Below are positions 1-64,000 of a DNA stretch of 64,000 bases, one piece after another. How positions within the stretch are numbered: position 1 is the first letter of the stretch; each line of letters starts with the position of its first letter. Location of the stretch: positions 4,894 through 68,893 of the forward strand of contig CALWEZ010000001.1 in the NCBI GenBank assembly GCA_944377455.1, in the 5' to 3' direction. The DNA comes from an uncultured Clostridia bacterium (GTDB lineage Bacteria > Bacillota > Clostridia > Christensenellales > UBA1242). The notes beneath the pieces were generated by a model. The model ran no database searches. It had not been told where the DNA came from and saw only the letters and a list, made by a program, of their open reading frames with translations. The translations under genes and the position numbers were made by a program.

Positions 1-690
1 CCAAAGGCGCTTATCGAATATTTAACGAATTTAGCCAACTCCAACTTTGAAATTTGGCGTAAGAACAATCCAAGTCTCGACGTTGAAGAATTTCCATTTG
101 ACGGCTTCAACATCACGGCAAATCGTCCAGTTTTTGACATTGTGAAGTTGAACGACATCTCAAAAGATATGATTTCCAAGTATTCAGCCGAAACTTGCTA
201 TCAAAAACTCCTTGCGTGGGCAAAGGAATTTTCGATGGAGAATGTTGACTATCTTGAAAAGGATAAGGACTATGTTCTAAAAGTGTTAAACATCGACAGA
301 GAAAAACCAAAGCCGAGAAAGGATATATATAAGTGGAGCATGGTGCTAGATTACTTTGGCTATATGTTCAGCGCGCCAAAATCTTATCAAATTGAAGAGA
401 GTGAAAGAAAGAAATTCGAAGAGGTGCTTCGCGCATACAAAAAATATATTGACCTGAGCGATAAAGACAACTGGTTTAACGGCATTAAAGATATGGCAAA
501 GACCTTAGGTTATGCCACGGACAACAAACAGTATAAGCAAAACCCTGAAAAATTCAAGGGCAATGTGGCAAAGGTCTGTGAGTTTTTAAGAGTGGCAGTT
601 ACAGGACACAAAGACTCTCCTGATCTATTTGAAATTATGAACATCTTAGGTAAAGACAAAGTTTTGGAGAGAATTTCATTAATAGTTTAA
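1..690 (+). CDS. gltX: Glutamyl-tRNA synthetase, C-terminal part (5' end lies outside the window)
   Basis: Frame 1 is open from nt 1 (PKALIEYLTNLANS...RPVFDIVKLNDIS...). The C-terminal CEFLRVAVTGHKDSPDLFEIMNILGKDKVLERI matches the conserved bacterial GluRS tail (RVAxTG..SPxLFExMxxLGK). A terminator follows. Confidence 0.75.
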   Translation, partial: PKALIEYLTNLANSNFEIWRKNNPSLDVEEFPFDGFNITANRPVFDIVKLNDISKDMISKYSAETCYQKLLAWAKEFSMENVDYLEKDKDYVLKVLNIDREKPKPRKDIYKWSMVLDYFGYMFSAPKSYQIEESERKKFEEVLRAYKKYIDLSDKDNWFNGIKDMAKTLGYATDNKQYKQNPEKFKGNVAKVCEFLRVAVTGHKDSPDLFEIMNILGKDKVLERISLIV

Positions 691-708
691 TTTTTAAATA
701 AAATTTTT

Positions 709-734
709 AGGATGTAAATTTACATCCTTTTTTA
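709..734 (+). terminator. Rho-independent terminator after gltX
   Basis: Perfect hairpin AGGATGTAAATTTACATCCT followed by a T6 run. Confidence 0.75.
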
Positions 735-1211
735 TTTATTTAAAAAAATTTTTATTTATTTTGAAAACAATTAAAATAATTAAAAAAATAAATTTTGAAA
801 TATTTTATTAAATTTTTCGGCAAATTTTACAAAGATTTTTCGACGTTATAATACGCAACTTTACACCATAAAAATTTTTAAATAAATAAAAAATGCATAA
901 AAATTGTCTTAAAAATGCAAAAAAATTGAAAAAATATTGATTTTTTCTCAATTTTTGCCTATTTTTCAATTAATTTTTTAATTTTTTAATTATTTTTAAT
1001 GTTTTTCAATTTAATTAAATTTTAATTTTTATTTTAATTTTGGCGTTTTTAATTTATTTTTATTTTGTGATATTTTATCGTTTAAAACTTTTTATTCTCG
1101 CGAGTGAGAAAATTTAATTATTTTTGCTAACACGAGAAAGTTTGCTAAAATCCAAATAAAAGTTGCCATTATATATAAAATATATTTATAGCAGATAGTT
1201 TTATTATTTAT

Positions 1212-1240
1212 TTGCTTTTCTATGCGATTTTTATTATAAT
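1212..1240 (+). promoter_or_regulatory. Sigma-70/SigA-type promoter of the giant gene
   Basis: TTGCTT, 17-nt spacer, TATAAT. It ends 31 nt upstream of the ATG at 1272, with GAGG RBS in between. Confidence 0.55.
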
Positions 1241-1271
1241 AGAAATGTAGATAAAAATAGAAGAGGTTGAT

Positions 1272-4200
1272 ATGAAAGTTAAAAGTTTGTTAATATCGCT
1301 ACTATTAATTTTTGGAGGGTCGATAGGAGCCTTTGCTCTTTCACTGCCTGCGCTTTCCACTCAGGCGGTCAGCGTGGACGCTAGCGTTTGGGACGGTACA
1401 TATGCAACAAGCGTCAATACGGACGATGTTGACATTTTAGGCTTTAACTCGGCAGGTAATGAGACATCTCTTTCATCGGCAACCACCATAAGAATTTACA
1501 CCGCAAAAGGTTTTTCGTATTTTGCAGGTCAAGTAAATAACGGCACAACCTATGCGAACAGAACTATCTACCTTGAGTGCGATATAGACCTAAACAATCA
1601 ATCTTGGACGCCGATTGGCGGAAGCACAACATATTTCATGGGAACTTTTGACGGAAATAACAACACAATCTATAATTTAAGAAATAATTCTTCGTATTCC
1701 ACCTTTGGACTATTTGCGAGAGTGGAAGGCGAGATTCAAGATGTAAACCTTGTTGGAGTTGACATTTCGTATTCTGGCACGCTCTCTTCTTCGCAATATG
1801 TGGGTGCGATTGCGGGCGAACTACATGGTGGCAGTGTGGTTGGTGTTAGTGTTAAGGGGAGCGTTAACTCGAGTGCCTATAGTTCACTTTCCTATGTCGG
1901 CGGTCTTGTCGGTTACGCGCATGACGCAGGAAACAGCGACAATGACACCTCTAGCCCTGCAATAATTGAAAATTCTGTGAATTACGCTTCAGTTTCAGGT
2001 GTTTCTAATGTTGGCGGACTTGTCGGCTATGCATATGGCGATGTTAGAATTGAGACATCTGCAAATCTTGGAGATGTTTCAAACAATAGAAACTCCTCCA
2101 CATCAAGCATAAACATCGGCGGACTTGTGGGAAGAGAAAACTCAACAACTGGCAAATACTTAAGAATAACAAACGCCTTTAATAACGGAGATATAACTCT
2201 TGTTGCATCCACTAACAATGTCGATGTTAGGGCAGGCGGACTGCTCGGTAGTTCTGACAGTGTTAGGTCTGGCTCGACGCTGGCAAACTACTTTAAATTT
2301 CAATACGTCTATAACGGCGGTGATTTTTCTGTCACGGGATATTCAAGTGCTTCAAATAGGTCGGTCTATATCGGCGGACTTGTCGGATTTGCTGACAGTC
2401 CAATCGATGTGTTTACGGATGATTATTTGATTAGTTACTCATTCAATGTTGGCAATCTTGTTTCAGTTGACAATTCCTCAAGTTTTTCAAATCTTGGCAG
2501 TAGATTTCATTTCAGAGAGATAATCGCAACAACGCTTTCGCAAAATGTGGCTTTGGGTGTCAGCCAAAACGATGTTTTCTATGACTATGACGCGCCATAT
2601 CAAGTTTTTTACACATCTTCTATCTACAACGACCTTACAAATTTAATCAGAGTGACTCATCTTGACGGAAGAGCGACATCGTATGAATTTTTGTCGACCG
2701 CGCCAGATAAGACAGACGGAGTCTATGGTGTTAATTTCGATTTTTATGACGGAACAGACGGCTATTGGCTTCTTAGCGAAACGGTGAACGAGGGTTTGCC
2801 ATATCTTTATACCGCATCAAACACCGAAGATGCCAATGAGGACTGGGACACGACCCTTGTTGGAGAATGGGAAGGCGACGGAACTCTTGCTTCTCCATAT
2901 CTAATCTACACTGCTGAAGATTTGGCGCTTGTTGCAGATAATTATAATGCTGGTGCTTACAGCGAAACAAGCGTGACGTATTTTTCTCTTCAAAACGACA
3001 TTGATTTGAGTTCAAGGGCGTGGGAGCCTATCGGCGTCAACAATTATTCCTTCAAAAATGCAGTGTTTGACGGAAATGGTCACACCATATCTGGCATAAA
3101 CTGCTCGCTTCAAGTGGACTACAACCAAAGCGTTGGTCTTTTCGGCACGATAGAAAATGCGGTTGTTAGAAATGTTATTATCGAAGATTTTAGGTTTGTC
3201 GGCAGTGCAATGACGTCTATCAATCGTGCAACGCTCGTTGGAAGCGCGGTGAATTCCTATATCATAAACTGCGTGGATAACACAGGCTATGTTTATGATG
3301 ACTTAACAGGCTCTGCTGTTCGCACAATCGCAACCGCCTCTTCTTCCTACCTTATCTATGGGCAAAACAACATAAGCGGTGGCTCTTACACTAACGGCAT
3401 GACAAATATTTCTTCTTCTACCTCTCGCGCTTTGAGAGTGGGCGTTGAAACTTTCCTAAACACTGAAGGTGGCTTGGTGTATGATGAGGTTTTGTCGACA
3501 GAAAATAGAGCAATCACACCGCACCTTGGTGACGGACGCTTTGTTATGGTGGATAATAGTGTTGTTTCTGTAACGCTTGATAGTTCCATCAATCTTTACG
3601 ACACAACATATATGTCATCTCTTCCAGTGGATACCATCGAGGCGTATGAAGATGATGACTACAACAACAGTTTCTACATCGTCAAAGAGGGCTACAAAAT
3701 TGTGGAAGATGGCTATACTTGTGGTGGCGCTTTATTATCAAATTTATCAGGCACAAATTCTTGGACAGATTTAATCAACTTAGGCATAACTGCCGTTTGG
3801 GAAAGTGCGGAAGATGTCGAGTTTAAAGTTTACTATAACTCCTATGAGAGATATTGGCACACGGTGGCAAGAACTGACGGAGCAGTGAACTACGCTGGTG
3901 TTGAGGGCGCAGACGGAACTGTTGATGCCACATACGACCATGAAAACGACAAATTTGTGACCATCAATATGCCATACAACACTTTCAACAGCATGGCAGG
4001 ACTGCAAGAAGAGTTGACGGAAGTGGTTGGTGGATTGGAAAGGGAGAACTTTGAGATTGCTGGTGTCTACGAAACCTTTGAGAATGGTATCTATGGCGGA
4101 ACAGACCTAATATCTTCTGAACAATCAAATGCAGGGTTTTTCTACAACACAAATGGCGAATATTTCTTAAAATGGCAAGGGACCGACAACAACGCCTACG

Positions 4201-7200
4201 TGATAACCATAAACTTTGCCGACACTGCTTTTTCAAATGTGGGTGGATACGCCGACAGGTTTGACTGGAACGAAGCGATTGACACAATCACCATCAATTA
4301 CTATTCAACTGGGAATAATGGCTTGCTTAGCGTTGTTGAAAGTCAAACTTTTGACGCAAGTAAAGTTATAGATGGTCAGTTTAGATATAACTACTCGACT
4401 GATGCAGTGGATGAGTATTTTGAGTATATTGAAATTCAAGTTGAGTTAAAATTTGGTTTCACTTATGATATGGCAACATATTCTAATTACTTTAGTGGAC
4501 CTTCTAACATTGCTGGTAATGACGATTATGCAACATACGTTGAAACTTACGGCAGTGCGTATGTGATTTCGCCAACTGGAATAACCGATTGGAATGTTCA
4601 AAATAGGCAGGAAGTGGCTTCTTATAGGTTTGGTCAGGCGGTTGGAGATGTGGAACTAGATTTGAAGATTGCACGTTCTTCTAACTCCTTCACTCTGAAC
4701 TTAGGAGAGGGGGTTTACTATGCTCTCGCCTTGCCAAGTGAAATTTCAAATTCTGGCTTCTTTGAAATTTTCACAGGTGAAGGGGATGACGGATATGTCA
4801 CTCTTCAAGAATACAACGAATATTTCTTCTCCAACATAGGTAACACAGGTTTTGTCTTTGGTTTAAATATGTTCGACAACTATATGCTTTCAACCGCACG
4901 CACTTTTGATATGGAGTCAACCACAAATTACATAAATTTTAATAACGACACCAATTTTGAATATTTGCTTGTCAGGTTGTATTTTCCTGAAAATACGCAA
5001 GGTAGTCAATATGAATATTATCTCTACGAATTTGGCGAGATAATGAATGATAATGTTGAGACTTTGACGCAAACTCTCTACTTGGTCGAGCCAGTGGAAA
5101 GTGCAACAACTCGCCAAACAACAGGACTTTTGACCTACAATGGTTATACCTTTAGAGTGCTTGATAGAATTGCCAGCATTGAAAGAGAAAGTGACGCCGT
5201 GCCAAACGAAAATGGCAGTTTGGACTATCAAGTCAATTTCTACACCAATCAGGAATTTGGACTTATCTTCTCCACCGAAAATTCTGACAATTACATGGTG
5301 GAATATGCTGGTCAAAGAGATAGCACTTTTGAGGTGCTAATGCCAGTAGAAAACATACAAAATGATAATTTACAAAAGATATATTATGACTTTTCAAGGG
5401 CAAAGGAGAATGGCGACAATTTCTATTCAGTTTCCGTTTTTCTAGGCGCTTCCAGCGATGCAGAGGGCATTATTGAAATTGCTCAACAGAGAATAACGGC
5501 AAAAGTCAGCATTCAATTCGTCGACGAAAATGGCAATATTCTCGAAGGAACTGAAGATATGCCACTTCCAACCATATATCTATCTTTAAATGGGATGGGT
5601 GTGCCAGACCAAGATGTTGGAAGATGGACAAGATATACAGAAGGCTCTCAAATCACCATAAGTCCTCTTTCTTCTAAGTCTATGTCACTAAGAATAGTGA
5701 ATAATGAGTATTACCAATGGACATATAGGCAAGATAATCAAGAGTCGACGGCGGTTAGATTTAGTGAATTCTCTGGGCAAGCAAATGGTGCATATGAGGA
5801 CGACGGAACGGCAGGAACACTTGACTCGCAGTTATATCTAAATATCACAAGAGATGGAAGCCTATTTGACGCCGAGGGCCATCCATATGATTACGAAGAA
5901 TTGAATCAAGGCTCACACTTTTATAACTATTTTGCAGTCAATGAGCCAGTGGATTCCAGTGAAGCCATCTTAGGCGTCACAGGCTTAATATATGAAAGTG
6001 AAAGAACGGCGTTTGATTTTCTGATGCTTTACAACGAATCTGAAGTGGCATCTAGTGGCAGACTACAATACCTGCCAAACTATGACTTTGTTTTAACCTT
6101 TGTTTTGAAGAATGTGGACTATAGCGTCAATATCGAGACGAAATACAGGCAGACAACCGACGGCGAACTATACGACGACAACACCAACAAAAGTGAGGTT
6201 TGGACGGAAGAGACCAGCGGAGCAGTGGTTGATCTTGGCGCTGATTCTAGTTTCGGTGTTAGAACGTATAGTGCTGAGGTTTCTACTCGCTCAGCTAGAG
6301 CAAATTCCACTTCAGGTTACACGTTTGCAGGTTTCCAAATTGTGACCGATAATGATGACGCTGTTGTCAGTGAATACATCAGCCACGACACTGAGGCGAA
6401 ATTTGAGTCGATGATTTCCTTCCTTGAAGACTATAGCGATTATCTCGAGTTTGACAGCGGTAAAGACAGTTACACGGTGGATATTCAAGCAATCTATTTA
6501 AGTAACACCATAAACTATGAGGCAAGCGGAAGCGGTGATTTGACAAACATCACCGATGGAAGAACGATAATTGAAAACTATAATGGAACGGACGCGATAA
6601 GGTATCTCTCTCAAGGCATCTCAGAGTCTCGTGGACTTAGTTATGGCACATATTATTACGGCAATAGCGCCATGGGAAATATCGACGATTTAGGCGCTGG
6701 TGATTTTACCTTTGAGATGAATGAATACTATTCCAATCGTTACACTTTCACAGGTGTTGCGCTTATGGATGAGACTAATTATCTTCTCGCAGGCGGAAAT
6801 TATGACGAGAGTCTATATTTGGCGAAATTTGACGCGACGACCTATCCAGAGCAAGTGACAATTTCAAACAGCGGTTTAAACACGATAAGTGCCGATGGCG
6901 ATTTGGTTAAGAATTATTTAAAAGATAATATAGGTTCTCTCTCAGGTCAGACTATTTATATCGTTCCAATTGTCGAGCAAAAGACACTTTTAGTTTCTGT
7001 GACATCTGGGGCGAGCACTGACGAAATTGTCTATGATATTGACGGAAATGAGACAACAAATAACGAAGTTCAATTAGTTTTCTATTACAACACCGCAACC
7101 AATGTGGAATTTGATAAAGAATATTTGAAAACTAAAGAGAACGAGTATGAAAGTTACTACCTTGTAAGCACTCAAGACAGCGTGATTTTAAATGAATATT

Positions 7201-10200
7201 TCAGCAAAAAACAGGGGCATCAAGTGAATGGCTGGGTTGTCTATAACAGCGACGAAACAGAGACGACTCCAATATTCATATCCTATTATAGATTAGATGA
7301 AAACTACTTTACATCTCAGTATGCCGACGAATCGGGTGAGGCAGATTATCGCGTGCATATCGAGAGAAATTACACTCCAAACACCTACTATATCAACTAT
7401 TCAAGTGGTGACGAAAGAGTGGTGGGAAGCGATATTTATGGCATTGCAACAGGCTCAACCACAAGCACGCTTGCTTTGGTAAATTCGGAAACGCAAATTG
7501 CCACAAACGGCTTTAGTATCACTGGCTATACTTTCACAAATTGGAACACAAATATTGACGGCACAGGAAGGAGTTTTGAGGCAGGAGAGGTGGTAGACGA
7601 AAACCTTTGCACTGGTGATGATGGCGACACCTCAATCACGCTATACGCTCAGTGGGAGGCAAAGAACTATAGCGTCGAGATTGTTTTTAACGGCGGAACT
7701 TATAGCGACGAAGAAAGTTTAGTGCTAAACAATATCACCTACAACACAACTCTCTCAGCACTTAGCGACATTGTGCCTACGCGAGCAGGCTTCACATTTG
7801 ATGGCTTCTACACCATGTCGCCAACTGGAATTAAATCTGATTTTTATCTAGTTGACGAAAATACCTATTTAAATAGTTCAGTCTATGGCTTTAATGACGT
7901 GGAGAATAATGTGGCACTGACAATCTATGCCACATGGCGTTACACGGGCGATGTGACCTTTACTATCGACGATAATTCAAGGACATATGCCTACACTGGC
8001 GAGAATATTTCAACACCTATTTCAAGTTATGTTCTAAACGGCACAAACTTAGAATTCAGTTATGATGACGAATTTACTATATCAAGCGCATACACTGATG
8101 TGGCTGTAAGTTATGAATTTTCAGGTGCCATCTTTGACGGAAACAACATCGTTTTAGGTAGCAACAACGTTGGAACATATTACGTATATATCAATTTGAC
8201 CTTGACGGACGAAAGCGAATTTTATCCAACTGGCGAGATTGCCACGCTTCAGGGAGAATTTGTCTTTATAATAGAGCAAGCAAATATCGACTATACATAT
8301 TCTTCTGATTATTCGCTTTATTATGAAAACATAAAGTATCTCGTATCCTTGATAGAAGCGGAAGAAGAGATAGAGAGAGTAAACGGCTATGGCAGTTTCA
8401 CAAATATGATGAACTCGCTTAAAGGCGACGGCGTCGTGGACGACTATGCGACCATAAACAACACCTATGAATATCTCTTTATGAAATATTTCAACATGAT
8501 AAACACAAGGGTAAACAGCGTCGAGAACTATGAAACCTTCATGAAATTTAGAAATTGGACTTATGACGATTATCTTTCCTACTACGAAAACGCCTTCTAT
8601 TTCTCAAATGGTGACGATGTTGGAGATGAGGAACTGTCGAACTTAACTGGCGTTAGAGCCACACGCGCAAGTGTGCTAGCAAGCGCTTTCCTATTGAGTT
8701 ATGATGTCAACAACATTATAAGGTCGGCGGTTCTATATGGAGATGACGCATCGGGAATATATAGTGCTTCGCAATTTGTTTTGACTTCACCAACTGCGGT
8801 GAATGTTGCAAGCGAAATTCAAATAGACAGCATTGAGGTTATCTCTTCCAACAACATGCGAACAAATTCATCCTATGAGGTAAGAGCGTATTTAAGTGCT
8901 TCGTCAAATGCGAGTCTAAATAATTATAATTTGCAATTTATAACCGAAAATGGAAACAACAGATATTATATCTCCCTTCCTAACGCATATATGCTTTTGC
9001 AAGTTTTAAAACTTGAGAATAATAGTTTGGTTCAATCAACTTTCTATAATATAAACGCAACTGAGATTCAAGTGGAGTATGCAGGAAGTAGTCAAGACAC
9101 CTATCTTCATGTGCTTGACCGATTGACCTACACGCAGTTAGAAGAAAACTCTAACCTATATATCAACCTACAACTTACCACATCCAATATCGGCAACAGC
9201 GACCACGACACTGTGTATAATTTCTACATACCAGAAAACCATTTCAATTTCTCAAGCTATCAAGTGCTTTCGGTTGTGAACGACCTTGCAACCAATGTGA
9301 CCAGCGATGTCAACTTGATTCTTTCTGAAGATTTTTCTTACACGATATATAACGTGAATGAGACAGCGCAAATAACGATAAATCCACGCCTTTTAACTAA
9401 GGTTGACGGCTTCACAGATGTGATAGATGTTGACGAACAATTCTATGAAAACTTATTCAGTGTGACCAGTTTCACATATAGTCTCGACGGCATAGACGAA
9501 ATAACCGTGGAAAATAGCCAAGGCTTAACAGACGGCAGATATTTCTCAGAGGACGGCGGAGTGCTTTTGTTTGAGATAACAAACAACAACTCAGGCGCTC
9601 CAGTCATCATAAGCACTGAGCCTTTGACCTCCATCGTCATTCAAGTGGCAACAAGATTAGGGCAATACATAAGACTGATTGATATTGGTCAGACGGAAAC
9701 CACAAGTTTTGAAGGCGACGGAATAAGGTCGACAGGCGAGTATGTTTTTGATTTAAGCGAAACATCCAACGAGATAGAATATATCGAAGGAGTGGTCACC
9801 GAGGTGGATTACCACGCCGCCTTCAGCGATTTAGTGAGAGTGGTGACAGATTACAACTTGCCTTCAAATAATAACCAAATGCTTTCCTATTTGCAACTTG
9901 CTGTGGACACAAGCGAAGACATCATCTTCCCATATGAAAGTTACCTATCATGTGAAACTCTTAACTATGTTTCAAGCGACGGCTCGGAAGCAGTTTACAC
10001 CACCATCTTCACAGGCGCGAACGGCACATATGTTGGCGTGACAGATAACGTCTTTGAACAGGTGAACCTCAAGGCTTACTGGGGAATAGGCGATGTCATG
10101 CCTGCCTCACTCGGTGTGACATATAGACAAAGCGTTGGCACGCTTGAAAGTGTCGCAAGTTATGATGTTGGCGTGTTCTCTTCTGCAAACAGCGAATATT

Positions 10201-13200
10201 TCACCTACAACTATGAGATGGTATATACTGGAGTGGATGGTGACTTAAACGAAGTTGTGGCGCAAAGCGACAATATCAATAGACTTATCTATTATCTCGA
10301 TAACGGCGGAACGCTTAATGATAATGGTCTCTATCAAATAAGAATCACAATCACAATGAAAGAGGAATATAGATATATCCTATCCAACCCTGAAGATTTT
10401 GAAATTGTAAATTCCGATGTTGTGTTTGAGATAGATTTACAACCAATTCACATCGTTGGCATAGAGTATGTTGGCGAAGACGAAATTGAGTATGACGCGC
10501 AAGACCACACAAACAGCTTTTCACTCAATGTTTCCTACCTTATGTATGATGCTTCAATAGATGGATATGACAGCGAAGATGTGCAATCGGTAAGTTATGT
10601 CTATAACCAAGAGGGCTTATTTGATATAACGATTAATAGAGATAGCAGTGTTGTCACATCGATGGTCAATGTCGGTGAATATTCGATAGATTTCACTATC
10701 GACGAAAGTTATTATCTCTTTGACGGCGAAGTCACAACAAACTTTATAGCAAACATCGTGCCTTGCACCATCGATTTAAAGGTTGAAGATATAAACCTTT
10801 CAAAAAAATTCAATATGACTGACCCAATTTTACAACACACCATCAGCATAAACGGAGAGACTTTGCAATTTAACCTTCTTAGAGACGGCGGTGAAGATAT
10901 TGGAAACTACAATCTATATCTAAACTCTAATAACGGCTTTGTATGTTCCAATCTCGCCACAAACTATCAAATTGTCTATGGCGATGTCGTTCTTTACGAC
11001 GGCACTTTGCAGAATTTAACAACCCAAGTTGGCTTATTCACAATCACAGCCTCTGACACCTTGAGACTATCATGGACAGGTGGCAACATAGTTGTCAACT
11101 ATAGCGCTGACGGCTACAAGTTGCAAATTGCTGACGGTCAAGTTGTTGCGTATGCTGGCGACGCAGAGACGGCGCGTAGAACCTTGACGGTTTACGATGT
11201 TGCAACAGGCGAATATGTCTCATCCAACCTATCACTTATTGAAGAGTTATTAAACTATGACAATCTAACGCTTATGCTCTATAATTCCTCAAGTTTAGAG
11301 ACAGTTTACGACAGCGCTATCTATGAAATTCGAGTGGTAGTCAAAGAAGATGCAGAGATTTCAAACTACTATAACAACATCATCTTTGATGAAGCGTATG
11401 TCTTTGAGATACTGCCAGTGCAGGTTGACATCTCTGACAGCACAAGATTTTCCTTTAACAAAGACTATGACGGCAACAACACTCTTCGCGTTGACTTAAA
11501 CGGCGATGTTGTCGGTGAGAACTACGAAGGTGTGTATATTCTTGCCACCTTTGCCACCTACCATGCAGGCGAGAATATAAGGGTAAGTTTAAGTTTGGGA
11601 GCAACTGAAGGCTACAATGCAAACAACTATTCGCTTTCATCTTCAACTGCACGCGGAACAATCTCAAAGCGTGACGCCATAATCAACGTTTCAGCACGCT
11701 ATGACGAAGGCGAAGATAGTTACACCTATGGCGAGTTAAGTCGAACAAATCTAGCCGAAAATCTCAACATCTCCGTGCTAAGTTTGGACGGGACGCAAGA
11801 TTTGACCGACATATTCTATCTGTCGACCTACACTTTGAACCTTGACTTAGAGAACGCAAACGCGAACAGACTTGGCTTCTATTATCAAGGCTCATATTCA
11901 GTTAGAATTGTAAGTTCTTCCTTTGCTGATTTCAATATTGAGACTATCAATGGTGACAATGTCACAATTTCACCATACACTTTCAATTTAAGTTTGCCAG
12001 AAAACTACATCACAATAACCACCGTGGATGTTGTTTCGACTTACTCTGACACTCAAACCTATGCTTTAACAGGCGACGTCATCACTCTGTCATACAGACC
12101 TGTTGGCTTAACGCAAGGCGAGTTAGGCGCGGAAGGGCAATATGACCTAGAACTCAACGGCTCAAATAGTTTTATCGAAGGCAGTATTATCGTCAACCTT
12201 TCGGCGATAGACTCCTTCCAAATCGTTGCCACAGAAGAAATTATCTTCTTAAGATTTAATGACGAAAAATTGCTTAACTTGGATTATAATGGCTACACCT
12301 ATAATATGAGTGTTGAAGGCAACAATTTTGTTATTAAAAACGCCAACAACTCTTCAGTCAACATACCTTTCACTTTGTATAGAAAAACTGGCGCAGGTGA
12401 CGAGCAGTTTGCAGGTGCTGTGATCTCTGTCATCATCTGCATAAATAACGACGCAAGGAGTTTTAGAGATGCAGGAAGCTACAGGCTAAATCTTCAAGTT
12501 GAAGCAGAAGGCGCAGTCAACTTTGCCTTCTATGATAACTACTTTATCAATGTTTCGCCTATCGAAATTAACACAACAAACTTAAATTTAACAAAGACCT
12601 ACGACGGCACAAATAGGCTGGAAAACATCGACTTTGCTGAACGCGTGGATGACGGCGTGGTGAGCGACGATGTTTCCATCACTGCAGTGTTTGCATCAAG
12701 TCAGGTGGGTGAAGGCATCGATGCGACGCTCTACCTTATCGGCACATCTGCTGGAAACTATCGCTTTGTGGATGACAACGACCAAGCCGTTGGAAATATC
12801 GTGAGAGCGAATGCAACAATCGCACTTGCGAGTGAGAGTTACACATATGGCTCCATCATGGCTGACTCCACTTTCCTATATGTTGTGACCTCAAATGAGA
12901 GAACTGTTTCAACAACCGAATACTCTGTTAGTTCGACCATTCAAAATGGCGAATATTCAAGTGGCGGATATTTGGTTGTTGGTGGCTACTCGCTCGCACT
13001 TTCCATAACGAGCAACAACTACAACATCTCTCCAACCTCGCTCACGTTCAGCGTAACGCCATTCAGTCTTAATTTCACATTCACAACCGACGGCGTGTAT
13101 AGAACAAGTTATGGCTCAGACGAAAGCCATGAAAACACGTTTGTGCGTGACTATTCCACAATTTTTGGCGACACCATCGATGTGACCTTCACAAGAGAAA

Positions 13201-16200
13201 ATGGCGCCGAAGTTGGATATTATGAAATACTATCAGCGAGCGTTGAAGATGACAACTATCAAGTGGCAAACGTAACCGATAACAGCCCAGGTGGCGCATA
13301 CAGAATCACCCCTTCAAATGAGAGATATTATCTTCTCATAAGCACTGCCGATAAGATTGCTGGTGACGACAACGCCTGCCTTAACATGACGCTTAACTAC
13401 GACGGAATTTCTTACTCCACCTTAGAGTTTGTTGTCGACGAAGAGAATAGAAACTACAGAATCATTCTTCAAGATGCCACAGGTGACAATCAAGTTACAT
13501 ACACTTTGAGCCTATATTCCTATGACCAAGAAGAAAACATCTACACAAAAACCACGAATTTCGACGAAACGCTCTCGGCTGACCTTAGGCTTGCCACAGG
13601 CGTAAGTGCAAGAAATGTGGGCGAATACTCTGTCTACGCCGAGAACATTGAAAGCACCAACTTTGATGTCATTTTTGGTCAAACTGGCACACTTTCTTCC
13701 TATGTTGTTAGAGTTTTGCCTAAAGAGCTCACTTACAAGGTGACAGGAGTGTCAAAGACCTTCGATAACACCTATGCAGTTTTAAATTATGCCGACGCAA
13801 GCGAAATCTTAGACGGCATTGTTGCAGGTGATGAGTTGTCGTTGACATTGACGATGTATAACGGCGAAAATGTTGCAAGATATGTCGGCGAAAATTACAC
13901 TGTGGTTGCAACATTAGGAAACGGCTCGAACTATACAATCTCAGGCACAATTTCAGGTGCAATCACAAAAGCACCAGTCGGAATTTATGTTGCAAGCGTA
14001 ACAATAACCTATGGACAAACACCTACTTTCGATTATTTAATAGATTACGGCGACCTTGATTTGACCTACTACGACAGGAGTCAAATCAGTGTGGATATAG
14101 CGATTTTAAATGGCGAATATTCTAGTTCTAATCATCTAATTGCTAACGAATATGCGCTCTCTGCCACACTCAATGCTAACGACTTTGAAATAGGCTATTA
14201 TCTAGACAATAATTTTGAACAAGAAGATGTGCTTTCAGCCACTTTGACGGTTAATCCAAGGGCGCTATCCATCGCGCAAAAGGATGACACCTTGCTTCAA
14301 AGTGTGTTCTCGAAACTTTATGACGGAACGGATGAGATAGCAATTAGAGACGAGAACAGCGAACTTCTCTTCAATCTAAACAATGTGCTTGAAGGCGACA
14401 TTGTTGATGTGGAGAGCGCTCGATTTGCACAAACCGCTCCAGGCAATGGTATTGCTGTTATCTTCACTCTCACTGGTGAGGATATGGCAAACTATACGCT
14501 GGCTAATTATACTAGCGGTGAAATTAGACCGATTGTTGTTGAAATTGCTTACGATTATCAAGCGTCCGAAGGTGAAACGATTGTGCCAAATGTTGAAGAA
14601 GATAGATTGCTTAATGGCGTGAACTATCCATTCTCGTCGACAAACTATCTAACAGCGAACGCATCTGACAGCACTCGAAATGCCTTTCCAACCATGTTGA
14701 CAGGCAAAAATGGTTACACCTTCAATGGCTGGACGCTCAACTTAACTGCAGAGGAGAACACGCCAGAGTGGACATACTTAAATGATGTACTTACAAGGCT
14801 CAGTCTTAACTACACAACTAGCGCTGGTGTATATCGAATTTCTGTTGGAAACAATAGCTCAACGATAGCACTTCTTGACGAACTCCTCTCAAATGAAGAA
14901 GATTACTTTAACTTGTTTGAAAGCGAAGGCTCGGCACGCGTCACCTTCACTGCTAACTGGGTGGGAAATTCTTACTATCTAACTATTCATATGCAAGACG
15001 CAAATGGCGAAGATTTGGGCGGAAATTACAGCGCCTATGCCACGATTGAAATCGACGGAAATGCGATGATTTCGTCAATCTATCAAACAAGCGTAAATCA
15101 TGGCGACAGTGTGGAAATAGCCGTCAATCTCAATGACTACATTAGGATTGTTGGTGCATACGATGTTGCAACAGGCAAAGAATTTAGTTTTGACAACGTG
15201 GAACGAGTGGGCAATGTTGTGACCTACACGATTAATTCGGTTACTGCTGAATATAACATCGCCTTTAGGTTTAGATACGACAACATCTCCATCGTTTTAG
15301 ACCTACAGGGCTACAACGGCGAAGTGACATTTGATGACGACAGATTTGTGCCATTGACTGAAAATAGGTATGTGTTCACAACCTCATGTCAAAATCTTGC
15401 ATCTTCCACCTTGTTAGACTTGCCAGAGCTCTTTAGGTCTGGCTACAATCTCACTGGCTATCTATTCAATGGCGAAACAACTGTAAACGCCGATGATTTT
15501 AGTGACACATTGATTTTAACTTGTGCTGTCTTAACCGACAATGGTTATGAACTTACATATTCGCCAATCTTCGACGAGCTGAATATTGAAGTGACGCTAG
15601 ACTATAACTATAATAGTATAACGGAAACGATATTTGTTCCATTTAATGGCACATTTAATAGCGCTGTTGGCTGGGAAGAGACTCCGACAAGAGAAGGATA
15701 TAACTTTGTGAACTGGACAGACGAAAATGGGGTCGTTGTCACAGGCGAGAGCGTGCTTACAGACCCAGACGGCGTCACACTCACAGCGAACTGGAGCATA
15801 ATGCAGAACTACATCACACTCTCTCTTGATGAGAACTTGATACTCGCAAGTTCTAGCGTTGATATAACCTACGACAGAGAAAATGGTGTGTATATCTTTG
15901 ACGAACTTGACTATGGCGAAACTCTCACTTTCACTTTGCAGGTGGTAGACGGCTATCAAGTTGGTGAAATATCATATACTCAAGACGATGTTATCTTCGA
16001 AGATGTCGAATTTGAAAGGACAACGGATGGTGCGAATGTCACTTTCACAATGCCAGCACCTCCATATGTCAAGATGAGCGCTGTAAGTGCGGTAAGACAA
16101 AATAACGTTGTGGTAGACGGCGAACATTTCTCATTTACTGCAAATATCGATGGAACGCCGATTGAGATAGTGGACAATTCCTTTAGTGTTGACACAGATG

Positions 16201-19200
16201 TCATATTCACCTTAGATGTCACAATCGAAAGTGGCTATATCTTTGTTGGTGTGGAAACCAACAACGACGAAATCGGCATAGAGCAATCTATGAACGGCTC
16301 ACACCTAACTCTCATGGTCAGCGGTGTTAGAAGGGATACCGAGATTTCCATTCTTACCACCGAGCGTGAAAATGCCGTGACATTTAACTTTGATATTTCG
16401 GAGGCTATTAGCAGGCTTATCACAAATGACCAAACGAACACTGACAACATTGCCTATGTTCGCACTGGCGAAACCTTGACCGCTTACATCGGCTTAAATA
16501 GTGGCTATTTGATAAACGGAATCATCTTTGCCGATGCCGACGGAGAATCACAGCAAGTTGCATATAGTTTGGTGCAAGAAGAAGGCAATGCTTATAATGG
16601 TTACTATGAGTTCTCCATTGAAAATATCACGGCGGATGCCACGGTGAGCGTTGAGATAGGATATGTAACCTATGAAGTGACAACTGGCGTTTTGGTCTAT
16701 GACGAAAACGGCGAGATTGTTGAAGATGAGGATGTTTTAAACTTGTTCTCAACACTTGTCAATGGCGAGAGCTCAGTTATAGTGGAATATAGCTCTATGG
16801 TGACACTATCTTACACTTCTTCAACAACAGAATACAATTTTGCAGGCTGGTCACTTGACGGCTCAACCATCGTAAGTTCGGATAGTCCACTTGATATAAC
16901 AGTGACATCGAACACAACAGCCTATGCCATCTTTTCAAAAACACAATTTAGGGTGAATCTAAACTCTTATAGTTACTATGTTCTAAACGAGGAATATGGC
17001 GACAGCGAGTTAGAAGAAGAGGTTTATGATTTAATCTATGCACCATTCTACGATGAAGGTGTGGAAATCTATCAATCATACATCTACTATGGGTCCAGCA
17101 GAACGATAACTCTTCGCGTTCCAGACGGCTACACCTTCCTAGGCTATGGATATATCCTAAACGCTGAGTATAGTCAAGCAGAACTTGTGAGAGGCGACTT
17201 TGAATATGCCTATAGAAATCAAAGTGCAGAAAGAGAGATTGAGATAACACTTGACACGCTCTATATGCTCTCTCTTGGCTTTGGTGCAGACGGAAATAAC
17301 TTTGTGCCATTCTTCGTGGCATTGGCGCCAAACTCCATAGATTTCAACATAAGTTCTCACCTTGACTTTGACGGACTTATTGAAGACGACAATTTGGTTG
17401 CTGACATATCGCTTATCGGCTATGAAGATGGTGTAGCTGTCAACGTCAACGAATATGGCTATGTTACTGGCACGCTAAATCACTATAAAGATAACATAAC
17501 AGGCAACACTCAAAATTTCACAATAACCACAAACACAAATGGTGAGGTATATTTGAAGATAGGCACCTTGCGTTATGGCTACAATCTTTCAAGGGTTGTC
17601 TCTCAAAATGAAGCGCTTGTGTCGATACAATATGTTGGCGACATTGTGGAAGGCGACAAAACCTTTGCAATCTATAGGCTATATAACATCATAGGAAGCG
17701 TCAACGAACTTGATATAGATGTCTATTTCGAACCACAAAAGAGCATTATTGACATCAATTTTGTCAACGAAAATGGCGCGATTGTCTCTGGCGGAAGTCT
17801 CTTCCTTGACGTGACTGACGAGATGAGCGGAAAGGTTTGGGGAAATGGCTCCAATTTCTCAAGTCTCCAGGTTGTCGGCTTCACTGACACACACTTCTCG
17901 GTTGTTGCCTATGTTAGACTTGGTTTCATGATTGACATAAATGATGTCGAGCTCATATATGACAACGCAAATCTCACTATAAGCGACATAGTGGCATACC
18001 AACTAGACTTTGCTGAAAACAACTATAACTATGTCATCTACTTTAATGTCAGTGGCGTGCAGAACGGCACCACAATCTCCATTAGTTTACAGCCTCAAAC
18101 CTACCGCGTTGTTTTAAATGATATTTCGCTTGACAATCCAGTTGTTGCAGTGATTGACAATGTTAAATTCCATGAGACTCTTGATTTAAGCAGTGCGAAC
18201 AGCGCAAATATAACTTCAAGTTTGGGCTACGAAAACGGCATGCTCAACATCGTTCAATCTAAAACTGACTATGATTTTGGCGGATATTTCACATATGCAG
18301 GCGGACGCGGAATTCAATACATCAACTCGACTGGTCAAGCGCTGAGGGAATTCTTAGAGACTGGATATATCTTAAATGAAAGCACAGGAAGATACGAACT
18401 TAGTGACAACGCCTACATCGACACCGACGGCGTTATGACGATAAATCTCTATCTATACTGGTCATATCTAAAGACGCAAATCACCTTCTCAATCACGCCA
18501 AACATTCGTGCAAACATAACTGCACAAGATTTGGTGGAGGGCGAAAATTCGGCAAACTCATGGTTCAATGAGGATATGCCACTCTATATTGAGGTGGCGT
18601 TCAACACAAACATCACCTTGACCGCACCAGAGATAGAGGGCTATAGGTTCTATAAGTTTGTCATCAAGCAAAGAGATGCAAACAACAATCAACTGGCAGA
18701 TGTTGTAAGTTTCAGTAATGACCTTCCATGGTCGACCAATGTGCGCGATAGAATTGTGGAGATGACGATTGAGGTCTACTATTTTGCAAGAGTCAATGTT
18801 TCGCTTTCTGGCGGAGAGATGGAATATCAAATCACTCAAAATTGCGATGATATGTATGCTCAAGAACTTGTAAACGAAGGCTATGTCGACACCACCAAGG
18901 AATTCACTTTAACTGCACTTGAGTCCTCTGGCTATGATTTCAATTACTGGTATAAGGTTTCCACGCAACAAAGATACAGCACTCCATCATTCACCGACCA
19001 GATAAGCACCTATTCAAACTACATCTTGGCAGTGCAAGGCAAACGTGTGACATTGAGTTTCAGCGAGTATAACGCAACATCTGGATATATCTCGACCATG
19101 CTTGTTAGAAACATCTCCAACATCCAAACAAGCGTTTCGCTTGGACATTTAAACAACAACACCTTTGTCAAAGATGTCTATGAATATGATGTCAGAGTTG

Positions 19201-20177
19201 GAGACACCGTCACATTTATGGTGAGAGCTGACTATGGCTTCGGCGTAAGTTGGAATTTAGATGGAATTGAACTAGATCGCATTGCAAATCAATATCTCTA
19301 TTTCGTAATGGATATAACGGGTGATATGGCAGAGACAACCGTTTCGGTAATTCCTGAATTTATCGGCGAAAGCATGGCAATCTATGTCAATAAGTCCTTT
19401 GCTGAGAAGGATGTCATTGAAAACGCCACCGATGGTAACGATGCGAACTATGCTGGCTATGTTTCCTATGGTGGCAGGGCGATGGATGTCATCTTGCGTG
19501 ATTTAGGCGACGATTTAACCTTGAATATCGTTGTCAATGCTCGCTATAACATCACAAACCTTGAGTTTATCAACTACTATGGTCAGACCATCAATGCTAT
19601 GGAGTATTACGACAGCGAAAGTGGCACGCTGTATCTCACACGTGAAGAGATAGACCAAAATTATCTCGCTGGCACAATCGGACTTAACCTTGAATTTGAA
19701 AGACTCTACTTCGAGTTTGCTGAGACTGACGAGCAAGGCACAGGCACTTCGAACGACCCATATCTCATCTACACCATTGAAGATTTAACATATTACATGA
19801 ACAAAATCAACAGCGGTGCAATCAACGAAGATGGGCGCTTTTATGAACTTGCAAGTTATCGCGTTATGGCAGACCTTGTGCTAAACGAAAAATTCTGGAC
19901 GCCAATCGGCACAACCGAACATCCATTTAACGGCACTTTCAATTTCAACGGACATATAATTTCAAGCATCTATCTAGCCGAATACTACAATCCAACAAGT
20001 TACGGCGGACTATTTGGTGTGATAGGTTATAATGCAAGAATTTATCGAAACGAAGAAAGTCGTTGGTATATCTTCATCATCATAATTATCATAATAATTC
20101 TTCTAATTCTATTGATTATTCTTCTCATCTACAACAAGAAAAAGAAGGAAAAGCGAGAGGAATTGAACACTAAATAG
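1272..20177 (+). CDS. Giant (6301 aa) secreted, C-terminally membrane-anchored mosaic surface/adhesin-like protein
   Basis: Uninterrupted 18.9-kb ORF with RBS AGAGG. N-terminal Sec-type signal peptide (MKVKSLLISLLLIFGGSIGAFALSLPALSTQA). Contains GLUG-type modules, Listeria-Bacteroides (Flg_new-like) repeats, MBG/YDG-type repeats and a C-terminal poly-Ile TM followed by a KKKK stop-transfer. Confidence 0.9.
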   Translation: MKVKSLLISLLLIFGGSIGAFALSLPALSTQAVSVDASVWDGTYATSVNTDDVDILGFNSAGNETSLSSATTIRIYTAKGFSYFAGQVNNGTTYANRTIYLECDIDLNNQSWTPIGGSTTYFMGTFDGNNNTIYNLRNNSSYSTFGLFARVEGEIQDVNLVGVDISYSGTLSSSQYVGAIAGELHGGSVVGVSVKGSVNSSAYSSLSYVGGLVGYAHDAGNSDNDTSSPAIIENSVNYASVSGVSNVGGLVGYAYGDVRIETSANLGDVSNNRNSSTSSINIGGLVGRENSTTGKYLRITNAFNNGDITLVASTNNVDVRAGGLLGSSDSVRSGSTLANYFKFQYVYNGGDFSVTGYSSASNRSVYIGGLVGFADSPIDVFTDDYLISYSFNVGNLVSVDNSSSFSNLGSRFHFREIIATTLSQNVALGVSQNDVFYDYDAPYQVFYTSSIYNDLTNLIRVTHLDGRATSYEFLSTAPDKTDGVYGVNFDFYDGTDGYWLLSETVNEGLPYLYTASNTEDANEDWDTTLVGEWEGDGTLASPYLIYTAEDLALVADNYNAGAYSETSVTYFSLQNDIDLSSRAWEPIGVNNYSFKNAVFDGNGHTISGINCSLQVDYNQSVGLFGTIENAVVRNVIIEDFRFVGSAMTSINRATLVGSAVNSYIINCVDNTGYVYDDLTGSAVRTIATASSSYLIYGQNNISGGSYTNGMTNISSSTSRALRVGVETFLNTEGGLVYDEVLSTENRAITPHLGDGRFVMVDNSVVSVTLDSSINLYDTTYMSSLPVDTIEAYEDDDYNNSFYIVKEGYKIVEDGYTCGGALLSNLSGTNSWTDLINLGITAVWESAEDVEFKVYYNSYERYWHTVARTDGAVNYAGVEGADGTVDATYDHENDKFVTINMPYNTFNSMAGLQEELTEVVGGLERENFEIAGVYETFENGIYGGTDLISSEQSNAGFFYNTNGEYFLKWQGTDNNAYVITINFADTAFSNVGGYADRFDWNEAIDTITINYYSTGNNGLLSVVESQTFDASKVIDGQFRYNYSTDAVDEYFEYIEIQVELKFGFTYDMATYSNYFSGPSNIAGNDDYATYVETYGSAYVISPTGITDWNVQNRQEVASYRFGQAVGDVELDLKIARSSNSFTLNLGEGVYYALALPSEISNSGFFEIFTGEGDDGYVTLQEYNEYFFSNIGNTGFVFGLNMFDNYMLSTARTFDMESTTNYINFNNDTNFEYLLVRLYFPENTQGSQYEYYLYEFGEIMNDNVETLTQTLYLVEPVESATTRQTTGLLTYNGYTFRVLDRIASIERESDAVPNENGSLDYQVNFYTNQEFGLIFSTENSDNYMVEYAGQRDSTFEVLMPVENIQNDNLQKIYYDFSRAKENGDNFYSVSVFLGASSDAEGIIEIAQQRITAKVSIQFVDENGNILEGTEDMPLPTIYLSLNGMGVPDQDVGRWTRYTEGSQITISPLSSKSMSLRIVNNEYYQWTYRQDNQESTAVRFSEFSGQANGAYEDDGTAGTLDSQLYLNITRDGSLFDAEGHPYDYEELNQGSHFYNYFAVNEPVDSSEAILGVTGLIYESERTAFDFLMLYNESEVASSGRLQYLPNYDFVLTFVLKNVDYSVNIETKYRQTTDGELYDDNTNKSEVWTEETSGAVVDLGADSSFGVRTYSAEVSTRSARANSTSGYTFAGFQIVTDNDDAVVSEYISHDTEAKFESMISFLEDYSDYLEFDSGKDSYTVDIQAIYLSNTINYEASGSGDLTNITDGRTIIENYNGTDAIRYLSQGISESRGLSYGTYYYGNSAMGNIDDLGAGDFTFEMNEYYSNRYTFTGVALMDETNYLLAGGNYDESLYLAKFDATTYPEQVTISNSGLNTISADGDLVKNYLKDNIGSLSGQTIYIVPIVEQKTLLVSVTSGASTDEIVYDIDGNETTNNEVQLVFYYNTATNVEFDKEYLKTKENEYESYYLVSTQDSVILNEYFSKKQGHQVNGWVVYNSDETETTPIFISYYRLDENYFTSQYADESGEADYRVHIERNYTPNTYYINYSSGDERVVGSDIYGIATGSTTSTLALVNSETQIATNGFSITGYTFTNWNTNIDGTGRSFEAGEVVDENLCTGDDGDTSITLYAQWEAKNYSVEIVFNGGTYSDEESLVLNNITYNTTLSALSDIVPTRAGFTFDGFYTMSPTGIKSDFYLVDENTYLNSSVYGFNDVENNVALTIYATWRYTGDVTFTIDDNSRTYAYTGENISTPISSYVLNGTNLEFSYDDEFTISSAYTDVAVSYEFSGAIFDGNNIVLGSNNVGTYYVYINLTLTDESEFYPTGEIATLQGEFVFIIEQANIDYTYSSDYSLYYENIKYLVSLIEAEEEIERVNGYGSFTNMMNSLKGDGVVDDYATINNTYEYLFMKYFNMINTRVNSVENYETFMKFRNWTYDDYLSYYENAFYFSNGDDVGDEELSNLTGVRATRASVLASAFLLSYDVNNIIRSAVLYGDDASGIYSASQFVLTSPTAVNVASEIQIDSIEVISSNNMRTNSSYEVRAYLSASSNASLNNYNLQFITENGNNRYYISLPNAYMLLQVLKLENNSLVQSTFYNINATEIQVEYAGSSQDTYLHVLDRLTYTQLEENSNLYINLQLTTSNIGNSDHDTVYNFYIPENHFNFSSYQVLSVVNDLATNVTSDVNLILSEDFSYTIYNVNETAQITINPRLLTKVDGFTDVIDVDEQFYENLFSVTSFTYSLDGIDEITVENSQGLTDGRYFSEDGGVLLFEITNNNSGAPVIISTEPLTSIVIQVATRLGQYIRLIDIGQTETTSFEGDGIRSTGEYVFDLSETSNEIEYIEGVVTEVDYHAAFSDLVRVVTDYNLPSNNNQMLSYLQLAVDTSEDIIFPYESYLSCETLNYVSSDGSEAVYTTIFTGANGTYVGVTDNVFEQVNLKAYWGIGDVMPASLGVTYRQSVGTLESVASYDVGVFSSANSEYFTYNYEMVYTGVDGDLNEVVAQSDNINRLIYYLDNGGTLNDNGLYQIRITITMKEEYRYILSNPEDFEIVNSDVVFEIDLQPIHIVGIEYVGEDEIEYDAQDHTNSFSLNVSYLMYDASIDGYDSEDVQSVSYVYNQEGLFDITINRDSSVVTSMVNVGEYSIDFTIDESYYLFDGEVTTNFIANIVPCTIDLKVEDINLSKKFNMTDPILQHTISINGETLQFNLLRDGGEDIGNYNLYLNSNNGFVCSNLATNYQIVYGDVVLYDGTLQNLTTQVGLFTITASDTLRLSWTGGNIVVNYSADGYKLQIADGQVVAYAGDAETARRTLTVYDVATGEYVSSNLSLIEELLNYDNLTLMLYNSSSLETVYDSAIYEIRVVVKEDAEISNYYNNIIFDEAYVFEILPVQVDISDSTRFSFNKDYDGNNTLRVDLNGDVVGENYEGVYILATFATYHAGENIRVSLSLGATEGYNANNYSLSSSTARGTISKRDAIINVSARYDEGEDSYTYGELSRTNLAENLNISVLSLDGTQDLTDIFYLSTYTLNLDLENANANRLGFYYQGSYSVRIVSSSFADFNIETINGDNVTISPYTFNLSLPENYITITTVDVVSTYSDTQTYALTGDVITLSYRPVGLTQGELGAEGQYDLELNGSNSFIEGSIIVNLSAIDSFQIVATEEIIFLRFNDEKLLNLDYNGYTYNMSVEGNNFVIKNANNSSVNIPFTLYRKTGAGDEQFAGAVISVIICINNDARSFRDAGSYRLNLQVEAEGAVNFAFYDNYFINVSPIEINTTNLNLTKTYDGTNRLENIDFAERVDDGVVSDDVSITAVFASSQVGEGIDATLYLIGTSAGNYRFVDDNDQAVGNIVRANATIALASESYTYGSIMADSTFLYVVTSNERTVSTTEYSVSSTIQNGEYSSGGYLVVGGYSLALSITSNNYNISPTSLTFSVTPFSLNFTFTTDGVYRTSYGSDESHENTFVRDYSTIFGDTIDVTFTRENGAEVGYYEILSASVEDDNYQVANVTDNSPGGAYRITPSNERYYLLISTADKIAGDDNACLNMTLNYDGISYSTLEFVVDEENRNYRIILQDATGDNQVTYTLSLYSYDQEENIYTKTTNFDETLSADLRLATGVSARNVGEYSVYAENIESTNFDVIFGQTGTLSSYVVRVLPKELTYKVTGVSKTFDNTYAVLNYADASEILDGIVAGDELSLTLTMYNGENVARYVGENYTVVATLGNGSNYTISGTISGAITKAPVGIYVASVTITYGQTPTFDYLIDYGDLDLTYYDRSQISVDIAILNGEYSSSNHLIANEYALSATLNANDFEIGYYLDNNFEQEDVLSATLTVNPRALSIAQKDDTLLQSVFSKLYDGTDEIAIRDENSELLFNLNNVLEGDIVDVESARFAQTAPGNGIAVIFTLTGEDMANYTLANYTSGEIRPIVVEIAYDYQASEGETIVPNVEEDRLLNGVNYPFSSTNYLTANASDSTRNAFPTMLTGKNGYTFNGWTLNLTAEENTPEWTYLNDVLTRLSLNYTTSAGVYRISVGNNSSTIALLDELLSNEEDYFNLFESEGSARVTFTANWVGNSYYLTIHMQDANGEDLGGNYSAYATIEIDGNAMISSIYQTSVNHGDSVEIAVNLNDYIRIVGAYDVATGKEFSFDNVERVGNVVTYTINSVTAEYNIAFRFRYDNISIVLDLQGYNGEVTFDDDRFVPLTENRYVFTTSCQNLASSTLLDLPELFRSGYNLTGYLFNGETTVNADDFSDTLILTCAVLTDNGYELTYSPIFDELNIEVTLDYNYNSITETIFVPFNGTFNSAVGWEETPTREGYNFVNWTDENGVVVTGESVLTDPDGVTLTANWSIMQNYITLSLDENLILASSSVDITYDRENGVYIFDELDYGETLTFTLQVVDGYQVGEISYTQDDVIFEDVEFERTTDGANVTFTMPAPPYVKMSAVSAVRQNNVVVDGEHFSFTANIDGTPIEIVDNSFSVDTDVIFTLDVTIESGYIFVGVETNNDEIGIEQSMNGSHLTLMVSGVRRDTEISILTTERENAVTFNFDISEAISRLITNDQTNTDNIAYVRTGETLTAYIGLNSGYLINGIIFADADGESQQVAYSLVQEEGNAYNGYYEFSIENITADATVSVEIGYVTYEVTTGVLVYDENGEIVEDEDVLNLFSTLVNGESSVIVEYSSMVTLSYTSSTTEYNFAGWSLDGSTIVSSDSPLDITVTSNTTAYAIFSKTQFRVNLNSYSYYVLNEEYGDSELEEEVYDLIYAPFYDEGVEIYQSYIYYGSSRTITLRVPDGYTFLGYGYILNAEYSQAELVRGDFEYAYRNQSAEREIEITLDTLYMLSLGFGADGNNFVPFFVALAPNSIDFNISSHLDFDGLIEDDNLVADISLIGYEDGVAVNVNEYGYVTGTLNHYKDNITGNTQNFTITTNTNGEVYLKIGTLRYGYNLSRVVSQNEALVSIQYVGDIVEGDKTFAIYRLYNIIGSVNELDIDVYFEPQKSIIDINFVNENGAIVSGGSLFLDVTDEMSGKVWGNGSNFSSLQVVGFTDTHFSVVAYVRLGFMIDINDVELIYDNANLTISDIVAYQLDFAENNYNYVIYFNVSGVQNGTTISISLQPQTYRVVLNDISLDNPVVAVIDNVKFHETLDLSSANSANITSSLGYENGMLNIVQSKTDYDFGGYFTYAGGRGIQYINSTGQALREFLETGYILNESTGRYELSDNAYIDTDGVMTINLYLYWSYLKTQITFSITPNIRANITAQDLVEGENSANSWFNEDMPLYIEVAFNTNITLTAPEIEGYRFYKFVIKQRDANNNQLADVVSFSNDLPWSTNVRDRIVEMTIEVYYFARVNVSLSGGEMEYQITQNCDDMYAQELVNEGYVDTTKEFTLTALESSGYDFNYWYKVSTQQRYSTPSFTDQISTYSNYILAVQGKRVTLSFSEYNATSGYISTMLVRNISNIQTSVSLGHLNNNTFVKDVYEYDVRVGDTVTFMVRADYGFGVSWNLDGIELDRIANQYLYFVMDITGDMAETTVSVIPEFIGESMAIYVNKSFAEKDVIENATDGNDANYAGYVSYGGRAMDVILRDLGDDLTLNIVVNARYNITNLEFINYYGQTINAMEYYDSESGTLYLTREEIDQNYLAGTIGLNLEFERLYFEFAETDEQGTGTSNDPYLIYTIEDLTYYMNKINSGAINEDGRFYELASYRVMADLVLNEKFWTPIGTTEHPFNGTFNFNGHIISSIYLAEYYNPTSYGGLFGVIGYNARIYRNEESRWYIFIIIIIIIILLILLIILLIYNKKKKEKREELNTK
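1380..2400 (+). other. N-terminal GLUG-motif module of the giant protein
   Basis: WTPIGG..F.GTFDGNNNTIYNL core, followed by reiterated (Y/N)(V/I)GGLVG(Y/F/R) motifs at about nt 1898, 2010, 2114, 2232 and 2371. Related cores recur at about 2870-3260 and 19735-20040 (DPYLIYT.EDL...W.PIG...F.G.F.GNGH.IS). Confidence 0.6.
7378..7940 (+). other. Listeria-Bacteroides repeat (Flg_new-like) units inside the giant protein
   Basis: YINYSSG...GYTFTNWNTNIDGTGRSFEAGE...TLYAQWEAKNYSVEIVFNGGT...RAGFTFDGFYT...LTIYATW. This is the classic G(Y/F)(T/N)F.GW...F......(L/I)YA.W periodicity. Further single units lie near 14690, 15690 and 18270. Confidence 0.65.
10400..14550 (+). other. Block of MBG/YDG-type repeats inside the giant protein
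   Basis: Recurrent pattern of about 90-100 aa: (I/L).P..(I/L)......K.YDG(T/N)......GD.(V/L)......F......G......L.G..A.NY......G.I. Examples: NKDYDGNNTL...NANNYSL, LTKTYDGTNRL...SAGNYRF, SKLYDGTDEI...MANYTLANYTSGEI. Confidence 0.55.
20064..20132 (+). other. C-terminal transmembrane tail anchor of the giant protein
   Basis: WYIFIIIIIIIILLILLIILLIY followed by NKKKKEKREELNTK and the stop. No LPXTG-like sortase signal precedes it. Confidence 0.8.
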
Positions 20178-20221
20178 GATAATTAAACATCAAGATAAAT
20201 ATAATAAAACAAGGAGGCAAC

Positions 20222-20983
20222 ATGTCCATTTTCCTTGTTTTATTTTTTATGGGTCTAGTGCAAGGGCTGACCGAATTTTTGCCAGTCTCTTCCAGCGGAC
20301 ATTTGGTGCTAATATCGAACATCTTTGGCGTGGAAGAGAGTTTGTTTTTATCTATCATTCTTCATGTTGCCACACTTTTTTCAATATTTGTCATCTTTTG
20401 GAAGGACATCTATGAGCTTATCAGGCATCCGCTTTCTAACAAAACAATCATGCTTGTTGTCGCCACCATACCAACTTGCATTATTGTGCTTTTACTTATG
20501 CCGATAATTAAATCGTCCTTTGGTGGCGAATTTTTGCCGATAGCCTTTTTAATAACGGCGGTGCTTTTAGTTGTAACTGAACTTATATCTAAGCATAAAA
20601 AAGGAAAAGAAATCTCATACAAAACGGCTTTAGTTATGGGTATTGCTCAGGGTTTTGCTGTGTTTCCAGGCATCTCTCGCTCAGGCACAACGATTTGTGC
20701 TGGGATTCTATCTAACGGAGACAAAAAGGAAGCGACCAAATTTTCCTTTCTCATGAGCATACCGATAATTCTTCTGTCGCTTGTCATGGAAATATATGAA
20801 GCAGTAACTATAGGAATAAACATCTCCTATCCAATCTCTGCCATCATCCTATCTTCTATAATTGCCTTCTTAAGTGGAATATTCGCCATAAAATTCATGC
20901 TGAAACTGACTGAAAAGGGCAAGCTTTGGTGGTTTTCGTGCTATTTACTATTACTAAGTTTAGTCACATTTTTTGTTGTGTAA
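20222..20983 (+). CDS. uppP: Undecaprenyl-diphosphate phosphatase (BacA/UppP)
   Basis: GLVQGLTEFLPVSSSGHL and PGISRSGTTI motifs in a polytopic membrane protein. RBS AAGGAGG. Lies 44 nt after the giant-gene stop with no terminator between them. Confidence 0.9.
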   Translation: MSIFLVLFFMGLVQGLTEFLPVSSSGHLVLISNIFGVEESLFLSIILHVATLFSIFVIFWKDIYELIRHPLSNKTIMLVVATIPTCIIVLLLMPIIKSSFGGEFLPIAFLITAVLLVVTELISKHKKGKEISYKTALVMGIAQGFAVFPGISRSGTTICAGILSNGDKKEATKFSFLMSIPIILLSLVMEIYEAVTIGINISYPISAIILSSIIAFLSGIFAIKFMLKLTEKGKLWWFSCYLLLLSLVTFFVV

Positions 20984-21076
20984 AATTTTTCTCTTTAACA
21001 AATTTTTAAAATTAGGAATATAAAATAAATGGCATAAACTTTGCTTTTCTTCACATATACATCCTTGTATAAAAGG

Positions 21077-23734
21077 ATGCAAATGGAATATTATAAACAA
21101 TCTGCTGAAAAATGCCTATCTTTGATGATGTCAAGGTCAAGCGGTTTGACGCTTGATGAGATTAATGCACGTTCGTCAAAAAGCAAGAAGTTTCAAATAG
21201 GAAAAGAAAAAAAGACTAATCTTTTCATTAAATTTTTAGCACAATTAAAGGAACTTATGGTGCTAATTCTTTTAATTTCCGCCATTGTTTCCATTGTCAT
21301 CGGCATTATTGAAAACTCGACCAGTGAGATTGTGGACGGCGCGATAATACTCGGTATTGTTATCATGAACGCTATCTTTGGTGTTGCGCAAGAATATAAA
21401 TCGGAAAAGGCGATAGAGAACTTAAAGAAGATGACGGAGTCTTCCGCGCTGGTAGTAAGAGAAGGTAAGGTGGAGAAAATTCCAAGTCGCGACCTTGTGC
21501 ATGGAGATATTGTCTTACTTGAGGCAGGCTCAATAGTGCCTGCGGACTTAAGGTTGATTGAAAGTGCCAACCTAAAAATTGACGAATCTGCCCTCACTGG
21601 CGAAAGTGAAGCGGTGACAAAGAACGCTGAAATTACCTACACGCAGGATATGGCGATTGCCGATCGAAAGAACATCGCGTACCTTGGAAGCGTGGTCGAG
21701 AATGGACATGCGAAGGGCGTGGTGGTGGCGCTCGGCAAAGAGACTGAGTTTGGCAAGATTGCCGAAAGTTTAAATAGCACCAAAAAAGAACTCACTCCAC
21801 TTCAAAAGAACATTCAATCGATCGGCAAGGTTTTAACATATTTAATACTCCTTATCGCTTCAATAACCTTTATTTTAGAGGCGATTGCGCGTCCGACCGA
21901 GATTTTAAATGCCTTTTTAACGGCGGTTGCCATTTCTGTTGCCGCCATTCCTGAAAGTATGCCAGCGGTTATCACGATCATCATGAGTTTGGGCATAGCG
22001 GAACTTAGCAAGCAAAAGGCTATTGTCAAAAAGATGCACGCTGTGGAGACATTAGGGTGTTGCGATGTGATATGCTCCGACAAAACTGGCACAATCACCG
22101 AAAACAAGATGACGGTTCAGGAAGTTTGGTCGAATTTCGACGAAAAGAGCGTATATTTTGATTTGCTACTTAAAGATATGGTGCTATGTAACGACGGACA
22201 ACTTGGTAGTGCAGGCTATGTTGGCGACTCAACCGAAGTAGCGCTACTTAACTACGCTAAAACAAAGGGAGTTAAAAAGGAAGAAGAAAAATCACCGCGA
22301 ATTGATGAAATTTCCTTTTCTTCCGAAAGAAAGATGATGAGCACTTTAAACATCGTCGGCGAACGAAAGGTGGTGTTTGTCAAGGGTGCGCTAGATAGGA
22401 TTTTAAAGCGATGTAAGTTTATCGCCTGCCAAGACGGCGTCATAGAACTATCTAACGAAAAACGCAAAGAAATAATGGCGATAAATTCGCGTATGTGTAA
22501 GGGCGCACTGCGAGTTTTGGCGTTTGCATACAAGATGTCTAGTGAGATAGACGAAGAAGATTTAATCTTTTTGGGGCTTGTTAGCATGATTGATCCGCCA
22601 CGCAAGGAAATTTTTGAGGCGGTCAAAAAATGTCGAAAAGCAGGGATGCGACCTGTCATGATAACTGGTGACTATAAGGACACCGCCTTTGCGATTGCCA
22701 AAAAGATAGGTATCGCAAGTTCCGTGAAAGAAGTTATGTCTGGCGAGGACATCGACAAATGCTCAGACGAAGAGTTTGCAAAAAAAGTGGAAAAGATTTC
22801 CGTCTTTGCACGCGTCAGCCCTCAGCATAAGGAAAAGATTGTGGAAGCGCTTAAAAAGAACGGACACAATGTGGCGATGACAGGTGACGGTGTCAATGAC
22901 GCACCGAGCATGAAAAAGGCGAACATTGGCATCGGTATGGGCAAGAGCGGAACGGATGTGACGAAAGAGGTTGCCGACATCATCATAACTGACGACAACT
23001 TTGCCACGATTGTGGTGGCAGTGGAGCAGGGCAGGAAGATTTACTCTAACATCCAAAAGACGATTAAGTTTCTGTTTTCTGCAAATATGGCGGAGATTTT
23101 GGCGTTGTTTTTCGTGACCATTCTCTTCCCAAATAAGACCTTCCTTTTGCCTGTGCAAATTCTTTTTGTCAACCTAATCACCGACTCGCTTCCTGCGATA
23201 GCGCTCGGCATGGAAAAGGTGGAGAGTGGCGTGATGGACGAAAAACCACGCGATAGAAAAAGCGGACTTTTCTCAAACGGCGTCGGCGTCAGTATAATTA
23301 TCTTAGGTGCCATTCAAACCATTTTGACCTTATCCGCATATCTAATCGGACTATTCTGCTATAACGAGTATGTGGCAATGACCATGGCGTTCTACACCTT
23401 AAACCTCATCCAACTTTTCTATATGTTCACCGCGCGCAGTAAGGAAAGTTGTTTTAAATCTAACCCATTCAAAAATAAATTTTTCACTCTCTCCATGGTT
23501 ATCGGCTTTGGACTACTTTTAGTTATTGCCACAACTGGATTTAAAGACATATTAAATCTCACAAGCCTGGATTATTCATGCTGGATTGTTGTGCTTCTTC
23601 TCTCCGTTTCCATTATCTTCATCGGCGAACTATATAAAGTGATAGAGCGAAAGGTGATGAGTAAAAGAGCAGAAAGGAAAAATATTAAAGTTGAGAAAAA
23701 TAAAAAGAATAAAAAACAAAAAGTTAAAGAGTAA
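21077..23734 (+). CDS. P-type Ca2+-transporting ATPase (PMCA/SERCA-like, YloB type)
   Basis: DKTGTITENKM phosphorylation site, TGES, MITGDYKDTA and TGDGVNDAPSMKKANIGIGMG motifs, with about 10 TM segments. The ORF track starts at TTG 21041. ATG 21077 or 21083 is preferred because AAAGGA sits just upstream. Confidence 0.9.
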   Translation: MQMEYYKQSAEKCLSLMMSRSSGLTLDEINARSSKSKKFQIGKEKKTNLFIKFLAQLKELMVLILLISAIVSIVIGIIENSTSEIVDGAIILGIVIMNAIFGVAQEYKSEKAIENLKKMTESSALVVREGKVEKIPSRDLVHGDIVLLEAGSIVPADLRLIESANLKIDESALTGESEAVTKNAEITYTQDMAIADRKNIAYLGSVVENGHAKGVVVALGKETEFGKIAESLNSTKKELTPLQKNIQSIGKVLTYLILLIASITFILEAIARPTEILNAFLTAVAISVAAIPESMPAVITIIMSLGIAELSKQKAIVKKMHAVETLGCCDVICSDKTGTITENKMTVQEVWSNFDEKSVYFDLLLKDMVLCNDGQLGSAGYVGDSTEVALLNYAKTKGVKKEEEKSPRIDEISFSSERKMMSTLNIVGERKVVFVKGALDRILKRCKFIACQDGVIELSNEKRKEIMAINSRMCKGALRVLAFAYKMSSEIDEEDLIFLGLVSMIDPPRKEIFEAVKKCRKAGMRPVMITGDYKDTAFAIAKKIGIASSVKEVMSGEDIDKCSDEEFAKKVEKISVFARVSPQHKEKIVEALKKNGHNVAMTGDGVNDAPSMKKANIGIGMGKSGTDVTKEVADIIITDDNFATIVVAVEQGRKIYSNIQKTIKFLFSANMAEILALFFVTILFPNKTFLLPVQILFVNLITDSLPAIALGMEKVESGVMDEKPRDRKSGLFSNGVGVSIIILGAIQTILTLSAYLIGLFCYNEYVAMTMAFYTLNLIQLFYMFTARSKESCFKSNPFKNKFFTLSMVIGFGLLLVIATTGFKDILNLTSLDYSCWIVVLLLSVSIIFIGELYKVIERKVMSKRAERKNIKVEKNKKNKKQKVKE

Positions 23735-23820
23735 AAAACAAAAATATAAAAATCAAAAATAGAAAAAATATCAAAAAAATCATTAAAAATACAAAAAATA
23801 ATCAAAATTTAACCATTTTT

Positions 23821-23852
23821 GCCTTTATTTTTTAAAATAAAGGCATTTTTTA
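23821..23852 (+). terminator. Rho-independent terminator after the ATPase gene
   Basis: GCCTTTATT / AATAAAGGC 9-bp stem followed by a T-rich run. Confidence 0.65.
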
Positions 23853-24059
23853 TATATTTTTATTTTAATTTTAAAAATATTTTAATTATTTAATTTTTTA
23901 AGAATTTCAATTTATTTTTTATTTTTAATATATAATTTTTAATTATTTTTAATTTTTCTTTTATTTATTTTAATCAAACTTCTAAACAAATTTTCTTTTA
24001 ATGTCACATTACACAAAAATTGTGTTTACTTTTTTTTCTAGGTGTGATAAAATAACAAC

Positions 24060-25004
24060 ATGGATATAGCGGAGATAATCAAGGAAGAAGGATATTTGAA
24101 AAGATTGCAGGAAAATGGCATTTCTCATGCGATGCTTTTTCAAAGCATGGATGACCGCTTGAACAAAGTGATGTTAATCATGACCGCACTTTCTATCAAC
24201 TATAAAACATACGAACTATTTAACGAAGAGAGTGCGGAGTATTTAAAGATAAAAAATAACGCCGACATTGACATAAAGATTTATCCTAAAAACAACGAAA
24301 AACTTTTGGTGTCCGATTCCAACGAGATTACGGACGAGGTCTACATTAAACCAGCCGAGCATGACAACAAGGTGTTTATAATAAACAACATTGAAGCCTC
24401 CACTGAGCAAGCGCAAAACAAACTTTTAAAGGTGCTGGAAGAACCACCAAAAAACGTCTACTTTCTTATAAGTTGTCAAGACGACAATCGTGTGCTTCAA
24501 ACCATAAAGTCGCGCTGTCAAAAGATTGTGCTTGAAAAGTTGCCGAAGGAAAAATTTGACTTGATTTGCAAAAATCCCCTTGCTGGCATGATAAGTGAAG
24601 GCTATATCGGGCTCTATGAAGAGTATTCAAAGAAAGCGAATTTGGAAGAGGTGGTGGATACGACTATAAAACTTGTCACAGAACTTAAAAACAGCGGACA
24701 GGTTTTGAAATTTTCCACAAACCTTATGAAATACCGTGAGGACATCGAACTTATCTTTCAAATATACATTCGCTCTTTAGAGGATATGATAAAGATAAAG
24801 TCGGAAAGGGAAGATTTATGCTCCATGCCACTATATCTAGATTCGCTCAAAAGCGTGGAAAGCGAATTTTCGATTAATGCGATATGCGAAATCAACTCAC
24901 TTGTTTCGGAGTTTATTAAGAAGCGTGAGGCGAATGTCAATGAGCAGGTGGCACTTGAAAATTTACTACTTAAAATTTTGGAGGTTAAATATATATGCAA
25001 ATAG
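24060..25004 (+). CDS. holB: DNA polymerase III delta' subunit
   Basis: NKLLKVLEEPPKNVYFLISC....LQTIKSRCQ motif; about 310 aa; followed by a yaaT-like gene as in Bacillus. Confidence 0.85.
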   Translation: MDIAEIIKEEGYLKRLQENGISHAMLFQSMDDRLNKVMLIMTALSINYKTYELFNEESAEYLKIKNNADIDIKIYPKNNEKLLVSDSNEITDEVYIKPAEHDNKVFIINNIEASTEQAQNKLLKVLEEPPKNVYFLISCQDDNRVLQTIKSRCQKIVLEKLPKEKFDLICKNPLAGMISEGYIGLYEEYSKKANLEEVVDTTIKLVTELKNSGQVLKFSTNLMKYREDIELIFQIYIRSLEDMIKIKSEREDLCSMPLYLDSLKSVESEFSINAICEINSLVSEFIKKREANVNEQVALENLLLKILEVKYICK

Positions 25005-25801
25005 AAGTTGTGGGAGTTAAGTTTAAAAACAGCAATCATATCTATTCTTTTTCGCCGAACAATTTAGACCTAAAAAAAGGCGACTACGTCATTGTGGAGA
25101 CTGAGAAGGGCAGAGATTTAGGCGTGATTGTTAAAGAAAAGTATGAAATAAAGGCGGAAGAACTGACAAGCGAACTTAAAAATGTGCTATATAAGGCAAC
25201 GGATGCGCAGGTGAAAAAGGCGGAAGAATATGACAGCGTTGCCGAAAAACTTTTGCCTAATGTTGTTGAGATTGTGAAATCGTTTAAACTTGACATGAAG
25301 ATTGTGAAAGTGGAAGCAAACTATGATAATAGCAAACTTATCGTGAATTTCACGGCGGAAAATAGGGTGGACTTTCGCGAACTCGTAAAAAAACTTGCCG
25401 AAACTTTCAAAACGCGCGTGGAACTTAGGCAGATTGGCAGTCGCGACGAAGTTAGGATGCTTGGCGGGTTTGGGCCTTGCGGAAAGATTTGTTGTTGCGT
25501 GCAGAATTTCGGCGAATTTGACCATGTCTCCATGAAAATGGCAAAAAATCAAAATCTATCACTCAACCCTAACAGCATAAGCGGACTTTGTGGAAAACTT
25601 ATGTGTTGCATTGCCTATGAAAACCAGACCTATGTTGAGTCACTTAAGGTTATGCCAAAGATTGGCGCAAGCGTTAAGACTAAGGACGGCGAAGGCGTTG
25701 TTGTCTATAATGACCTACTCGATATGCAAGTGGATGTTAAATTCTCAAATGGCGACGACAGCGAAATCAAGACCTTTGATTTAAGCGAAGTTAAGTTTTA
25801 G
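24995..25801 (+). CDS. ricT: PSP1-domain protein YaaT/RicT (stage 0 sporulation / RNase Y regulator family)
   Basis: Overlaps the holB stop by 10 nt; RBS GGAGG. Cys-rich GFGPCGKICCCVQNF...GLCGKLMCCIAYE is typical of the PSP1/YaaT family. Confidence 0.85.
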   Translation: MQIEVVGVKFKNSNHIYSFSPNNLDLKKGDYVIVETEKGRDLGVIVKEKYEIKAEELTSELKNVLYKATDAQVKKAEEYDSVAEKLLPNVVEIVKSFKLDMKIVKVEANYDNSKLIVNFTAENRVDFRELVKKLAETFKTRVELRQIGSRDEVRMLGGFGPCGKICCCVQNFGEFDHVSMKMAKNQNLSLNPNSISGLCGKLMCCIAYENQTYVESLKVMPKIGASVKTKDGEGVVVYNDLLDMQVDVKFSNGDDSEIKTFDLSEVKF

Positions 25802-25809
25802 GTGAGACC

Positions 25810-26523
25810 ATGACGGAAAGGATAGAAGATTTAGAGTGCGCAGGGCTTAAAATCATTCAAGATAAGGACCTATACACTTTCACAAGTGACGCCGTGATAC
25901 TGGCAAACTTTGTCAGGCTCAAAAAGGGCGAAACGGCGGTGGAGATAGGTGGCGGATGTGGAGTTATCTCCATACTGCTATCGGCGAAAAATAATTTTAA
26001 AAAGATAAAAATCTTCGAAATTCAAGAAAAAATGCAAAAAATTTGCGAAAAAAACATAATTTTAAACAATTTATCCGAAAAATTAGAATTAATATGCGAT
26101 GATGTGAAAAATTTTAAGAAACATTTGGAAGTCGGCTCGGTGGATGTTGTCTTTTCAAATCCGCCCTACTTTCCTGTTTCAAACTTTGAGATGAGCGAAG
26201 TGAAAAAGGTGGCAAAGGAAGAAATCTCTTTATCGCTTCAGGAACTAACAAAATGCGCAAGAGACACGCTCAAATTCGGTGGTAGGTTCTATGTGGTCTA
26301 TAAGGCAGAGCGCCTTGCTGAACTTATCCGCGAGTGCGAAAAGTGTAACCTAAAGTTAAAGCGGATGTTTTTCACTGAGAACGGCAAAAAGGTTATTAAT
26401 CTTGTTGTTGCCGAATTTCATAAAGGTGGCGGAGACGGCGTTAAAATTTTACCAAACCTTGTCACAAATAACGACGACGGCGAGTTTTTGGAAGAGTTAA
26501 AAACACGAAAATTTTTAAGTTAA
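25810..26523 (+). CDS. SAM-dependent N6-adenine methyltransferase, YabB/TrmN6-like
   Basis: SAM-binding VEIGGGCG and the catalytic SNPPYF (NPPY) motif. Its position after holB-yaaT matches Bacillus yabB. Confidence 0.75.
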   Translation: MTERIEDLECAGLKIIQDKDLYTFTSDAVILANFVRLKKGETAVEIGGGCGVISILLSAKNNFKKIKIFEIQEKMQKICEKNIILNNLSEKLELICDDVKNFKKHLEVGSVDVVFSNPPYFPVSNFEMSEVKKVAKEEISLSLQELTKCARDTLKFGGRFYVVYKAERLAELIRECEKCNLKLKRMFFTENGKKVINLVVAEFHKGGGDGVKILPNLVTNNDDGEFLEELKTRKFLS

Positions 26524-26546
26524 ACAAAAAAATTCTTCCTAAACAC

Positions 26547-26575
26547 TTGTTTTTTAAAAATCTTTATGCTATAAT
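26547..26575 (+). promoter_or_regulatory. Promoter of rplS
   Basis: TTGTTT, 17-nt spacer, TATAAT with an extended -10 TG (aTGcTATAAT). Confidence 0.55.
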
Positions 26576-26581
26576 GCTTTG

Positions 26582-26654
26582 GACTTCGGATGTTCCGCTG
26601 GGGCTGGAGGCTTTAAGAGCATCATGTCGAAAATCTGAAAAAAGGAGATAAGTC
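26582..26654 (+). ncRNA. Possible structured 5' leader of rplS (ribosomal-protein leader candidate)
   Basis: The leader is about 73 nt and G+C-richer than its surroundings. A 7-bp stem GAUGUUC/GAGCAUC encloses CGCUGGGGCUGGAGGCUUUAA just upstream of the SD. Homology to the known L19 leader was not verified. Confidence 0.3.
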
Positions 26655-27005
26655 ATGGCTAATATTATCGACCAAATCGAAAGAGAAAACATGAAAGAGA
26701 ATGTTCCTGAATTTTCTGTTGGTGACACTGTCAGAGTCAATGTCAGAATCAAAGAAGGCGACAAGGAAAGAATTCAGGCATTTGAAGGTGTTGTTATTGC
26801 CAGAAAGAACGGTGGAGTTAGAGAGACCTTCACAGTAAGAAAGATTTCTTACGGCGTGGGCGTGGAAAAGACATATCCTATCCATTCACCAAAAATCGCT
26901 AGCATTGAAGTGATAAGAAAAGGCAAAGCAAAGAGAGCAAAACTCTATTATGTTAGAAATCTCACAGGTAAGGCTGCAAAGATTAAATCTGCAGACAATA
27001 AGTAA
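26655..27005 (+). CDS. rplS: 50S ribosomal protein L19
   Basis: MANIIDQIE...[60 protein letters not shown] is full-length L19. RBS AAAGGAG. Confidence 0.97.
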
Positions 27006-27031
27006 AGTATCCACATGGATGCTTTTTTTTT
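27006..27031 (+). terminator. Rho-independent terminator after rplS
   Basis: GTATCC-ACAT-GGATGC hairpin followed by a T9 run. Confidence 0.7.
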
Positions 27032-27093
27032 ATTTTATAAATTTGCTTTTAAGTTCGTTTTTTATTATAATAGATTTAGGTTATTGGAGTTTT

Positions 27094-28284
27094 ATGAAGA
27101 AAAATTTAAAAGCAATTTTTGTTGCATCTATTATATTGATAATAATTGGCATTTGTGTTTTTTCGTTAGAAAATTATATTGGGATAGATTCGCGGAGTGT
27201 TATGTTTATAATTTTCTCAGTGCTTTGCGGGCTGTATCTAATTGGACTCATGGTGTTTTTTATTTTGAATAAGCGAAAAGCGGTTATAAAAGTTGTGGAA
27301 TTTAACGCCCCTAATGATATGACGCCTGCCGATGCAGGATATGTTATTGACAAAACTGTTGACGATAAAGACATCAGCGCGCTTTTAATATTTTGGGCGG
27401 ATAGGAAATATCTTGAAGTTTATGAAAAAGATAAAAAAGTTATAATCTTAAAAAAACTTAAAGATGCGGATGAGCAGATGAAATCCTATGAAAAACTGAT
27501 GTTTAATACAATTTTTAGTGGTAGGGATGAGGTTGTTTTAAAAGATTTGCCAAACATCATTAGACCAGTCGCAAACAATATTAAAAATTTAATAAAAACA
27601 GAAAATCATAACAAATATTTTAGTTCCAAGGTGGAGAGTGCTTCCATGTGGTTTACGCTCGGCATAACTTTGACGCTCGTCTTTCTTTCCTACTTTTTTG
27701 GAAACGGCGGAACACCATCTATTGTTTTAGGGGTTTTGATATTTTTAATCAGCACTTTCTTTTCTTCTGTTGCAAACAGGATGTATTTGCAGAAAAAGTT
27801 GAAAATTTTTATCCTATATATCGTCGGCATAATTTTGTTTTTGATTTTGGCTTCGCTAAATTTGATTTTTTCGCTAAATGACCTTTATGCGACAATCCTA
27901 ATTGCTATCGTCTCTTTGCTGTGTCTTGTGACATACATTCTTTGCCCTTTGATGGAATATCATAACAAGGACGGTAAAAGAGTTATAGGGCAACTTTTGG
28001 GCTTGAAAGAATATTTGGAACTAGCGGAAAAGGAAAGACTAGAGGCGTTAATCCAAGAAGAGCCAGAACATTTTTATAATGTCATTCCTTTTGCGTATGT
28101 TTTGAATGTCAGCAACAAGTGGATAGAGAAATATAACTTTGCCAAAACGATAAGCAAAAAGGAAAGGCGCGAATTGGCACTGGCGATAGGAATGTTAGCA
28201 ACTATCTTTATATTTGGAGAAGGGGCGTCGTTATTCGGTGGATTGTTTGGCTCTTCCTCAAAGAAAAAGAAGAAAAAATCTTAA
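27094..28284 (+). CDS. DUF2207-like polytopic membrane protein
   Basis: ATG at 27094 (MKKNLKAIFVAS) is preceded by GGAG. The track's start at 26950 would overlap rplS and its terminator. APNDMTPADAGYVIDKTVDDKDISALLIFWA and a Gly-rich, poly-Lys C-terminus are typical of the DUF2207 family. Confidence 0.6.
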   Translation: MKKNLKAIFVASIILIIIGICVFSLENYIGIDSRSVMFIIFSVLCGLYLIGLMVFFILNKRKAVIKVVEFNAPNDMTPADAGYVIDKTVDDKDISALLIFWADRKYLEVYEKDKKVIILKKLKDADEQMKSYEKLMFNTIFSGRDEVVLKDLPNIIRPVANNIKNLIKTENHNKYFSSKVESASMWFTLGITLTLVFLSYFFGNGGTPSIVLGVLIFLISTFFSSVANRMYLQKKLKIFILYIVGIILFLILASLNLIFSLNDLYATILIAIVSLLCLVTYILCPLMEYHNKDGKRVIGQLLGLKEYLELAEKERLEALIQEEPEHFYNVIPFAYVLNVSNKWIEKYNFAKTISKKERRELALAIGMLATIFIFGEGASLFGGLFGSSSKKKKKKS

Positions 28285-28454
28285 CGGATGTAGAATATAT
28301 TTTGTTTCTTTTCTTTTGGAAACAATTTTTGGCGTAATCAATTAATTATCATGCTTTGCAATTTCATTTATCATATATAGTTATACCATACACAAAAAAT
28401 ATAAGAGAAGCAATATGGGTTAGTCGACTATTTTTATCCAGTTGTTTCTTTTGC

Positions 28455-28483
28455 TTGACTTCATGGCTTTTTTATGCTATAAA
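28455..28483 (+). promoter_or_regulatory. Promoter of lysS
   Basis: TTGACT, 17-nt spacer, TATAAA with an extended -10 TG. Confidence 0.55.
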
Positions 28484-28512
28484 TAGACGATTAAATTATT
28501 TCGGAGGCAGAG

Positions 28513-29973
28513 ATGGAAGAAAATTTATCGAGCGAGATTGAGATTAGAAGGCAAAAGATTGAAGACCTTCGAAAGTCGGGCGAAATTCCGTACAAGGAAA
28601 AGTTTGAAAGAACCTGCACGATAAGTGAAGCGAGAGAGAAGTTAGGCGAGCATGTGAAAATTGCAGGTCGTATTGTCTTTCGTCGCATTATGGGCAAGTT
28701 TGGTTTTTGTCAGATAAGAGATGTATATGACAAAATTCAAATTTCGGTTGGGCGAAACGAGTTCAGCGAAGAGGACTATAATTTCTATAAGAAGATGATT
28801 GATATCGGCGACTTTATCGGCGTGGAAGGCGAAGTTTATACGACGCAGACTGGGGAAGTGACAGTTAAGGCGGAGAAGATAACGCTACTTTCTAAAACTT
28901 TAAGACCGCTTCCAGAGAAGTTTCACGGCGTGGTGGACACTGAGATTAAGTATAGGCAGAGATATTTGGACCTTATCACCAACGAAGACGCGCGAAAAAT
29001 CTTCTTAACACGAAGCAAGGTGGTTTCGTTCATCAGGCACTATTTAGAGGACAACGGCTTTATCGAAGTGGAGACGCCTATTCTTCAAACCAGCGTTTCG
29101 GGCGCCAGTGCAAAGCCGTTCTTTACTCACCACAACGCGCTTGACATCGAGTGTAATTTGCGTATTGCCACCGAAACATGGCTCAAGCAGTGCATAGGCG
29201 CTGGCATTGACAGAGTGTTCGAACTTGGCAAGGATTTTCGCAACGAAGGCATGGACCCATCGCACCTTCAAGAGTTCACGCAAGTTGAATGGTATGCGTC
29301 TTACTGGAACTTTGAAGACAACATCAAGTTTTTCCATACCATGCTCATAAATCTTATGAAAGAGTGTTTGGGAACAACGAAAATTTCCTATCAAGGGCAG
29401 GAGATTGAGTTTGACGGCGAGTGGCCGAGAATAGACTATGTGGCAAGAATGCGCGAGATTTTAGGTTGTGATTTTCTTGACATAGACGATGTGGACGCGC
29501 TTAAAAAGATTGTTGTGGACAAAAAACTCTTCTCATACGCGGAACTTGAAGAGTGCAAAACCGTGAGAACGCTTATCGACTATGTATACAAAAGAAAGAT
29601 AAGGGCGGAGATTGTCAACCCAACAATTCTTTATAACTACCCAGCTTCGCTCATTCCACTTGCAAGGCGCAATGATAAGGACGACAGAATAATTGACGTT
29701 TTCCAAGTTGTCGCAGGCGGAGCGGAACTTGTTAAGGCGTATTCCGAACTTGTTGACCCAATCGTGCAGAGAAAGACGCTTGAACTTCAACTTGAAGAGA
29801 AGAAGGCGGGCGATGAAGAGACTATGGATGTTGACGAAGACTTCTTGCTTGCCATGGAACACGGAATGCCACCAATCTCAGGTTTAGGCTTTGGCATAGA
29901 CAGGTTCTTGCAATTCATTTTCGACAGACCGAACATCCGCGATGTTGTTCTCTTCCCTCTTATGAAAAAATAA
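28513..29973 (+). CDS. lysS: Lysyl-tRNA synthetase, class II
   Basis: N-terminal OB anticodon-binding domain. Class II motifs: FIEVETPILQ..., FRNEGMD..H..EFT..E.Y, and GGAELVKAYSEL.DP...GMPP.SGLGFGIDR. Confidence 0.93.
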   Translation: MEENLSSEIEIRRQKIEDLRKSGEIPYKEKFERTCTISEAREKLGEHVKIAGRIVFRRIMGKFGFCQIRDVYDKIQISVGRNEFSEEDYNFYKKMIDIGDFIGVEGEVYTTQTGEVTVKAEKITLLSKTLRPLPEKFHGVVDTEIKYRQRYLDLITNEDARKIFLTRSKVVSFIRHYLEDNGFIEVETPILQTSVSGASAKPFFTHHNALDIECNLRIATETWLKQCIGAGIDRVFELGKDFRNEGMDPSHLQEFTQVEWYASYWNFEDNIKFFHTMLINLMKECLGTTKISYQGQEIEFDGEWPRIDYVARMREILGCDFLDIDDVDALKKIVVDKKLFSYAELEECKTVRTLIDYVYKRKIRAEIVNPTILYNYPASLIPLARRNDKDDRIIDVFQVVAGGAELVKAYSELVDPIVQRKTLELQLEEKKAGDEETMDVDEDFLLAMEHGMPPISGLGFGIDRFLQFIFDRPNIRDVVLFPLMKK

Positions 29974-29981
29974 TAAAATAA

Positions 29982-30013
29982 AATAGGATAGTATTTTGAT
30001 TTACTATCCTATT
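29982..30013. terminator. Bidirectional hairpin between the convergent lysS and the 243-aa membrane protein gene
   Basis: Perfect 12-bp stem AATAGGATAGTA / TACTATCCTATT with a 9-nt loop and A/T-rich flanks. Confidence 0.6.
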
Positions 30014-30027
30014 TATCATTTAATAAC

Positions 30028-30759
30028 CTATTCTTCTTGTAATAATTCTGGCACAATTCTTCGTTTTTTAATTAAGCGTAGTTCTATTAACATATAAATA
30101 GAGAGAAGTATGGCTAGCGAGGAAAATACTATTCCACCAATACCGCTATAGAATGATGTTTCTGCAGTCACGCCGTCGAGGCACAATAGAGCGCTTTGAC
30201 AGAGAGAAAGCGATATAAACCCATCTGAGAGATTGATATATTTGATATAGTGGATGATGATATTATCCGCCTTTTTTGTTTTAACTGCGCTTACTATTCC
30301 CATAATCAGTTTGGAAAAGGCGATACACGCGATGAGCAAAGCGACCGAAATGCCGTAGGTGGAAAATTCTGGTATAACAAAGGTGGTTAAAATGCTTAGA
30401 ATGAGATATAAGACGGAAGCCCCTAAATTATAGAAGCAAAGTTTATAGCAAGATTTAGTTTCATAATTATATTTTTTTCTTTTTCTTTCTTCCTCTTTTC
30501 TATCTTTTATTTTTTCAGCATTATTATACTCTTTGATGGCGGTGTTTTTGGCAAAGCCCAGTATGATGTTGTAAATTCCGTTAAAACCAAAGGTTAGAGA
30601 TTGAATGAAGGCGGAGACAATGACCTTAACAAATCCCATAAAAAAGTTAAGAACAAGCGAGCCTACTGAAAAGTAGATTGTTCTTTCATTCAAATATTTT
30701 TTTGTCAGCCATTCTTTTTTAAATTTCGTTTCGCACCTCAACTTTTTATAATTATACAT
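30028..30759 (-). CDS. Hypothetical polytopic membrane protein (243 aa)
   Basis: ORF with about 5 hydrophobic segments and a charged KDRKEEERKRKK loop. No family recognised. Confidence 0.6.
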   Translation of the reverse strand: MYNYKKLRCETKFKKEWLTKKYLNERTIYFSVGSLVLNFFMGFVKVIVSAFIQSLTFGFNGIYNIILGFAKNTAIKEYNNAEKIKDRKEEERKRKKYNYETKSCYKLCFYNLGASVLYLILSILTTFVIPEFSTYGISVALLIACIAFSKLIMGIVSAVKTKKADNIIIHYIKYINLSDGFISLSLCQSALLCLDGVTAETSFYSGIGGIVFSSLAILLSIYMLIELRLIKKRRIVPELLQEE

Positions 30760-30877
30760 AATTTAAATGACAAATTCAAACGTTCGACAAAAATAACTTA
30801 AAATACGCAAAAGTAGTTAAAATTTTTGTGGCGGTGGAATATATAATAGAAAAATCACAGTTTTAAAGGAGGGCGAT

Positions 30878-31195
30878 ATGCCATACATTGTTACAGAACC
30901 AATTAAAATACCAGGAACAAAACTTGGATATGCTGTTTATCCTTTTCAAATACACTACTTGGATAAACAGAATAAAAAGGAAGTAAGTCCTTTAAAGTTA
31001 TACATCTTCGAACTTAAGGATAGTAATTTCATTGAGATAGAGAGAACGCTATATCAAAAGGATATTCCATTAAGTATGCAAAATGTCAAAATTTTGGACA
31101 AAACTTTGAAAGAGTTTATCATAAATAACGAAGAATATGTCACAAATGTAGACAGAATGGATGAATTTTTTGCAGACAAAACGAAAAAGAGATAA
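30878..31195 (+). CDS. Hypothetical protein (105 aa)
   Basis: ORF with a strong RBS (AAAGGAGGG, 6-nt spacing). No family recognised. Confidence 0.55.
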   Translation: MPYIVTEPIKIPGTKLGYAVYPFQIHYLDKQNKKEVSPLKLYIFELKDSNFIEIERTLYQKDIPLSMQNVKILDKTLKEFIINNEEYVTNVDRMDEFFADKTKKR

Positions 31196-31240
31196 TTTTT
31201 CTCTTTATTTTTTTCTCATTTTGTGCTATCCTTAATAAAT

Positions 31241-33295
31241 ATGAAAACCTACATAAACTCGAGGCCATTTTTTTATTGTTTTCTTGCGTTACTCTTTGCT
31301 ATCGCAGTGACGCGATATGTTTTTGATTTAAGTATACAACATATCGTGCTTTTGGTTTCGGTTTTGGTGGGTGTAATTGCTACACTTATCTGCTTCAAAA
31401 AGTTTTTCATATTGTTCTTAATTCTTGCCACCATGCTGTTTGGCGGTTGCTGGTATTTTGTTGGAATAAACATTTATCAAATTGAAAATTTTGACGGAGC
31501 GGTCATGGTCTCTGGCAGGCTGTCGGACGATGTGGAGTATGGCGAAGGCGAAACGACATTTCTATTAAAGGATGTTTCGGTCAACGGAAAGAGCGTAAAG
31601 AATGTGGATTTAACCATCGAAGGCACTGGCAGAAATTTAAATGTCGGCGATGTTATCGAGTTTGAAACTGAACTTGATGATGTGAATTTGTTTAGTCTTG
31701 GCTCTTTTAATCTTACATATTATCGCAATAAGATAGGCTACACGGCAAAGGTCGACATAGCGGATGTCAATGTTATCAGTTACGACATCAAACTTGTGGA
31801 AAAGTTTAGGCTGAGAGTTAAGGAACTACTGAATGAGAATATGAGCGCCGACGACAGCGCCACGGCGTATGCGATTTTGTTTGGCTACACCAACGATATA
31901 GACAATGAGACCTATAATTCCTATCGTGACGCAGGCATTCTGCATCTTCTTGCTGTTTCTGGCTTAAACGTCACATTTTTAATTTCGCTGATTGGTTTTA
32001 TCTTAAAACTCTTCAAGGTCAACAGGTGGACAAATTTTATCACTTGCTTTATCGTGCTTATCATATATGCCTATCTCTGCTCGTTCGCGCCGTCGATATT
32101 AAGAGCAGGTATCATGGGCATCATCTTTCTTGCCTGTCAACTTTCGGGCAGGTGCTATGACAGTTTAAACACCTTGGGCGTTGCAGGCATTTTAGTGCTT
32201 GTCACATCTCCGCTTTTTGCCTTTGACATCGGCTTTTTGATGAGTTACTTTTGCGTTATGGGCATAGTTCTATTGAGTCCAATCCTTTCAAGTTTCCTTA
32301 AAAAGATATTTCCAAAATTTGTGGCAGACTCGCTGGCTGTTTCGATAAGTGCAACTGTTGCCATTCTGCCGTTTTTAGCGTTGATGTATTCCGAACTAAA
32401 TTTGCTTTCCTTCTTCACAAATATTTTGGCAGTTCCGCTCTTTTCGATTGCCTATCCGTTTCTCTGCGTCGCGGTGCTAATTTGCCTTATCTTTCCGTTT
32501 ATGGGCTTTACGCTGACGCTATGCGGATACATCTTCACGTTGGTGAATTTAATCGCGCAATTTTTCGCGCAGACCTCTCTTTCATTTAGGCTTTCGCCAA
32601 TAGTTGTGTCAAATTCTGCGTTTAGCTATCTCATAATCTTTTCTATGAGCAAATTTTTCATGGTGTCCGCTAGAGGCAAGGTGGTAAGTTTTGTTTCGCT
32701 TGCTTCGCCTCTTTTAGTTACTGCGTGCGTGTTCGCCTTTGTGCCGATGTGCAGTTCTGGCGTGCTGTATGCCTACACGCGCGATAACTCCTTTGCAGTT
32801 TTAACCAACTCTCAAAAGGAAACACTTATCTTAGACGCCACATGGAGTTACAGCGATGTCAATAACGCGCTAATTTTAGTGAACGCATATGATGTTGTTG
32901 GCAATGTTCAAGTAAACAACGTTTTCTCGTCATCTTCGCAGGAATTTTTAAATATTTCGAACTATTCTCATATAGATATAACTAACCGTGAAGGCACGGA
33001 GATTTTATCATTTGACACCGACTATTACCTAGGCGATTTTCGACTGCGCTATGTAACCTATGAAGAAAATTTGGTTGGACTTGAAGTGGGCTTTGATGAT
33101 ATACTAGTGCTGAGAACGGCAAGCGATTTAACGGGCGAAGAGATTTCTTACATATCGACACTGCCATACGATTTAATTTTGACTGAGCTATCAAGCGAAT
33201 ATTTCTTAAGCACGCAGTCGGGAGTGCTGTCAACAGAGAAAGAAAGTGCGTTTAATGATGGATATATGTTTCTTTCAGTCAAAAATTTAGTTTAA
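31241..33295 (+). CDS. comEC: ComEC/Rec2-family DNA internalisation channel protein (C-terminal domain lacks metallo-beta-lactamase motifs)
   Basis: N-terminal DUF4131-like OB region followed by a competence domain with AGILHLLAVSGLNV and many TM segments. holA follows, as in Bacillus. ATG 31241 is preferred over the track's GTG 31223. Confidence 0.8.
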   Translation: MKTYINSRPFFYCFLALLFAIAVTRYVFDLSIQHIVLLVSVLVGVIATLICFKKFFILFLILATMLFGGCWYFVGINIYQIENFDGAVMVSGRLSDDVEYGEGETTFLLKDVSVNGKSVKNVDLTIEGTGRNLNVGDVIEFETELDDVNLFSLGSFNLTYYRNKIGYTAKVDIADVNVISYDIKLVEKFRLRVKELLNENMSADDSATAYAILFGYTNDIDNETYNSYRDAGILHLLAVSGLNVTFLISLIGFILKLFKVNRWTNFITCFIVLIIYAYLCSFAPSILRAGIMGIIFLACQLSGRCYDSLNTLGVAGILVLVTSPLFAFDIGFLMSYFCVMGIVLLSPILSSFLKKIFPKFVADSLAVSISATVAILPFLALMYSELNLLSFFTNILAVPLFSIAYPFLCVAVLICLIFPFMGFTLTLCGYIFTLVNLIAQFFAQTSLSFRLSPIVVSNSAFSYLIIFSMSKFFMVSARGKVVSFVSLASPLLVTACVFAFVPMCSSGVLYAYTRDNSFAVLTNSQKETLILDATWSYSDVNNALILVNAYDVVGNVQVNNVFSSSSQEFLNISNYSHIDITNREGTEILSFDTDYYLGDFRLRYVTYEENLVGLEVGFDDILVLRTASDLTGEEISYISTLPYDLILTELSSEYFLSTQSGVLSTEKESAFNDGYMFLSVKNLV

Positions 33296-33304
33296 GGAGA
33301 AAAT

Positions 33305-34237
33305 ATGAAAACACTTTTGCAAAGATTATCAAAAAAGATTGAGCCTTGCTATCTCATTCAGGGCGAAGATATTTTGCTCTACGACAAGGCGCTTGAACTT
33401 ATCAAAAACGCCTGCCATTTGGAACTTGAAGAGTTTAATTTAATCAAGTTTGATGACGACAATTTTAAAACGGACACCGTTATCGATACACTTAACACTT
33501 TGCCAATGGGAAGCGAGAAAAAGGTGGTGCTATTAAAAAATTTGACAAAAATTCCAGAAGATTTCAAGAAGAAACTCAACGCCTATCTAAAGTCGCCACA
33601 GCCGACCACTTGCCTTGTTATATTTGATTTCTATAACAACTTCAACTTTATCATAAGCGAAAAGGTCAGCGCGAAAAGGTTGGATGAGCCATCGCTATCG
33701 AAAATTGTGGTGGCAGAACTTGAAAAGGCGGGCAAAGCAATCAACGCCGATGCTAAATCACTTCTATTGTCCTACTGCTGTGACTACTATTCACTCATAT
33801 TCAACGAACTTGAAAAGTTGAAATATTGCGACAGCGACGTGATAACAACAAAGGACATCGAAAGTTTAGTGACAAAAGAGACCGAGTTTTCAGTGTTTGA
33901 ACTAAGCGAAGCGCTTTCAAAACGCAATGTTGAAAAGGCGGTTGAACTTTTAAGCAAGATGGATAAAGACACCAAGACATTTTCGCTCATTCTCAACCAT
34001 TTTAGGCGTATGTTTTTCGTTGCCATATCGAAAGAAACTGACCAAGAACTATCAAAGGAGTTGTCGGTTAAAGAGTTTGCAGTGACCAAGGCGCGTGCTC
34101 TTTCTAAAAACTTTTCTAAAATACAACTTAAAAACATCTACGAACTCTTATCCGATGTCGACTTTTACATCAAAAATGGTCAAATGCAGATTGAAAACGC
34201 GCTATTTTACTTGATTTTCAGCATACTTTATGCGTGA
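33305..34237 (+). CDS. holA: DNA polymerase III delta subunit
   Basis: About 310 aa. The N-terminal ...YLIQGEDILL..., the position directly after comEC and the general delta-subunit pattern fit. RBS AAGGAG. Confidence 0.75.
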   Translation: MKTLLQRLSKKIEPCYLIQGEDILLYDKALELIKNACHLELEEFNLIKFDDDNFKTDTVIDTLNTLPMGSEKKVVLLKNLTKIPEDFKKKLNAYLKSPQPTTCLVIFDFYNNFNFIISEKVSAKRLDEPSLSKIVVAELEKAGKAINADAKSLLLSYCCDYYSLIFNELEKLKYCDSDVITTKDIESLVTKETEFSVFELSEALSKRNVEKAVELLSKMDKDTKTFSLILNHFRRMFFVAISKETDQELSKELSVKEFAVTKARALSKNFSKIQLKNIYELLSDVDFYIKNGQMQIENALFYLIFSILYA

Positions 34238-34372
34238 AAATCAAGAGTGAAGAGTTAAGGAAAGATTGTAAAAGTGAAGAGTTGTGGATGAGCAAACGCA
34301 AGTGTTTGAGTGAAGAGTGAAAAGTGAAGGGAAATCAAAAATTTCCAGTGAAGAGTTGTGGATGATTTTATA
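34238..34372 (+). repeat. Intergenic AGTGAAG-hairpin repeat array A
   Basis: Six GTGAAR motifs in about 135 bp, interspersed with hairpins CAAAC/GTTTG and GGAAAT/ATTTCC. AGTGAAGAGTTGTGGATGA occurs twice. Confidence 0.8.
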
Positions 34373-34403
34373 GCAAAAATTTTTAAATAAAAAGGAGAAA
34401 ACT

Positions 34404-35003
34404 ATGGAAGAAAGAGATTTAGAAGAACTGAAAGAAGAGTTCAAGGAGATTTATTTCGACAATATCGAGCGTGACGGAGCGGAGGACCTTTTGGAGTTTT
34501 TGGAGCGGTCTGACTTTTTTAGTGCACCGGCAAGCACGCGTAACCATTCGGCATACGAAGGCGGACTTTGTGAGCATAGCATAAATGTCTACAAGCGCTT
34601 TGTCAAACTTTTGGAAGCGGAGTATGGCAACTATGAAGAGAAGATTTCCAACGAAAGCGTGGCAATAATTGCTCTTCTTCACGACATTTGCAAGGTCAAT
34701 TTCTATGTTAAGGACTTAAAGAATGTGAAACGTGACGGCGTTTGGACGCAAGAACCTTTCTATCGAATTGAAGATAGTTTGCCATACGGTCATGGCGAAA
34801 AGTCGGTGTATATGATTTCTGGTTTTATGAGGCTGACGCGTGAAGAGGCGATGGCAATCAACTGGCATATGGGCGGTTTTGACCCGAGAATCAGAGAGGG
34901 CGGTGTTCGGCTCACCGATGTCTACTACCGCTATCCAATCGCCTTTCTCTTCCACATCGCCGACAACATGGCAACATACTTAGACGAAAAACCGACGAAA
35001 TAA
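34404..35003 (+). CDS. HD-domain metal-dependent phosphohydrolase
   Basis: FFSAPASTRNHSAYEGGLCEHS (His), LLHDICK (HD) and INWHMGGFD motifs. RBS AAAGGAG. Confidence 0.75.
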   Translation: MEERDLEELKEEFKEIYFDNIERDGAEDLLEFLERSDFFSAPASTRNHSAYEGGLCEHSINVYKRFVKLLEAEYGNYEEKISNESVAIIALLHDICKVNFYVKDLKNVKRDGVWTQEPFYRIEDSLPYGHGEKSVYMISGFMRLTREEAMAINWHMGGFDPRIREGGVRLTDVYYRYPIAFLFHIADNMATYLDEKPTK

Positions 35004-35322
35004 AAATCAAAGATTTTTAAATAAGAAAGAAGAAATAAAAAAGAAAAGTTGTGGAAGAGTTTTAAAGAGTGAAAAGTGAAAGAGAAGTTTTGCGACTTCC
35101 AGTGAAGAATTGTGGATGCTTTTAGAAAGTGAAAAGTGAAGGGAAGGCAAGCCTTCCAGTGAAGGAAAACCTGCGGTTTTCAGTGAAGAGTGGGCAAACG
35201 CAAAGCGTTTGAGTGAAGAACGAAAGAAAATCAAAGATTTTCAAGTGAAAAGTGAAGAGTTGTGGATGATTTTAAAAAGTGAAAAGTGCTTGTTCGCGGT
35301 GAAGGAAAGACAAAGACTTTTC
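35004..35322 (+). repeat. Intergenic AGTGAAG-hairpin repeat array B
   Basis: Twelve GTGAAR motifs in about 260 bp. Four consecutive units carry 7-bp stems of unrelated sequence with 2-3-nt loops, each followed by AGTGAAG: GGAAGGC/GCCTTCC, GAAAACC/GGTTTTC, CAAACGC/GCGTTTG and GAAAATC/GATTTTC. Confidence 0.85.
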
Positions 35323-35442
35323 ATTATAGATAATTTTAGATAAATTATGTATAAGGATGGAAGCCAACGAAGATAACAATTTTGAAAGTTTTATAAAGCC
35401 AAAAATTTCGCTTTAAATTGCACATTATTTTCAAAAAAGGTA

Positions 35443-35471
35443 TTGACACCGCCCGCGTTTTATTATATAAT
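35443..35471 (+). promoter_or_regulatory. Consensus SigA-type promoter of the 937-aa gene
   Basis: TTGACA, 17-nt spacer, TATAAT, located 33 nt upstream of the ATG at 35504. Confidence 0.65.
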
Positions 35472-35503
35472 AATAACAACAAAAAATAGGAGGTTTATGT
35501 TTT

Positions 35504-38317
35504 ATGGCAACTTTATTAGAACAAGTAAAAGAGGCTATAGAGAAATTTAAAACGGACGACAGTGTCATTAAAGCAAAAGGCGCTTCAGATAATTTGGTGG
35601 CGTATTTGGTTCCAGACACTTATGAAGTTAGCGATTTAAGGGGAAAAGTTTTAGTATATTGCCCACGGGCACAAGCAGGAAATAAATATCGAATTGCACT
35701 TCAAAGTACAGGTCCAAGGAAGGCTTTAGGTGATAAAACGCTTGAAGTTTCTTGTGTTATCTTGAAAGATGATATGACTTTAGGTAACCTAGAGAGTAGT
35801 GGAAGAACTAAAGTAATTATAAGCGGAAGCGGTGATAAAAAGAATAAGGATTTTAAAGATAGTGTAGATGCAATAGCAGATGCCCTAAAAATTGAAAAGA
35901 AAAAAAGCGCTAGTTCCGCAAACAAGTTTAAAGCATTTAATAAAGGACAAACTCCAGGACTTGTTCCAAAAGGCGATCCTGTATTGCACTATGATGGCAA
36001 AATGCTTGCACGAGAATATTTGAGAGGAATGCATGAAGAATTGCAAAGACAAAGCGCGGTGCCAGGCTCAAAAAGACGTAGCGGGCTTCCTAAATTTATT
36101 AAAGTGAATGGCAACGATGTGGTTGCAGGTTACTATGAATTTAAAGGCGTTCCTAACTCACTTATAAGTGATTTACCTGCAAAACAAAGAAAGTATGGTA
36201 ATTTTGCAAGAAGAGCACAGAGAAAAATGGTGTCTGATGAAAAAATAGATATTACTAACTCTAAGTTCAATTCTAAATCAAGCCAAGCCTGGGAAGAATA
36301 TAATGATGCACGTGAACAATATAATATGGCTGAAGACGAGGCGACTAAAAAGAAATGGCAGAAAAAGATGGATAAAGCGGAAGCGAGAGCAAAGGACGCT
36401 GGTTCGCCTATAGGTAAGTCAACAGTTAGGTTATATGTAAGCAAATATGCTGGAAACAACGGAAAACATGACCTTTATCTTCAAATAGGCAACAACCTTG
36501 CGCTTCCAACAAAAGATAATGACGGAAAAATCCTAGGAGTAAATAAGGTTAGTGAATTTACTCATGCAAAAGGCAAGAAAAATCTTGTTGTTGCAGTTGT
36601 ATATCCAAAGGCAAGCAGTAGAAATTCAGCCTTAACAAGCAATAATATGATTGTGTTTGGTGAGAATAAACCATTGCAAACATTGGTTAGCGAATGGAGA
36701 GAAGCAGAAAAAGATAAGAGCAAAACCGCATTCGCAGAACGCTTAGGGGGAGAAAATGGCTTGCCATATGAAACATACACCGCACTAGACAGCGAAAGCA
36801 ATGGCGACAAATATATTGAAAATGGCAGTCCAATCGTTAAGATTGGTGAGGCATTAAAATATGCTAAGGCTGGCGTTATAGGTGCAGTTTTAGGTGGTGT
36901 AGTTGCGGCAACAATAATAACTTCGCTAGGCGGTGGTCAAATTTCCGATAACATAAATAGAAGTGCAATAGAAAATGCAGCACGTGAGGGGTCATTAGCA
37001 CATATTTTTAACACTTTGGAAATTTCGGAAGAAACATATGGAAATGATTCAAATGGAATTGAGACTGCAAGCTTACCCGATACAAAAGGCAAGACATATG
37101 CAAATCTATTCAATTACACATCTTTAAACAACGAAAGTAATGTTATTATCGACACGGCTTCTGAAAGTGAGATTGAAAAGATGTTTAATTCAACCACGTA
37201 TGCTTCGACATTTGGTTATAACTATCAAACTGCCATTGATAATAACACAAACTATTTTGCTAGAGCGGCAGCTGGCAACATTATAGAAGGAATGGACTAC
37301 ACAGCTGAAGCAATTAGAGGAAGCTTTGAAGGATTAGGCGCAGCGGCAGGGCAGGAAATTGCTGAACATGGTGTTTCACTTGCCGAAGGTGATATTATAT
37401 ATCCTAACGGGACAAATAATTCTTCTTCATTTGAGGAACTTTTGAGATATAAAGGTCTGTCAAGGCAATTAGCAACTGAGGCAGTGGATGCATATTCAAA
37501 CGCCTTTGCGATAACATATGAGGAAAATTTAAATCAAATTGAAGCGGAAGTGCCTGAAGAAGATTTTGACTTGAATGACAGTCAAGGAAACTTGCAAGAG
37601 ACAGTTAATGCGATTACTGGTGATAACATTCTAATAGTAAATGTTCATTACAATGATTCCAAAAAAAATGGTGTTATCTATGGTATTAACGAAGAAGGAA
37701 ATTTAAAAGAAATATCTTTCGAAAACACCACAGATATTGCTGTGACTAGCGCGGAGGGTCTTGAAACTGCATTGTTGTCTGATCCTGAGCCAGAGATTAA
37801 AGAATATGCGTCTCTCGACGGTTTAATGTTTGATGATTATACGCGAAATAACATCTACAACAATTTGACTGATGAAAATGGCAGAATTTTCTACCAGATT
37901 ACAGGCGTTCCAACACACGACGAAGAAATTGAAGTAGAAACTGAAAACGAAAATGGAAGCACAACCACCTCCACAACCACTGTCACAATCAACGCTCACT
38001 ATGATACAGTTGTTGTGACTTTGGATAAAAATTTCAATGTTGACAAAGCAAGCGTGAATGTGTATTCTAACAGCGGAAAGACGGAGTCTAAGGAAGGCAT
38101 TGTTAAAACAGCGGTAAGTGAGATTACTGATGGTAAAGTTCCAGGTTCACCTGCTCTTTACACCTTAACTTCTGAAGAACCAGAAACTTCAAGTTATCCA
38201 AATCAACTAAGTCAAGAAAACATAGAACAAGCACAAGAAGCTTTAAGAGAAGAACTTTCTAATGAAAACACAAATGGCACTCAAATAGTTCCAGTGTCAA
38301 AAGAAAGAACCAGATAG
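35504..38317 (+). CDS. Orphan bitopic membrane protein (937 aa): basic cytoplasmic N-terminal half, single TM, acidic extracytoplasmic C-terminal half
   Basis: Long intact ORF with an AGGAGG RBS. No signal peptide. A single hydrophobic segment (AGVIGAVLGGVVAATIITSLGGG) lies near aa 455-478. The N-terminal half is K/R-rich and the C-terminal half is D/E/N/T-rich. No family recognised. Confidence 0.8.
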   Translation: MATLLEQVKEAIEKFKTDDSVIKAKGASDNLVAYLVPDTYEVSDLRGKVLVYCPRAQAGNKYRIALQSTGPRKALGDKTLEVSCVILKDDMTLGNLESSGRTKVIISGSGDKKNKDFKDSVDAIADALKIEKKKSASSANKFKAFNKGQTPGLVPKGDPVLHYDGKMLAREYLRGMHEELQRQSAVPGSKRRSGLPKFIKVNGNDVVAGYYEFKGVPNSLISDLPAKQRKYGNFARRAQRKMVSDEKIDITNSKFNSKSSQAWEEYNDAREQYNMAEDEATKKKWQKKMDKAEARAKDAGSPIGKSTVRLYVSKYAGNNGKHDLYLQIGNNLALPTKDNDGKILGVNKVSEFTHAKGKKNLVVAVVYPKASSRNSALTSNNMIVFGENKPLQTLVSEWREAEKDKSKTAFAERLGGENGLPYETYTALDSESNGDKYIENGSPIVKIGEALKYAKAGVIGAVLGGVVAATIITSLGGGQISDNINRSAIENAAREGSLAHIFNTLEISEETYGNDSNGIETASLPDTKGKTYANLFNYTSLNNESNVIIDTASESEIEKMFNSTTYASTFGYNYQTAIDNNTNYFARAAAGNIIEGMDYTAEAIRGSFEGLGAAAGQEIAEHGVSLAEGDIIYPNGTNNSSSFEELLRYKGLSRQLATEAVDAYSNAFAITYEENLNQIEAEVPEEDFDLNDSQGNLQETVNAITGDNILIVNVHYNDSKKNGVIYGINEEGNLKEISFENTTDIAVTSAEGLETALLSDPEPEIKEYASLDGLMFDDYTRNNIYNNLTDENGRIFYQITGVPTHDEEIEVETENENGSTTTSTTTVTINAHYDTVVVTLDKNFNVDKASVNVYSNSGKTESKEGIVKTAVSEITDGKVPGSPALYTLTSEEPETSSYPNQLSQENIEQAQEALREELSNENTNGTQIVPVSKERTR

Positions 38318-38320
38318 TTA

Positions 38321-38349
38321 AAAAGCATGCCGAAATGGCATGCTTTTTT
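38321..38349 (+). terminator. Rho-independent terminator of the 937-aa gene
   Basis: AGCATGCC-GAAA-TGGCATGCT hairpin followed by T6, with an A5 run upstream. Confidence 0.8.
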
Positions 38350-38441
38350 GTCTCTTATTTCAAAAATAATTCAAACCGAAAGAAAGATTAAAGGAGAAAA
38401 AATAAAAAAGAAGAATACAAACAAAAATAATCCTCTTCAAA

Positions 38442-38485
38442 GTTGCGACCAACTCACCAATGTAATGCGAGTTGCGTTTGGTCGC
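38442..38485 (-). repeat. GCGACCAAACG...GTCGC structured repeat, copy 1
   Basis: On the - strand it reads GCGACCAAACG-CAACTC-gcattacattggt-GAGTTG-GTCGC. About 33/44 nt are identical to the + strand copy at 39119-39162. Confidence 0.6.
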
Positions 38486-38560
38486 AAAAAAGAAAAAACA
38501 AGCAACAAATGAAATTTTGAAACTTGTTTTCAAAATGAATAATAAGCGCAGTTTTTTCTT

Positions 38561-38646
38561 TGGTGCGGATAACAGGATTTGAACCTGCATGAGATTGCTC
38601 TCACTAGGACCTGAACCTAGCGCGTCTGCCATTCCGCCATATCCGC
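38561..38646 (-). tRNA. tRNA-Leu (anticodon CAG), CCA encoded
   Basis: The reverse complement reads GCGGATATGGCGGAATGGCAGACGCGCTAGGTTCAGGTCCTAGTGAGAGCAATCTCATGCAGGTTCAAATCCTGTTATCCGCACCA. It has a 7-bp acceptor stem, anticodon stem CTAGG/CCTAG with loop TTCAGGT, a long variable arm and a GGTTCAAATCC T-loop. Confidence 0.93.
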
Positions 38647-38811
38647 ATAATCATATTTTTATATTATCGGAAGTTGAACCAAGCGCGACGAAGTCGCATT
38701 TGAGTGAGACTGATGGTCATACATACTATGTGATGAACACAATTTGTTATGTTTTTGCGTTTAGCAAAATTAAAATTTAACTTGCTTAAATTTTATCATC
38801 ACATAGTTTAT

Positions 38812-38840
38812 ATTATATCCATTTTGTTTTGCCTTGTCAA
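38812..38840 (-). promoter_or_regulatory. Consensus promoter about 160 nt upstream of tRNA-Leu
   Basis: On the - strand: TTGACA, 17-nt spacer, TATAAT. Confidence 0.55.
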
Positions 38841-38939
38841 GTCAACGCGAGATTTCGCACACTTTTCTCAAAACTTTTTCCGCTTTAGAATTCTTTTTTT
38901 AAATTTTAAATATCCATAATCATCATAAATAATTTATTC

Positions 38940-39300
38940 TCTAAAATCATCCCTATACTTTGGCTTATGCTATTGATGCAAAACTTATTTTCTCAAAACT
39001 TTCCACAACTCTTCACTGCGAACTGACGGTTCGCCTTCACTCTTGCGTCGCAAACGGCACTTCATTTCGTCTTTTGTCTTACGCCAAAAGCCTTATTATT
39101 CATTTATTTACTCCTTTAGCGACCAAACGAAAATCGCACTTCGTTGGCGATTTTGTCGCTGCTTAAAGTGGTTTCAATTAGAGCGACAACACTGCAGTCC
39201 AAAATCTTCCCTAACTCTTCACTGAAAACCGCAGGTTTTCCTTCACTGGAAGGCATGCCTTCCTTTCACTCTTCACTCAACACATTGCGTTTATTTGACT
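38940..39300 (-). repeat. Intergenic AGTGAAG-hairpin repeat region C, inverted relative to arrays A and B
   Basis: The reverse complement contains AGTGAAG-GCGAAC-cgtca-GTTCGC-AGTGAAGAGTTGTGGAA. It also contains GGAAGGCATGCCTTCCAGTGAAGGAAAACCTGCGGTTTTCAGTGAAGAGT, which matches array B at 49/50 positions. Confidence 0.8.
39119..39162 (+). repeat. GCGACCAAACG...GTCGC structured repeat, copy 2
   Basis: GCGACCAAACG-AAAATCGC-acttcgttg-GCGATTTT-GTCGC. The outer parts are conserved with copy 1. The inner stem has a different sequence but is still complementary. Confidence 0.6.
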
Positions 39301-39357
39301 ATTTCGTGTTTTTGGACTATAATAAGGTCAATATTAATCATTTTTTAGGAGCAAAAA

Positions 39358-39675
39358 GTGGATATAAATAAGAATTTTTTTGCAAATGTCTATGGTTTAG
39401 TTAAAAAAGTGCCAAAGGGCAAGGTGGTGACCTATGGCGAGATTGCGCGTGCGATAGGCAATAAGCGTATGTCACGGCAAGTGGGCTGGGCGCTTCATGT
39501 CAACCCAAAGCCTGGCGAGATACCGTGTCACAGAGTGGTCAACCGCTTTGGCGAACTCTCTTCCGCCTTTGCCTTTGGCGGAATAAACAGACAAGAAGAA
39601 CTTTTGAGGGACGAGGGCGTGGCTGTCATTGACGGAAAGGTGGATTTAGGAAAGTATGGATACAAATTCGATTGA
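39358..39675 (+). CDS. MGMT-family (methylated-DNA-protein-cysteine methyltransferase DNA-binding domain) protein
   Basis: GTG start preceded by AGGAG. VPKGKVVTYGEIA......R.VG.AL...........PCHRVV is the hallmark of the Ogt/Ada C-terminal domain. This is a 105-aa single-domain form. Confidence 0.8.
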   Translation: MDINKNFFANVYGLVKKVPKGKVVTYGEIARAIGNKRMSRQVGWALHVNPKPGEIPCHRVVNRFGELSSAFAFGGINRQEELLRDEGVAVIDGKVDLGKYGYKFD

Positions 39676-40027
39676 TGAGTGCCTTAAAAAACTCTCCACC
39701 TCGCCGTTTAGGAGCAAATTTCACTTAAAGACGAAAGATGTTATGTATGTCAAGACCAAAGGTATGGAAACGATAGAATCGCATGCTTATGATTTCATAA
39801 CTAAAAGGTTGGCGTCAAAAGACATTCCTAACGACGGCAAGCAAACGCCGATGAGAAATCATCCTGTCTTTATCGCTCAACACGCCACAGCGACATGTTG
39901 CCGTGGATGTTTAAATAAATGGTGGAAAATTCCTAAAAATAGGGAGTTGACAGAAGATGAGATAGATTTTGTGGTGGAACTAATAATGGCGTATATTAAA
40001 AAGGAAATGGAAGATGAAAATAATTGA
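39656..40027 (+). CDS. DUF4186-family protein
   Basis: SPFRSKFHL...DGKQTPMRNHPVFIAQHATATCCRGCLNKWW.IP is typical of DUF4186. Overlaps the upstream gene by 20 nt. Confidence 0.65.
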   Translation: MDTNSIDECLKKLSTSPFRSKFHLKTKDVMYVKTKGMETIESHAYDFITKRLASKDIPNDGKQTPMRNHPVFIAQHATATCCRGCLNKWWKIPKNRELTEDEIDFVVELIMAYIKKEMEDENN

Positions 40028-41225
40028 TATAGCGTATAGCGGAAATGGCGTAGCGAAAGAGAATGGCAAAGTGGTGTTTGTTCCGCAAACCGATATTGGC
40101 GAAGAGGTGGATGTTGAAATCGTCAAAACGACCTCGAAGTTTGACATCGGCAAAATTTCCGAGATTGAAAAAGCGTCGCCCTTTCGCGTAATTCCGCCGT
40201 GTCCTTACTATGGCAAATGTGGTGGTTGCGACTTTCAGCATCTCACTTACGAGCGCGAGTTGGAATTAAAAAGACATATCTTGCAAAATGAATTAAAAAA
40301 AATAAATTTTTCGGGCGAGATCGATGTTGAAAAAAGCGAAAAAGTCTACAATTACAGAAATAAAATCAAATTGACCTATAAAAATGGCGAATTGGGTTAC
40401 ATATCAAATCTCACTCATGATTTTGTAGCCGTAGACTCTTGCATGCTTGCAGAAAAGAATATTTTGTTGGCGCTGAAAGTGGTGAGAGAATTTTTGAGCA
40501 AAAATCACTTTCAATATTTAAAAAATGTCGCATTTAGAAGTTATCAAAATGGCGTTATGATAATTTTCCTATTTTCTCAAAAGGAAAAGTTTGTGTATGA
40601 TGAAGTGCTAAATTCTTATCCTGTTGTTATTGCTGTTGGCGAAATTTTGGAGAGCGACAAAACAAAAGTTGTGAAAATCTATAACAACACCGATATGAAA
40701 TATCGACTAATGGGCGAAGAATTTGACATCGACGCTAAATCATTTTTGCAAGTGAATAAAGATATGGCAGAAAAGTTGTATAAATTTGTTTTAAACAATA
40801 TCGGCGAGCAGGTGGTTATAAATGCCTACTCAGGTCAAGGCGTGCTTTCGAAAATACTATCTAAAAAGGCGAAAAAAGTTGTTGGAATTGAAATGCAAAA
40901 GTCCTCTCATCTTATTGCAGAAAAAATCAAATCTCCAAATATGCTCAATGTCAATGCAAAGGTCGAGGATGTGATAGGAAAGTTTGCCACGGATGTTGAT
41001 GCCGTTGTGCTTGACCCAGCGCGAGAAGGTTGCAAAAGCGAGGTTTTGAGCGAAATTATAAAGGCAAACATCAAGAAAATCATCTACATTTCGTGTAATT
41101 TTTCTACGCTTGTGCGCGACCTCAAATCTTTAACAAAATTTTACAAAATAGACAAAGTGAAAATTTTTGATATGTTTCCAAAGACAGCAAATTTAGAAGT
41201 TTGTCTCATTTTAGAAAAATTTTGA
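40014..41225 (+). CDS. TRAM-domain 23S rRNA (uracil-C5)-methyltransferase, RumA/RlmD family
   Basis: N-terminal TRAM domain (GNGVAKENGKVVFVP....GEEVDVEIVK), Fe-S cluster cysteines CPYYGKCGGCDFQHL, and a C-terminal SAM methyltransferase domain (VLDPAREGC...YISCN). Confidence 0.85.
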   Translation: MKIIDIAYSGNGVAKENGKVVFVPQTDIGEEVDVEIVKTTSKFDIGKISEIEKASPFRVIPPCPYYGKCGGCDFQHLTYERELELKRHILQNELKKINFSGEIDVEKSEKVYNYRNKIKLTYKNGELGYISNLTHDFVAVDSCMLAEKNILLALKVVREFLSKNHFQYLKNVAFRSYQNGVMIIFLFSQKEKFVYDEVLNSYPVVIAVGEILESDKTKVVKIYNNTDMKYRLMGEEFDIDAKSFLQVNKDMAEKLYKFVLNNIGEQVVINAYSGQGVLSKILSKKAKKVVGIEMQKSSHLIAEKIKSPNMLNVNAKVEDVIGKFATDVDAVVLDPAREGCKSEVLSEIIKANIKKIIYISCNFSTLVRDLKSLTKFYKIDKVKIFDMFPKTANLEVCLILEKF

Positions 41226-41287
41226 AAAATTTACAATTTTTGTCAAGGTGACCCGCATAAAATATTTAAAATTATTTAACTATTTGA

Positions 41288-41316
41288 TTGACATTATTAA
41301 GAGTTTGTGTTATACT
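41288..41316 (+). promoter_or_regulatory. Promoter of the 322-aa/1971-aa gene pair
   Basis: TTGACA, 17-nt spacer, TATACT with an extended -10 TG. Confidence 0.6.
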
Positions 41317-41377
41317 ATTAATGAAATAATTTTCAGTTATTTTCAAAGACTAAATTTAACCTTTTAAGGAGAAGATA

Positions 41378-42346
41378 TTGACTAACATAAAAAACTATAT
41401 CCTATATGGCGTTATCATTCTTGTTGCCGTTATCACTGGTGTGGCAATAGGAAGTGTTTATGTTAGCGGTCTAATTCCAGCGGTCGACACATCGAGTTTG
41501 ACTGAGGCGGCTCTTCGTGATGACGAGGACGAAATAAGGCAACTTTATGAAGACGCTGTCAGCGGAAGAAGAACCTCTTTTTCGGCTGTCGAACTATACC
41601 AAATCGGCGAGTATAAACTTAAAAACACGGATAGGTATGTGAAAATCTTAAGCGGTAGTGTTGAAAGTTTGTTTGGTATAACTCAAAATATGAAGGCGAT
41701 CAAAACTTCAACCGAAGATGGTATATATTATCTCAAAATGAGCCCTGCGAAAATGGACATGGCGCCTTCCATGGCAGTTAAACAAAGATATGAATATGAT
41801 AATCCTAATGAAATATATCTTAACGAAACGAGAGATAAGAATAACATCAAAGGTAATACTGTGGATGAATACTATGTAGACCTTGACGAAAGCACTGCAA
41901 AGACATTAACGCTTGATGAGTATAAATCTTTCTTCAACACAGAGCCAACAACCCCGCTCACTTATATTGTTTCTGACCTTACCACACAGGAAGGCACTTA
42001 TGACACAAATGTCACCTTAAATAGCGACAATCAATATGTTTTCAACATCAAAATGACAGGCGAATATGCCACATATGCTGCTTTTTACTATAGTTATGAA
42101 ATTCGGCATTTTAGTGGAGACATTCCAACAACTCCGCCAAAGCAATCGGAACTTCCTTCATGGAAAAGTGTGGAAATGACAGTAACTATGGACAGCGATT
42201 TTAATATACTTTCCATTCACTACTCAGAAAGTTATAATATAGACACAAGTATTTTACCAAATGCTCCAGTCAATGACGACTTTGAAGATGTCTTCTACTA
42301 TGATGACGAAACCATTGAACAATACCTTGCGCTATCTTTAGCGTAA
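41378..42346 (+). CDS. Hypothetical N-terminally membrane-anchored extracytoplasmic protein (322 aa)
   Basis: TTG start 6 nt after AAGGAG. N-terminal TM segment ILYGVIILVAVITGVAIGSVYV. The rest is hydrophilic. No family recognised. Confidence 0.7.
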   Translation: MTNIKNYILYGVIILVAVITGVAIGSVYVSGLIPAVDTSSLTEAALRDDEDEIRQLYEDAVSGRRTSFSAVELYQIGEYKLKNTDRYVKILSGSVESLFGITQNMKAIKTSTEDGIYYLKMSPAKMDMAPSMAVKQRYEYDNPNEIYLNETRDKNNIKGNTVDEYYVDLDESTAKTLTLDEYKSFFNTEPTTPLTYIVSDLTTQEGTYDTNVTLNSDNQYVFNIKMTGEYATYAAFYYSYEIRHFSGDIPTTPPKQSELPSWKSVEMTVTMDSDFNILSIHYSESYNIDTSILPNAPVNDDFEDVFYYDDETIEQYLALSLA

Positions 42347-42369
42347 TTGCAAGTTAAATTAGGAGAAAT

Positions 42370-45300
42370 ATGCGTAGCCCAGAGAAAAGAGAACGAACAT
42401 TTTTATCGAAGATGTTTAGGACAATTTCAATCTACATGATAATTGCCCTATGTTCTTTTTTTAGTTATATTATGCTGTTTGGCGATGTCTCTTTCACGCC
42501 GACCTTACCAGGTAGTAATGTTGATGCTTCGGAAGACTCAAACATGAACAAACTTCTAAACGCCTTTATGGGCGCCGAAAATGTGACGGCGAATATGAAC
42601 ATATCTGTTGTCGGAAATGATTTGGATGTTGACTTGGATGTGGACGCCAAAGTCAACATGCAAAACTTTGATTTTGATGTAACTTTGAAAACCGCTCTTA
42701 ATGACACTTCGTATAACATCGAAATTTTTAAAAATAGCGAATTAGATAGTTTTCTTCATATCAATATAAATGATAGCCTTTTTAAACTCGACTTGAATGA
42801 AATTTCTTCTATGGAAGAGATTGATTTTTCCGCCTTGCTATCAAGTTTCAGTGGCGGAGAACAATTGAGCAGTATTTTAGATGCTGTCGGCACTGTTATC
42901 GGCGTTGATTTAACTGACCTTAGCATGGAAAATATAATGACAAAGTTAGAAATCGTTGAAAATGTCTCGGAAAATGCCTATCGTTTCACCATCTACTTTG
43001 GAAATCTGCGTTTGACACTCGATACCAGCGAAGATTTCAAAAATATGACGGCGTCTGTGAGAGAACTCACTGTCAATAACTACAAGATTAATTGCGCGAT
43101 TGACTCAATCACGCTTGACGACCAAAATTTTGACATCGACACCGAACCAGCAGGCGAAGAGTTAGACATCTCTTCTCTTCTAAAAATCGTGGAAAACGCA
43201 AAGTTAGATGATAATAGTTACGCACTATCTGGCGATGTTGTTGTTAAATATGACGGTAAGGAGTTAGCAGGCAGTGTTGGCGCGAAGATTGTTGATTCTG
43301 GAAATGGAGTGCTTCCATTTGTTCGCTTCAAGACAAATGTGGGCGGAGTTGACGCATATATCTACTATATCGACAACACCATTTATTTAAGCATTGAACA
43401 ACTCAATTTCAAATTTGATATTGACAATATTCCTGAAATCGAAAGCATTTTGGAAGAGTATAATATCAACTTGGATGTTGAGGCGCTCATGGCAGTCACG
43501 GTTGCTATGCCAACCTTTGAAAACTTCAATATCAAAGTTTTAGAAAATGGCTTTGAACTATCACTACAAGATGAAATCATTTTCGATGACACAATTTCAT
43601 TGAGTAATTCTAATATTACGCTTATAACAAAAACTATCGACGAAAATATCTTGCCAGACCTATTAAATCTAACAACAACTTTGACAATGGATGGAACTCC
43701 AAAAGAGGTCGGCGTGGAAATTTCAAACATCATGATAGGTCAAAGCACGCAATATCTATCCGATATGGAGTTAGACGGAAATGAGGTTTTAAATCTTAAC
43801 ACAAAGAGTGGCATGGTCAGTGTTCAAGATTATGTCGACCTAGCAAACTTTATAGACATCTTTAAAGTGGTTAAAGATGCCGAAAACATAACCTTTAACA
43901 TCGATGTTGAAATTGACGATTTACTCAAAGTGAGTGGCTTAGGAAAGTTTGACATTAAATCAATGAGTTTCAACCTAGATGTTGATGTGGATATCGACGG
44001 CTTGAAATTAAATATCTTCCTTTATGGCGAAGATATGTTAAATAGCCATGTGGTCTATGCAACAATCGGCGAGAAGAGTTTAAAACTCAACTTGGATGAA
44101 GCGAATTTGACAGAACTACTCACAGAGTTTGGCGTGAGCATGGACACGGCAAGTGCGCTTGACAAGGTCAGTGCCGAACTTGGAGTGGACTTTGAAAACA
44201 TCGATATTTTAGAGATATTAAAGAACTTGACCTTAACTGAGAGTGAAGAGAACGGCGTTTTGACCTACACAATATCCTTGCTTGCAAGCGAAAATGAAGA
44301 GTCAACCGCTATCAATTCAAATGAAGTTACAAGCAACGAAAATCTTATCGGCCTAATTCTAACTTACAACAAAAACACAAACACCTTTGGCTTGAATTTT
44401 GCTAAGAATATTTCAGGTTATGATATCACATTAAATGTCAGTGACCTTCAAATCAATGCAAGCGACTTTGCTTTAACAGCGCCAACTGGCAACGAAGAAG
44501 ACATCACACCAATCTTTGACATTGTGGAGAACGCAAAGGTTGAGAATGGATACGCTCTTTCAAGTGTGGCAACCATCACGCTTGATGATAAATCCTATCA
44601 GGCACGCATTTCGGCGCAGTTGCTAAAGAGCGGAAATGAATATTTGCCATATATTTCTCTTAGCACCGAGATTGAGGGTGTTAAGATAAATGCATACCTT
44701 GTTGAAGAAGAGATATATCTAAATGTCGAGAACTTGATGTTTGCAGTGAACATTAATGAACTTGATATTGAAGAACTTACAAACATTTTAGAAGAAGAAT
44801 TTAATTTAAGCGCTGACGCCATTGAGACGATAACCATTGCCATGCCAGCACTTGCCGACATCACAATTTCGGGCTTAACAAACGGCTTTAATATAAGTTT
44901 GGATAGCGAGATTGTGGTTAACGATAACCTTAAACTTTCAAACAGCGACTTAGACATCGTGACATATGCTGATAACGGCGTGATGGTTCTAGATTACATT
45001 CAAATATCCTCGCAACTTTCCGCAACTGGCAAAGCATATTCCTTGATATTTAAGTTAGACGACATCATGTTAGGCGAAGAGGCGGAAGGTTTAGACACAT
45101 TTGTATTCACTGACGGCAAGGTGACAGCAATCAACATCGACAACAACACAGTTCCAACCGACGACTTTGTTCGCGTGGAAAATCTACTTAAAATCTTCAA
45201 AGAGATTGTGGATGCTGAAAACTTAACCTTTAACATCGACGTTGAAATTGACGATTTACTCAAAGTGAGTGGCTTAGGAAAGTTTGACATTAAATCAATG

Positions 45301-48285
45301 AGTTTCAACCTAGATGTTGATGTGGATATCGACGGCTTGAAACTAAACATCTTCCTTTATGGCGAAGATATGTTAAATAGCCATGTGGTCTATGCAACAA
45401 TCGGCGAGAAGAGTTTAAAACTCAACTTGGACGAAGCGAATTTGACAGAACTACTCACAGAGTTTGGCGTGAGCATGGACACGGCAAGTGCGCTTGACGA
45501 GGTCAGTGCCGAACTTGGAGTTGATTTTGAAAATATCGACATTTTAGAGATATTGAAGAACTTGACCTTAACTGAGATTGAAGAGAACGGCGTTTTGACC
45601 TACACAATATCCTTGCTTGCAAGCGAAAATGAAGAGTTAACCGCTATCAATTCAAATGAAGTTGCAAGCAACGAAAATCTTATCGACCTAATTCTAACTT
45701 ACAACAAAAACACAAACACCTTTGGCTTGAATTTTGCTAAGAATATTTCAGGTTATGATATCACATTAAATGTCAGTGACCTTCAAATCAATGCAAGCGA
45801 CTTCACTTTAACAGCGCCAACTGGCAACGAAGAAGACATCACGCCAATCTTTGACATTGTGGAAGATATCAAGGTGGATGACTACACCTATGCAATCTCT
45901 GGCGATTTGGCAGTTAGATACAGCACAACCTCTTTCTATGGCGATATGCTTGCCATGATTGTGCGTAAGGGCGAGGAATATGTGCCATATGTTCGCGTCT
46001 ACACAAGCGCTATGAACATTGAAACCTATATCTATCTACTTGATGATGACATCTATCTTGACCTTCAAGGCTTAAGGCTCACTTTCAATTTATCAGAGTC
46101 GACCATAGATGAGATTTTGACATTTGTCAGCGATGACTTAAAGTTGACTATCTCTGGCATGGAAAATTTAACCGCCACATTTAATGTGATTTTACCAGCA
46201 CTAAATAGCATAAGCGCAAATTGGATTGACGGTGGCGTGCAAATCAATATCGGCGAAGATTTGAAATACACCGAAACCGCTAAATTTGCCGATATCGTTA
46301 TGCAAGCGTTCGGCGAAAGCGCAAACGGCAAAATCTATCCAACAAAAGTTGTGATAGGCGCAAACATAGTCGACCCTAACACCGACATCTATGATAGTTA
46401 CGAAGAGTGGTGGCTTGAAAATGAAGAGGCAATAACGAAAGATAAAAACTTTGCAATCTACCTTTCAAATGTGGCGATAGGAACGAACAGCCTGTTCATG
46501 GATGACATTGTCTTTGACGAACTAGGCAATGTTATGAGCCTTAAGGGTAAGGACGGCAAGTATTCCTTAAACAACTTTGAAAACATCAAGGGACTTTTAT
46601 CTCTTGCGAAAGGATTGCTTGATTATTTAAACAACGGCTCCTATTCTTATACCACTGAAGATATCACTGCCACGCTCTATAAACTTTCACTAAATGCAAA
46701 GTTGGGCAACACAGAATTCACAGACAGCAATGTTCTTGTGGAACTTGCGGAAGAGATTAACGCTGAAAATAAGGCGGAAGAAGATAGGAAGATTGTTTCC
46801 ACTTTGTTTGGTGGTAAGTCACTGAAGGTGCAAGGCGACATGAATATTACAACAACAAGCGTTTCAGAAGATAACACATCTACCACCACAGCACATGAGG
46901 CATCCATCTACTATAATAGCAATGAATACGAAGATGAGAATACCCCGAACACAAGCGGACTTTACATTACCTATGCACATGACAATTTCATAAATTCCGA
47001 CACAAAATTCCGTGGACATATAGAAAATGCTAGCATGAGTGACCTAATTGCCATGATTTTGGGAATAACGAATGTTAAACTTGACCCTGCAATACTCGAA
47101 AGTTGGGATTTGACCACTTCGTTTGAGCAGTCGACCACCGATTTCAGTTTCTTGCGTGAACTTATGGGCTTAAATAAAGAGGAAGGCGACGATGTTGTCA
47201 CAACTGTTGACTCCACACTTTTAAGCGTTTCCAACATTTTAAAGATGCTTGATAACATCTCTTTTGTGAACGAAGATAGCACATCCAGCCTTATCATCAG
47301 CATAGTTAGCGGAGAAGATGTTGGCAATTTAACAATCTTATTCACAAAAGAGATTGTAGATGGCGTAACAGTCTGCTCGCCAACAAGCATCAGTTTTACG
47401 CTTGGTGATATGTATGCAAACATCAACTTTGAATATGGAGAGCCAGCGGACGACCAACAGACAGACACTAACTCGAATGGAGTTCAAGATAACTTTGAAT
47501 TTACCTACAACACTTCAGCCACACATCACGACCTAAGCAGTCTGCCAGAGTTTATGGACATCGCAGTGAATAAAATAAATGAACGCACAATTAATCTAAG
47601 TGGGACTGCATATTTAAAAATACTTACTGATTTGACTGCTATAAATATTGATGTTGATGTGACAATTAACTTAGTAGATTTTTCAGTTGTGGCATATCTG
47701 AGTCCAGAAGCACTTATTGGCACAACTTATCTTGATAGAGTTTCAGCTTTCTTTGGAGAAACAACTAAGTATTCAACTATCGGAGAATATGATAAGAGAG
47801 TTTCAACGATAACTTTTGCGAAAGATGGTAATGGAGAATATATTTTGACAATTCACCAAGATACTGATGGTAGTGTTAAAGAATGGTCATACAAAACATC
47901 TGAAATGTTAGGAACTACAGACGGAACTTCAAATATTATTATCATCATGGCGCAAGCGATTGGTTTGACCGACAGTATGGTTGATTTAATAACTTGGGGA
48001 ATGGGCTTAATGGAACCTAATATTTCGTTGGAAGAAACATTACAATCATTCAATCGTAATACAGTTGAGGAAACCACCGAAAGTGGAACTATTGTAGAGA
48101 AATTGACTGGTTATACACTCGGCATTAAAGGCGAAACTCTAACTGGCACAAGTCTAATTGGCGATTTTGACCTTACTGTGGGCGTTAGCGAAAATAATGG
48201 AGAATATGCGTTATCCAACGTTGTTACCACCATGAAAATTTTTGCAAGCATGGTTACACTTGACCTTGATTTAGGCATATTGTGA
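42370..48285 (+). CDS. Giant (1971 aa) N-terminally membrane-anchored, beta-rich modular protein with an internal 445-aa repeat module
   Basis: RBS AGGAG. N-terminal TM segment ISIYMIIALCSFFSYIMLF. Three successive copies begin with the module (E)EDI(S/T)...(I/F)(V/D)IVE(N/D)(A/I)K...YA(L/I)S(G/S), at about nt 43160, 44500 and 45835. The gene starts 23 nt after the 322-aa gene. Confidence 0.85.
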   Translation: MRSPEKRERTFLSKMFRTISIYMIIALCSFFSYIMLFGDVSFTPTLPGSNVDASEDSNMNKLLNAFMGAENVTANMNISVVGNDLDVDLDVDAKVNMQNFDFDVTLKTALNDTSYNIEIFKNSELDSFLHININDSLFKLDLNEISSMEEIDFSALLSSFSGGEQLSSILDAVGTVIGVDLTDLSMENIMTKLEIVENVSENAYRFTIYFGNLRLTLDTSEDFKNMTASVRELTVNNYKINCAIDSITLDDQNFDIDTEPAGEELDISSLLKIVENAKLDDNSYALSGDVVVKYDGKELAGSVGAKIVDSGNGVLPFVRFKTNVGGVDAYIYYIDNTIYLSIEQLNFKFDIDNIPEIESILEEYNINLDVEALMAVTVAMPTFENFNIKVLENGFELSLQDEIIFDDTISLSNSNITLITKTIDENILPDLLNLTTTLTMDGTPKEVGVEISNIMIGQSTQYLSDMELDGNEVLNLNTKSGMVSVQDYVDLANFIDIFKVVKDAENITFNIDVEIDDLLKVSGLGKFDIKSMSFNLDVDVDIDGLKLNIFLYGEDMLNSHVVYATIGEKSLKLNLDEANLTELLTEFGVSMDTASALDKVSAELGVDFENIDILEILKNLTLTESEENGVLTYTISLLASENEESTAINSNEVTSNENLIGLILTYNKNTNTFGLNFAKNISGYDITLNVSDLQINASDFALTAPTGNEEDITPIFDIVENAKVENGYALSSVATITLDDKSYQARISAQLLKSGNEYLPYISLSTEIEGVKINAYLVEEEIYLNVENLMFAVNINELDIEELTNILEEEFNLSADAIETITIAMPALADITISGLTNGFNISLDSEIVVNDNLKLSNSDLDIVTYADNGVMVLDYIQISSQLSATGKAYSLIFKLDDIMLGEEAEGLDTFVFTDGKVTAINIDNNTVPTDDFVRVENLLKIFKEIVDAENLTFNIDVEIDDLLKVSGLGKFDIKSMSFNLDVDVDIDGLKLNIFLYGEDMLNSHVVYATIGEKSLKLNLDEANLTELLTEFGVSMDTASALDEVSAELGVDFENIDILEILKNLTLTEIEENGVLTYTISLLASENEELTAINSNEVASNENLIDLILTYNKNTNTFGLNFAKNISGYDITLNVSDLQINASDFTLTAPTGNEEDITPIFDIVEDIKVDDYTYAISGDLAVRYSTTSFYGDMLAMIVRKGEEYVPYVRVYTSAMNIETYIYLLDDDIYLDLQGLRLTFNLSESTIDEILTFVSDDLKLTISGMENLTATFNVILPALNSISANWIDGGVQINIGEDLKYTETAKFADIVMQAFGESANGKIYPTKVVIGANIVDPNTDIYDSYEEWWLENEEAITKDKNFAIYLSNVAIGTNSLFMDDIVFDELGNVMSLKGKDGKYSLNNFENIKGLLSLAKGLLDYLNNGSYSYTTEDITATLYKLSLNAKLGNTEFTDSNVLVELAEEINAENKAEEDRKIVSTLFGGKSLKVQGDMNITTTSVSEDNTSTTTAHEASIYYNSNEYEDENTPNTSGLYITYAHDNFINSDTKFRGHIENASMSDLIAMILGITNVKLDPAILESWDLTTSFEQSTTDFSFLRELMGLNKEEGDDVVTTVDSTLLSVSNILKMLDNISFVNEDSTSSLIISIVSGEDVGNLTILFTKEIVDGVTVCSPTSISFTLGDMYANINFEYGEPADDQQTDTNSNGVQDNFEFTYNTSATHHDLSSLPEFMDIAVNKINERTINLSGTAYLKILTDLTAINIDVDVTINLVDFSVVAYLSPEALIGTTYLDRVSAFFGETTKYSTIGEYDKRVSTITFAKDGNGEYILTIHQDTDGSVKEWSYKTSEMLGTTDGTSNIIIIMAQAIGLTDSMVDLITWGMGLMEPNISLEETLQSFNRNTVEETTESGTIVEKLTGYTLGIKGETLTGTSLIGDFDLTVGVSENNGEYALSNVVTTMKIFASMVTLDLDLGIL
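43876..44530 (+). repeat. Intragenic near-identical direct repeat, copy 1 (655 bp)
   Basis: Encodes DAENITFNIDVEIDDLLKVSGLGKFDIKSMSFNLDVDVDIDGLKLNIFLYGEDMLNSHVVYATIGEKSLKLNLDEANL... . The stretch is almost base-for-base identical to 45211-45865, at an offset of 1335 bp (445 codons). Confidence 0.9.
45211..45865 (+). repeat. Intragenic near-identical direct repeat, copy 2 (655 bp)
   Basis: Same as copy 1 apart from scattered substitutions, for example K/E in ALD(K/E)VSAELG, S/I in LTE(S/I)EENG, S/L in NEE(S/L)TAIN, G/D in NLI(G/D)LIL and A/T in SDF(A/T)LTAP. Confidence 0.9.
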
Positions 48286-48344
48286 CGAAAAAAGTATAAT
48301 GCCTGCATATCAAAGTTTCTGTTAAAATATTTATCAACATTATG

Positions 48345-48378
48345 AAAAAATATCTCTAATTAATTAGAGGTATTTTTT
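48345..48378. terminator. Bidirectional terminator at the convergence of the + and - strand gene blocks
   Basis: A6 run, then the palindrome CTCTAATTAATTAGAG (extendable), then a T6 run. Lies between the 1971-aa gene stop (48285) and the metG stop (48443). Confidence 0.7.
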
Positions 48379-48442
48379 ACATATTTTTTAATATCACTAT
48401 CTCTTTTTTAATTATGAATAAAAAGTGTTGTAAGTTATCTTT

Positions 48443-50137
48443 TTACTTCCCTTCCAACTCTTTTTTGTAGCGTTCGATGGTTTCGTCGTCTAGGCGCATA
48501 AAGAGTGGTTTTGGAAAGCTTGTTTTATGCGATTTTGGAATGTTGATTTTGGAGACTTCTTCCCAAAGTCCGTTTTCATCTGGGCGACCAGAAAAGCCGA
48601 GTTGTTCCCAAATTTCCGCGGTCTTTGTTGGCATGATTGGGCTTCCAACAATGGCAAGCGACTTTGCCATATTGAGACATAAATAAAGCACCTTTTTTGC
48701 ACCTTCCACATCGCCGTTTTTGATAAGTGACCATGGCGCAGTTTTCTCAAGATAGGTGTTTCCAATAGACGCGAAACGCATAATTTCTTTATATGCCGCT
48801 CTAAATTCTGTCTGTTTGAATAGGTCTGCGGTTGTTGTTGGGCAGGTGGAGATAGCGTCCACCATTTCCTTATCATTTTCGTCCAACTTATCTTTTATAT
48901 CCTCAAAATCAATGCTGATTTCGCCACCAAAATTTTTGTTTATCATGTTGAGAGTGCGGTTAAAGAAGTTGCCATACTTTCCAACAAGTTCGGCATTGGT
49001 GTTGAGTTTGAAACCTTCGTATGAGAAGTCGCTATCCTTGTTTTCAGGGAAGATGGAAAGTAGGTATGCGCGAAGCGAGTCGATGTCGATGTCAGAATTT
49101 AGCAAACTTTCGCAGAAAATTCCCACCTTTTTGGACTTAGAGAACTTTTGACCTTCAAAATTCAAAAAGTTGAAGCCGACAACGTTGTGTGCAAGGTTAT
49201 ATTTCTTGCTTCCAAGTTCCACACATGGGAAGAAAACAGCGTGAAAATCAATGTTGTCCTTGCCGATAAAGTTGTATATCTCGCAGTCCTTGTTTTGCCA
49301 GCGGTCTTTAACCATTTCATCTCCGCCAAGTTCCTTTGTTATGGAGATGTAGCCGATAGGCGCGTCAAACCACACATAGAAGACTTTATCTTCAAAGCCC
49401 TTAAGTGGCACTTTAATTCCCCATTGGATGTCACGCGTTATGCAACGAGGATTAAGCCCTTCGTTTATCCACTTCATTGCCATGTTGTAAACGTATGGGC
49501 GGAAGATGTCTTTCTTGGTGTCTAGCCACTTTTTAAGTTCATTTTGCAATTTGTCGAGACGGATGTATAGGTGCTTGGTGTTCTTAAACACGGCATCGTT
49601 GCCACAGAAATAGCACTTAGGATTTTTAAGTTCTTCAATATCGTAGGTCTTTCCGCAGTTGTCGCATTGGTCGCCATACGCTTTGTCATATCCACAATAT
49701 GGGCAGGTGCCATAGACGAACCTGTCAGCAAGGGCGGTTTTGTCGTGCTCACAATAGCACATCTTGCTTTCCTTTTCTGAGATGTAGCCATTCTTATTTA
49801 ACTCGTTGAAGATTTCGCAGGTTATTTCAGCATGCTCTTTGGTGTTTGTGCCACTGAAAATGTCGAACTTGATGTTGAGTTTGTCGGCGATGGTCTTCAT
49901 CTTATCGTTCATCATCTTGATGTAGTCGCTCGGCTCCATATTGAGTTTTTTCGCGCTTATATAACTTGTTGTGCCGTAGTCATCCGTTCCGCTGACATAG
50001 ATGGTGTCGTTGCCGTAGGTGCGATTGAAACGCGCAAAAATGTCTCCAGGAAGCCAACATCCAGCCACATGGCCAAGGTGTGGAAGCCCGTTGATGTATA
50101 GAAGAGCGCTTGTGACTAAAATTTTTTTCTTTTCCAT
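48443..50137 (-). CDS. metG: Methionyl-tRNA synthetase
   Basis: Class I HIGH-type motif (NGLPHLGHVAG), KMSKS-type motif (KFSKSK), and a Zn knuckle (CPYCGYDKAYGDQCDNCG). Confidence 0.93.
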   Translation of the reverse strand: MEKKKILVTSALLYINGLPHLGHVAGCWLPGDIFARFNRTYGNDTIYVSGTDDYGTTSYISAKKLNMEPSDYIKMMNDKMKTIADKLNIKFDIFSGTNTKEHAEITCEIFNELNKNGYISEKESKMCYCEHDKTALADRFVYGTCPYCGYDKAYGDQCDNCGKTYDIEELKNPKCYFCGNDAVFKNTKHLYIRLDKLQNELKKWLDTKKDIFRPYVYNMAMKWINEGLNPRCITRDIQWGIKVPLKGFEDKVFYVWFDAPIGYISITKELGGDEMVKDRWQNKDCEIYNFIGKDNIDFHAVFFPCVELGSKKYNLAHNVVGFNFLNFEGQKFSKSKKVGIFCESLLNSDIDIDSLRAYLLSIFPENKDSDFSYEGFKLNTNAELVGKYGNFFNRTLNMINKNFGGEISIDFEDIKDKLDENDKEMVDAISTCPTTTADLFKQTEFRAAYKEIMRFASIGNTYLEKTAPWSLIKNGDVEGAKKVLYLCLNMAKSLAIVGSPIMPTKTAEIWEQLGFSGRPDENGLWEEVSKINIPKSHKTSFPKPLFMRLDDETIERYKKELEGK

Positions 50138-50332
50138 ATTTACCTCTTTATTATCAAATTTTAATTAATTTTTTAGTTTTTTTCAAAATATTTGCTAATT
50201 TTTCGCAATATTTGCTAAATTTATATATTATTTTCATATTTTTGGTTTAATTTTATATTTAAATATTTTTTGCAATATTAAAATTTTACCAAACTTAGAA
50301 TTTATTTTTTACACATTTAAACTTAAATCTCA

Positions 50333-51625
50333 TTAAACTTTAAGTTTTTGTAAAATTTCATCAAAATTCAATTTTTCTTGCGCGCCAGAGCGCATATCTT
50401 TTAGAGTGTAGCAGGACGATTTCACTTCATCTTCGCCTAAGATTAAAATGTAAGGAAGATTGCGCTTGTTTGCTTCTTTCATCTTCGCCTTAAAAGATTT
50501 GGTTTCGTTGATGATGTCCGCTTTAACTCCGCTCTCTCTAAACTTAGTCATAAGACTGAGTCCAGCGTTTAAGGTTTCGTCAAAGGTGATTATTCCTAAA
50601 TCTACGCTGTTAAGATTTTCGGTGTCAAGCAAGTTTTCGCTCTTCAAAATATCAAATAGGCGAGTGATGCCGATGCTCATGCCAACGCCTTGCATCTTGA
50701 CGTCCATAAAGTTTTTGCAAAGGTTGTCATACCTTCCGCCACCACCGATAGCGCCAAGATTTCGCTTGCTCTTGATGTAGCATTCAAACACAGTGCCAGT
50801 GTAGTAGTCATGTCCGCGCACGATGGAAAGATTGTAGGTGTAGTTTTCCATGCCCAGCGCTCTTAATCTATCGTCTAAAACGCCAAGTTCTTCAAGTCCC
50901 TTTTGGAAAGTTTCGTTGTCGCACATGACAGAGAGTGATTTAATTTTGTCAATATCTCCGCTTGTGCTTATGATTTTTAATGTTCTTTCAATATCTGAAC
51001 CTGACAACCCTTTTTCTTTAAAAAGCGAAACAATCTCGTCTTTTGGCAACTTGTCAATCTTGTCGACGATGGTCATAAGGTCAACAACGTTTCCGCCCAA
51101 ATTTTCAAAGTAGCCAGCGAGAATTTTTCTGTTGGAAATTTCCACAACAACATCAAGGTTAAGTTCCTTAAAGCATGGCGCGTATAACTTTATGCACTCG
51201 GCGTCGTAGGTGAGTGGCAATTCTTCGCCGATGATGTCAGCATCGCACTGATAAAACTCACGAAATCTTCCTTTTTGTGGGCGTTCTCCACGATAAACTT
51301 TACCAATTTGATAGCGTTTGAACGGAAAATCTAAAACATTGTAATTTCCAGCCACAAAGCGAGCAAGTGGCACGGTCAAATCATATCTAAGGCAGATGTC
51401 GGCATGCCCTTTTGTGAAACGATAGATTTCTTTATCCACATCTCCGCCACTTTTGGCAAGCAGTATCTCGCTAAACTCCGCAACAGGCGTGTCGAGAGGT
51501 AGGAAGCAGTTATTTTCAAACACTTTTCTTAAGCGAGCAAGCATGTTTTCAAATAAAACCTCTTCCTTAGGCATAAGTTCCCAGAAGCCTTGAATTTTTC
51601 TTGGTGCAATCAATTTGTTTTCCAA
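50333..51625 (-). CDS. hisS: Histidyl-tRNA synthetase
   Basis: TTG start 8 nt after AGGAG. Class II motifs (RYDLTVPLARF, FKRYQIGKVYRGERPQKGRFREFYQCD, GGGGRYDNL) and a C-terminal anticodon-binding domain. Confidence 0.9.
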   Translation of the reverse strand: MENKLIAPRKIQGFWELMPKEEVLFENMLARLRKVFENNCFLPLDTPVAEFSEILLAKSGGDVDKEIYRFTKGHADICLRYDLTVPLARFVAGNYNVLDFPFKRYQIGKVYRGERPQKGRFREFYQCDADIIGEELPLTYDAECIKLYAPCFKELNLDVVVEISNRKILAGYFENLGGNVVDLMTIVDKIDKLPKDEIVSLFKEKGLSGSDIERTLKIISTSGDIDKIKSLSVMCDNETFQKGLEELGVLDDRLRALGMENYTYNLSIVRGHDYYTGTVFECYIKSKRNLGAIGGGGRYDNLCKNFMDVKMQGVGMSIGITRLFDILKSENLLDTENLNSVDLGIITFDETLNAGLSLMTKFRESGVKADIINETKSFKAKMKEANKRNLPYILILGEDEVKSSCYTLKDMRSGAQEKLNFDEILQKLKV

Positions 51626-51722
51626 TTTTAACTCCTAAAATTTTAATAGATATTTTAACATTATTAAGTTAAAATATTTTCTTTCGAAAAAATCTTTTAT
51701 ATAGCCAAATTTCGATATATTA

Positions 51723-51751
51723 AGTATAACGCTAACGCATAGAAAAGTCAA
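51723..51751 (-). promoter_or_regulatory. Promoter of hisS
   Basis: On the - strand: TTGACT, 17-nt spacer, TATACT. Confidence 0.55.
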
Positions 51752-51799
51752 TTATTGTTAGCAAAAATAAGCGTCGCACTTTAAAAATTCGCCTAAAAT

Positions 51800-51901
51800 T
51801 TATCCACAATAAATTTTTATACACATCTGTTTATCTTTATACATTGCATAAAAAAGTGGATAAAAGTGGAGAAATCCACATAAGTTATCCACATTTCCAC
51901 A
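51800..51901. promoter_or_regulatory. DnaA-box cluster
   Basis: Two perfect TTATCCACA boxes at 51800-51808 and 51885-51893. One-mismatch boxes: TTATACACA (51817-51825) and AGTGGATAA (51855-51863, reverse orientation). Three two-mismatch boxes lie at 51865-51873, 51872-51880 and 51893-51901. Very AT-rich DNA flanks the cluster to 52136. Confidence 0.6.
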
Positions 51902-52136
51902 TTGTTTTTTGAGTTTTTATACATTTTTCGCGCTTTTAAGCGTTTTATATCAAAAATTAATCAACTGCATTTTTGCATAAAGATAATAAACTATGCATAA
52001 AATAAAAGTTTTATAATTTACAATATTTTAAATAGCAAATTTGCATGTATAAAAATTCGTTATGAAAAGATAATTATATAATTAAAAACGATTTTTCTTT
52101 ATCAAATTGTCGCTGATTGCTTCTCTAATATTTTAA

Positions 52137-54152
52137 CTATTTCTTTGTTAAAAATCTACTTGGTTTTTTATCCGCTATGAAGTATAGGTTGTGAAGCGCG
52201 CGAGTGGAAGCGACATAGAGAAGATTGCGGTCAAGTTCATTATGATAGTTTTCATCATTTGCAAATGGAATGATAACCACGTCAAATTCCACGCCCTTCG
52301 AGTTTATGATGGTGCTTAGAAGAGTCTTGCTTTCGGTCATTTCCTTCTCTTCATCCAAAACCTCAAAGGTGTTAATAAATTTGCTAGCCTTTTGCAGAGA
52401 TTTAATCTCTTTCATATCCTTGCATACGACGCAGACAGTTTGGTCTCTATGAGATTTGACAACCTCTTCAATCTTTTGAACGGTGTTTTTTGTTCTATAG
52501 AATTCCACCTCATCGCCATTTCTGTTGACATTGTTTGCCACTTTTTTGCCGAGTATCTTTTGTGAGAATTTGGCGATTTGCATGGTGCTTCGATATGATT
52601 TATTCAAATAGTAGATTTTTGCCTTGATTTCTTTCGCGAGCAGGCTTAAATAGTCTTTGGATAGATTTTTGTCGATGCTTTGATTGATATCGCCGAGATA
52701 CATCTTAGGGCAGTGCCAAATCTTTTCAAAGAGATAGAAGTGGCACGGCGAGTAGTCTTGCATCTCATCGACAACCACATATTTTGCGTCGTAATTGTGG
52801 TCGAAGCCGAATAAATTCTCTTTAATTAAGAGTATCGGTGCGATATCGTAGGCGCTAATCTCTTGCACTTCGTCAAGTTCCACCGAGCGAAGAAAGATGT
52901 TGTATATTCTCACGCAGTCGGTGGTGATCATTTTATTGTATAAAAGTTTCTTTGCGCGATTGTAGAAGTGGATATTTTTTGCGCGAGGCACATTGAAAAG
53001 GTCGACGATGTGTTCGGCAATCGTCTCAATTCGCTTGTAGATAGGTAAATTTTTAAGTTTGTTGTAGTAGATGTCTCTAATTTCCTCTTCCGTAATCACA
53101 AGCGTGCCGAAAACCATGGTTTTAGGTATGAAAAGGTTGCAGATGTCGTTGTTTAAAAAGTTTTTAAAGTCCTCCAAAAATTCAAAACTATACTTTATGG
53201 CGATGTTTTCAAAGTCCTTTTGCGAGCCCGAAGTTATCAGTTTGTCGAGTTGTTGCTCGCGCGAGATAAAGTCCTGCCCGAGCAGTTTTCTTGCCATGGT
53301 GGAGAAAGTGGTTGTGAAAGGTTTATCATCGCCAAGTGATGGCAAAACCTCATCGATGTAATCGGCAAAAAGTTCGCTAGGCGAGAGAATTAAAACATCC
53401 TCATTTTTCAGCGTTTTGCGATATTTATATAGTAGGTAACTCACGCGGTGCATGGCAACCGAGGTCTTTCCAGAGCCTGCCACACCTTGCACGATGACGT
53501 TCTTAAGTTCGTTCTCTCTTATAAGTGTGTTTTGCTCTTTCTGTATGGTGGAAACGATGTCGTGCATCTTAGCGGAGGAGTTTTTGGATAGTTCCTCCAT
53601 CAAGATGTTATCGTCAATAACAAGGTTAGAGTCGATATAGTATTTCATCACGCCTTGCTCAATTTTAAACTGTCTTTTAAGTGAAAGTTCGCCCTTTATT
53701 TCGCCTTCAGGGCAGGTGTAGGAGGTGCGCCCTAAAACATCGTCATAGTAAAGCGAAGATATGTCGGCACGCCAGTCATAGACCATATTCACATGTTCGC
53801 TGTTTTGAAGGTGACCGATGCCGATATAGTAACTTTTTGGTTCACTTTCGCCATCCGCCTTAAACTCAAATTTGCCAAAGAATGGCGCTTTCTTTTGTTT
53901 TTTAAGGCGGTTAGCAAGTTTAGTTAAAGTGAGGTTGTTCTGCTCTAAACTTTCAATTTGAACATTGATTTCTGCAATTTCTCCGCCGTCTTTGTTTATC
54001 TCATAGAAGTTTTCTGCAAAATATTTTTTATAGTTTTGAATTTGTTTTAGATTGCCAATATAGGTTATTTGACTCTTCTCATAATTTTCATCGATATTCT
54101 TTTGAACAGCACTTAAATATTTCTTTTCTTTTTCCAAAATTTTATTGTTCAT
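52137..54152 (-). CDS. helD: UvrD-like superfamily 1 helicase, HelD (helicase IV / RNA polymerase recycling factor) type
   Basis: Walker A motif VQGVAGSGKTSVAMHRVSYLLY lies after a non-helicase N-terminal region of about 200 aa. Also DEMQD, a YRST motif, and C-terminal GVEFDVVII...LYVASTRALH. Confidence 0.75.
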   Translation of the reverse strand: MNNKILEKEKKYLSAVQKNIDENYEKSQITYIGNLKQIQNYKKYFAENFYEINKDGGEIAEINVQIESLEQNNLTLTKLANRLKKQKKAPFFGKFEFKADGESEPKSYYIGIGHLQNSEHVNMVYDWRADISSLYYDDVLGRTSYTCPEGEIKGELSLKRQFKIEQGVMKYYIDSNLVIDDNILMEELSKNSSAKMHDIVSTIQKEQNTLIRENELKNVIVQGVAGSGKTSVAMHRVSYLLYKYRKTLKNEDVLILSPSELFADYIDEVLPSLGDDKPFTTTFSTMARKLLGQDFISREQQLDKLITSGSQKDFENIAIKYSFEFLEDFKNFLNNDICNLFIPKTMVFGTLVITEEEIRDIYYNKLKNLPIYKRIETIAEHIVDLFNVPRAKNIHFYNRAKKLLYNKMITTDCVRIYNIFLRSVELDEVQEISAYDIAPILLIKENLFGFDHNYDAKYVVVDEMQDYSPCHFYLFEKIWHCPKMYLGDINQSIDKNLSKDYLSLLAKEIKAKIYYLNKSYRSTMQIAKFSQKILGKKVANNVNRNGDEVEFYRTKNTVQKIEEVVKSHRDQTVCVVCKDMKEIKSLQKASKFINTFEVLDEEKEMTESKTLLSTIINSKGVEFDVVIIPFANDENYHNELDRNLLYVASTRALHNLYFIADKKPSRFLTKK

Positions 54153-54275
54153 ATCCTCTCCAAAACAGTAAAAATTTTTTTCGCATAAATTATAGCATAA
54201 AACATATGAAAAAATAAAGAAAAATCAATAAAAATATGAAAATTAGCCAAAAAAATTACACTATTTTATTTTAAT

Positions 54276-54306
54276 ATAAAAAAAGAAGTAAGGTTTGCCT
54301 TACTTC
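54276..54306 (-). terminator. Rho-independent terminator after gyrA
   Basis: On the - strand: GAAGTAAGG-caaa-CCTTACTTC followed by a T7 run. Confidence 0.75.
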
Positions 54307-54312
54307 ATATTT

Positions 54313-56895
54313 TTATTCTTCTTCGTTGTCGGTTGTAACTTCTTCGCTTTCCGCGGTTTCTATTTCAGGTTGCTCGGCTATTTCATCTGCTTTTTCGCCT
54401 TCGATGTTTTCTTCGTTTTCCGCGTTTTCTTCATCTTCATCACGCTTGGTGACTGCCACGCTGACGATATGTGAGCCATTTCGAAGTTTCATAACTTTCA
54501 CTCCTTGGCTGACACGCGAGATTGTGCTGATATCGGACACGTGCGTTCTTATTATCACGCCATTGTCGGCAATCATAACAAGGTCGCAGTCCTCTTCAAC
54601 CTCTTTTAGTGCCACAAGTTTTCCAGTCTTTTCGTTGAACACGCCAGCCTTCACACCCATACCGCCACGCTGTTGAAGCCTAAACTCGTCAGTCTCCGTC
54701 TGTTTGCCATAGCCATTTTCGGAGATTGTGACAATCTTCTTTCCGTCATGGATGATAGCCATGTCGATAACGCAGTCCTCAGCGCCAAGTTTCATGCTTC
54801 TAACGCCTTGACTGTCTCTGCCAACTTGACGCACATCGGTTTCGTTGAAACGGATACACTTTCCTTCGCGGGAGGCGATTAAGATGTCATCGCGACCAGT
54901 TGTGACGTCCACACCGATGAGTTCGTCGCCGTCGAGTAGTTTTATCGCAATCTTTCCGCCTTTACGGATGTTGTCGTATTCGCTTAATGGAGTTTTCTTA
55001 ATAAGCCCGTTCTTTGTTGCCATTATGAGATTGCCCTTGGTATCTTTTTTAATAGGTATGATTGTTGCCACTTTTTCGCCAAGTGAAAGTTGCAAAAGGT
55101 TAATCATCGCTCTTCCTTTTGCTTGACGTTGAGCCTCTGGAATTTCATACGCTTTAAGCGAATACACTTTGCCTAAGTTTGTGAAGAAATAGAGGTCGTC
55201 ATGAGTGGAGGTGACAAATATCTTCTCCACAAAGTCCTCATCCTTTGTCTTATGAGCGGTGATACCAACTCCGCCACGATGTTGAGCCTTGTATTCATCC
55301 ATAGCCATGCGCTTGATGTAGCCCATGTGCGTCATGGAGACGATGACATCCTCTTCGGCAATCAAATCCTCAATGTCAATTCCGCCCATATCCATGCTTA
55401 TCTCTGTTCTTCTCTCGTCGCCATAGGTGTTTTTAATCTCTTCAAGGTTGTCGCGGATTATTTGAAGAACGCGTGAAGGGGTGTCGAGAATATTTTGTAA
55501 ATCTTCAATCTTTCGCTCTAGTTCGGCTAGTTCCTCTTTAAGTTTTTCTACTTCCAAATTGGTAAGTTTACTTAAAGTCATGTCAAGGATAGCGGTTGCT
55601 TGAATTTCGTCAAGTTCAAAGTTATTTACAAGGTTGACTCTAGCGTCATTCTTATCCTTTGATGCTTTGATAACTCTAACAACCTCGTCAATCGAGGCGA
55701 GTGCAATAACTAAGCCTTTGACGATATGTTCGCGTTCTTTCGCTTTTTTAAGGTCGAACTTAGTTTTGCGTATTAAGACCTCTTTTTGATGTTCAAGGTA
55801 GTAATAGAGCATTTCCTTTAAGTTCAAAACTCTTGGCACGCCGTTGACAAGCGCAAGCATGATAATTCCACTAGACTGTTGAAGCATGGTGTGTTTATAG
55901 AGCGAGTTCAAAACGACCTGTGCGTTGGCATCCTTCTTAACATCCACAACAACTCTAAGTCCGTCTCTGTCGCTTTCCTCTTTGATATCGCTTATCCCTT
56001 CCAACTTTTTGTTTTTAACCATGTCGGCAATCTGCGTGATAAAGCGCGCCTTGTTCACTTGATAAGGAAGTTCCGTGATGACAATTCTTTGGCGATTAGA
56101 GCCTGTCTCTTCAATCTCCGCTCTGCCACGCACCAAAATACCGCCACGGCCGGTCTTATATGCGTGCTTAACCGCAGTTCTTCCCATGATTATTCCGCCT
56201 GTTGGATAGTCAGGGGCAGGGATAATCTTAATGAGTTCGTCAATGTCGATGTCTGGGTTGTCGATAAGCGCTTGCACACCGCTAATAACCTCTCTTAAGT
56301 TGTGAGGCGGGATGTTTGTTGCCATGCCGACCGCAATGCCGTCAGCACCATTGACTAAAAGATTTGGAAATTTTGCTGGAAGCACGGTTGGTTGCATCAA
56401 GGTGTCATCGAAGTTTGGATAGAAATCTACCGTTTCCTTGTCGATATCTTCAAGCATAAGTGAAGCAATCTTACTTAGCCTTGCCTCGGTGTAACGCTGA
56501 GCGGCTGGTGGGTCGCCGTCGACCGAGCCGAAGTTTCCGTGTCCGTCAACAAGTGGATAGCGAATGGAAAAGTCTTGCGCTAAGCGCACAAGTGCGTCAT
56601 AGATGGAACTGTCGCCATGTGGGTGGTATTTACGCATAACTTCGCCGACAATTCTCGCACTTTTCTTGTGAGCTTTGTCGTAGAAGTTGTTTAGTTCGCC
56701 CATGCTGAAAAGTATTCTTCTATGCACAGGCTTCAAGCCATCGCGAACATCAGGAATGGCACGGCTGACATTGACCGCCATGGCGTAGGAGATGAAGGAT
56801 TTTTTAAGTTCTCCAATCACTTCCACCTTTTCGACTTTTTCGTTTTCCATTAACTCTTTTAAACTTTTCTTTTCTTCTTCTTTCTTATTGCTCAT
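54313..56895 (-). CDS. gyrA: DNA gyrase subunit A
   Basis: [25 protein letters not shown], the active-site region [10 protein letters not shown], the QRDR-type motif [15 protein letters not shown]-terminal beta-pinwheel repeats and an acidic tail. Confidence 0.97.
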
Positions 56896-57064
56896 TGGTT
56901 TTCCTTTTATATAGTCCTAAAAGACCTTTATCTTTAAATAACTTTTGTCTATCTAAATTTTGTTGTTTCAGAATTAGTCTCGCTTGTTATTATAACGCTC
57001 AGTAAAATATAGTAATTTTTTCTATAAAATTGTAGATGACTTTCGCTTGAATATTTTGACTTAT

Positions 57065-57445
57065 TTATCGCTGTTTATCTAGCTTTGTTTCTGTATAAGC
57101 ATTAATTGCTTCAGCAAAACGCTTAGGTCCTTGCTCCATGAGTTCCTCCAAAGTTTCTTCAAAGGAAGGGTTTGGATAGCGTTTTAAAACCTCTTTATGT
57201 TTTGGCTCTTTTTCTAGCATGCCATAGAACTGCTTGTAGGTGACATCTTGATTGTCAAAAAGATAGTAATAGACACTTTTAACTCTCTCTAATTCCGCTT
57301 TGCTCACATATGGCAAACTTTTTGTTTGGGGAAAGACTCTGTCTCCAAAAACAGGCAAATCTTTAATCGGCTTGCCAACTTCAGCCATTTCGTTTTCGTC
57401 TTCTTCTTGCACAGGGTGGTGGGTTATATACTCGCTAAAAACCAT
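57065..57445 (-). CDS. Hypothetical protein (126 aa), last gene of the gyrB-gyrA insertion
   Basis: RBS AAGGAG. The start abuts the stop of the upstream MazG-like gene. No family recognised. Confidence 0.6.
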   Translation of the reverse strand: MVFSEYITHHPVQEEDENEMAEVGKPIKDLPVFGDRVFPQTKSLPYVSKAELERVKSVYYYLFDNQDVTYKQFYGMLEKEPKHKEVLKRYPNPSFEETLEELMEQGPKRFAEAINAYTETKLDKQR

Positions 57446-57769
57446 CTAATTCTCCTTCTTTATTTTAAACTTTTTCGCTCTTTCCGCGCCTTTTTCAATT
57501 TTTTCCTGTTTAATCTTATTGATTTCGTCAAATCCATCGAACATATAGGCAAGTTCTTCAATGCAGATTTCGACATCTGCAATTCCGTCTAAGATTTTAT
57601 AGCGAAGTTCCTTTTCATCAGTGTCAACATCTTCGCATTTTCTTTTATATTTACAAATTGCCTTAATTAACTCGCTTAGTTCTTCAATGTTAATTCTCAT
57701 GATGTAGTCATCGCCAAAGGTTTCCATAAAGTTTTTATAAGGATTGTTACTTTTCTTTTCCATCATCAC
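57446..57769 (-). CDS. MazG-like all-alpha NTP pyrophosphohydrolase family protein, paralog 2 (second metal motif degenerate)
   Basis: EELSELIKAICKYKR (EExxE) is retained, but the second motif reads LDGIADV instead of EExxD. About 35-40% identical to the adjacent paralog by eye. Overlaps it by 4 nt (ATGA). Confidence 0.45.
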   Translation of the reverse strand: MMMEKKSNNPYKNFMETFGDDYIMRINIEELSELIKAICKYKRKCEDVDTDEKELRYKILDGIADVEICIEELAYMFDGFDEINKIKQEKIEKGAERAKKFKIKKEN

Positions 57770-58068
57770 TCCTTTTTCGCGCGTTCAAGCCCTCTAGTCA
57801 ACTTAAACTCCTTCATCTCATCCACTTTTTGCGTGCCGAAGATGTATGCAAGAATATCGGTCATCATCGAAACATCGGCTGTTTCTTCAATAATATCACT
57901 CTTTAGTCTCTCTTTTTCACTCGCGTCGGCGGTTTTAAAGTGTCGTTTGTACTTACAGATTGCCTTTGTAAGTTCGCTCATCTCTTCGATTGCCCAATCA
58001 AGTTGAGCCTCTTCGCCATAGACATCCAAAAAAGTTTGATAAGGACTTTTCTTTTTGATTTTAATCAT
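57766..58068 (-). CDS. MazG-like all-alpha NTP pyrophosphohydrolase family protein, paralog 1
   Basis: A 100-aa protein with EEMSELTKAICKYKR, then about 25 aa, then IIEETADVSMM. This is the EExxE...EExxD metal-binding pattern of small MazG/YpjD-like proteins. Starts 30 nt after gyrB. Confidence 0.5.
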   Translation of the reverse strand: MIKIKKKSPYQTFLDVYGEEAQLDWAIEEMSELTKAICKYKRHFKTADASEKERLKSDIIEETADVSMMTDILAYIFGTQKVDEMKEFKLTRGLERAKKE

Positions 58069-58098
58069 TTTCTCTCCTAAATTTTTGAATAAATATAA

Positions 58099-60163
<2,065 letters not shown>

Positions 60164-60183
60164 GAATATGAGAAAATTTAAAG

Positions 60184-60212
60184 AAAAAACTTATGATTAA
60201 ACATAAGTTTTT
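60184..60212 (-). terminator. Terminator after the 407-aa gene
   Basis: CTTATG-tttaat-CATAAG hairpin (extendable with A/T pairs), flanked by A6 and T5-6 runs. Confidence 0.6.
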
Positions 60213-60217
60213 GTTCG

Positions 60218-61441
60218 TTATTGTTTTTCTTTTCCATTAAGCCCAAGTTCCAAGGCATTCACAAAGAAATCGGCACGGCTTGAGATATATTCTTTAAACA
60301 TATCCGCTTCTTCCTTAGTTAAAAGCGGTTCATCGCATTTTGTGTAGGCATCGACAAGATTTGTCAATCTTCCTTCTTTCATTGCAAGTTTCAAACTTTC
60401 AAAAAATTCTTTAGCGTCTTCTGGGTATTTGCTCATAATAAATCTGACATTTTCTTCGCTGGTGGCGGTGGAATAACTTTTTGCTAATTCATTTATCGGC
60501 GTTTTACTTTTTTCTAATTTTTTCTCGATATAATTTTTATCCCACTTTACAATCACTTCCAATTCTTCGTCAGGCGGCATAAAATCTAATTTAGTTTTAA
60601 TGAGAGAATTAAAACATTCGCCATAGTCAAAGTTAGGAGCATACATAATTGTGTGCGCTTTGCTGTCGTAACATAGTCCGCTGTTCATGTCAGTGAAATC
60701 ACAGTCGCCGATAAACTCGCGCAAAAGATATGAGCGGACAATTCGACTTTCAATTTTTTTAATTTGGTCAACAAATTTTTCCTTTGACATATATTGAAGT
60801 GCAATGTCCATTTTAGAAACAACAAAATCTCTTAAACTTTCAATCCAAGTTTTAACAAGCAGTGGCTTACTTGGGTCGCTTGAAAATCTAAGATGTGCCA
60901 TTTGAATACTCTCTTCAAAAGAAACAAGCCTATCGCCAGAATATGCTTGCGACAAACTTTCGTTTTCCAAAGTTGCAGGCTTTAAAAAATCGATGGAGAC
61001 AATGCCATATTTTTGCAGTTTTTTCAAATCTCTATCATTTAAGTGACGAACAATGTCTTTGTATTTTGGATTTTTTGGATTGAACTCCACAATATAATTG
61101 TAAGAAGTTGGCAAATCAAGCGCCATGGCGATGCGCATGCCCAAGTTTTCGGCAATCGCTGAATATTTTGCGTAGCACGGCTTAAATGTTGCAGAAATTG
61201 TTCTAGGCAGGTCTTGCTCTGTTATAGGCAAAATTTTCCCGTTTTCATCGGTGTTGCCATAAATCTTGTTGTCGTAACAGGTCCAAACACAAGATTTATT
61301 ACCTTGTTTTATTGCATTGTTTATCTCATCAAGTGGAAGGTTTTTTGAAGGAACTTGTCCCCAAATATTCATACTTCTCCCACCAGAATGACCCCATCCT
61401 TCAACAGATTTAAAGGTTATTTCAAGTTTAGGCACTTTCAT
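60218..61441 (-). CDS. Hypothetical protein (407 aa) with HipA-like / atypical-kinase-like catalytic motifs
   Basis: RBS AGGAG. FIGDCDFTDMNSGL followed 19 residues later by YAPNFDYG resembles the HipA catalytic loop (D.H.KN) and the (L)AP.YD Mg-binding motif. Assigned by eye only. Confidence 0.3.
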   Translation of the reverse strand: MKVPKLEITFKSVEGWGHSGGRSMNIWGQVPSKNLPLDEINNAIKQGNKSCVWTCYDNKIYGNTDENGKILPITEQDLPRTISATFKPCYAKYSAIAENLGMRIAMALDLPTSYNYIVEFNPKNPKYKDIVRHLNDRDLKKLQKYGIVSIDFLKPATLENESLSQAYSGDRLVSFEESIQMAHLRFSSDPSKPLLVKTWIESLRDFVVSKMDIALQYMSKEKFVDQIKKIESRIVRSYLLREFIGDCDFTDMNSGLCYDSKAHTIMYAPNFDYGECFNSLIKTKLDFMPPDEELEVIVKWDKNYIEKKLEKSKTPINELAKSYSTATSEENVRFIMSKYPEDAKEFFESLKLAMKEGRLTNLVDAYTKCDEPLLTKEEADMFKEYISSRADFFVNALELGLNGKEKQ

Positions 61442-61527
61442 AATTTTTCTCCTATAACTATTTTAACACAAATAATTATAATTTGCAATACAAAAGTTTA
61501 AAAACAACATTTTTTTTGCAATATCTC

Positions 61528-61556
61528 TTGACAAGTGGCATATAATGGACTATAAT
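61528..61556 (+). promoter_or_regulatory. Consensus promoter of tRNA-fMet
   Basis: TTGACA, 17-nt spacer, TATAAT. It ends 13 nt upstream of the first tRNA nucleotide. Confidence 0.7.
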
Positions 61557-61569
61557 AGTAATGTTTTGA

Positions 61570-61646
61570 CGCGAGGTAGAGCAGTTCGGAAGCTCGTCGG
61601 GCTCATAACCCGAAGGTCGTTGGTTCAAATCCAACCCTCGCAACCA
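61570..61646 (+). tRNA. Initiator tRNA-fMet (anticodon CAT), CCA encoded
   Basis: CGCGAGGTAGAGCAGTTCGGAAGCTCGTCGGGCTCATAACCCGAAGGTCGTTGGTTCAAATCCAACCCTCGCAACCA. It has the C1-A72 mismatch and three consecutive G-C pairs in the anticodon stem (GGG/CCC), both initiator hallmarks. Confidence 0.93.
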
Positions 61647-61651
61647 AGTGG

Positions 61652-61678
61652 AAGTTAGGTCATGCACCTAACTTTTTT
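61652..61678 (+). terminator. Rho-independent terminator after tRNA-fMet
   Basis: AAGTTAGGT-catgc-ACCTAACTT followed by a T6 run. Confidence 0.8.
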
Positions 61679-61760
61679 GTTTTATGTATAAATTTCTAAA
61701 TAAAAAATGCAGAATTTTTATTCTGCGTTTTGTTTAATACAAAAATATACTTGATAATTA

Positions 61761-62543
61761 TCAATACAAAATAATCGCGATGGAAAGGATAAGATAGACG
61801 CAGTATAGCATCACATTAATTCGCCTTTCCTTTGTGTAGATGCAGGTGAGCATATAAGAGGCAAGGGCGAGGCAGGCAATCATATAAAGGATGGACGCGG
61901 CGTTAAGCGAGTAAATTGCAACGGACACAATTTGCCCTAAAAGCATGCCGGCGCCGACATAGGAAAGGGTGTTGGAAACGACATCAAACACATTTGCCTT
62001 TTTGTCTTTTAAGTAGGTTATCGAAAGTCCGATAATTCCCATAGGTAAACCTGCAAGCATGCCGAACGGAGAAAGTTTGCCTAGATATAGCCCTGCGAAT
62101 GCGATAAAGAATGCCGATAGAAAGAGCGCTAAACTCTCAAAGAGCCTACCATCACTTTCGTAAAATCGAAGAAGAGTGAGATTTTTCTTATTTTTCACTT
62201 TCCTAGTTTTTTTGCCAATTTGCTCTTTTTGCTCTTCATTTTGTGTTACAGCCGTTAAATCATAGTCACGTAGGCGTTTTTGATATTCCACATCGCTTTC
62301 GCTTATCTTGGATTTAAAATCGAAGAGAGTGAGAAACAGCGGAGCAAGTGAAATCATTGAGATGATAGAAAAGCCGAAGAAGTTGTTGTTGTAGTTCGCA
62401 CTCAGTATCATGGTCACAGCAAGGGCAACAATCGTCAGCGACGAGAAAAGGATGTAATAAAAACCTCTCTTTTTGGTGAAAGAAGAGATAACGATAAGTA
62501 TTGCACTTGCCACAAACAAGATGATAACCGACGCCAATAACAT
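61761..62543 (-). CDS. Hypothetical polytopic membrane protein (about 260 aa)
   Basis: ATG at 62543 (MLLASVIILF) is preferred over the track's TTG at 62591, which would overlap a TTGCAA...TATAAT promoter-like sequence. About 7 hydrophobic segments with a charged central loop. No family recognised. Confidence 0.6.
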   Translation of the reverse strand: MLLASVIILFVASAILIVISSFTKKRGFYYILFSSLTIVALAVTMILSANYNNNFFGFSIISMISLAPLFLTLFDFKSKISESDVEYQKRLRDYDLTAVTQNEEQKEQIGKKTRKVKNKKNLTLLRFYESDGRLFESLALFLSAFFIAFAGLYLGKLSPFGMLAGLPMGIIGLSITYLKDKKANVFDVVSNTLSYVGAGMLLGQIVSVAIYSLNAASILYMIACLALASYMLTCIYTKERRINVMLYCVYLILSIAIILY

Positions 62544-62612
62544 ATTTTTATTATAAACAAAAAAAATAAAATTGCAAAGTATTTTTAGCAATTTTATTTT
62601 TTTGCTTAGATA

Positions 62613-64000
62613 TTATAATTTTGGCATTTTAAAAGAGTCTTTAAGTGTGATAGTTCTGTTAAAAATTAAGTTGTCTTTTGTGGAATCAGTGTCAAGTGTG
62701 AAATATCCATTTCTAACAAATTGATATCTCTCATTTTTATCAAAATCAATATCTTCAACATAGCAATTTGTGAGTGTTGTTAAAGAGTTTGGGTTAATTC
62801 TAACACCGTCAGTGTCTGATTCATTTTTTTCCACGCTTTCGCTATCCTCTTCTGAAACAAGGTTTTCAAAAAGGCGACAGGTAACTTTTTTTGAGTGGTG
62901 TGGGTTAACAAAATGAATTGTTCCTTTTATCTTTCTGTTTGCGCCTTCTGTGCCAGATTTTGTGTCTTTATCATAAGTTGCATAAATTGTGGTTACATTG
63001 CCATTTTCGTCCTCATCAAAGCCTGTGCATTTAATAATGTAAGCACCTTTAAGGCGGACTTCATTTCTAACAAATAAACGGAAAAATTTTGGAATTGGCT
63101 CTTTTAAGAAATCACTTCTCTCAACCACAAGTTCTTTTCCAAAATAGTGTTTATGTTTTTCTGTGTTACCTTCAATTTGAGGATAATCCTCTGTGAAAAT
63201 TTCCTCATCATCGCCTTCATAATTGGTGATAATAAGTTTAACTGGGTCAAGGACAGCCATAACACGTCTTGCCCTTTTATTTAAGGTTTCACGGATGAAA
63301 TAGTCCAAAAAGGCTCTGTCAACAACGGATGTGTTAACCTTTGAAACACCTGTTGCATAAACAAAATTTTTAAGACTTTCTGGTAAAACTCCACGGCGTC
63401 TAAGCCCTGCAATGGTGTAAAGTCTTGGGTCGTCAAAGCCTGTCACAACTCCATCATTAACAAGTTTTTTGATATTTCTTTTGCCAAGAATTGTTCCACT
63501 TAGATATAAATTTGTGTATTCAATCTGCCTGGATTTATTTTTAAGTCCGCTGTTTTCAACTACCCAATTGTAAAGTGGGCGGTGGTCCTCAAATTCTGGT
63601 CCACAAATTGAGTGAGTAACACCTTCCAAGCAATCGTCAAGAGGGTGAGAGAAGTCATAAGATGGATAAATTTTCCATTTATTGCCAATTCTGTGGTGAG
63701 TTGTGTATTGAATTCTGTATATAACTGGGTCACGCATATTCATGTTTGGACTTGCCATATCAATTTTTGCCCTCAAACATCTTGAACCAGCAGGAAATTT
63801 TCCTTCTTTCATTTCTTCAAAAAGTTTCAAGTTTTCCTCAACAGAACGATTTCTGTAAGGACTTTCTTTTCCTGGCTCAGTGAGAGTCCCACGATATCTT
63901 GAAAGTTCTTCTGGTGACAAATCACAAACATAAGCTTTGCCTTCTTTAATAAGTTTCACGGCAATTTCATAGTTTTTTTCAAAATAATCTGTGGCATAGT
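62613..64000 (-). CDS. glnS: Glutaminyl-tRNA synthetase (N-terminal part lies outside the window)
   Basis: The reading frame stays open beyond the track's GTG to nt 64000 (...YATDYFEKNYEIAVKLIKEGKAYVCDLS). SPYRNRSVEENL, MRDPVIYRI and YPSYDFSHPL.D..EG.THS are GlnRS catalytic-core motifs. A C-terminal anticodon-binding beta-barrel is present. Confidence 0.88.
   Translation of the reverse strand, partial: YATDYFEKNYEIAVKLIKEGKAYVCDLSPEELSRYRGTLTEPGKESPYRNRSVEENLKLFEEMKEGKFPAGSRCLRAKIDMASPNMNMRDPVIYRIQYTTHHRIGNKWKIYPSYDFSHPLDDCLEGVTHSICGPEFEDHRPLYNWVVENSGLKNKSRQIEYTNLYLSGTILGKRNIKKLVNDGVVTGFDDPRLYTIAGLRRRGVLPESLKNFVYATGVSKVNTSVVDRAFLDYFIRETLNKRARRVMAVLDPVKLIITNYEGDDEEIFTEDYPQIEGNTEKHKHYFGKELVVERSDFLKEPIPKFFRLFVRNEVRLKGAYIIKCTGFDEDENGNVTTIYATYDKDTKSGTEGANRKIKGTIHFVNPHHSKKVTCRLFENLVSEEDSESVEKNESDTDGVRINPNSLTTLTNCYVEDIDFDKNERYQFVRNGYFTLDTDSTKDNLIFNRTITLKDSFKMPKL

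What the first reader, a model, noticed from the sequence alone, without database searches (positions are those of the whole stretch)
1272..20177. 6301-aa mosaic surface protein occupying 30% of the window
This single intact 18.9-kb ORF combines several elements. It has a Sec signal peptide and three GLUG-type modules (two N-terminal, one just before the anchor). It has Listeria-Bacteroides repeats and a block of about 4 kb of MBG/YDG-type repeats. Several kilobases (about 3.3-7.3 kb, 8-10.4 kb and 15.8-19.7 kb) show no motif I can recognise. That architecture suggests a very long fibrillar adhesin of a host-associated bacterium. The unassigned stretches may hold new fold families, and there are no frameshifts or stops despite the length.
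Basis: partly seen in the sequence, partly recalled or inferred. Interest (0 to 1): 0.6.

Follow-up and report, generated by a model that had tools for sequence, protein, structure and literature searches.

The report
Giant membrane-anchored fibrillar surface protein
This is a real, intact gene for a 6,301-residue cell-surface fibre protein of an uncultured Clostridia bacterium; it is built mostly from known adhesin-type domains, but about 1,900 residues match nothing known outside a tiny family, so it is a large, otherwise ordinary member of a known class.

Summary
The ORF 1272..20177 (+) is real: 6,301 codons, no stops, no DNA repeats. It is found full length (6,301/6,310 aa) in independent assemblies. 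Positional orthologues in at least 7 lineages are collinear from signal peptide to anchor, at 39-85% pairwise identity and 6,193-6,332 aa. Misassembly is effectively excluded.

- There are three homologous GLUG-type head modules, two N-terminal and one next to the anchor.
- There are Flg_new (Listeria-Bacteroides) repeats.
- There is a ~1,450-aa MBG/YDG array.
- The anchor is a C-terminal TM helix with a basic tail, not LPXTG.

The three "unassigned" stretches fare differently:
- The third (15.8-19.7 kb) resolves into about 17 divergent Flg_new/Flg_new_2 repeats.
- The first two (~aa 721-2030 and 2346-2975) stay orphan. They have no Pfam, NCBIfam or PDB sequence match. An exhaustive search of 1.84 billion cluster representatives found only three matches, all from this family.
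- AlphaFold2 failed on the first stretch (pLDDT 31), so "new folds" cannot be judged.

Best reading: a fixed-length, Sec-exported, membrane-anchored fibrillar adhesin-like protein. A stalk of beta-rich domains presents N-terminal beta-helix (GLUG) modules. The adhesion function and host association are inferred, not shown. It is a new member of a known kind, of modest interest.

The parts
1124..1151 (+). Promoter-like site (TTGCTA-16-TAAAAT with TG) in the 540-nt AT-rich spacer after the gltX terminator (709-728)
   Evidence: This is a consensus match only, and the count is not above the shuffled expectation.
1260..1266 (+). Shine-Dalgarno-like GAAGAGG, 5 nt before the ATG
   Evidence: Sequence read.
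1272..20177 (+). Complete ORF, 6,301 aa plus stop
   Evidence: Full-length orthologues.
1272..1364 (+). Signal peptide, aa 1-31 (MKVK, hydrophobic core, TQA|VS)
   Evidence: Sequence; hydropathy; conserved in all orthologues. No signal-peptide predictor was run.
1389..2561 (+). GLUG module 1 (aa ~40-430): head motif plus about 5 GLUG turns (GGLVGY...)
   Evidence: Phmmer hits down to E=4e-62 to proteins annotated PF07581/PF05342. The family consensus hits Pfam Glug at E=2.9e-24 and the IgA1 protease structures 6XJB/6XJA at E=2e-7. The window sequence on its own is sub-threshold (Glug 14.7 bits).
2829..3431 (+). GLUG module 2 (aa ~520-720)
   Evidence: Pectate_lyase_5 E=0.006. Consensus hits Glug at 6.9e-15 and Peptidase_M26_N at 28.1 bits. 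It is among the most conserved parts of the protein.
3432..7361 (+). Orphan region U1 (aa 721-2030). It is non-repetitive and beta-rich, with Flg_new-like remnants at aa ~1651-1710 and ~1927-2013.
   Evidence: No Pfam family in any of 5 orthologues. No PDB profile hit. Only 3 hits among 1.84e9 cluster representatives, all from this family. AF2 gave pLDDT 31.
7368..7907 (+). Two canonical Flg_new (Listeria-Bacteroides) repeats, aa 2033-2212
8019..8306 (+). Possible isolated MBG-like unit, aa ~2250-2345, assigned by motif only
   Evidence: The 'NVGTYYVYI...IIEQANI' motif. The leave-one-out HMM does not confirm it.
8307..10196 (+). Orphan region U2 (aa 2346-2975), whose first ~130 aa look helix-prone by eye (no predictor run)
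   Evidence: No consistent Pfam hit in 5 orthologues. No PDB hit. No database homologue.
10197..14561 (+). MBG/YDG array, about 15-16 units of ~90 aa (aa 2976-4430)
   Evidence: YDG 62.1 bits, 4 stretches. MBG_2 is sub-threshold. Internal similarity. Leave-one-out recognises 10/16 units at i-E<0.01.
14562..19349 (+). Array of about 17 divergent Flg_new/Flg_new_2 (InlB B-repeat-type) units, aa 4431-6026.
   Evidence: GY.F motif every 85-100 aa. Leave-one-out recognises 12/16 units. TIGR02543 40.7 bits, Flg_new_2 32.4 bits, Flg_new 28.7 bits. A consensus of the 10 Pfam-silent units scores 25.4 bits on Flg_new_2, above the 23.6 cut-off. The top five PDB hits are all InlB B-repeat.
19569..20057 (+). 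GLUG head module 3 (aa ~6100-6262), directly before the membrane anchor
   Evidence: Highly conserved.
20064..20135 (+). Transmembrane helix, aa 6265-6288 (WYIFIIIIIIIILLILLIILLIY)
   Evidence: Hydropathy up to 4.19. Conserved in P0124 and P0125.
20136..20174 (+). Basic cytoplasmic tail NKKKKEKREELNTK; only the N/V position differs in the orthologue that is 39% identical overall

Best explanation
The ORF encodes a giant, fixed-length, fibrillar surface protein that looks like an adhesin.

- Export (inferred from the N-terminal signal peptide): the protein leaves the cell through Sec.
- Anchoring (read from the sequence): a single C-terminal TM helix acts as a stop-transfer anchor, and a conserved poly-lysine tail stays in the cytoplasm. 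There is no sortase motif.
- Ectodomain (domain assignments shown): about 6,230 very acidic, beta-rich residues form a chain of roughly 35-40 small domains. These are about 16 MBG/YDG units, about 19 Flg_new-type units, two non-repetitive orphan blocks and three GLUG modules.
- Function (inferred): this chain works as a stalk, plausibly 100 nm or longer if extended. It holds the two N-terminal GLUG modules away from the cell, together with the orphan block behind them. The GLUG modules are homologous to the N-terminal region of pneumococcal IgA1 protease and to Pfam's 'pectate-lyase-like adhesive domain'. The distal end would bind an unknown ligand, possibly a glycan or a protein.
- Evolution (shown): every domain is positionally orthologous across lineages. 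There are no near-identical repeats, so length is conserved rather than variable.
For: - Real gene under constraint: full-length collinear orthologues at 39-69% identity to the window, 47 cluster members mostly 6,193-6,332 aa, and four independent assemblies 98-99% identical at the 3' end.
- The locus is syntenic (gltX upstream). The giant protein diverges faster than that neighbour, 67% against 86% identity, as surface proteins usually do.
- Signal peptide, TM helix and tail.
- Stalk families: YDG, Flg_new, Flg_new_2 and TIGR02543 above their cut-offs, with arrays extended by leave-one-out HMMs and consensus tests. These families are classed as stalk domains of fibrillar adhesins in PMC9210967.
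- Head: homologues carry PF07581/PF05342. The family consensus hits Glug (2.9e-24), Peptidase_M26_N, Pectate_lyase_5 and IgA1 protease 6XJA/6XJB.
- GLUG modules 2 and 3 and the anchor are the most conserved parts.
- No HExxH motif, so it is not an M26 protease.
Against: - No ligand, binding assay, expression or localisation data exist.
- GLUG modules also occur in enzymes such as IgA1 protease, so a GLUG head is not proof of adhesion.
- About 1,900 aa (U1, U2) have unknown fold and could carry a different activity.
- The third GLUG module sits next to the membrane, which the tip-adhesin picture does not explain.
- The AF2 model of one Flg_new-type unit (pLDDT 78) did not match the InlB B-repeat structure in Foldseek.
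- The window's own GLUG and MBG_2 scores are below Pfam cut-offs.
Confidence: 0.6

Rival explanations
1. It is a structural envelope or spacing protein. It would form a surface fibre, coat or cell-cell cohesion element with no specific ligand-binding tip, for example keeping cells at a set distance or organising an outer layer.
For: - Length is strictly conserved (6,193-6,332 aa) and every domain is positionally orthologous, which suggests a ruler-like constraint.
- A GLUG module sits at both ends.
- The protein is extremely acidic: 879 D+E against 276 K+R.
Against: - The domain families are those described in adhesin stalks.
- GLUG modules 2 and 3 are more conserved than the stalk, as expected of functional end modules.
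- No SLH or other cell-wall-binding domain was found.
Confidence: 0.2
2. It is a surface-displayed enzyme. One of the orphan blocks (U1 or U2) would hide a divergent hydrolase (glycan- or protein-degrading), with the GLUG modules acting as substrate-positioning modules as in IgA1 protease.
For: - The family consensus of the GLUG module matches the N-terminal region of IgA1 protease structures.
- PMC9210967 notes possible catalytic roles for Peptidase_M26_N-like clusters.
- U1 and U2 are non-repetitive, unlike stalk arrays.
Against: - There is no HExxH or similar metalloprotease motif in 6,301 aa.
- No Pfam, NCBIfam or PDB catalytic-domain signal appears in any of 5 orthologues.
- U1 and U2 are no more conserved than the stalk.
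Confidence: 0.12
3. It is an assembly artefact (chimeric or collapsed contig) or a decaying pseudogene.
For: Only the a priori suspicion that attaches to an 18.9-kb ORF in a metagenome-derived sequence.
Against: - There are no DNA repeats to collapse.
- Genes of the same length were called in independent ENA and Logan assemblies, which are 98.2-99.3% identical at the 3' end.
- At least 7 lineages have collinear orthologues and none shows a stop.
- Amino-acid conservation is uniform along the whole length.
Confidence: 0.01

Closest known systems
Fibrillar adhesins of Gram-positive bacteria as defined by Monzon et al. (PMC8286594, PMC9210967): stalk domains + adhesive domain + anchor
   Same: It has a signal peptide, a long array of Flg_new, MBG and YDG stalk-type domains, a distinct N-terminal non-stalk region and a C-terminal anchor.
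   Different: - The anchor is a TM helix with a basic tail, not LPXTG, SLH or choline-binding.
- No experimentally validated adhesive domain is present.
- There are about 1,900 aa of orphan sequence.
- A GLUG module also sits at the membrane-proximal end. None of the 120 GLUG homologues examined has one within 120 aa of its C-terminus.
Streptococcus pneumoniae IgA1 protease / M26 zinc metalloproteases (PDB 6XJA, 6XJB, 7JGJ; Pfam Peptidase_M26_N, Glug)
   Same: The consensus of the family built around the window's head modules aligns to residues ~187-367 of the IgA1 protease chains (E=2e-7). It also aligns to the C-terminal part of Peptidase_M26_N and to Glug.
   Different: There is no M26 catalytic domain and no HExxH motif. 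The similarity is seen only through the family consensus; the window sequence itself found no PDB relative.
Listeria InlB B-repeat (PDB 2Y5P; Pfam Flg_new / Flg_new_2; TIGR02543)
   Same: Several units score above the curated cut-offs. The consensus of the units hits Flg_new or Flg_new_2, and all five best PDB hits are InlB.
   Different: - There are about 19 units instead of one, and they are extremely divergent (7-19% identity between units).
- The AF2 model of one unit is an all-beta 9-strand domain with no significant Foldseek match to 2Y5P.
Periscope proteins / repeat-variable adhesins (PMC9704523)
   Same: It is a long, rod-like surface protein built of serial domains.
   Different: There are no near-identical DNA repeats, and length is almost invariant among lineages. 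Length variation by recombination is therefore not expected.
Other giant GLUG-motif proteins of Clostridia, Fibrobacterota and Bacteroidota (e.g. P0006 Wukongibacter 2,860 aa; P0026 Clostridium 5,038 aa)
   Same: They share homologous GLUG head modules (E down to 4e-62), great length and a surface-type domain mix.
   Different: Homology is confined to the GLUG modules (aa 1-750 and 6100-6260). Nothing else in the protein is shared.

Membership tests
Fibrillar adhesin (Monzon et al. definition) | Array of recognised stalk domains | tested here: met
   YDG 62 bits, Flg_new 28.7 bits, Flg_new_2 32.4 bits, TIGR02543 40.7 bits. All three families are listed as stalk domains in PMC9210967.
Fibrillar adhesin (Monzon et al. 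definition) | A known adhesive (ligand-binding) domain | tested here: inconclusive
   Only Pectate_lyase_5 ('putative pectate lyase-like adhesive domain') was found. It is below the 24.3-bit cut-off: E=0.006 on the window sequence and 1.4e-3 on the consensus.
Fibrillar adhesin (Monzon et al. definition) | Cell-surface anchor (LPXTG or another wall anchor) | tested here: not met
   No LPxT[GAN], SPKTG or NPxTG motif anywhere in the protein. Instead there is a C-terminal TM helix and a basic tail.
Fibrillar adhesin (Monzon et al. definition) | Demonstrated adhesion or surface exposure | not testable with these tools
   This needs proteomics or binding assays.
GLUG-motif modules (PF07581) / Peptidase_M26_N (PF05342) | Repeated GLUG motif scoring above the Pfam cut-off | tested here: inconclusive
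   The window sequence scores 14.7 bits against a cut-off of 20.5. Homology is nevertheless strong: phmmer E=4e-62 to PF07581/PF05342 proteins, and the family consensus scores 84 bits on Glug and 28.1 bits on Peptidase_M26_N.
M26 IgA1-specific metallopeptidase | Zinc-binding HExxH catalytic domain | tested here: not met
   No HExxH or HxxEH in 6,301 aa, and no peptidase Pfam hit.
Flg_new / Listeria-Bacteroides repeat (InlB B-repeat type) | Sequence match above the curated cut-off | tested here: met
   for individual units. For the 10 Pfam-silent units of aa 4668-6026, their consensus scores 25.4 bits against the 23.6 cut-off on Flg_new_2.
Flg_new / Listeria-Bacteroides repeat (InlB B-repeat type) | Fold matching the solved InlB B-repeat structure (2Y5P) | tested here: inconclusive
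MBG / YDG stalk repeats | Sequence match above the cut-off and tandem organisation | tested here: met
   YDG 62.1 bits in 4 stretches. About 15-16 tandem units; leave-one-out recognises 10/16. MBG_2 alone is sub-threshold.
Periscope proteins | Near-identical tandem DNA repeats giving length variation | tested here: not met
   No tandem repeats and no direct repeats >=30 nt. Orthologue lengths are 6,193-6,332 aa.

The most novel reading that the evidence does not exclude
The two orphan blocks (aa ~721-2030 and ~2346-2975, about 1,900 residues) are conserved only in this small Clostridia family. They may contain at least one domain with a fold or ligand-binding/enzymatic activity not yet described, making them the real functional payload, carried between GLUG heads and stalk. 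The invariant cytoplasmic tail (YNKKKKEKREEL) and the membrane-proximal GLUG module hint at an anchoring or assembly mechanism not described for fibrillar adhesins.
Probability: 0.25. Interest if true: 0.5.

Novelty: new member of a known kind. Interest (0 to 1): 0.3.

Why it matters
Giant surface proteins decide what uncultured anaerobes stick to. This one shows a conserved, fixed-length design in which about 30% of the sequence has no detectable relative outside a handful of MAG lineages. If the orphan blocks prove to be new binding or catalytic modules, they would extend the domain catalogue used to find adhesins. If they do not, the protein is simply one more long fibrillar adhesin-like protein. 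The case also shows that Pfam-silent stretches of such proteins can often be resolved into known repeat families by consensus and leave-one-out profile tests.

Tried and rejected
- The search for homologous proteins, three searches. aa 1-3100 hit only the GLUG modules. aa 801-3100 gave 3 weak hits from proteins annotated with Flg_new. A profile of aa 4840-6039 gave nothing. This tool never returned the family's own members, although they are in the collection.
- AF2 on aa 801-2000 with a 3-sequence alignment gave pLDDT 31, so the model was unusable and was not fold-searched.
- Self-BLAST, phmmer and local hhalign could not relate most repeats to one another. Motif-anchored family HMMs were needed.
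- PDB sequence searches with the window segments themselves found nothing, as did ortholog profiles of U1 and U2.
- Provenance: no paper mentions the sample or contig accessions, and cluster look-ups of neighbouring housekeeping proteins gave no organism names.
- Considered and rejected: M26 protease (no HExxH), sortase substrate (no LPXTG), periscope-type variable repeats (no DNA repeats), polymorphic toxin (the C-terminus is an anchor, not a toxin domain), misassembly.
Full report
**1. The observation**

The window holds one ORF at 1272..20177 on the + strand: ATG start, 6,301 codons, no internal stop. A GAAGAGG ribosome-binding-like site lies 5 nt upstream of the ATG. The ORF follows a 540-nt AT-rich spacer that begins with a terminator-like hairpin after the 3' end of gltX. 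G+C is 39-43% along the ORF, against 34-40% in most of the flanking windows.

The neighbours are ordinary chromosomal genes: the gltX 3' end, uppP, a P-type ATPase, holB, a PSP1-domain gene, lysS, comEC, holA, metG, hisS and gyrA. This is therefore a chromosomal locus, not a mobile element.

The protein is very acidic (879 D+E against 276 K+R) and rich in S, N, T, Y and V. It has only two hydrophobic segments. One is the N-terminal signal-peptide-like segment (aa 3-28, followed by TQA|VS). The other is a C-terminal helix, aa 6265-6288, followed by NKKKKEKREELNTK. No LPXTG-type motif and no HExxH motif occurs anywhere.

**2. Is it an assembly artefact? No.**

- There is no tandem repeat and no direct DNA repeat of 30 nt or more inside the ORF, so there is nothing to collapse.
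- The exact UppP protein encoded just downstream occurs on 9 contigs. Two of the four shown, from different projects (ENA ERZ16268194 and Logan SRR30170031), carry upstream genes called at 6,301 and 6,310 aa. The other two (BRZ_DA and ONAT22-1) are cut by contig ends.
- These four assemblies are 98.2-99.3% identical to the window over the last 2.9 kb of the gene plus downstream DNA. They are independent strain variants.
- A scan of one genome per species found four MAGs labelled 'uncultured Clostridia bacterium'. Their genes are collinear with the window protein over 4,251-5,335 residues at 54-66% identity and run on to the end of the fetched DNA.
- The exhaustive representative search found P0124 (6,305 aa, 68% identical end to end) and P0125 (6,194 aa, 39% identical end to end). 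Both have the same signal peptide, TM helix and tail.
- Their 90% clusters hold 18 and 29 members, almost all 6,193-6,332 aa.
- Seven lineages differ pairwise by 15-61%.
- Conservation is even along the length.
- In L001-L003 the gene sits after gltX, as in the window. GltX is 86% identical where the giant protein is 67% identical, the usual picture for a fast-evolving surface protein.

**3. Domain map (aa coordinates)**

| aa | Assignment |
|---|---|
| 1-31 | signal peptide |
| ~40-430 | GLUG module 1 |
| ~520-720 | GLUG module 2 |
| 721-2030 | orphan U1 |
| 2033-2212 | two canonical Flg_new repeats |
| ~2250-2345 | possible MBG-like unit (motif only) |
| 2346-2975 | orphan U2 |
| 2976-4430 | about 15-16 MBG/YDG units |
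| 4431-6026 | about 17 Flg_new/Flg_new_2-type units |
| ~6100-6262 | GLUG head module 3 |
| 6265-6288 | TM helix |
| 6289-6301 | cytoplasmic tail |

*GLUG modules.* The three head modules are homologous to one another (self-BLAST E=2e-12 to 3e-7; ortholog profiles). The window sequence alone scores below Pfam's Glug cut-off (14.7 bits) and gives Pectate_lyase_5 at E=0.006. However, phmmer finds 203 proteins (E down to 4e-62), most of which are annotated PF07581 (Glug) and/or PF05342 (Peptidase_M26_N). Those hits cover only aa 1-750 and 6100-6300. A jackhmmer consensus seeded on the window's modules hits:
- Glug at 2.9e-24;
- Peptidase_M26_N at 28.1 bits (cut-off 27.7);
- Pectate_lyase_5 at 1.4e-3;
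- the pneumococcal IgA1 protease structures 6XJB, 7JGJ and 6XJA at E=2e-7, chain residues ~187-367.

From my own knowledge, not tested here, that part of IgA1 protease is a beta-helix.

*MBG/YDG.* Pfam YDG scores 62.1 bits in 4 stretches, while MBG_2 is sub-threshold. By eye, the 'G.Y.I ... NY.I ... I.P' unit recurs about every 90 aa from ~2976 to 4430. A family HMM built from the 16 putative units in 7 orthologues recognises 10 of 16 in leave-one-out tests at i-E<0.01.

*The third 'unassigned' stretch (aa 4843-6143).* A GY.F motif recurs every 85-100 aa. An HMM of 16 units x 7 orthologues recognises 12 of 16 units when each is left out in turn, always in the same register. These include the units Pfam detects. 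The supporting consensus tests are:
- The consensus of all 16 units hits Flg_new at 33 bits.
- Its five best PDB matches are all the InlB B-repeat, the best being 2Y5P at E=0.019.
- A consensus made only from the ten units on which Pfam is silent hits Flg_new_2 at 25.4 bits, above the 23.6 cut-off.

This stretch therefore resolves into an already described repeat family.

*The first two 'unassigned' stretches.* U1 and U2 remain unassigned.
- Pfam is silent, or inconsistent, on all five orthologues.
- NCBIfam has no family on this half of the protein.
- PDB profile searches give nothing.
- The word-indexed search of 5.8 billion proteins gives 3 weak hits, from proteins annotated with Flg_new.
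- The exhaustive HMMER search of 1.84 billion representatives with aa 801-2000 gives only three hits, all members of this family.
- A metagenome scan adds two more loci, at 59% and 32% identity.
- No internal repeats are detectable in U1 or U2, apart from Flg_new-like remnants at ~1651-1710 (seen in 6 of 7 orthologues) and ~1927-2013.
- AF2 on aa 801-2000 with the three admissible sequences gave pLDDT 31, so no statement about fold can be made.
- U1 and U2 are conserved about as well as the stalk: three-way invariance is 0.28 and 0.35 against a mean of 0.34. GLUG modules 2 and 3 (0.48, 0.47) and the TM helix plus tail (0.72) are the most constrained parts.

**4. Mechanism**

*Shown.* The protein has a signal-peptide-like N-terminus, a single C-terminal TM helix with a basic tail, serial stalk-type domains, GLUG modules at both ends, strict collinearity and nearly constant length across lineages.

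*Inferred.* It is exported through Sec and retained in the membrane by the stop-transfer helix, with the tail obeying the positive-inside rule. The ectodomain forms an extended fibre of about 35-40 small beta domains. It presents the N-terminal GLUG modules, and perhaps U1, to an unknown ligand.

This matches the published concept of fibrillar adhesins. In PMC9210967, Flg_new, MBG and YDG are stalk domains, and Peptidase_M26_N-like modules are described as resembling pectate-lyase adhesive domains, with a possible catalytic role noted. I put 0.6 on the adhesin-like reading. The remainder is split as follows:
- a structural or spacer fibre, 0.2;
- a hidden surface enzyme, 0.12;
- an artefact, 0.01.

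**5. Comparison with the known, and novelty**

The protein fails two features that define the classic Gram-positive fibrillar adhesin: a wall anchor motif and a validated adhesive domain. It is not an M26 protease (no HExxH). It is not a periscope protein (no identical repeats, fixed length).

Among the 120 GLUG homologues examined, 59 have a hydrophobic C-terminus, but none has a GLUG head within 120 residues of the C-terminus. The membrane-proximal GLUG module is therefore unusual.

Proteins far larger than this are known in bacteria, up to 85,804 aa (bioRxiv 10.1101/2023.11.21.568195), so size alone is not remarkable.

Overall it is a new member of a known kind. About 70% of it is explained by described families. 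About 30% is family-restricted orphan sequence of undetermined fold.

**6. Verdict**

The architecture and the adhesin-like reading are plausible. The 'new folds' idea is refuted for one stretch and remains open for two. Host association is untested.
- Interest: 0.3.

Noticed in passing
window 42370-48285 (+), with 41378-42346 (+) just upstream: A 1,971-aa ORF with an N-terminal hydrophobic segment and no Pfam family (only a sub-threshold tRNA-synthetase B5 hit). It is preceded by a 322-aa ORF with an N-terminal TM segment and no Pfam hit. Neither is similar to the giant protein. This is a second large orphan envelope-type gene pair in the same window.
   Followed up: partly
window 35504-38317 (+): A 937-aa ORF with no Pfam family at E<=0.001 and no obvious signal peptide.
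   Followed up: no
window 20136-20174 (aa 6289-6301) and the same position in P0124/P0125: The cytoplasmic tail YNKKKKEKREEL(N/V)TK is identical, apart from the N/V position, in an orthologue that is only 39% identical overall. The TM helix plus tail is the most conserved segment of the protein. The reason is unknown.
   Followed up: partly
window 20178-20221: Only 44 nt, with no terminator-like hairpin, separate the giant ORF's stop from uppP (undecaprenyl-diphosphatase). The adjacency is kept in four independent assemblies. Co-transcription of a wall-precursor recycling gene with the surface protein is possible.
   Followed up: no
L004 1-7025: In the most divergent of the four MAG orthologue loci, the upstream gene is not gltX. 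Instead there is another very long ORF (at least 1,823 aa, running off the contig start) plus a 483-aa ORF, neither related to the window's proteins. Synteny upstream is therefore not universal.
   Followed up: partly
tool behaviour: The word-indexed protein search never returned this family, even with a profile made from its members. Yet the exhaustive representative search, the cluster look-up and the contig index all show full-length members in the same collection. Negative results from that tool for this protein are therefore not evidence of absence.
   Followed up: yes
window aa ~2350-2500 (nt ~8320-8770): The start of orphan block U2 is strongly conserved and looks helix-prone by eye (SLYYENIKYLVSL.E.E ... 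YE.LFMKY.NM.N ... RNWTY ... TRA.VL..FLLSYDV). It sits inside an otherwise apparently beta-rich protein (no secondary-structure predictor was run on it), making it a candidate functional insert.
   Followed up: no

Follow-up and report, generated by a model that had tools for sequence, protein, structure and literature searches.

Mosaic intergenic arrays of a heptamer and covarying hairpins in uncultured Clostridia, an apparently undescribed repeat family related to REP/BIME

We identified three intergenic arrays, built from the heptamer AGTGAAG and small hairpins, in a 64,000-nucleotide stretch of DNA from an uncultured gut Clostridia bacterium (the whole stretch is referred to here as the window). 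The arrays represent a real, REP/BIME-related intergenic repeat family rather than a discrete RNA gene, and the family is apparently undescribed. Its units are strictly intergenic, have covarying stems and lie in sense orientation at gene ends; they are dispersed through related genomes, where the arrays turn over block by block. Tentatively, and on comparative sequence analysis, we read the arrays as lineage-wide, mosaic, non-coding repeats of a REP/BIME- or BOX-like kind that would act as stabilisers of messages in 3′-UTRs and intercistronic regions. Their transcription, their RNA-stabilising role and the way in which copies spread are inferred.

Results

AGTGAAG occurred 27 times in the window, compared with 8.05±3.1 copies (maximum 16) in dinucleotide-preserving shuffles, and 19 of the 27 copies were held by three intergenic clusters, here referred to as array A, array B and locus C (Table 1). 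Clustering of the GTGAAR motifs of the window gave only three dense clusters, at 34234-34348 (+), 35069-35299 (+) and 39217-39271 (-), with two more AGTGAAG copies in locus C beyond the dense cluster, at 39011 and 39035 (-). A putative fourth cluster (25211-25309), which arose with a looser clustering gap, proved to be three scattered GTGAAA within a coding ORF and was rejected as an array. Significant window matches of a covariance model of the units were likewise confined to the three clusters and to the GTGAAG strand, with the matched units being strictly intergenic. Together with the excess of AGTGAAG over shuffles, the three clusters bear out an earlier note on this DNA, which had described intergenic, non-coding DNA in which a conserved purine-rich linker alternates with a hairpin. 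Its count of 12 GTGAAR motifs in array B was confirmed at 35069-35299, whereas in array A we counted 7 motifs instead of 6, the seventh overlapping the holA stop codon. Two minus-strand ORFs (34241-34444 and 35007-35234) were rejected as coding sequences, as they are artefacts of the repeat, which is stop-free on that strand.

Three building blocks make up the arrays. One is a tandem run of AGTGAAR heptamers, in which three copies give a TGA stop in each reading frame; another is a hairpin of 16-19 nt with a 7-bp stem, always with a heptamer alongside; and the last, AGTGAAG-AGTTGTGGAWG-(N)-TTTTA, is a terminal module that closes the array distally. In the window and the related loci, the gap from one GTGAAR to the next was 1 nt in 70 cases (tandem heptamers), while the longer gaps peaked at 17-19 nt (n=45), with a 7-bp hairpin in between; thus the hairpin unit is 23-25 nt long, in agreement with the 23-24 nt estimated before. 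The tag (C)AGTGAAG(G) flanked essentially all units, and within each array all units were head-to-tail on one strand, inverted arrays being found only as separate arrays of convergent genes. As the hairpins break the period, Tandem Repeats Finder recovered nothing from the arrays but fragments of heptamer runs. A longer submotif previously said to recur three times did so as the 19-mer AGTGAAGAGTTGTGGATGA, but the exact 23-mer AGTGAAGAGTTGTGGATGATTTT occurred only twice (34347 and 35251).

Table 1 Features of the three arrays of the window
Feature	Position	Strand	Description
Array A (cluster A)	34234-34370	+	Intergenic; 7 GTGAAR motifs, 2 hairpins, 2 AGTTGTGGATG modules
Hairpin CAAAC(GC)-AAGT-GTTTG	34293-34308	+	CAAACGC class, G·T wobble
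Hairpin GGAAAT-CAAAA-ATTTCC	34330-34346	+	Covariance-model match 34323-34353, E=9e-8
Terminal module AGTGAAG-AGTTGTGGATGATTTTA	34347-34370	+	Distal end of array A
Array B (cluster B)	35045-35322	+	Intergenic; 12 GTGAAR motifs, 5 hairpins, 3 TTGTGGA modules
Hairpin GAAGTT-TTGC-GACTTC	35084-35099	+	AGAAGTC class, T·G wobble at top; covariance-model match 35075-35107, E=1.3e-5
Variant terminal module AGTGAAGAATTGTGGATGCTTTTAGAAA	35101-35128	+	Array B
Hairpin GGAAGGC-AA-GCCTTCC	35142-35157	+	Perfect complementarity
Hairpin GAAAACC-TGC-GGTTTTC	35165-35181	+	Covariance-model match 35158-35188, E=4e-8
Hairpin CAAACGC-AAA-GCGTTTG	35195-35211	+	Covariance-model match, E=0.007
Hairpin GAAAATC-AAA-GATTTTC	35226-35242	+	Covariance-model match, E=0.0013
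Terminal module AGTGAAG-AGTTGTGGATGATTTTAAAAA	35251-35278	+	Array B
Locus C (cluster C)	38991-39277	-	Intergenic
Locus C part 1	39199-39277	-	2 heptamers, 2 hairpins, degenerate terminal module AGTTAGGGAAGATTTTGG
Hairpin GGAAGGC-AT-GCCTTCC	39248-39263	-	Locus C part 1
Hairpin GAAAACC-TGC-GGTTTTC	39224-39240	-	Locus C part 1
Module Y (AAACCACTTTAAGCAGCGAC...GCGACGCAAG)	39042-39174	-	Embedded in locus C
Locus C part 2	38991-39041	-	AGTGAAG, hairpin GCGAAC-CGTCA-GTTCGC (39018-39034), AGTGAAG, terminal module AGTTGTGGAAAGTTTTGAGA

On one side array A meets the TGA stop of holA (34235-34237), which falls within its first GTGAAA, and on the other the ribosome-binding site and ATG (34404) of the HD gene; its terminal module is also the one that closes most arrays of the related loci. 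Array B starts 42 nt past the HD-gene stop (35003) and stops about 120 nt short of a consensus promoter at 35443.

Locus C sits between divergent promoters. Its part 1 duplicates positions 35128-35191 of array B, with 95% identity over 64 nt, and the two array B hairpins that recur in it (35142-35181) are thus duplicates, not independent inventions. Module Y, embedded in the locus, is a dispersed module of about 135 nt with a -10-like box ahead, and was found travelling with arrays. Locus C and module Y form a composite, with window positions 39272-39036 being 81% identical to positions 2433-2680 of L017, a different locus in MAG E14__bin171; module Y was rejected as a small ORF, as its frame was not kept between the two. 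A block of about 258 nt of locus C is missing from the related species L020, whose orthologous site has, of part 2, only the last heptamer and the terminal module. AGTGAAG is present at both edges of this block: it lies directly 3′ of one copy, closes with another and bears hairpins close to either end. Recombination between heptamers would give this pattern, as would insertion of a PATE-type element. No strain-level variation of locus C was found among 4 close strains.

Compensatory change was detected in 6 of the 7 stem pairs across 33 distinct units. In these units 87% of the cells were paired, compared with 68% in shuffles, and 54 cells were doubly changed, compared with 17.3±4.0 in shuffles (none of the 500 shuffles reached 54), although the shuffle test overstates independence because the compared units are paralogues. 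Slid-register controls gave 26-56% pairing. Pairing is therefore kept while the sequence changes, as had been proposed. With stems registered by hand, 299 of 322 positions were Watson-Crick. The mismatches were 8 G·U and 8 A·C overall, and 4 and 0, respectively, in stem interiors, where the counts are small; since the two kinds are equal overall, the mismatches fall short of showing selection on the sense strand at the RNA level, and either RNA or DNA may be the selected level.

The stems named in the earlier note were all present and perfectly complementary, but they are not unrelated to each other, as it had them; about 15 stem classes make up series in which neighbours are one base pair apart (GGAAGGC, GGAAGTC, GGAAATC, GAAAATC, GAAAACC and others). 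Its GAAGT/ACTTC stem was found inside 35084-35099. Loops varied within one stem class, with AA, AT, AAA, AGA and GA on identical GGAAGGC stems. Several stems are A/U-rich, such as GAAAAUC/GAUUUUC, and as RNA would be only marginally stable. The z-scores of whole-array folding (unremarkable in sense, with -1.9 for array B and 0.05 for array A; antisense, -4.95 for array B) gave no pointer to the functional strand.

With gene ends assigned by a crude ORF heuristic, about 13-15 of 23 arrays followed a co-oriented gene and about 8, locus C among them, were not co-oriented with the upstream gene, while 3 of the 23 were in divergent promoter regions. About 9 independent arrays started between -10 and +33 nt relative to the stop codon of an upstream ORF in the same orientation; in three of these the stop TGA lay within the first heptamer, and in one more within the second. 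Antisense abutment on a gene end was seen for 2 arrays only, both in tight convergent spacers. In L017, each of 2 opposite-strand arrays follows its own gene; thus array orientation tracks transcription, not replication. Heptamers with AGTTGTGGAWG were also found between the stop codon and a canonical terminator in three loci of other Clostridia MAGs (L012, L031 and L032).

After holA and the HD gene, no canonical terminator was found, and the arrays fill that space. Nor was any strong promoter or terminator found within or bounding the arrays, the nearby consensus promoters being those of neighbouring genes; some arrays are just upstream of promoters. The suggestion that the repeats are terminator arrays did not hold, as AGUGAAG, and not a U-tract, comes after the hairpins on the sense strand. 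Only one unit passed the terminator scan, and it did so in antisense (35157-35142, with the tail CTTCACTTTT).

The covariance model detected 39 units in 201 kb of related loci from several uncultured Clostridia MAGs, and so units do occur beyond this locus. Arrays A and B were identical in 2 independent metagenome assemblies (L001 and L002), with array B also in a third (L003), and thus they are not an assembly artefact. The content of array A was different in two strains (L003 and L004) and in L029, a related genome, and the differences between strains came in steps of 7 and 24 nt. The orthologous holA-HD and HD-downstream spacers of L029 bear other hairpins than arrays A and B of the window, while in the flanks the identity is 89% for the HD gene and 97.5% for the next promoter.

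An 18-nt signature, AGTGAAGAGTTGTGGAWG, together with the preceding heptamers, was common to Clostridia MAGs with a GC of 0.30-0.63 and one viral contig. In the genome scan for this 18-mer, about 35 chance occurrences were expected in 596 Gb, and matches in high-GC coding DNA were discarded as chance (L006, L013-L015, L021, L023, L025, L027, L028 and L033). A metagenome scan for the plain triple heptamer retrieved at least 120 unrelated contigs with plain heptamer arrays (GC 0.31-0.72), and there were no hairpin units among the matches listed; since plain arrays occur in these contigs, tandem AGTGAAG is not lineage-specific. Many other tandem heptamers are likewise widespread in unrelated metagenomic contigs.

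Rfam searches of the window and 14 related loci at gathering thresholds returned only tRNAs and an unrelated Gut-1 match, and a search of 34150-39400 at a permissive E-value gave no match on the arrays. The AGTGAAG-hairpin motif was not found in the searched literature either. REP/BIME elements have a cognate RAYT (HUH/Y1 transposase) gene in the genome, with REPs typically on either side of it. A crude regular-expression scan of about 230 kb (the window and the lineage loci) revealed no HUH/Y1 or RAYT signature, and an ORF with inverted arrays on either side (L026, 4484-5395) matched no Pfam family.

Discussion

The predicted role of 3′-UTR stabiliser, one of the options of the earlier note, fits best with the positions of the arrays. 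Under this tentative reading, an array would most likely be co-transcribed with the upstream gene as 3′-UTR or intercistronic RNA. Its short stem-loops, spaced by single-stranded AGUGAAG, may then act as cis barriers to 3′-to-5′ exonucleases or as processing boundaries, and could in this way tune the stability of the upstream message. Arrays take up, shed and swap entire blocks at the borders of heptamers, and blocks are also copied from locus to locus; this turnover might proceed by heptamer-mediated slippage and recombination or by insertion 3′ of a heptamer. Stem pairing may be maintained by selection or by hairpin-templated correction. Against this reading stand the 8 or so of 23 arrays that lack a co-oriented upstream gene, the marginal RNA stability of the A/U-rich stems, the unremarkable sense-strand folding and the equal numbers of G·U and A·C mismatches.

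It is rather unlikely, in our view, that the units are miniature ssDNA transposable elements of the REP/RAYT or IS200/IS605 (PATE) type, for which an HUH/Y1 transposase encoded elsewhere would read the hairpin, cut beside AGTGAAG and insert 3′ of an existing tag, giving rise to direct arrays with stem pairing kept because the transposase requires a hairpin. The unit does have the REP layout of a conserved unpaired tag and a small hairpin (PMC3733652), and insertion 3′ of a short target, with hairpins and no duplication, is the habit of IS200/IS605 (PMC7290912). The position of the 258-nt block of locus C, exactly 3′ of an AGTGAAG and with AGTGAAG at its own end, is consistent with such elements, as are the blocks found again at unrelated loci and the equal G·U and A·C mismatches, which are expected if DNA matters. 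However, the tag is neither GTAG nor CGTC, the units are direct and non-alternating, and no Y1/RAYT signature appeared in the crude scan of the 230 kb. REP classes are usually homogeneous, while here at least 15 stem sequences occur in one genome; moreover, array orientation follows the adjacent gene even on opposite strands, which is unexpected from lagging-strand targeting alone. We consider it unlikely, too, that the arrays are functionless neutral by-products in which heptamers multiplied by microsatellite slippage, palindromes were perfected by template switching or hairpin-templated repair, and copies spread by gene conversion. The wide occurrence of plain tandem AGTGAAG and other tandem heptamers in unrelated metagenomic contigs (GC 0.31-0.72) would agree with this, and so would hairpins that resemble an inverted heptamer copy (GTGAACC...GGTTCAC), weak A/T-rich stems that are no less perfect than strong ones, and mismatches without strand asymmetry. 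Against neutrality, the spacers to either side of the HD gene have kept arrays in genomes that are only 89% identical there, even though array content has turned over; the 18-nt signature accompanies heptamers across Clostridia MAGs of GC 0.30-0.63 and one viral contig; sense orientation at gene ends is strongly preferred; and stems are conserved where loops vary.

The omega repressor of pSM19035 binds cooperatively at 7-bp heptads. It is improbable that the arrays are DNA-level sites of this sort, with cooperative heptads for a small DNA-binding protein, or weak DnaA boxes in the TGTGGATGA modules that titrate DnaA. The 7-bp heptad period is strict and seen in both orientations, the heptamer complement CTTCACT resembles the WATCACW heptad, and some arrays are directly upstream of promoters; besides, TGTGGATGA has one mismatch to the DnaA-box complement TGTGGATAA, with 5 such modules flanking the HD gene. 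Yet a simple site needs no compensatory changes at stem positions 5-6, each hairpin puts the heptads out of register by 17-19 bp, no protein emerged as a candidate binder, and the perfect DnaA boxes of the genome (TTATCCACA) map to other places (51432, 51800, 51885 and 59882). Most improbable of all is a trans-acting RNA, either a sponge of the CsrB/RsmZ type titrating a protein, as the earlier note had also considered, or an independent small-RNA gene. Purine-rich single-stranded linkers are repeated between hairpins as in such sponges, and GGA occurs at some linker-stem junctions (GAAGGGA and GAAGGA), but it is absent from loops such as AAA, TGC and GTT, the arrays are without promoter or terminator of their own, their copies are scattered over many gene ends with variable content, and there was no Rfam match even at a permissive E-value.

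Other ideas were also rejected. Against a replication origin or DnaA-box cluster, the TGTGGATGA modules are scattered, with one to an array, and the gene adjoining the perfect boxes is hisS, not dnaA. A Cheo/LexA box differs in spacing from the GAAC-N5-GTTC stems seen here. For a DNA uptake sequence, the motif density, about 1 per 10 kb, is low, and the nearby comEC is probably coincidental.

A more speculative proposal, to which we give a small chance, is an unrecognised Clostridia system in which a conserved factor reads single-stranded AGUGAAG, the AGUUGUGGAWG end module and an arbitrary 7-bp stem, in RNA or ssDNA. The factor could use these as 3′-end or processing signals, or could mobilise hairpin cassettes in a RAYT-free way. 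Both the 18-nt signature with heptamers in MAGs of GC 0.30-0.63 and the viral contig, and the persistence of arrays at orthologous sites while hairpins swap, fit this proposal.

To our knowledge, dispersed hairpin repeats like REP/BIME have been studied in depth in Proteobacteria, but they are poorly known in Firmicutes and essentially unknown in uncultured gut Clostridia. The design here is unusual, with direct arrays, a 7-nt linker bearing stops in all frames and many covarying stem variants, and it offers a natural data set for selection on hairpin structure at the RNA versus the DNA level. Should the arrays set mRNA 3′-end stability, they would add a genome-wide layer of expression tuning in these bacteria; if they are mobilised, an unidentified enzyme would be implied. 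Such repeats break metagenome assemblies and can pass for small RNAs or CRISPR-like arrays, and the covariance model of the units could aid annotation.

Comparison with known systems

Compared with a CRISPR array (repeats of about 28-37 nt with unique spacers of similar length), the conserved element here is only 7 nt, and the variable parts are self-complementary and recur elsewhere. An intrinsic terminator has a G+C-rich hairpin and a U-tract, which the sense strand of the arrays does not show. CsrB/RsmZ differ from the arrays in having their own promoter and terminator and repeated GGA motifs in hairpin loops; in the arrays, with loops AA, AAA, TGC, GTT, TTGC and others, GGA is found only in stems and linker-stem junctions.

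Repeats of the BOX type in Streptococcus pneumoniae have the modular structure boxA-boxB(n)-boxC, with modules of 45-59 nt. The arrays share with BOX a Gram-positive host and a modular intergenic structure, in which the end modules are distinct from internal ones that vary in number; both also have predicted stem-loops and differ between strains. However, modules are 7 and 17 nt here instead of 45-59 nt, there is no sequence similarity, and the internal modules are diverse hairpins, while those of BOX are copies of one boxB.

Cyanobacterial STRR are tandem repeats of heptamers. In the lineage loci we counted 70 adjacent heptamer pairs, which places the arrays among intergenic tandem heptamers, a descriptive class and not a homologous family. 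TAACTGA heptamers are repeated in tandem in intergenic regions of Beggiatoaceae, Cyanobacteria and Bacteroidetes, mostly just upstream of start codons (PMC4679880). The arrays share with the TAACTGA/STRR type the 7-nt direct tandem repeats, the many intergenic loci and the stop codons in the repeat, but the heptamer sequence differs and the arrays have intercalated covarying hairpins, of which the abstract on TAACTGA describes none (PMC4679880).

The insertion site of IS200/IS605 elements is 3′ of a specific tetra- or pentanucleotide; they make no target duplication and require hairpins (PMC7290912). PATEs, which are derived from them and have subterminal hairpins at both ends, resemble the arrays in being non-coding and hairpin-bearing, and the arrays may share with them insertion 3′ of a short specific sequence, without inverted terminal repeats (PMC7290912). 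On the other hand, a PATE is about 270 nt long, with left and right ends derived from the insertion sequence, whereas the unit here repeats every 24 nt, with neither a parent insertion sequence nor a transposase seen in the 230 kb covered by the crude motif scan.

In Clostridium, 3′ and intercistronic stem-loops determine transcript stability (PMC4423207). These stem-loops of selective RNA processing and stabilisation are right after stop codons inside Clostridia operons, with a proposed protection of the upstream RNA, and the position of array A between holA and the HD gene is like that of the intercistronic ones. The Clostridium stem-loops are single and locus-specific, whereas the arrays are members of one repeat family that is dispersed and has its linker motif in common.

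REPs carry an unpaired GTAG or CGTC tag at the palindrome end, and neighbouring units mostly alternate; most of them are found 3′ of coding regions, and they are considered to work as RNA elements (PMC3733652). The earlier note had considered a REP/BIME-like element, but membership of REP/BIME in the strict sense fails here because the tag is neither of the two and the units are in direct orientation. Like REP/BIME, the arrays are mosaics of small palindromes outside genes, each palindrome with a conserved tag, unpaired, at one of its ends (PMC3733652), and they lie mostly 3′ of genes, between unidirectional or convergent ORFs. In both, content differs among related genomes and an action as RNA hairpins is plausible. 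In size (20-40 bp for REP units) and copy number the units are REP-like, with a 7-nt tag and a 16-19-nt palindrome, extragenic, in 39 copies in 201 kb of lineage loci; so is their location, with about 13-15 of the 23 arrays after a co-oriented gene, though 3 are in divergent promoter regions. What sets the arrays apart from REP/BIME is the 7-nt tag AGTGAAG, the head-to-tail order of the units, the many stem classes per genome and the host, an uncultured Clostridia lineage.

Organization of the AGTGAAG arrays

The 64-kb window contains 27 AGTGAAG copies, versus 8.05 ± 3.1 expected from dinucleotide-preserving shuffles, and 19 of the 27 copies sit in three clusters (arrays A and B and locus C), the first two in the non-coding stretches on both sides of the HD-domain gene. 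Across the window and the related loci, successive GTGAAR motifs were 1 nt apart in 70 cases (tandem heptamers) and 17–19 nt apart in 45, the longer gap holding a 7-bp stem, a 2–5-nt loop and one A. All hairpins listed in the earlier note were found and were perfectly complementary. Array A has 7 GTGAAR motifs rather than 6, the holA stop codon lying inside the first, and the longer submotif reported to recur three times does so as a 19-mer, while the 23-mer occurs twice. No promoter or terminator belonging to the arrays themselves was detected in a promoter/terminator scan.

Features of the window and their coordinates
Feature	Position	Strand	Remarks
A+T-rich repeats	760-1056; 23696-23971		very A+T-rich; overlapping tandem repeats, period 8-44 nt
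ComEC-like gene			upstream of HD-domain gene
holA	33305-34237		upstream of HD-domain gene
Array A	34234-34370	+	AGTGAAG cluster
HD-domain gene	34404-35003		199 aa, Pfam HD
Array B	35045-35322	+	AGTGAAG cluster
937-aa ORF	35443-38317 (promoter included)		downstream of HD-domain gene; no Pfam domain; preceded by perfect TTGACA-17-TATAAT promoter (12/12 consensus) at 35443
Canonical terminator	38320-38348		after 937-aa gene; sole one nearby
tRNA-Leu(CAG) region	38647-38840	-	12/12 consensus promoter 38840-38812, ~165 nt upstream of tRNA
Locus C	38991-39277	-	AGTGAAG cluster between tRNA-Leu and MGMT-DNA-binding-domain gene
Module Y copy	39042-39174	-	
1971-aa ORF	42370-48285		only a sub-threshold B5 match
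Perfect DnaA boxes (TTATCCACA)	51432; 51800; 51885; 59882		two in hisS-helicase spacer
Short tandem repeats	51852-51903		beside the two spacer DnaA boxes

The two very large ORFs of the window have essentially no Pfam domain, and the tRNA-Leu(CAG) leader holds a long inverted repeat, GTGATGAT...ATCATCAC. Around 48–50 kb, GC/AT skew changes sign and gene orientation reverses; the gene adjoining the DnaA boxes is hisS, not dnaA. The Rfam search of the window reported no T-box leader upstream of hisS or metG.

Covariation of the stems

A 31-position covariance model, including the 7-bp helix, was built from 36 aligned units. With filters off and E<0.03, its matches in the window were 7 units confined to clusters A, B and C, each on the GTGAAG strand and outside coding DNA. 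Pairing statistics were computed on the 33 distinct rows of the model-fitted alignment, which is biased towards the structure: standard pairs filled 87.3% of cells, versus 68.4 ± 1.7% with partners shuffled, and 54 cells were changed on both sides, versus 17.3 ± 4.0, a count reached in 0 of 500 shuffles, although the shuffle test overstates independence since the units are paralogues. Compensatory change was seen in 6 of the 7 stem pairs, sliding the 3′ partner by 1–3 columns lowered pairing to 26–56%, and a looser unit set left the picture unchanged. The structural reading of the earlier note was right; its description of the stems as unrelated in sequence was not, since they form about 15 classes that are single base-pair steps apart. 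Within one stem class the loops differ and the stems stay intact. Among 46 hand-registered hairpins, the stem positions comprised 299 Watson-Crick, 8 G·U, 8 A·C and 7 other pairs; G·U and A·C were equal overall and 4 versus 0 in stem interiors, too few to decide which strand, or whether RNA or DNA, is under selection.

Position relative to genes

With a simple ORF heuristic, about 13–15 of the 23 arrays were placed after a co-oriented gene, and 9 independent arrays start -10 to +33 nt from its stop codon. In three of these (holA in the window, L009 and L017-) the stop TGA falls within the first heptamer, and in L012 within the second. Three tandem heptamers provide TGA in all three reading frames, so that an insertion at the very 3′ end of a gene would do no harm. 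Only two arrays are antisense at a gene end, both in tight convergent spacers, and the inverted array pairs (L011, L016, L024 and L026) result from convergent genes each with its own array. At L017, opposite-strand arrays each follow their own gene, which indicates that orientation tracks transcription, not replication. As counter-examples, about 8 arrays, including locus C, have no co-oriented gene upstream, and 3 arrays lie between divergent genes.

Turnover of the arrays

The candidate family of the earlier note extends beyond this locus, with 39 units matched by the model in 201 kb (window and related loci). In the genome-collection scan, AGTGAAGAGTTGTGGAWG matched several 'uncultured Clostridia' MAGs, namely E14__bin171 (10), BRZ_PH__bin59, BRZ_EH__bin128 and others; about 35 chance matches are expected at that database size, and matches in high-GC coding DNA were set aside.

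The HD protein is encoded on four further metagenome contigs, and array B is identical in 3 of them. L003 and L004 have an array A that is 50 nt shorter, with more heptamers, a different hairpin (GAACGCC...GCGTTC) and unchanged flanks. Locus C showed no variation among four very close strains. In the E14__bin171 contig L029, identity to the window is 89% for the HD gene and 97.5% for the promoter and gene start that follow, and the arrays on both sides of the HD gene hold different hairpins in different order. The orthologous locus C site of a related species (L020) has only AGTGAAG-AGTTGTGGAAGG, and in the window about 258 nt are inserted exactly between these two parts. This block contains two heptamers, two hairpins, a degenerate end module, the 135-nt module Y and a further hairpin, and terminates in another AGTGAAG. 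A block at the unrelated E14__bin171 locus L017 matches it with 81% identity, and a 64-nt stretch that includes its two hairpins has a 95% identical counterpart in array B. Taken together, these comparisons show dispersed, modular arrays that stay stable over short evolutionary times and, over longer times, are rebuilt in whole blocks, with the heptamer as breakpoint.

The low-coverage contig L004 (1300-1593) is the same as the window as far as ...CAGTGAAGAGT in array B (window 35191 onward) and continues with TGTGGAAGAG and unrelated DNA, which points either to a genuine rearrangement at the repeat or to a chimeric assembly running through it.

Associated modules and wider distribution

Module Y (AAACCACTTTAAGYAGCGAC...GTTTGCGACGCAAG), about 135 nt long, is a dispersed element embedded between hairpin units, with nested stems (AGCGAC/GTCGCT and ATCGC/GCGAT) and a short ORF without a conserved reading frame; other copies are at L017:2543-2680, L011 and L034, with a truncated one in L029. 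Module X, of about 215 nt, is conserved and was found at least 9 times among the loci sampled (L010:4100-4315 (+), and also L005, L008, L016, L017, L018, L024 and L026), and reads AAACCACTTT..CCACAACGC..CTCTTAATCAATTTTTGATTTTGCGAGGGG..GGAAACCAACGGAGTAGCGGTTAGGAAAATTTT..GTTGGTGTCCGCACC. Inverted repeats occur at several places inside it, and a -10-like box lies immediately before it. It usually comes after an array, shows no consistent placement ahead of a co-oriented ORF, and opens with CCACAAC, a sequence complementary to TTGTGG of the array end module. It had no Rfam match, even at E<5, and is a candidate for a MITE or a structured RNA that has escaped annotation.

Heptamers followed by AGTTGTGGAWG and a hairpin, often a true terminator, were found in Clostridia-type MAGs (GC 0.30–0.63) and one IMG/VR contig. 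The plain triple heptamer occurs in at least 120 unrelated metagenomic contigs (L035–L154), with no hairpin units among the matches listed, and by itself is no evidence of homology. Among these listed matches, 3 to 27 tandem copies occur in contigs of GC 0.31–0.72, often directly after stop codons, adjoining other tandem heptamers (AGTTGAG, ATAATTC, CAGCTAA and AACTAGA), or with an inverted (CTTCACT)n 30–60 nt downstream that would form a long hairpin; the junction GTGAAGAATTTGCTNCCGC is recurrent. These sequences suggest that heptamer repeats at gene ends are a much wider, little-described phenomenon.

Possible function and relation to known families

Our tentative preference is that the arrays form a mosaic intergenic repeat family, REP/BIME- or BOX-like in action, serving as cis 3′-UTR or intercistronic RNA. 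They would be co-transcribed as such, their stem-loops could halt exonucleases in cis or set processing boundaries, and slippage and recombination, or insertion 3′ of the tag, might reshape the arrays at heptamer boundaries. REPs are found after genes and plausibly act at the RNA level (PMC3733652), and in Clostridium operons transcript ratios are set by 3′ and intercistronic stem-loops (PMC4423207). Against this cis-RNA reading are the orientation counter-examples, several weak, A/U-rich stems, unremarkable sense-strand folding z-scores and no overall G·U excess. Transposition of single-stranded DNA by a RAYT or an IS200/IS605-like system (whose features are taken from PMC7290912) is a rival that we consider unlikely. 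A crude regular-expression scan of ~230 kb for a RAYT signature was negative but is not decisive, and no Pfam family was assigned to an ORF lying between inverted arrays. A neutral by-product of a heptamer microsatellite with template switching is a somewhat less likely account. DNA-level binding arrays, heptad or DnaA-box-like, seem improbable. A trans-acting sponge RNA, for which the earlier note had pointed to CsrB, is very improbable, and the more exotic functional options of that note found no support.

The arrays fit none of the definitions of CsrB-type RNAs, intrinsic terminators or CRISPR; the proposed terminator arrays fail as AGUGAAG, not a U-tract, comes next after the sense-strand hairpins. 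Of the proposed RAYT-mobilised REP/BIME-like element, a probable functional likeness is kept in our preferred reading, but REP membership fails on two defining features, as the tag is not GTAG or CGTC and the orientation is direct, not alternating. The motif was absent from the literature searched, and the top-ranked papers on intergenic heptamer and stem-loop repeats listed no description of the family; the arrays are a real and statistically solid repeat family, apparently undescribed. They would gain in interest should a factor dedicated to recognising them, or a new way of mobilising them, come to light. The arrays fit the descriptive class of intergenic tandem heptamers (TAACTGA, PMC4679880), which does not cover their hairpins.

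Follow-up and report, generated by a model that had tools for sequence, protein, structure and literature searches.

Two adjacent genes predicted to encode a split, membrane-anchored surface stalk with a lipid-carrier-like base in an uncultured Clostridia bacterium

The window analysed, a stretch of 64,000 nucleotides from the genome of an uncultured Clostridia bacterium (GCA_944377455.1, CALWEZ010000001.1:4894-68893), contains two neighbouring plus-strand genes, termed here A and B, which code for a small and a giant anchored protein, respectively (Table 1). The ORF calls, a promoter scan and hydropathy analysis confirmed the coordinates of both ORFs, the 23-nt gap that separates them, their shared promoter and the single N-terminal helix of each product, all of which had been proposed in a preliminary description of the sequence. 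The promoter is the top promoter-like site between 41000 and 48600, with 11 of 12 consensus positions matched and an extended -10 TG. Ribosome-binding sites of the GGAG type lie ahead of A and of B, and the start codons of the two genes are backed by homologues beginning MTNIKNY.../MRSPE.... An ORF of 1971 codons with 26 full-length homologues, as in the case of B, is far beyond chance. A weaker promoter-like site (TTTCCA-17-TATAAT, 42210-42238, plus strand, 10/12) is located within the 3' end of A, and as a candidate internal promoter it could add to the transcription of B. The hairpin between B and the convergent metG gene is flanked by an A-run and a T-run, and none of 200 shuffled sequences folded equally well. 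It is predicted to be a bidirectional intrinsic terminator, probably serving both B and metG, and it was missed by the consensus scan because its stem is AT-rich. Gene B also contains an antisense ORF of 165 aa with a GTG start (46971-47468, minus strand), in all likelihood a spurious one, since the reading frame of B is conserved.

Housekeeping genes flank the pair on both sides, namely those of HolB, LysRS, ComEC, HolA, Ogt, DUF4186 and RlmD upstream, and those of MetRS, HisRS, a UvrD-like helicase and gyrase downstream. The gene of tRNA-Leu(CAG) (38561-38646, minus strand) is the sole minus-strand gene among plus-strand genes, and is placed just 5' of the Ogt/DUF4186/RlmD/A/B block. The conserved block also holds a fast-evolving ORF of 937 aa (35504-38317, plus strand) which belongs to no Pfam or NCBIfam family. 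It displays 30% identity over ~800 aa to a 989-aa gene at the same position of the related locus L003 (2844-5813), and the counterpart position in locus L004 is occupied by an 800-aa gene that gave no BLASTP match. Another giant ORF of the window, of 6301 aa (1272-20177, plus strand), is separate and adhesin-like, with Flg_new, Flg_new_2 and YDG domains, and on its own would account for ~2% of a genome of ~1 Mb. Neither this ORF nor the other large ORFs of the window showed similarity to A or B.

Table 1. Position and basis of the features assigned to the A-B locus (coordinates are those of the window)
Feature	Position	Strand	Basis
Putative promoter TTGACA-17-TATACT, sigma-70-like, TG extension	41288..41316	+	Consensus match only
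Gene A, 322 aa, TTG start, predicted membrane-anchored base protein	41378..42346	+	ORF
A, predicted signal-anchor helix, residues ~4-30	41387..41467	+	Hydropathy; AF2 helix 3-30
A, predicted ectodomain, residues ~40-322, curved antiparallel sheet and helices, LolA/LprG-like	41495..42343	+	DSSP of model; Foldseek
Gene B, 1971 aa, predicted giant anchored stalk protein	42370..48285	+	ORF
B, predicted basic cytoplasmic tail and transmembrane helix, residues 1-42	42370..42495	+	Hydropathy, helix ~18-42
B, membrane-proximal region with partial module	42496..43071	+	Internal BLASTP, offsets 427, 872
B, module 1, residues ~235-680	43072..44409	+	Internal BLASTP, E 1e-27 to 1e-120
Recently homogenised block, copy 1	43858..44528	+	Self-BLASTN
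B, module 2, residues ~681-1125	44410..45744	+	Internal BLASTP
Recently homogenised block, copy 2	45193..45863	+	Self-BLASTN
B, module 3, diverged, residues ~1126-1570	45745..47079	+	20-33% identity to modules 1, 2
B, helical linker and conserved C-terminal head, residues ~1571-1971, HHxLSSLPEFMD motif	47080..48282	+	Profile, invariant columns
Hairpin with A-run and T-run flanks, between B and convergent metG	48341..48383	.	19 bp, -16.5 kcal/mol, z -7.7

Protein A bears a net charge of -26 and contains no cysteine. Its 42 homologues measure 310-342 aa and share 59 invariant positions, and in their alignment A17, G21 and G25 of the anchoring helix are invariant (AxxxGxxxG), which may point to a role of this motif in helix packing. 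The AlphaFold2 model of A, built with family alignments, is a confident one (pLDDT 87.6, pTM 0.84); it opens with the transmembrane helix, after which come three helices and an antiparallel sheet of roughly nine strands into which helices are inserted. When the model was compared with the PDB by Foldseek, LprG was matched with a probability of 1.0 and a TM-score of 0.44-0.45 on the target, and further matches were obtained to S. aureus SAOUHSC_02783 (4eg9), LolA3, ependymin and VioE, along with weak ones to lipovitellin and MTP. The conserved aromatic residues Y118, Y220, F222, Y230, Y237, Y238, Y282, Y286, F306 and Y308 alternate along the strands and a helix of the model, a pattern suggestive of a hydrophobic cavity that might bind acyl chains.

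At the sequence level neither protein could be assigned to a family. Searches of Pfam, NCBIfam, PADLOC and PHROGs gave no domain match for A or B, in agreement with the earlier statement that no domain is recognisable in them, and sequence-profile searches of the PDB with the A and B family profiles returned nothing. The LolA, LolB, LppX_LprAFG and MucB_RseB models gave no match at E<=10 in 20 A-family or 7 B-family members; B5, Beta-prop_EML and Kre9, which turned up in the E<=10 scans of alignment members, were dismissed as scattered noise. No relation between the A profile and B was found by hhalign, which means that, in sequence, A does not amount to just one more module of B. A further database search, for which the A profile was widened, brought in four additional distant proteins, all of them unannotated and none named. 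P0065 (309 aa), which matches the A family over 67% of A, carries the cupin-type domains PF07883 and PF02311; lying on a 1.8-kb contig, it could reflect a chimeric gene call or an error of assembly.

Protein B is built from repeats with a period of exactly 445 aa, which upholds the module length given in the preliminary description; its estimate of about 2.5 copies has to be revised to three copies and a fragment, the latter (residues 148-234) resembling a module tail. Modules 1 and 2 share an inner block of 671 nt with 96% DNA identity, while the flanks of the block reach only ~30-35% protein identity. The first ~45 residues are the best-conserved stretch within the first 300, as judged from 19 loci. 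A profile of the C-terminal 819 residues gathered 167 clusters at 50% identity, 129 of them below 1e-10, and the full-length members of this superfamily are nearly all 1000-3500 aa long. The most distant relatives share only profile positions ~445-792, equivalent to residues ~1600-1971 of B, which identifies the distal head as the conserved core of the superfamily. The extreme C-terminus occurs in alternative forms, the type of the window ending at profile position 763 and others continuing to 792 (...YTNNYYRNQY).

B carries a net charge of about -223 and has three cysteines, and some of its homologues possess added C-terminal repeats of Flg_new, a domain occurring in surface proteins. The acidity, the few cysteines, the Flg_new repeats and the positive-inside tail together suggest that B is oriented with its N-terminus inside and its C-terminus outside the cell. 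No AXA site is found in its 20-residue hydrophobic segment, its C-terminus (...VTLDLDLGIL) lacks LPXTG, and no SLH, CWB2, LysM, Ig-like or solenoid domains of Pfam were detected in it.

The AlphaFold model of residues 1153-1971 of B is of moderate quality (pLDDT 70.5, pTM 0.60). It displays runs of hairpins of 10-15 residues each, with helices of 12-18 residues between the runs, and a helical stretch of ~75 residues at model residues 401-474. The Foldseek comparison of this model with the PDB returned LolB with a probability of 1.0 and a TM-score of 0.44, ependymin (0.94), LprG and, weakly, vitellogenin. Porins and ushers were matched globally at TM-scores <0.1, matches that reflect only the large meander sheets of the model, and a viral fold search of BFVD gave noise alone (TM<0.1). 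The comparison of six sub-segments of residues 1153-1971 with one another by hhalign did not reveal any smaller repeat unit.

Co-occurrence of the two genes had been named as a check on the proposed two-gene unit, and it was borne out in the related genomes. The A-B pair is single-copy, and all the related genomes that were examined have it at the same conserved position. The order RlmD, A-like gene, giant gene and convergent MetRS/HisRS recurs in loci L001-L004, including L004, where A is just 36% identical and B is alignable over its C-terminal half only (28%). When one genome per species was scanned with the A profile, 16 loci emerged; at each of them whose contig extends far enough, A is followed after 0-115 nt by a giant ORF, which measures 1498-3029 aa or is truncated by the end of the contig. 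Wherever the contig leaves room, A and B are adjacent in 20 related loci. At the distant locus L021, a 366-aa A homologue overlaps the start of a 2575-aa gene of the B family (hhalign probability 96.5, E 7.5e-10).

In eight distant B-family proteins (P0189, P0202, P0153, P0205, P0185, P0183, P0196 and P0210), the A-like domain is fused directly after the anchor; P0189 has no separate small gene upstream, and P0183 belongs to the same cluster as WP_251548384.1 of Pumilibacter intestinalis. The fusion in eight distant homologues indicates that A and B form one unit, and the order of the fused parts, i.e. anchor, A domain, B modules and head, places A at the membrane-proximal end. The small protein, which had been suggested to be an assembly or docking factor, thus stands as an obligate partner, and its role is restated as that of a membrane-proximal domain of the same machine. 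In P0185 (MCH5164303.1), residues 1-22, MKKFIASALFILLITLPFLTAC, contain a lipobox (LTAC) in place of the transmembrane helix; this fits an A domain that is extracytoplasmic and tethered to the membrane, and it indicates that the mode of tethering is interchangeable within the family. The unusual conservation of the transmembrane segments suggests that, in the split form, the helices of A and B may pack against each other. These observations support describing A and B as a membrane-anchored surface stalk in split form, whose middle part, of variable length, lies between a base resembling lipid carriers and a conserved head.

A distant A-like gene of 283 aa (L024, 10001-10852) stands alone between a hydrolase gene and the AlaRS gene, with no giant neighbour, so the A domain exists outside the pair as well. 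Beside the A/B pair of L021 lie, at 1-3633 and 18646-19728, the gene of a 1698-aa protein with YDG/MBG_2/Flg_new_2 domains and the start of a 9209-aa gene. Genes of giant surface proteins cluster in the genomes that bear A and B.

The number of modules in B differs among relatives; two are present in L012 and L017, three in the window, L006, L007 and L010, four in L003 and L009, and six in L014. Units of 1263-1386 nt have recently been duplicated in five relatives, with 90-97% DNA identity, and the variation from 2 to 6 modules arises by recent tandem duplication. When identities were compared genome by genome, A (36-92%) was always more conserved than B (23-65%). The identity of B is mosaic along its length, the N- and C-terminal parts being 42 and 64% identical in L008, and 64 and 50% identical in L006, respectively.

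The closest relatives of the genome are gut metagenome-assembled genomes of uncultured Clostridia and Candidatus Caccovivens faecavium. Caccovivens, the nearest relative to bear a name, corresponds to the GTDB genus UBA11517 of the family UBA1242, order Christensenellales (PMC8035907), and, judging from these relatives, the genome of the window would belong to the same family. UBA1242 genomes are mostly <1 Mb and are reported to be without lipid, amino-acid and nucleotide synthesis and without standard transporters; life as an obligate symbiont or parasite has been proposed for the family, which unexpectedly keeps sporulation genes (PMC12306168). P. intestinalis is a cultured, small-celled gut bacterium of the GTDB family CAG-552 that grows in pure culture.

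The reading preferred here, to which we give somewhat less than an even chance as a whole, is that A and B are halves of a single surface device, confined to gut Christensenellales, that reaches out to an external target and also handles hydrophobic cargo. A would be seated at the membrane with its signal-anchor helix and a single LprG/LolA-like half-barrel ectodomain. B would comprise a short basic cytoplasmic tail, the conserved transmembrane helix, a very acidic extracellular stalk and a head of ~400 aa, in which the stalk of tandem beta-rich modules of ~445 aa could carry the head through the wall to an outside target, for example a partner cell or material of host origin. The lipid-carrier-like domains may bind hydrophobic cargo, which would end up at the LprG-like base beside the membrane, and the overall role might be attachment combined with lipid scavenging. 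This model is favoured because folds of the lipid-carrier type are predicted in both proteins, because the base sits at the membrane, and because lipid synthesis and ordinary transporters are reported to be absent from the host lineage. The architecture of the pair is well supported, and we infer the cargo function; contact of A with B through their helices, binding of a ligand and the direction of its transfer are likewise putative. The fold matches are modest, with TM-scores of 0.31-0.45, and no sequence link to a LolA, LolB or LprG family was found, which tells against a cargo function; the LolA-like fold is also present in proteins that do not carry lipids. The occurrence of the family in pure-culture Pumilibacter means that a partner cell is not obligatory, and the lone A-like gene of L024 is a further point against the model.

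The resemblance of A and of part of B to the LolA superfamily (LprG/LppX, LolA/LolB and ependymin) is partial, with TM-scores <0.5, and concerns the predicted folds; the unclosed antiparallel barrel with helices on its concave face that characterises the superfamily is seen at this level only. The A domain may be likened to LprG and LolB in being tethered to the cytoplasmic membrane on its outer side, and a lipobox is even used in one of the fused homologues. Unlike the members of that superfamily, the proteins of the A-B pair are anchored by a transmembrane helix, their lipid-carrier-like domain is tied or fused to a repetitive protein of 1100-3500 aa, and they are found in Clostridia.

A simpler view is that B is a plain adhesin or spacer fibre, serving attachment to mucus, food particles or cells, or merely spacing, with the LolA-like domains as bricks free of cargo; we regard this as possible, though on the doubtful side, and the fibrillar surface structure offered as an alternative in the preliminary description is still viable in this form. 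The variation from 2 to 6 modules, the mosaic identity in L006 and L008 and the recent intragenic duplications agree with such a fibre, as do the extreme acidity of B, the Flg_new repeats of some homologues and the presence of other giant surface proteins nearby (the 6301-aa ORF, and the 9209-aa gene in L021). Fast mosaic evolution of the kind seen in B is equally typical of plain adhesins. B shares its size, tandem repeats and acidity with Embp/Ebh, the serine-rich repeat proteins and Giant1-5 of Apilactobacillus kunkeei, and giant Gram-positive surface proteins, for which intragenic recombination has been documented, resemble it further in recombination and duplication within the gene and in the Flg_new repeats (PMC12863079). 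However, the cleavable signal peptide, the LPXTG or wall-binding domain and the Ig-like or beta-solenoid domains that mark sortase-anchored or wall-bound adhesins were not found in B. The pair, in contrast to typical accessory adhesins, occurs as a single copy at a fixed place amid housekeeping genes over order-level divergence; its head is the most conserved part and its stalk the least, the opposite of most adhesins; and the fibre leaves unexplained the highly conserved partner A, with its 59 invariant positions, which is obligate and in relatives fused to B. The device might also be a structural or morphogenetic scaffold of the envelope, which organises or measures the cell's own wall, surface layer or spore envelope and has no outside target. 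The core-genome location, the universal retention in genomes <1 Mb, the presence in axenically grown Pumilibacter, the conserved transmembrane segments and the sporulation genes kept by UBA1242 (PMC12306168) are in keeping with a scaffold; yet a ruler should hold its length, which varies two-fold among close relatives, and neither wall-binding domains in the proteins nor envelope-synthesis genes in the conserved block were detected, and we therefore consider a scaffold distinctly unlikely.

A bridge of the AsmA/TamB/YhdP type, which would transport lipid across the periplasm along a continuous beta-taco groove, had been suggested at the outset and is very improbable in the light of the present searches. 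B has in common with TamB, YhdP and VPS13 that a very long beta-rich region, with ~1900 residues of long amphipathic strands, comes after an anchor at the N-terminus and, in the proposed logic, that hydrophobic cargo moves along a long protein; a pTM of 0.60 across the 819 modelled residues is suggestive of a superstructure that is fairly rigid, and the weak Foldseek matches include large proteins of lipid transfer, namely vitellogenin (with B) and MTP and lipovitellin (with A). Against this, no AsmA, AsmA_2, TamB/DUF490, DUF748 or DUF3971 match was obtained at E<=10 in HMMER-level searches of 20 A-family and 7 B-family members, and TamB, YhdP, VPS13 and ATG2 are absent from the best 50 PDB matches of B 1153-1971. 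Helices interrupt the sheets in the model of that region, and a bridge over a fixed gap is hard to square with a length that, in close relatives, ranges between 2 and 6 modules. The Christensenellales, the order of Clostridia to which the hosts belong, are not known to count among the recognised diderm Firmicutes, and no outer membrane is expected in the lineage. Still less credible, and close to negligible, is a giant of the polymorphic-toxin or contact-dependent-inhibition type with a variable C-terminal effector. The large size of B and its alternative extreme C-termini (profile 763 vs 792) could be read in this way, but it is the C-terminal 350-400 aa that are conserved most strongly in the superfamily, neither a toxin nor an immunity domain was matched, and the convergent metG follows right after the terminator, which leaves no small immunity gene. 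An S-layer protein was rejected along with the sortase-dependent adhesin and the polymorphic toxin, as no SLH/CWB2/LysM, LPXTG or toxin domains were found.

A further reading, close to the reach-out model and held to be unlikely, is that the pair constitutes a bridge-like machine for lipid acquisition in single-membrane bacteria, made of LolA/LprG-like domains and unrelated to AsmA/VPS13, with which genome-reduced gut Christensenellales unable to make lipids would draw them from gut contents or other cells. Such a lipid-scavenging bridge, if real, would be a lipid-acquisition machine of a new type for bacteria with a single membrane. For UBA1242 and related gut Christensenellales (PMC12306168), A-B is one of the few concrete candidates for a cell-contact or scavenging apparatus. 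The operon of 6.9 kb would amount to close to 1% of a genome of <1 Mb, and is unannotated and fixed in position in the relatives. The A and B families have only "hypothetical protein" entries in the databases, with no match to an annotated family, which upholds the earlier view of an envelope unit of two genes that falls into no described family; a literature search covering tandem LolA-like proteins of Gram-positives, and AsmA-like ones of monoderms, did not bring up any description of the two families. Even as a mere adhesin, the pair would add two protein families that are new, and with them a clear example of the fission or fusion of genes. The homologue WP_251548384.1 of the cultured P. 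intestinalis makes experiments on this system possible.
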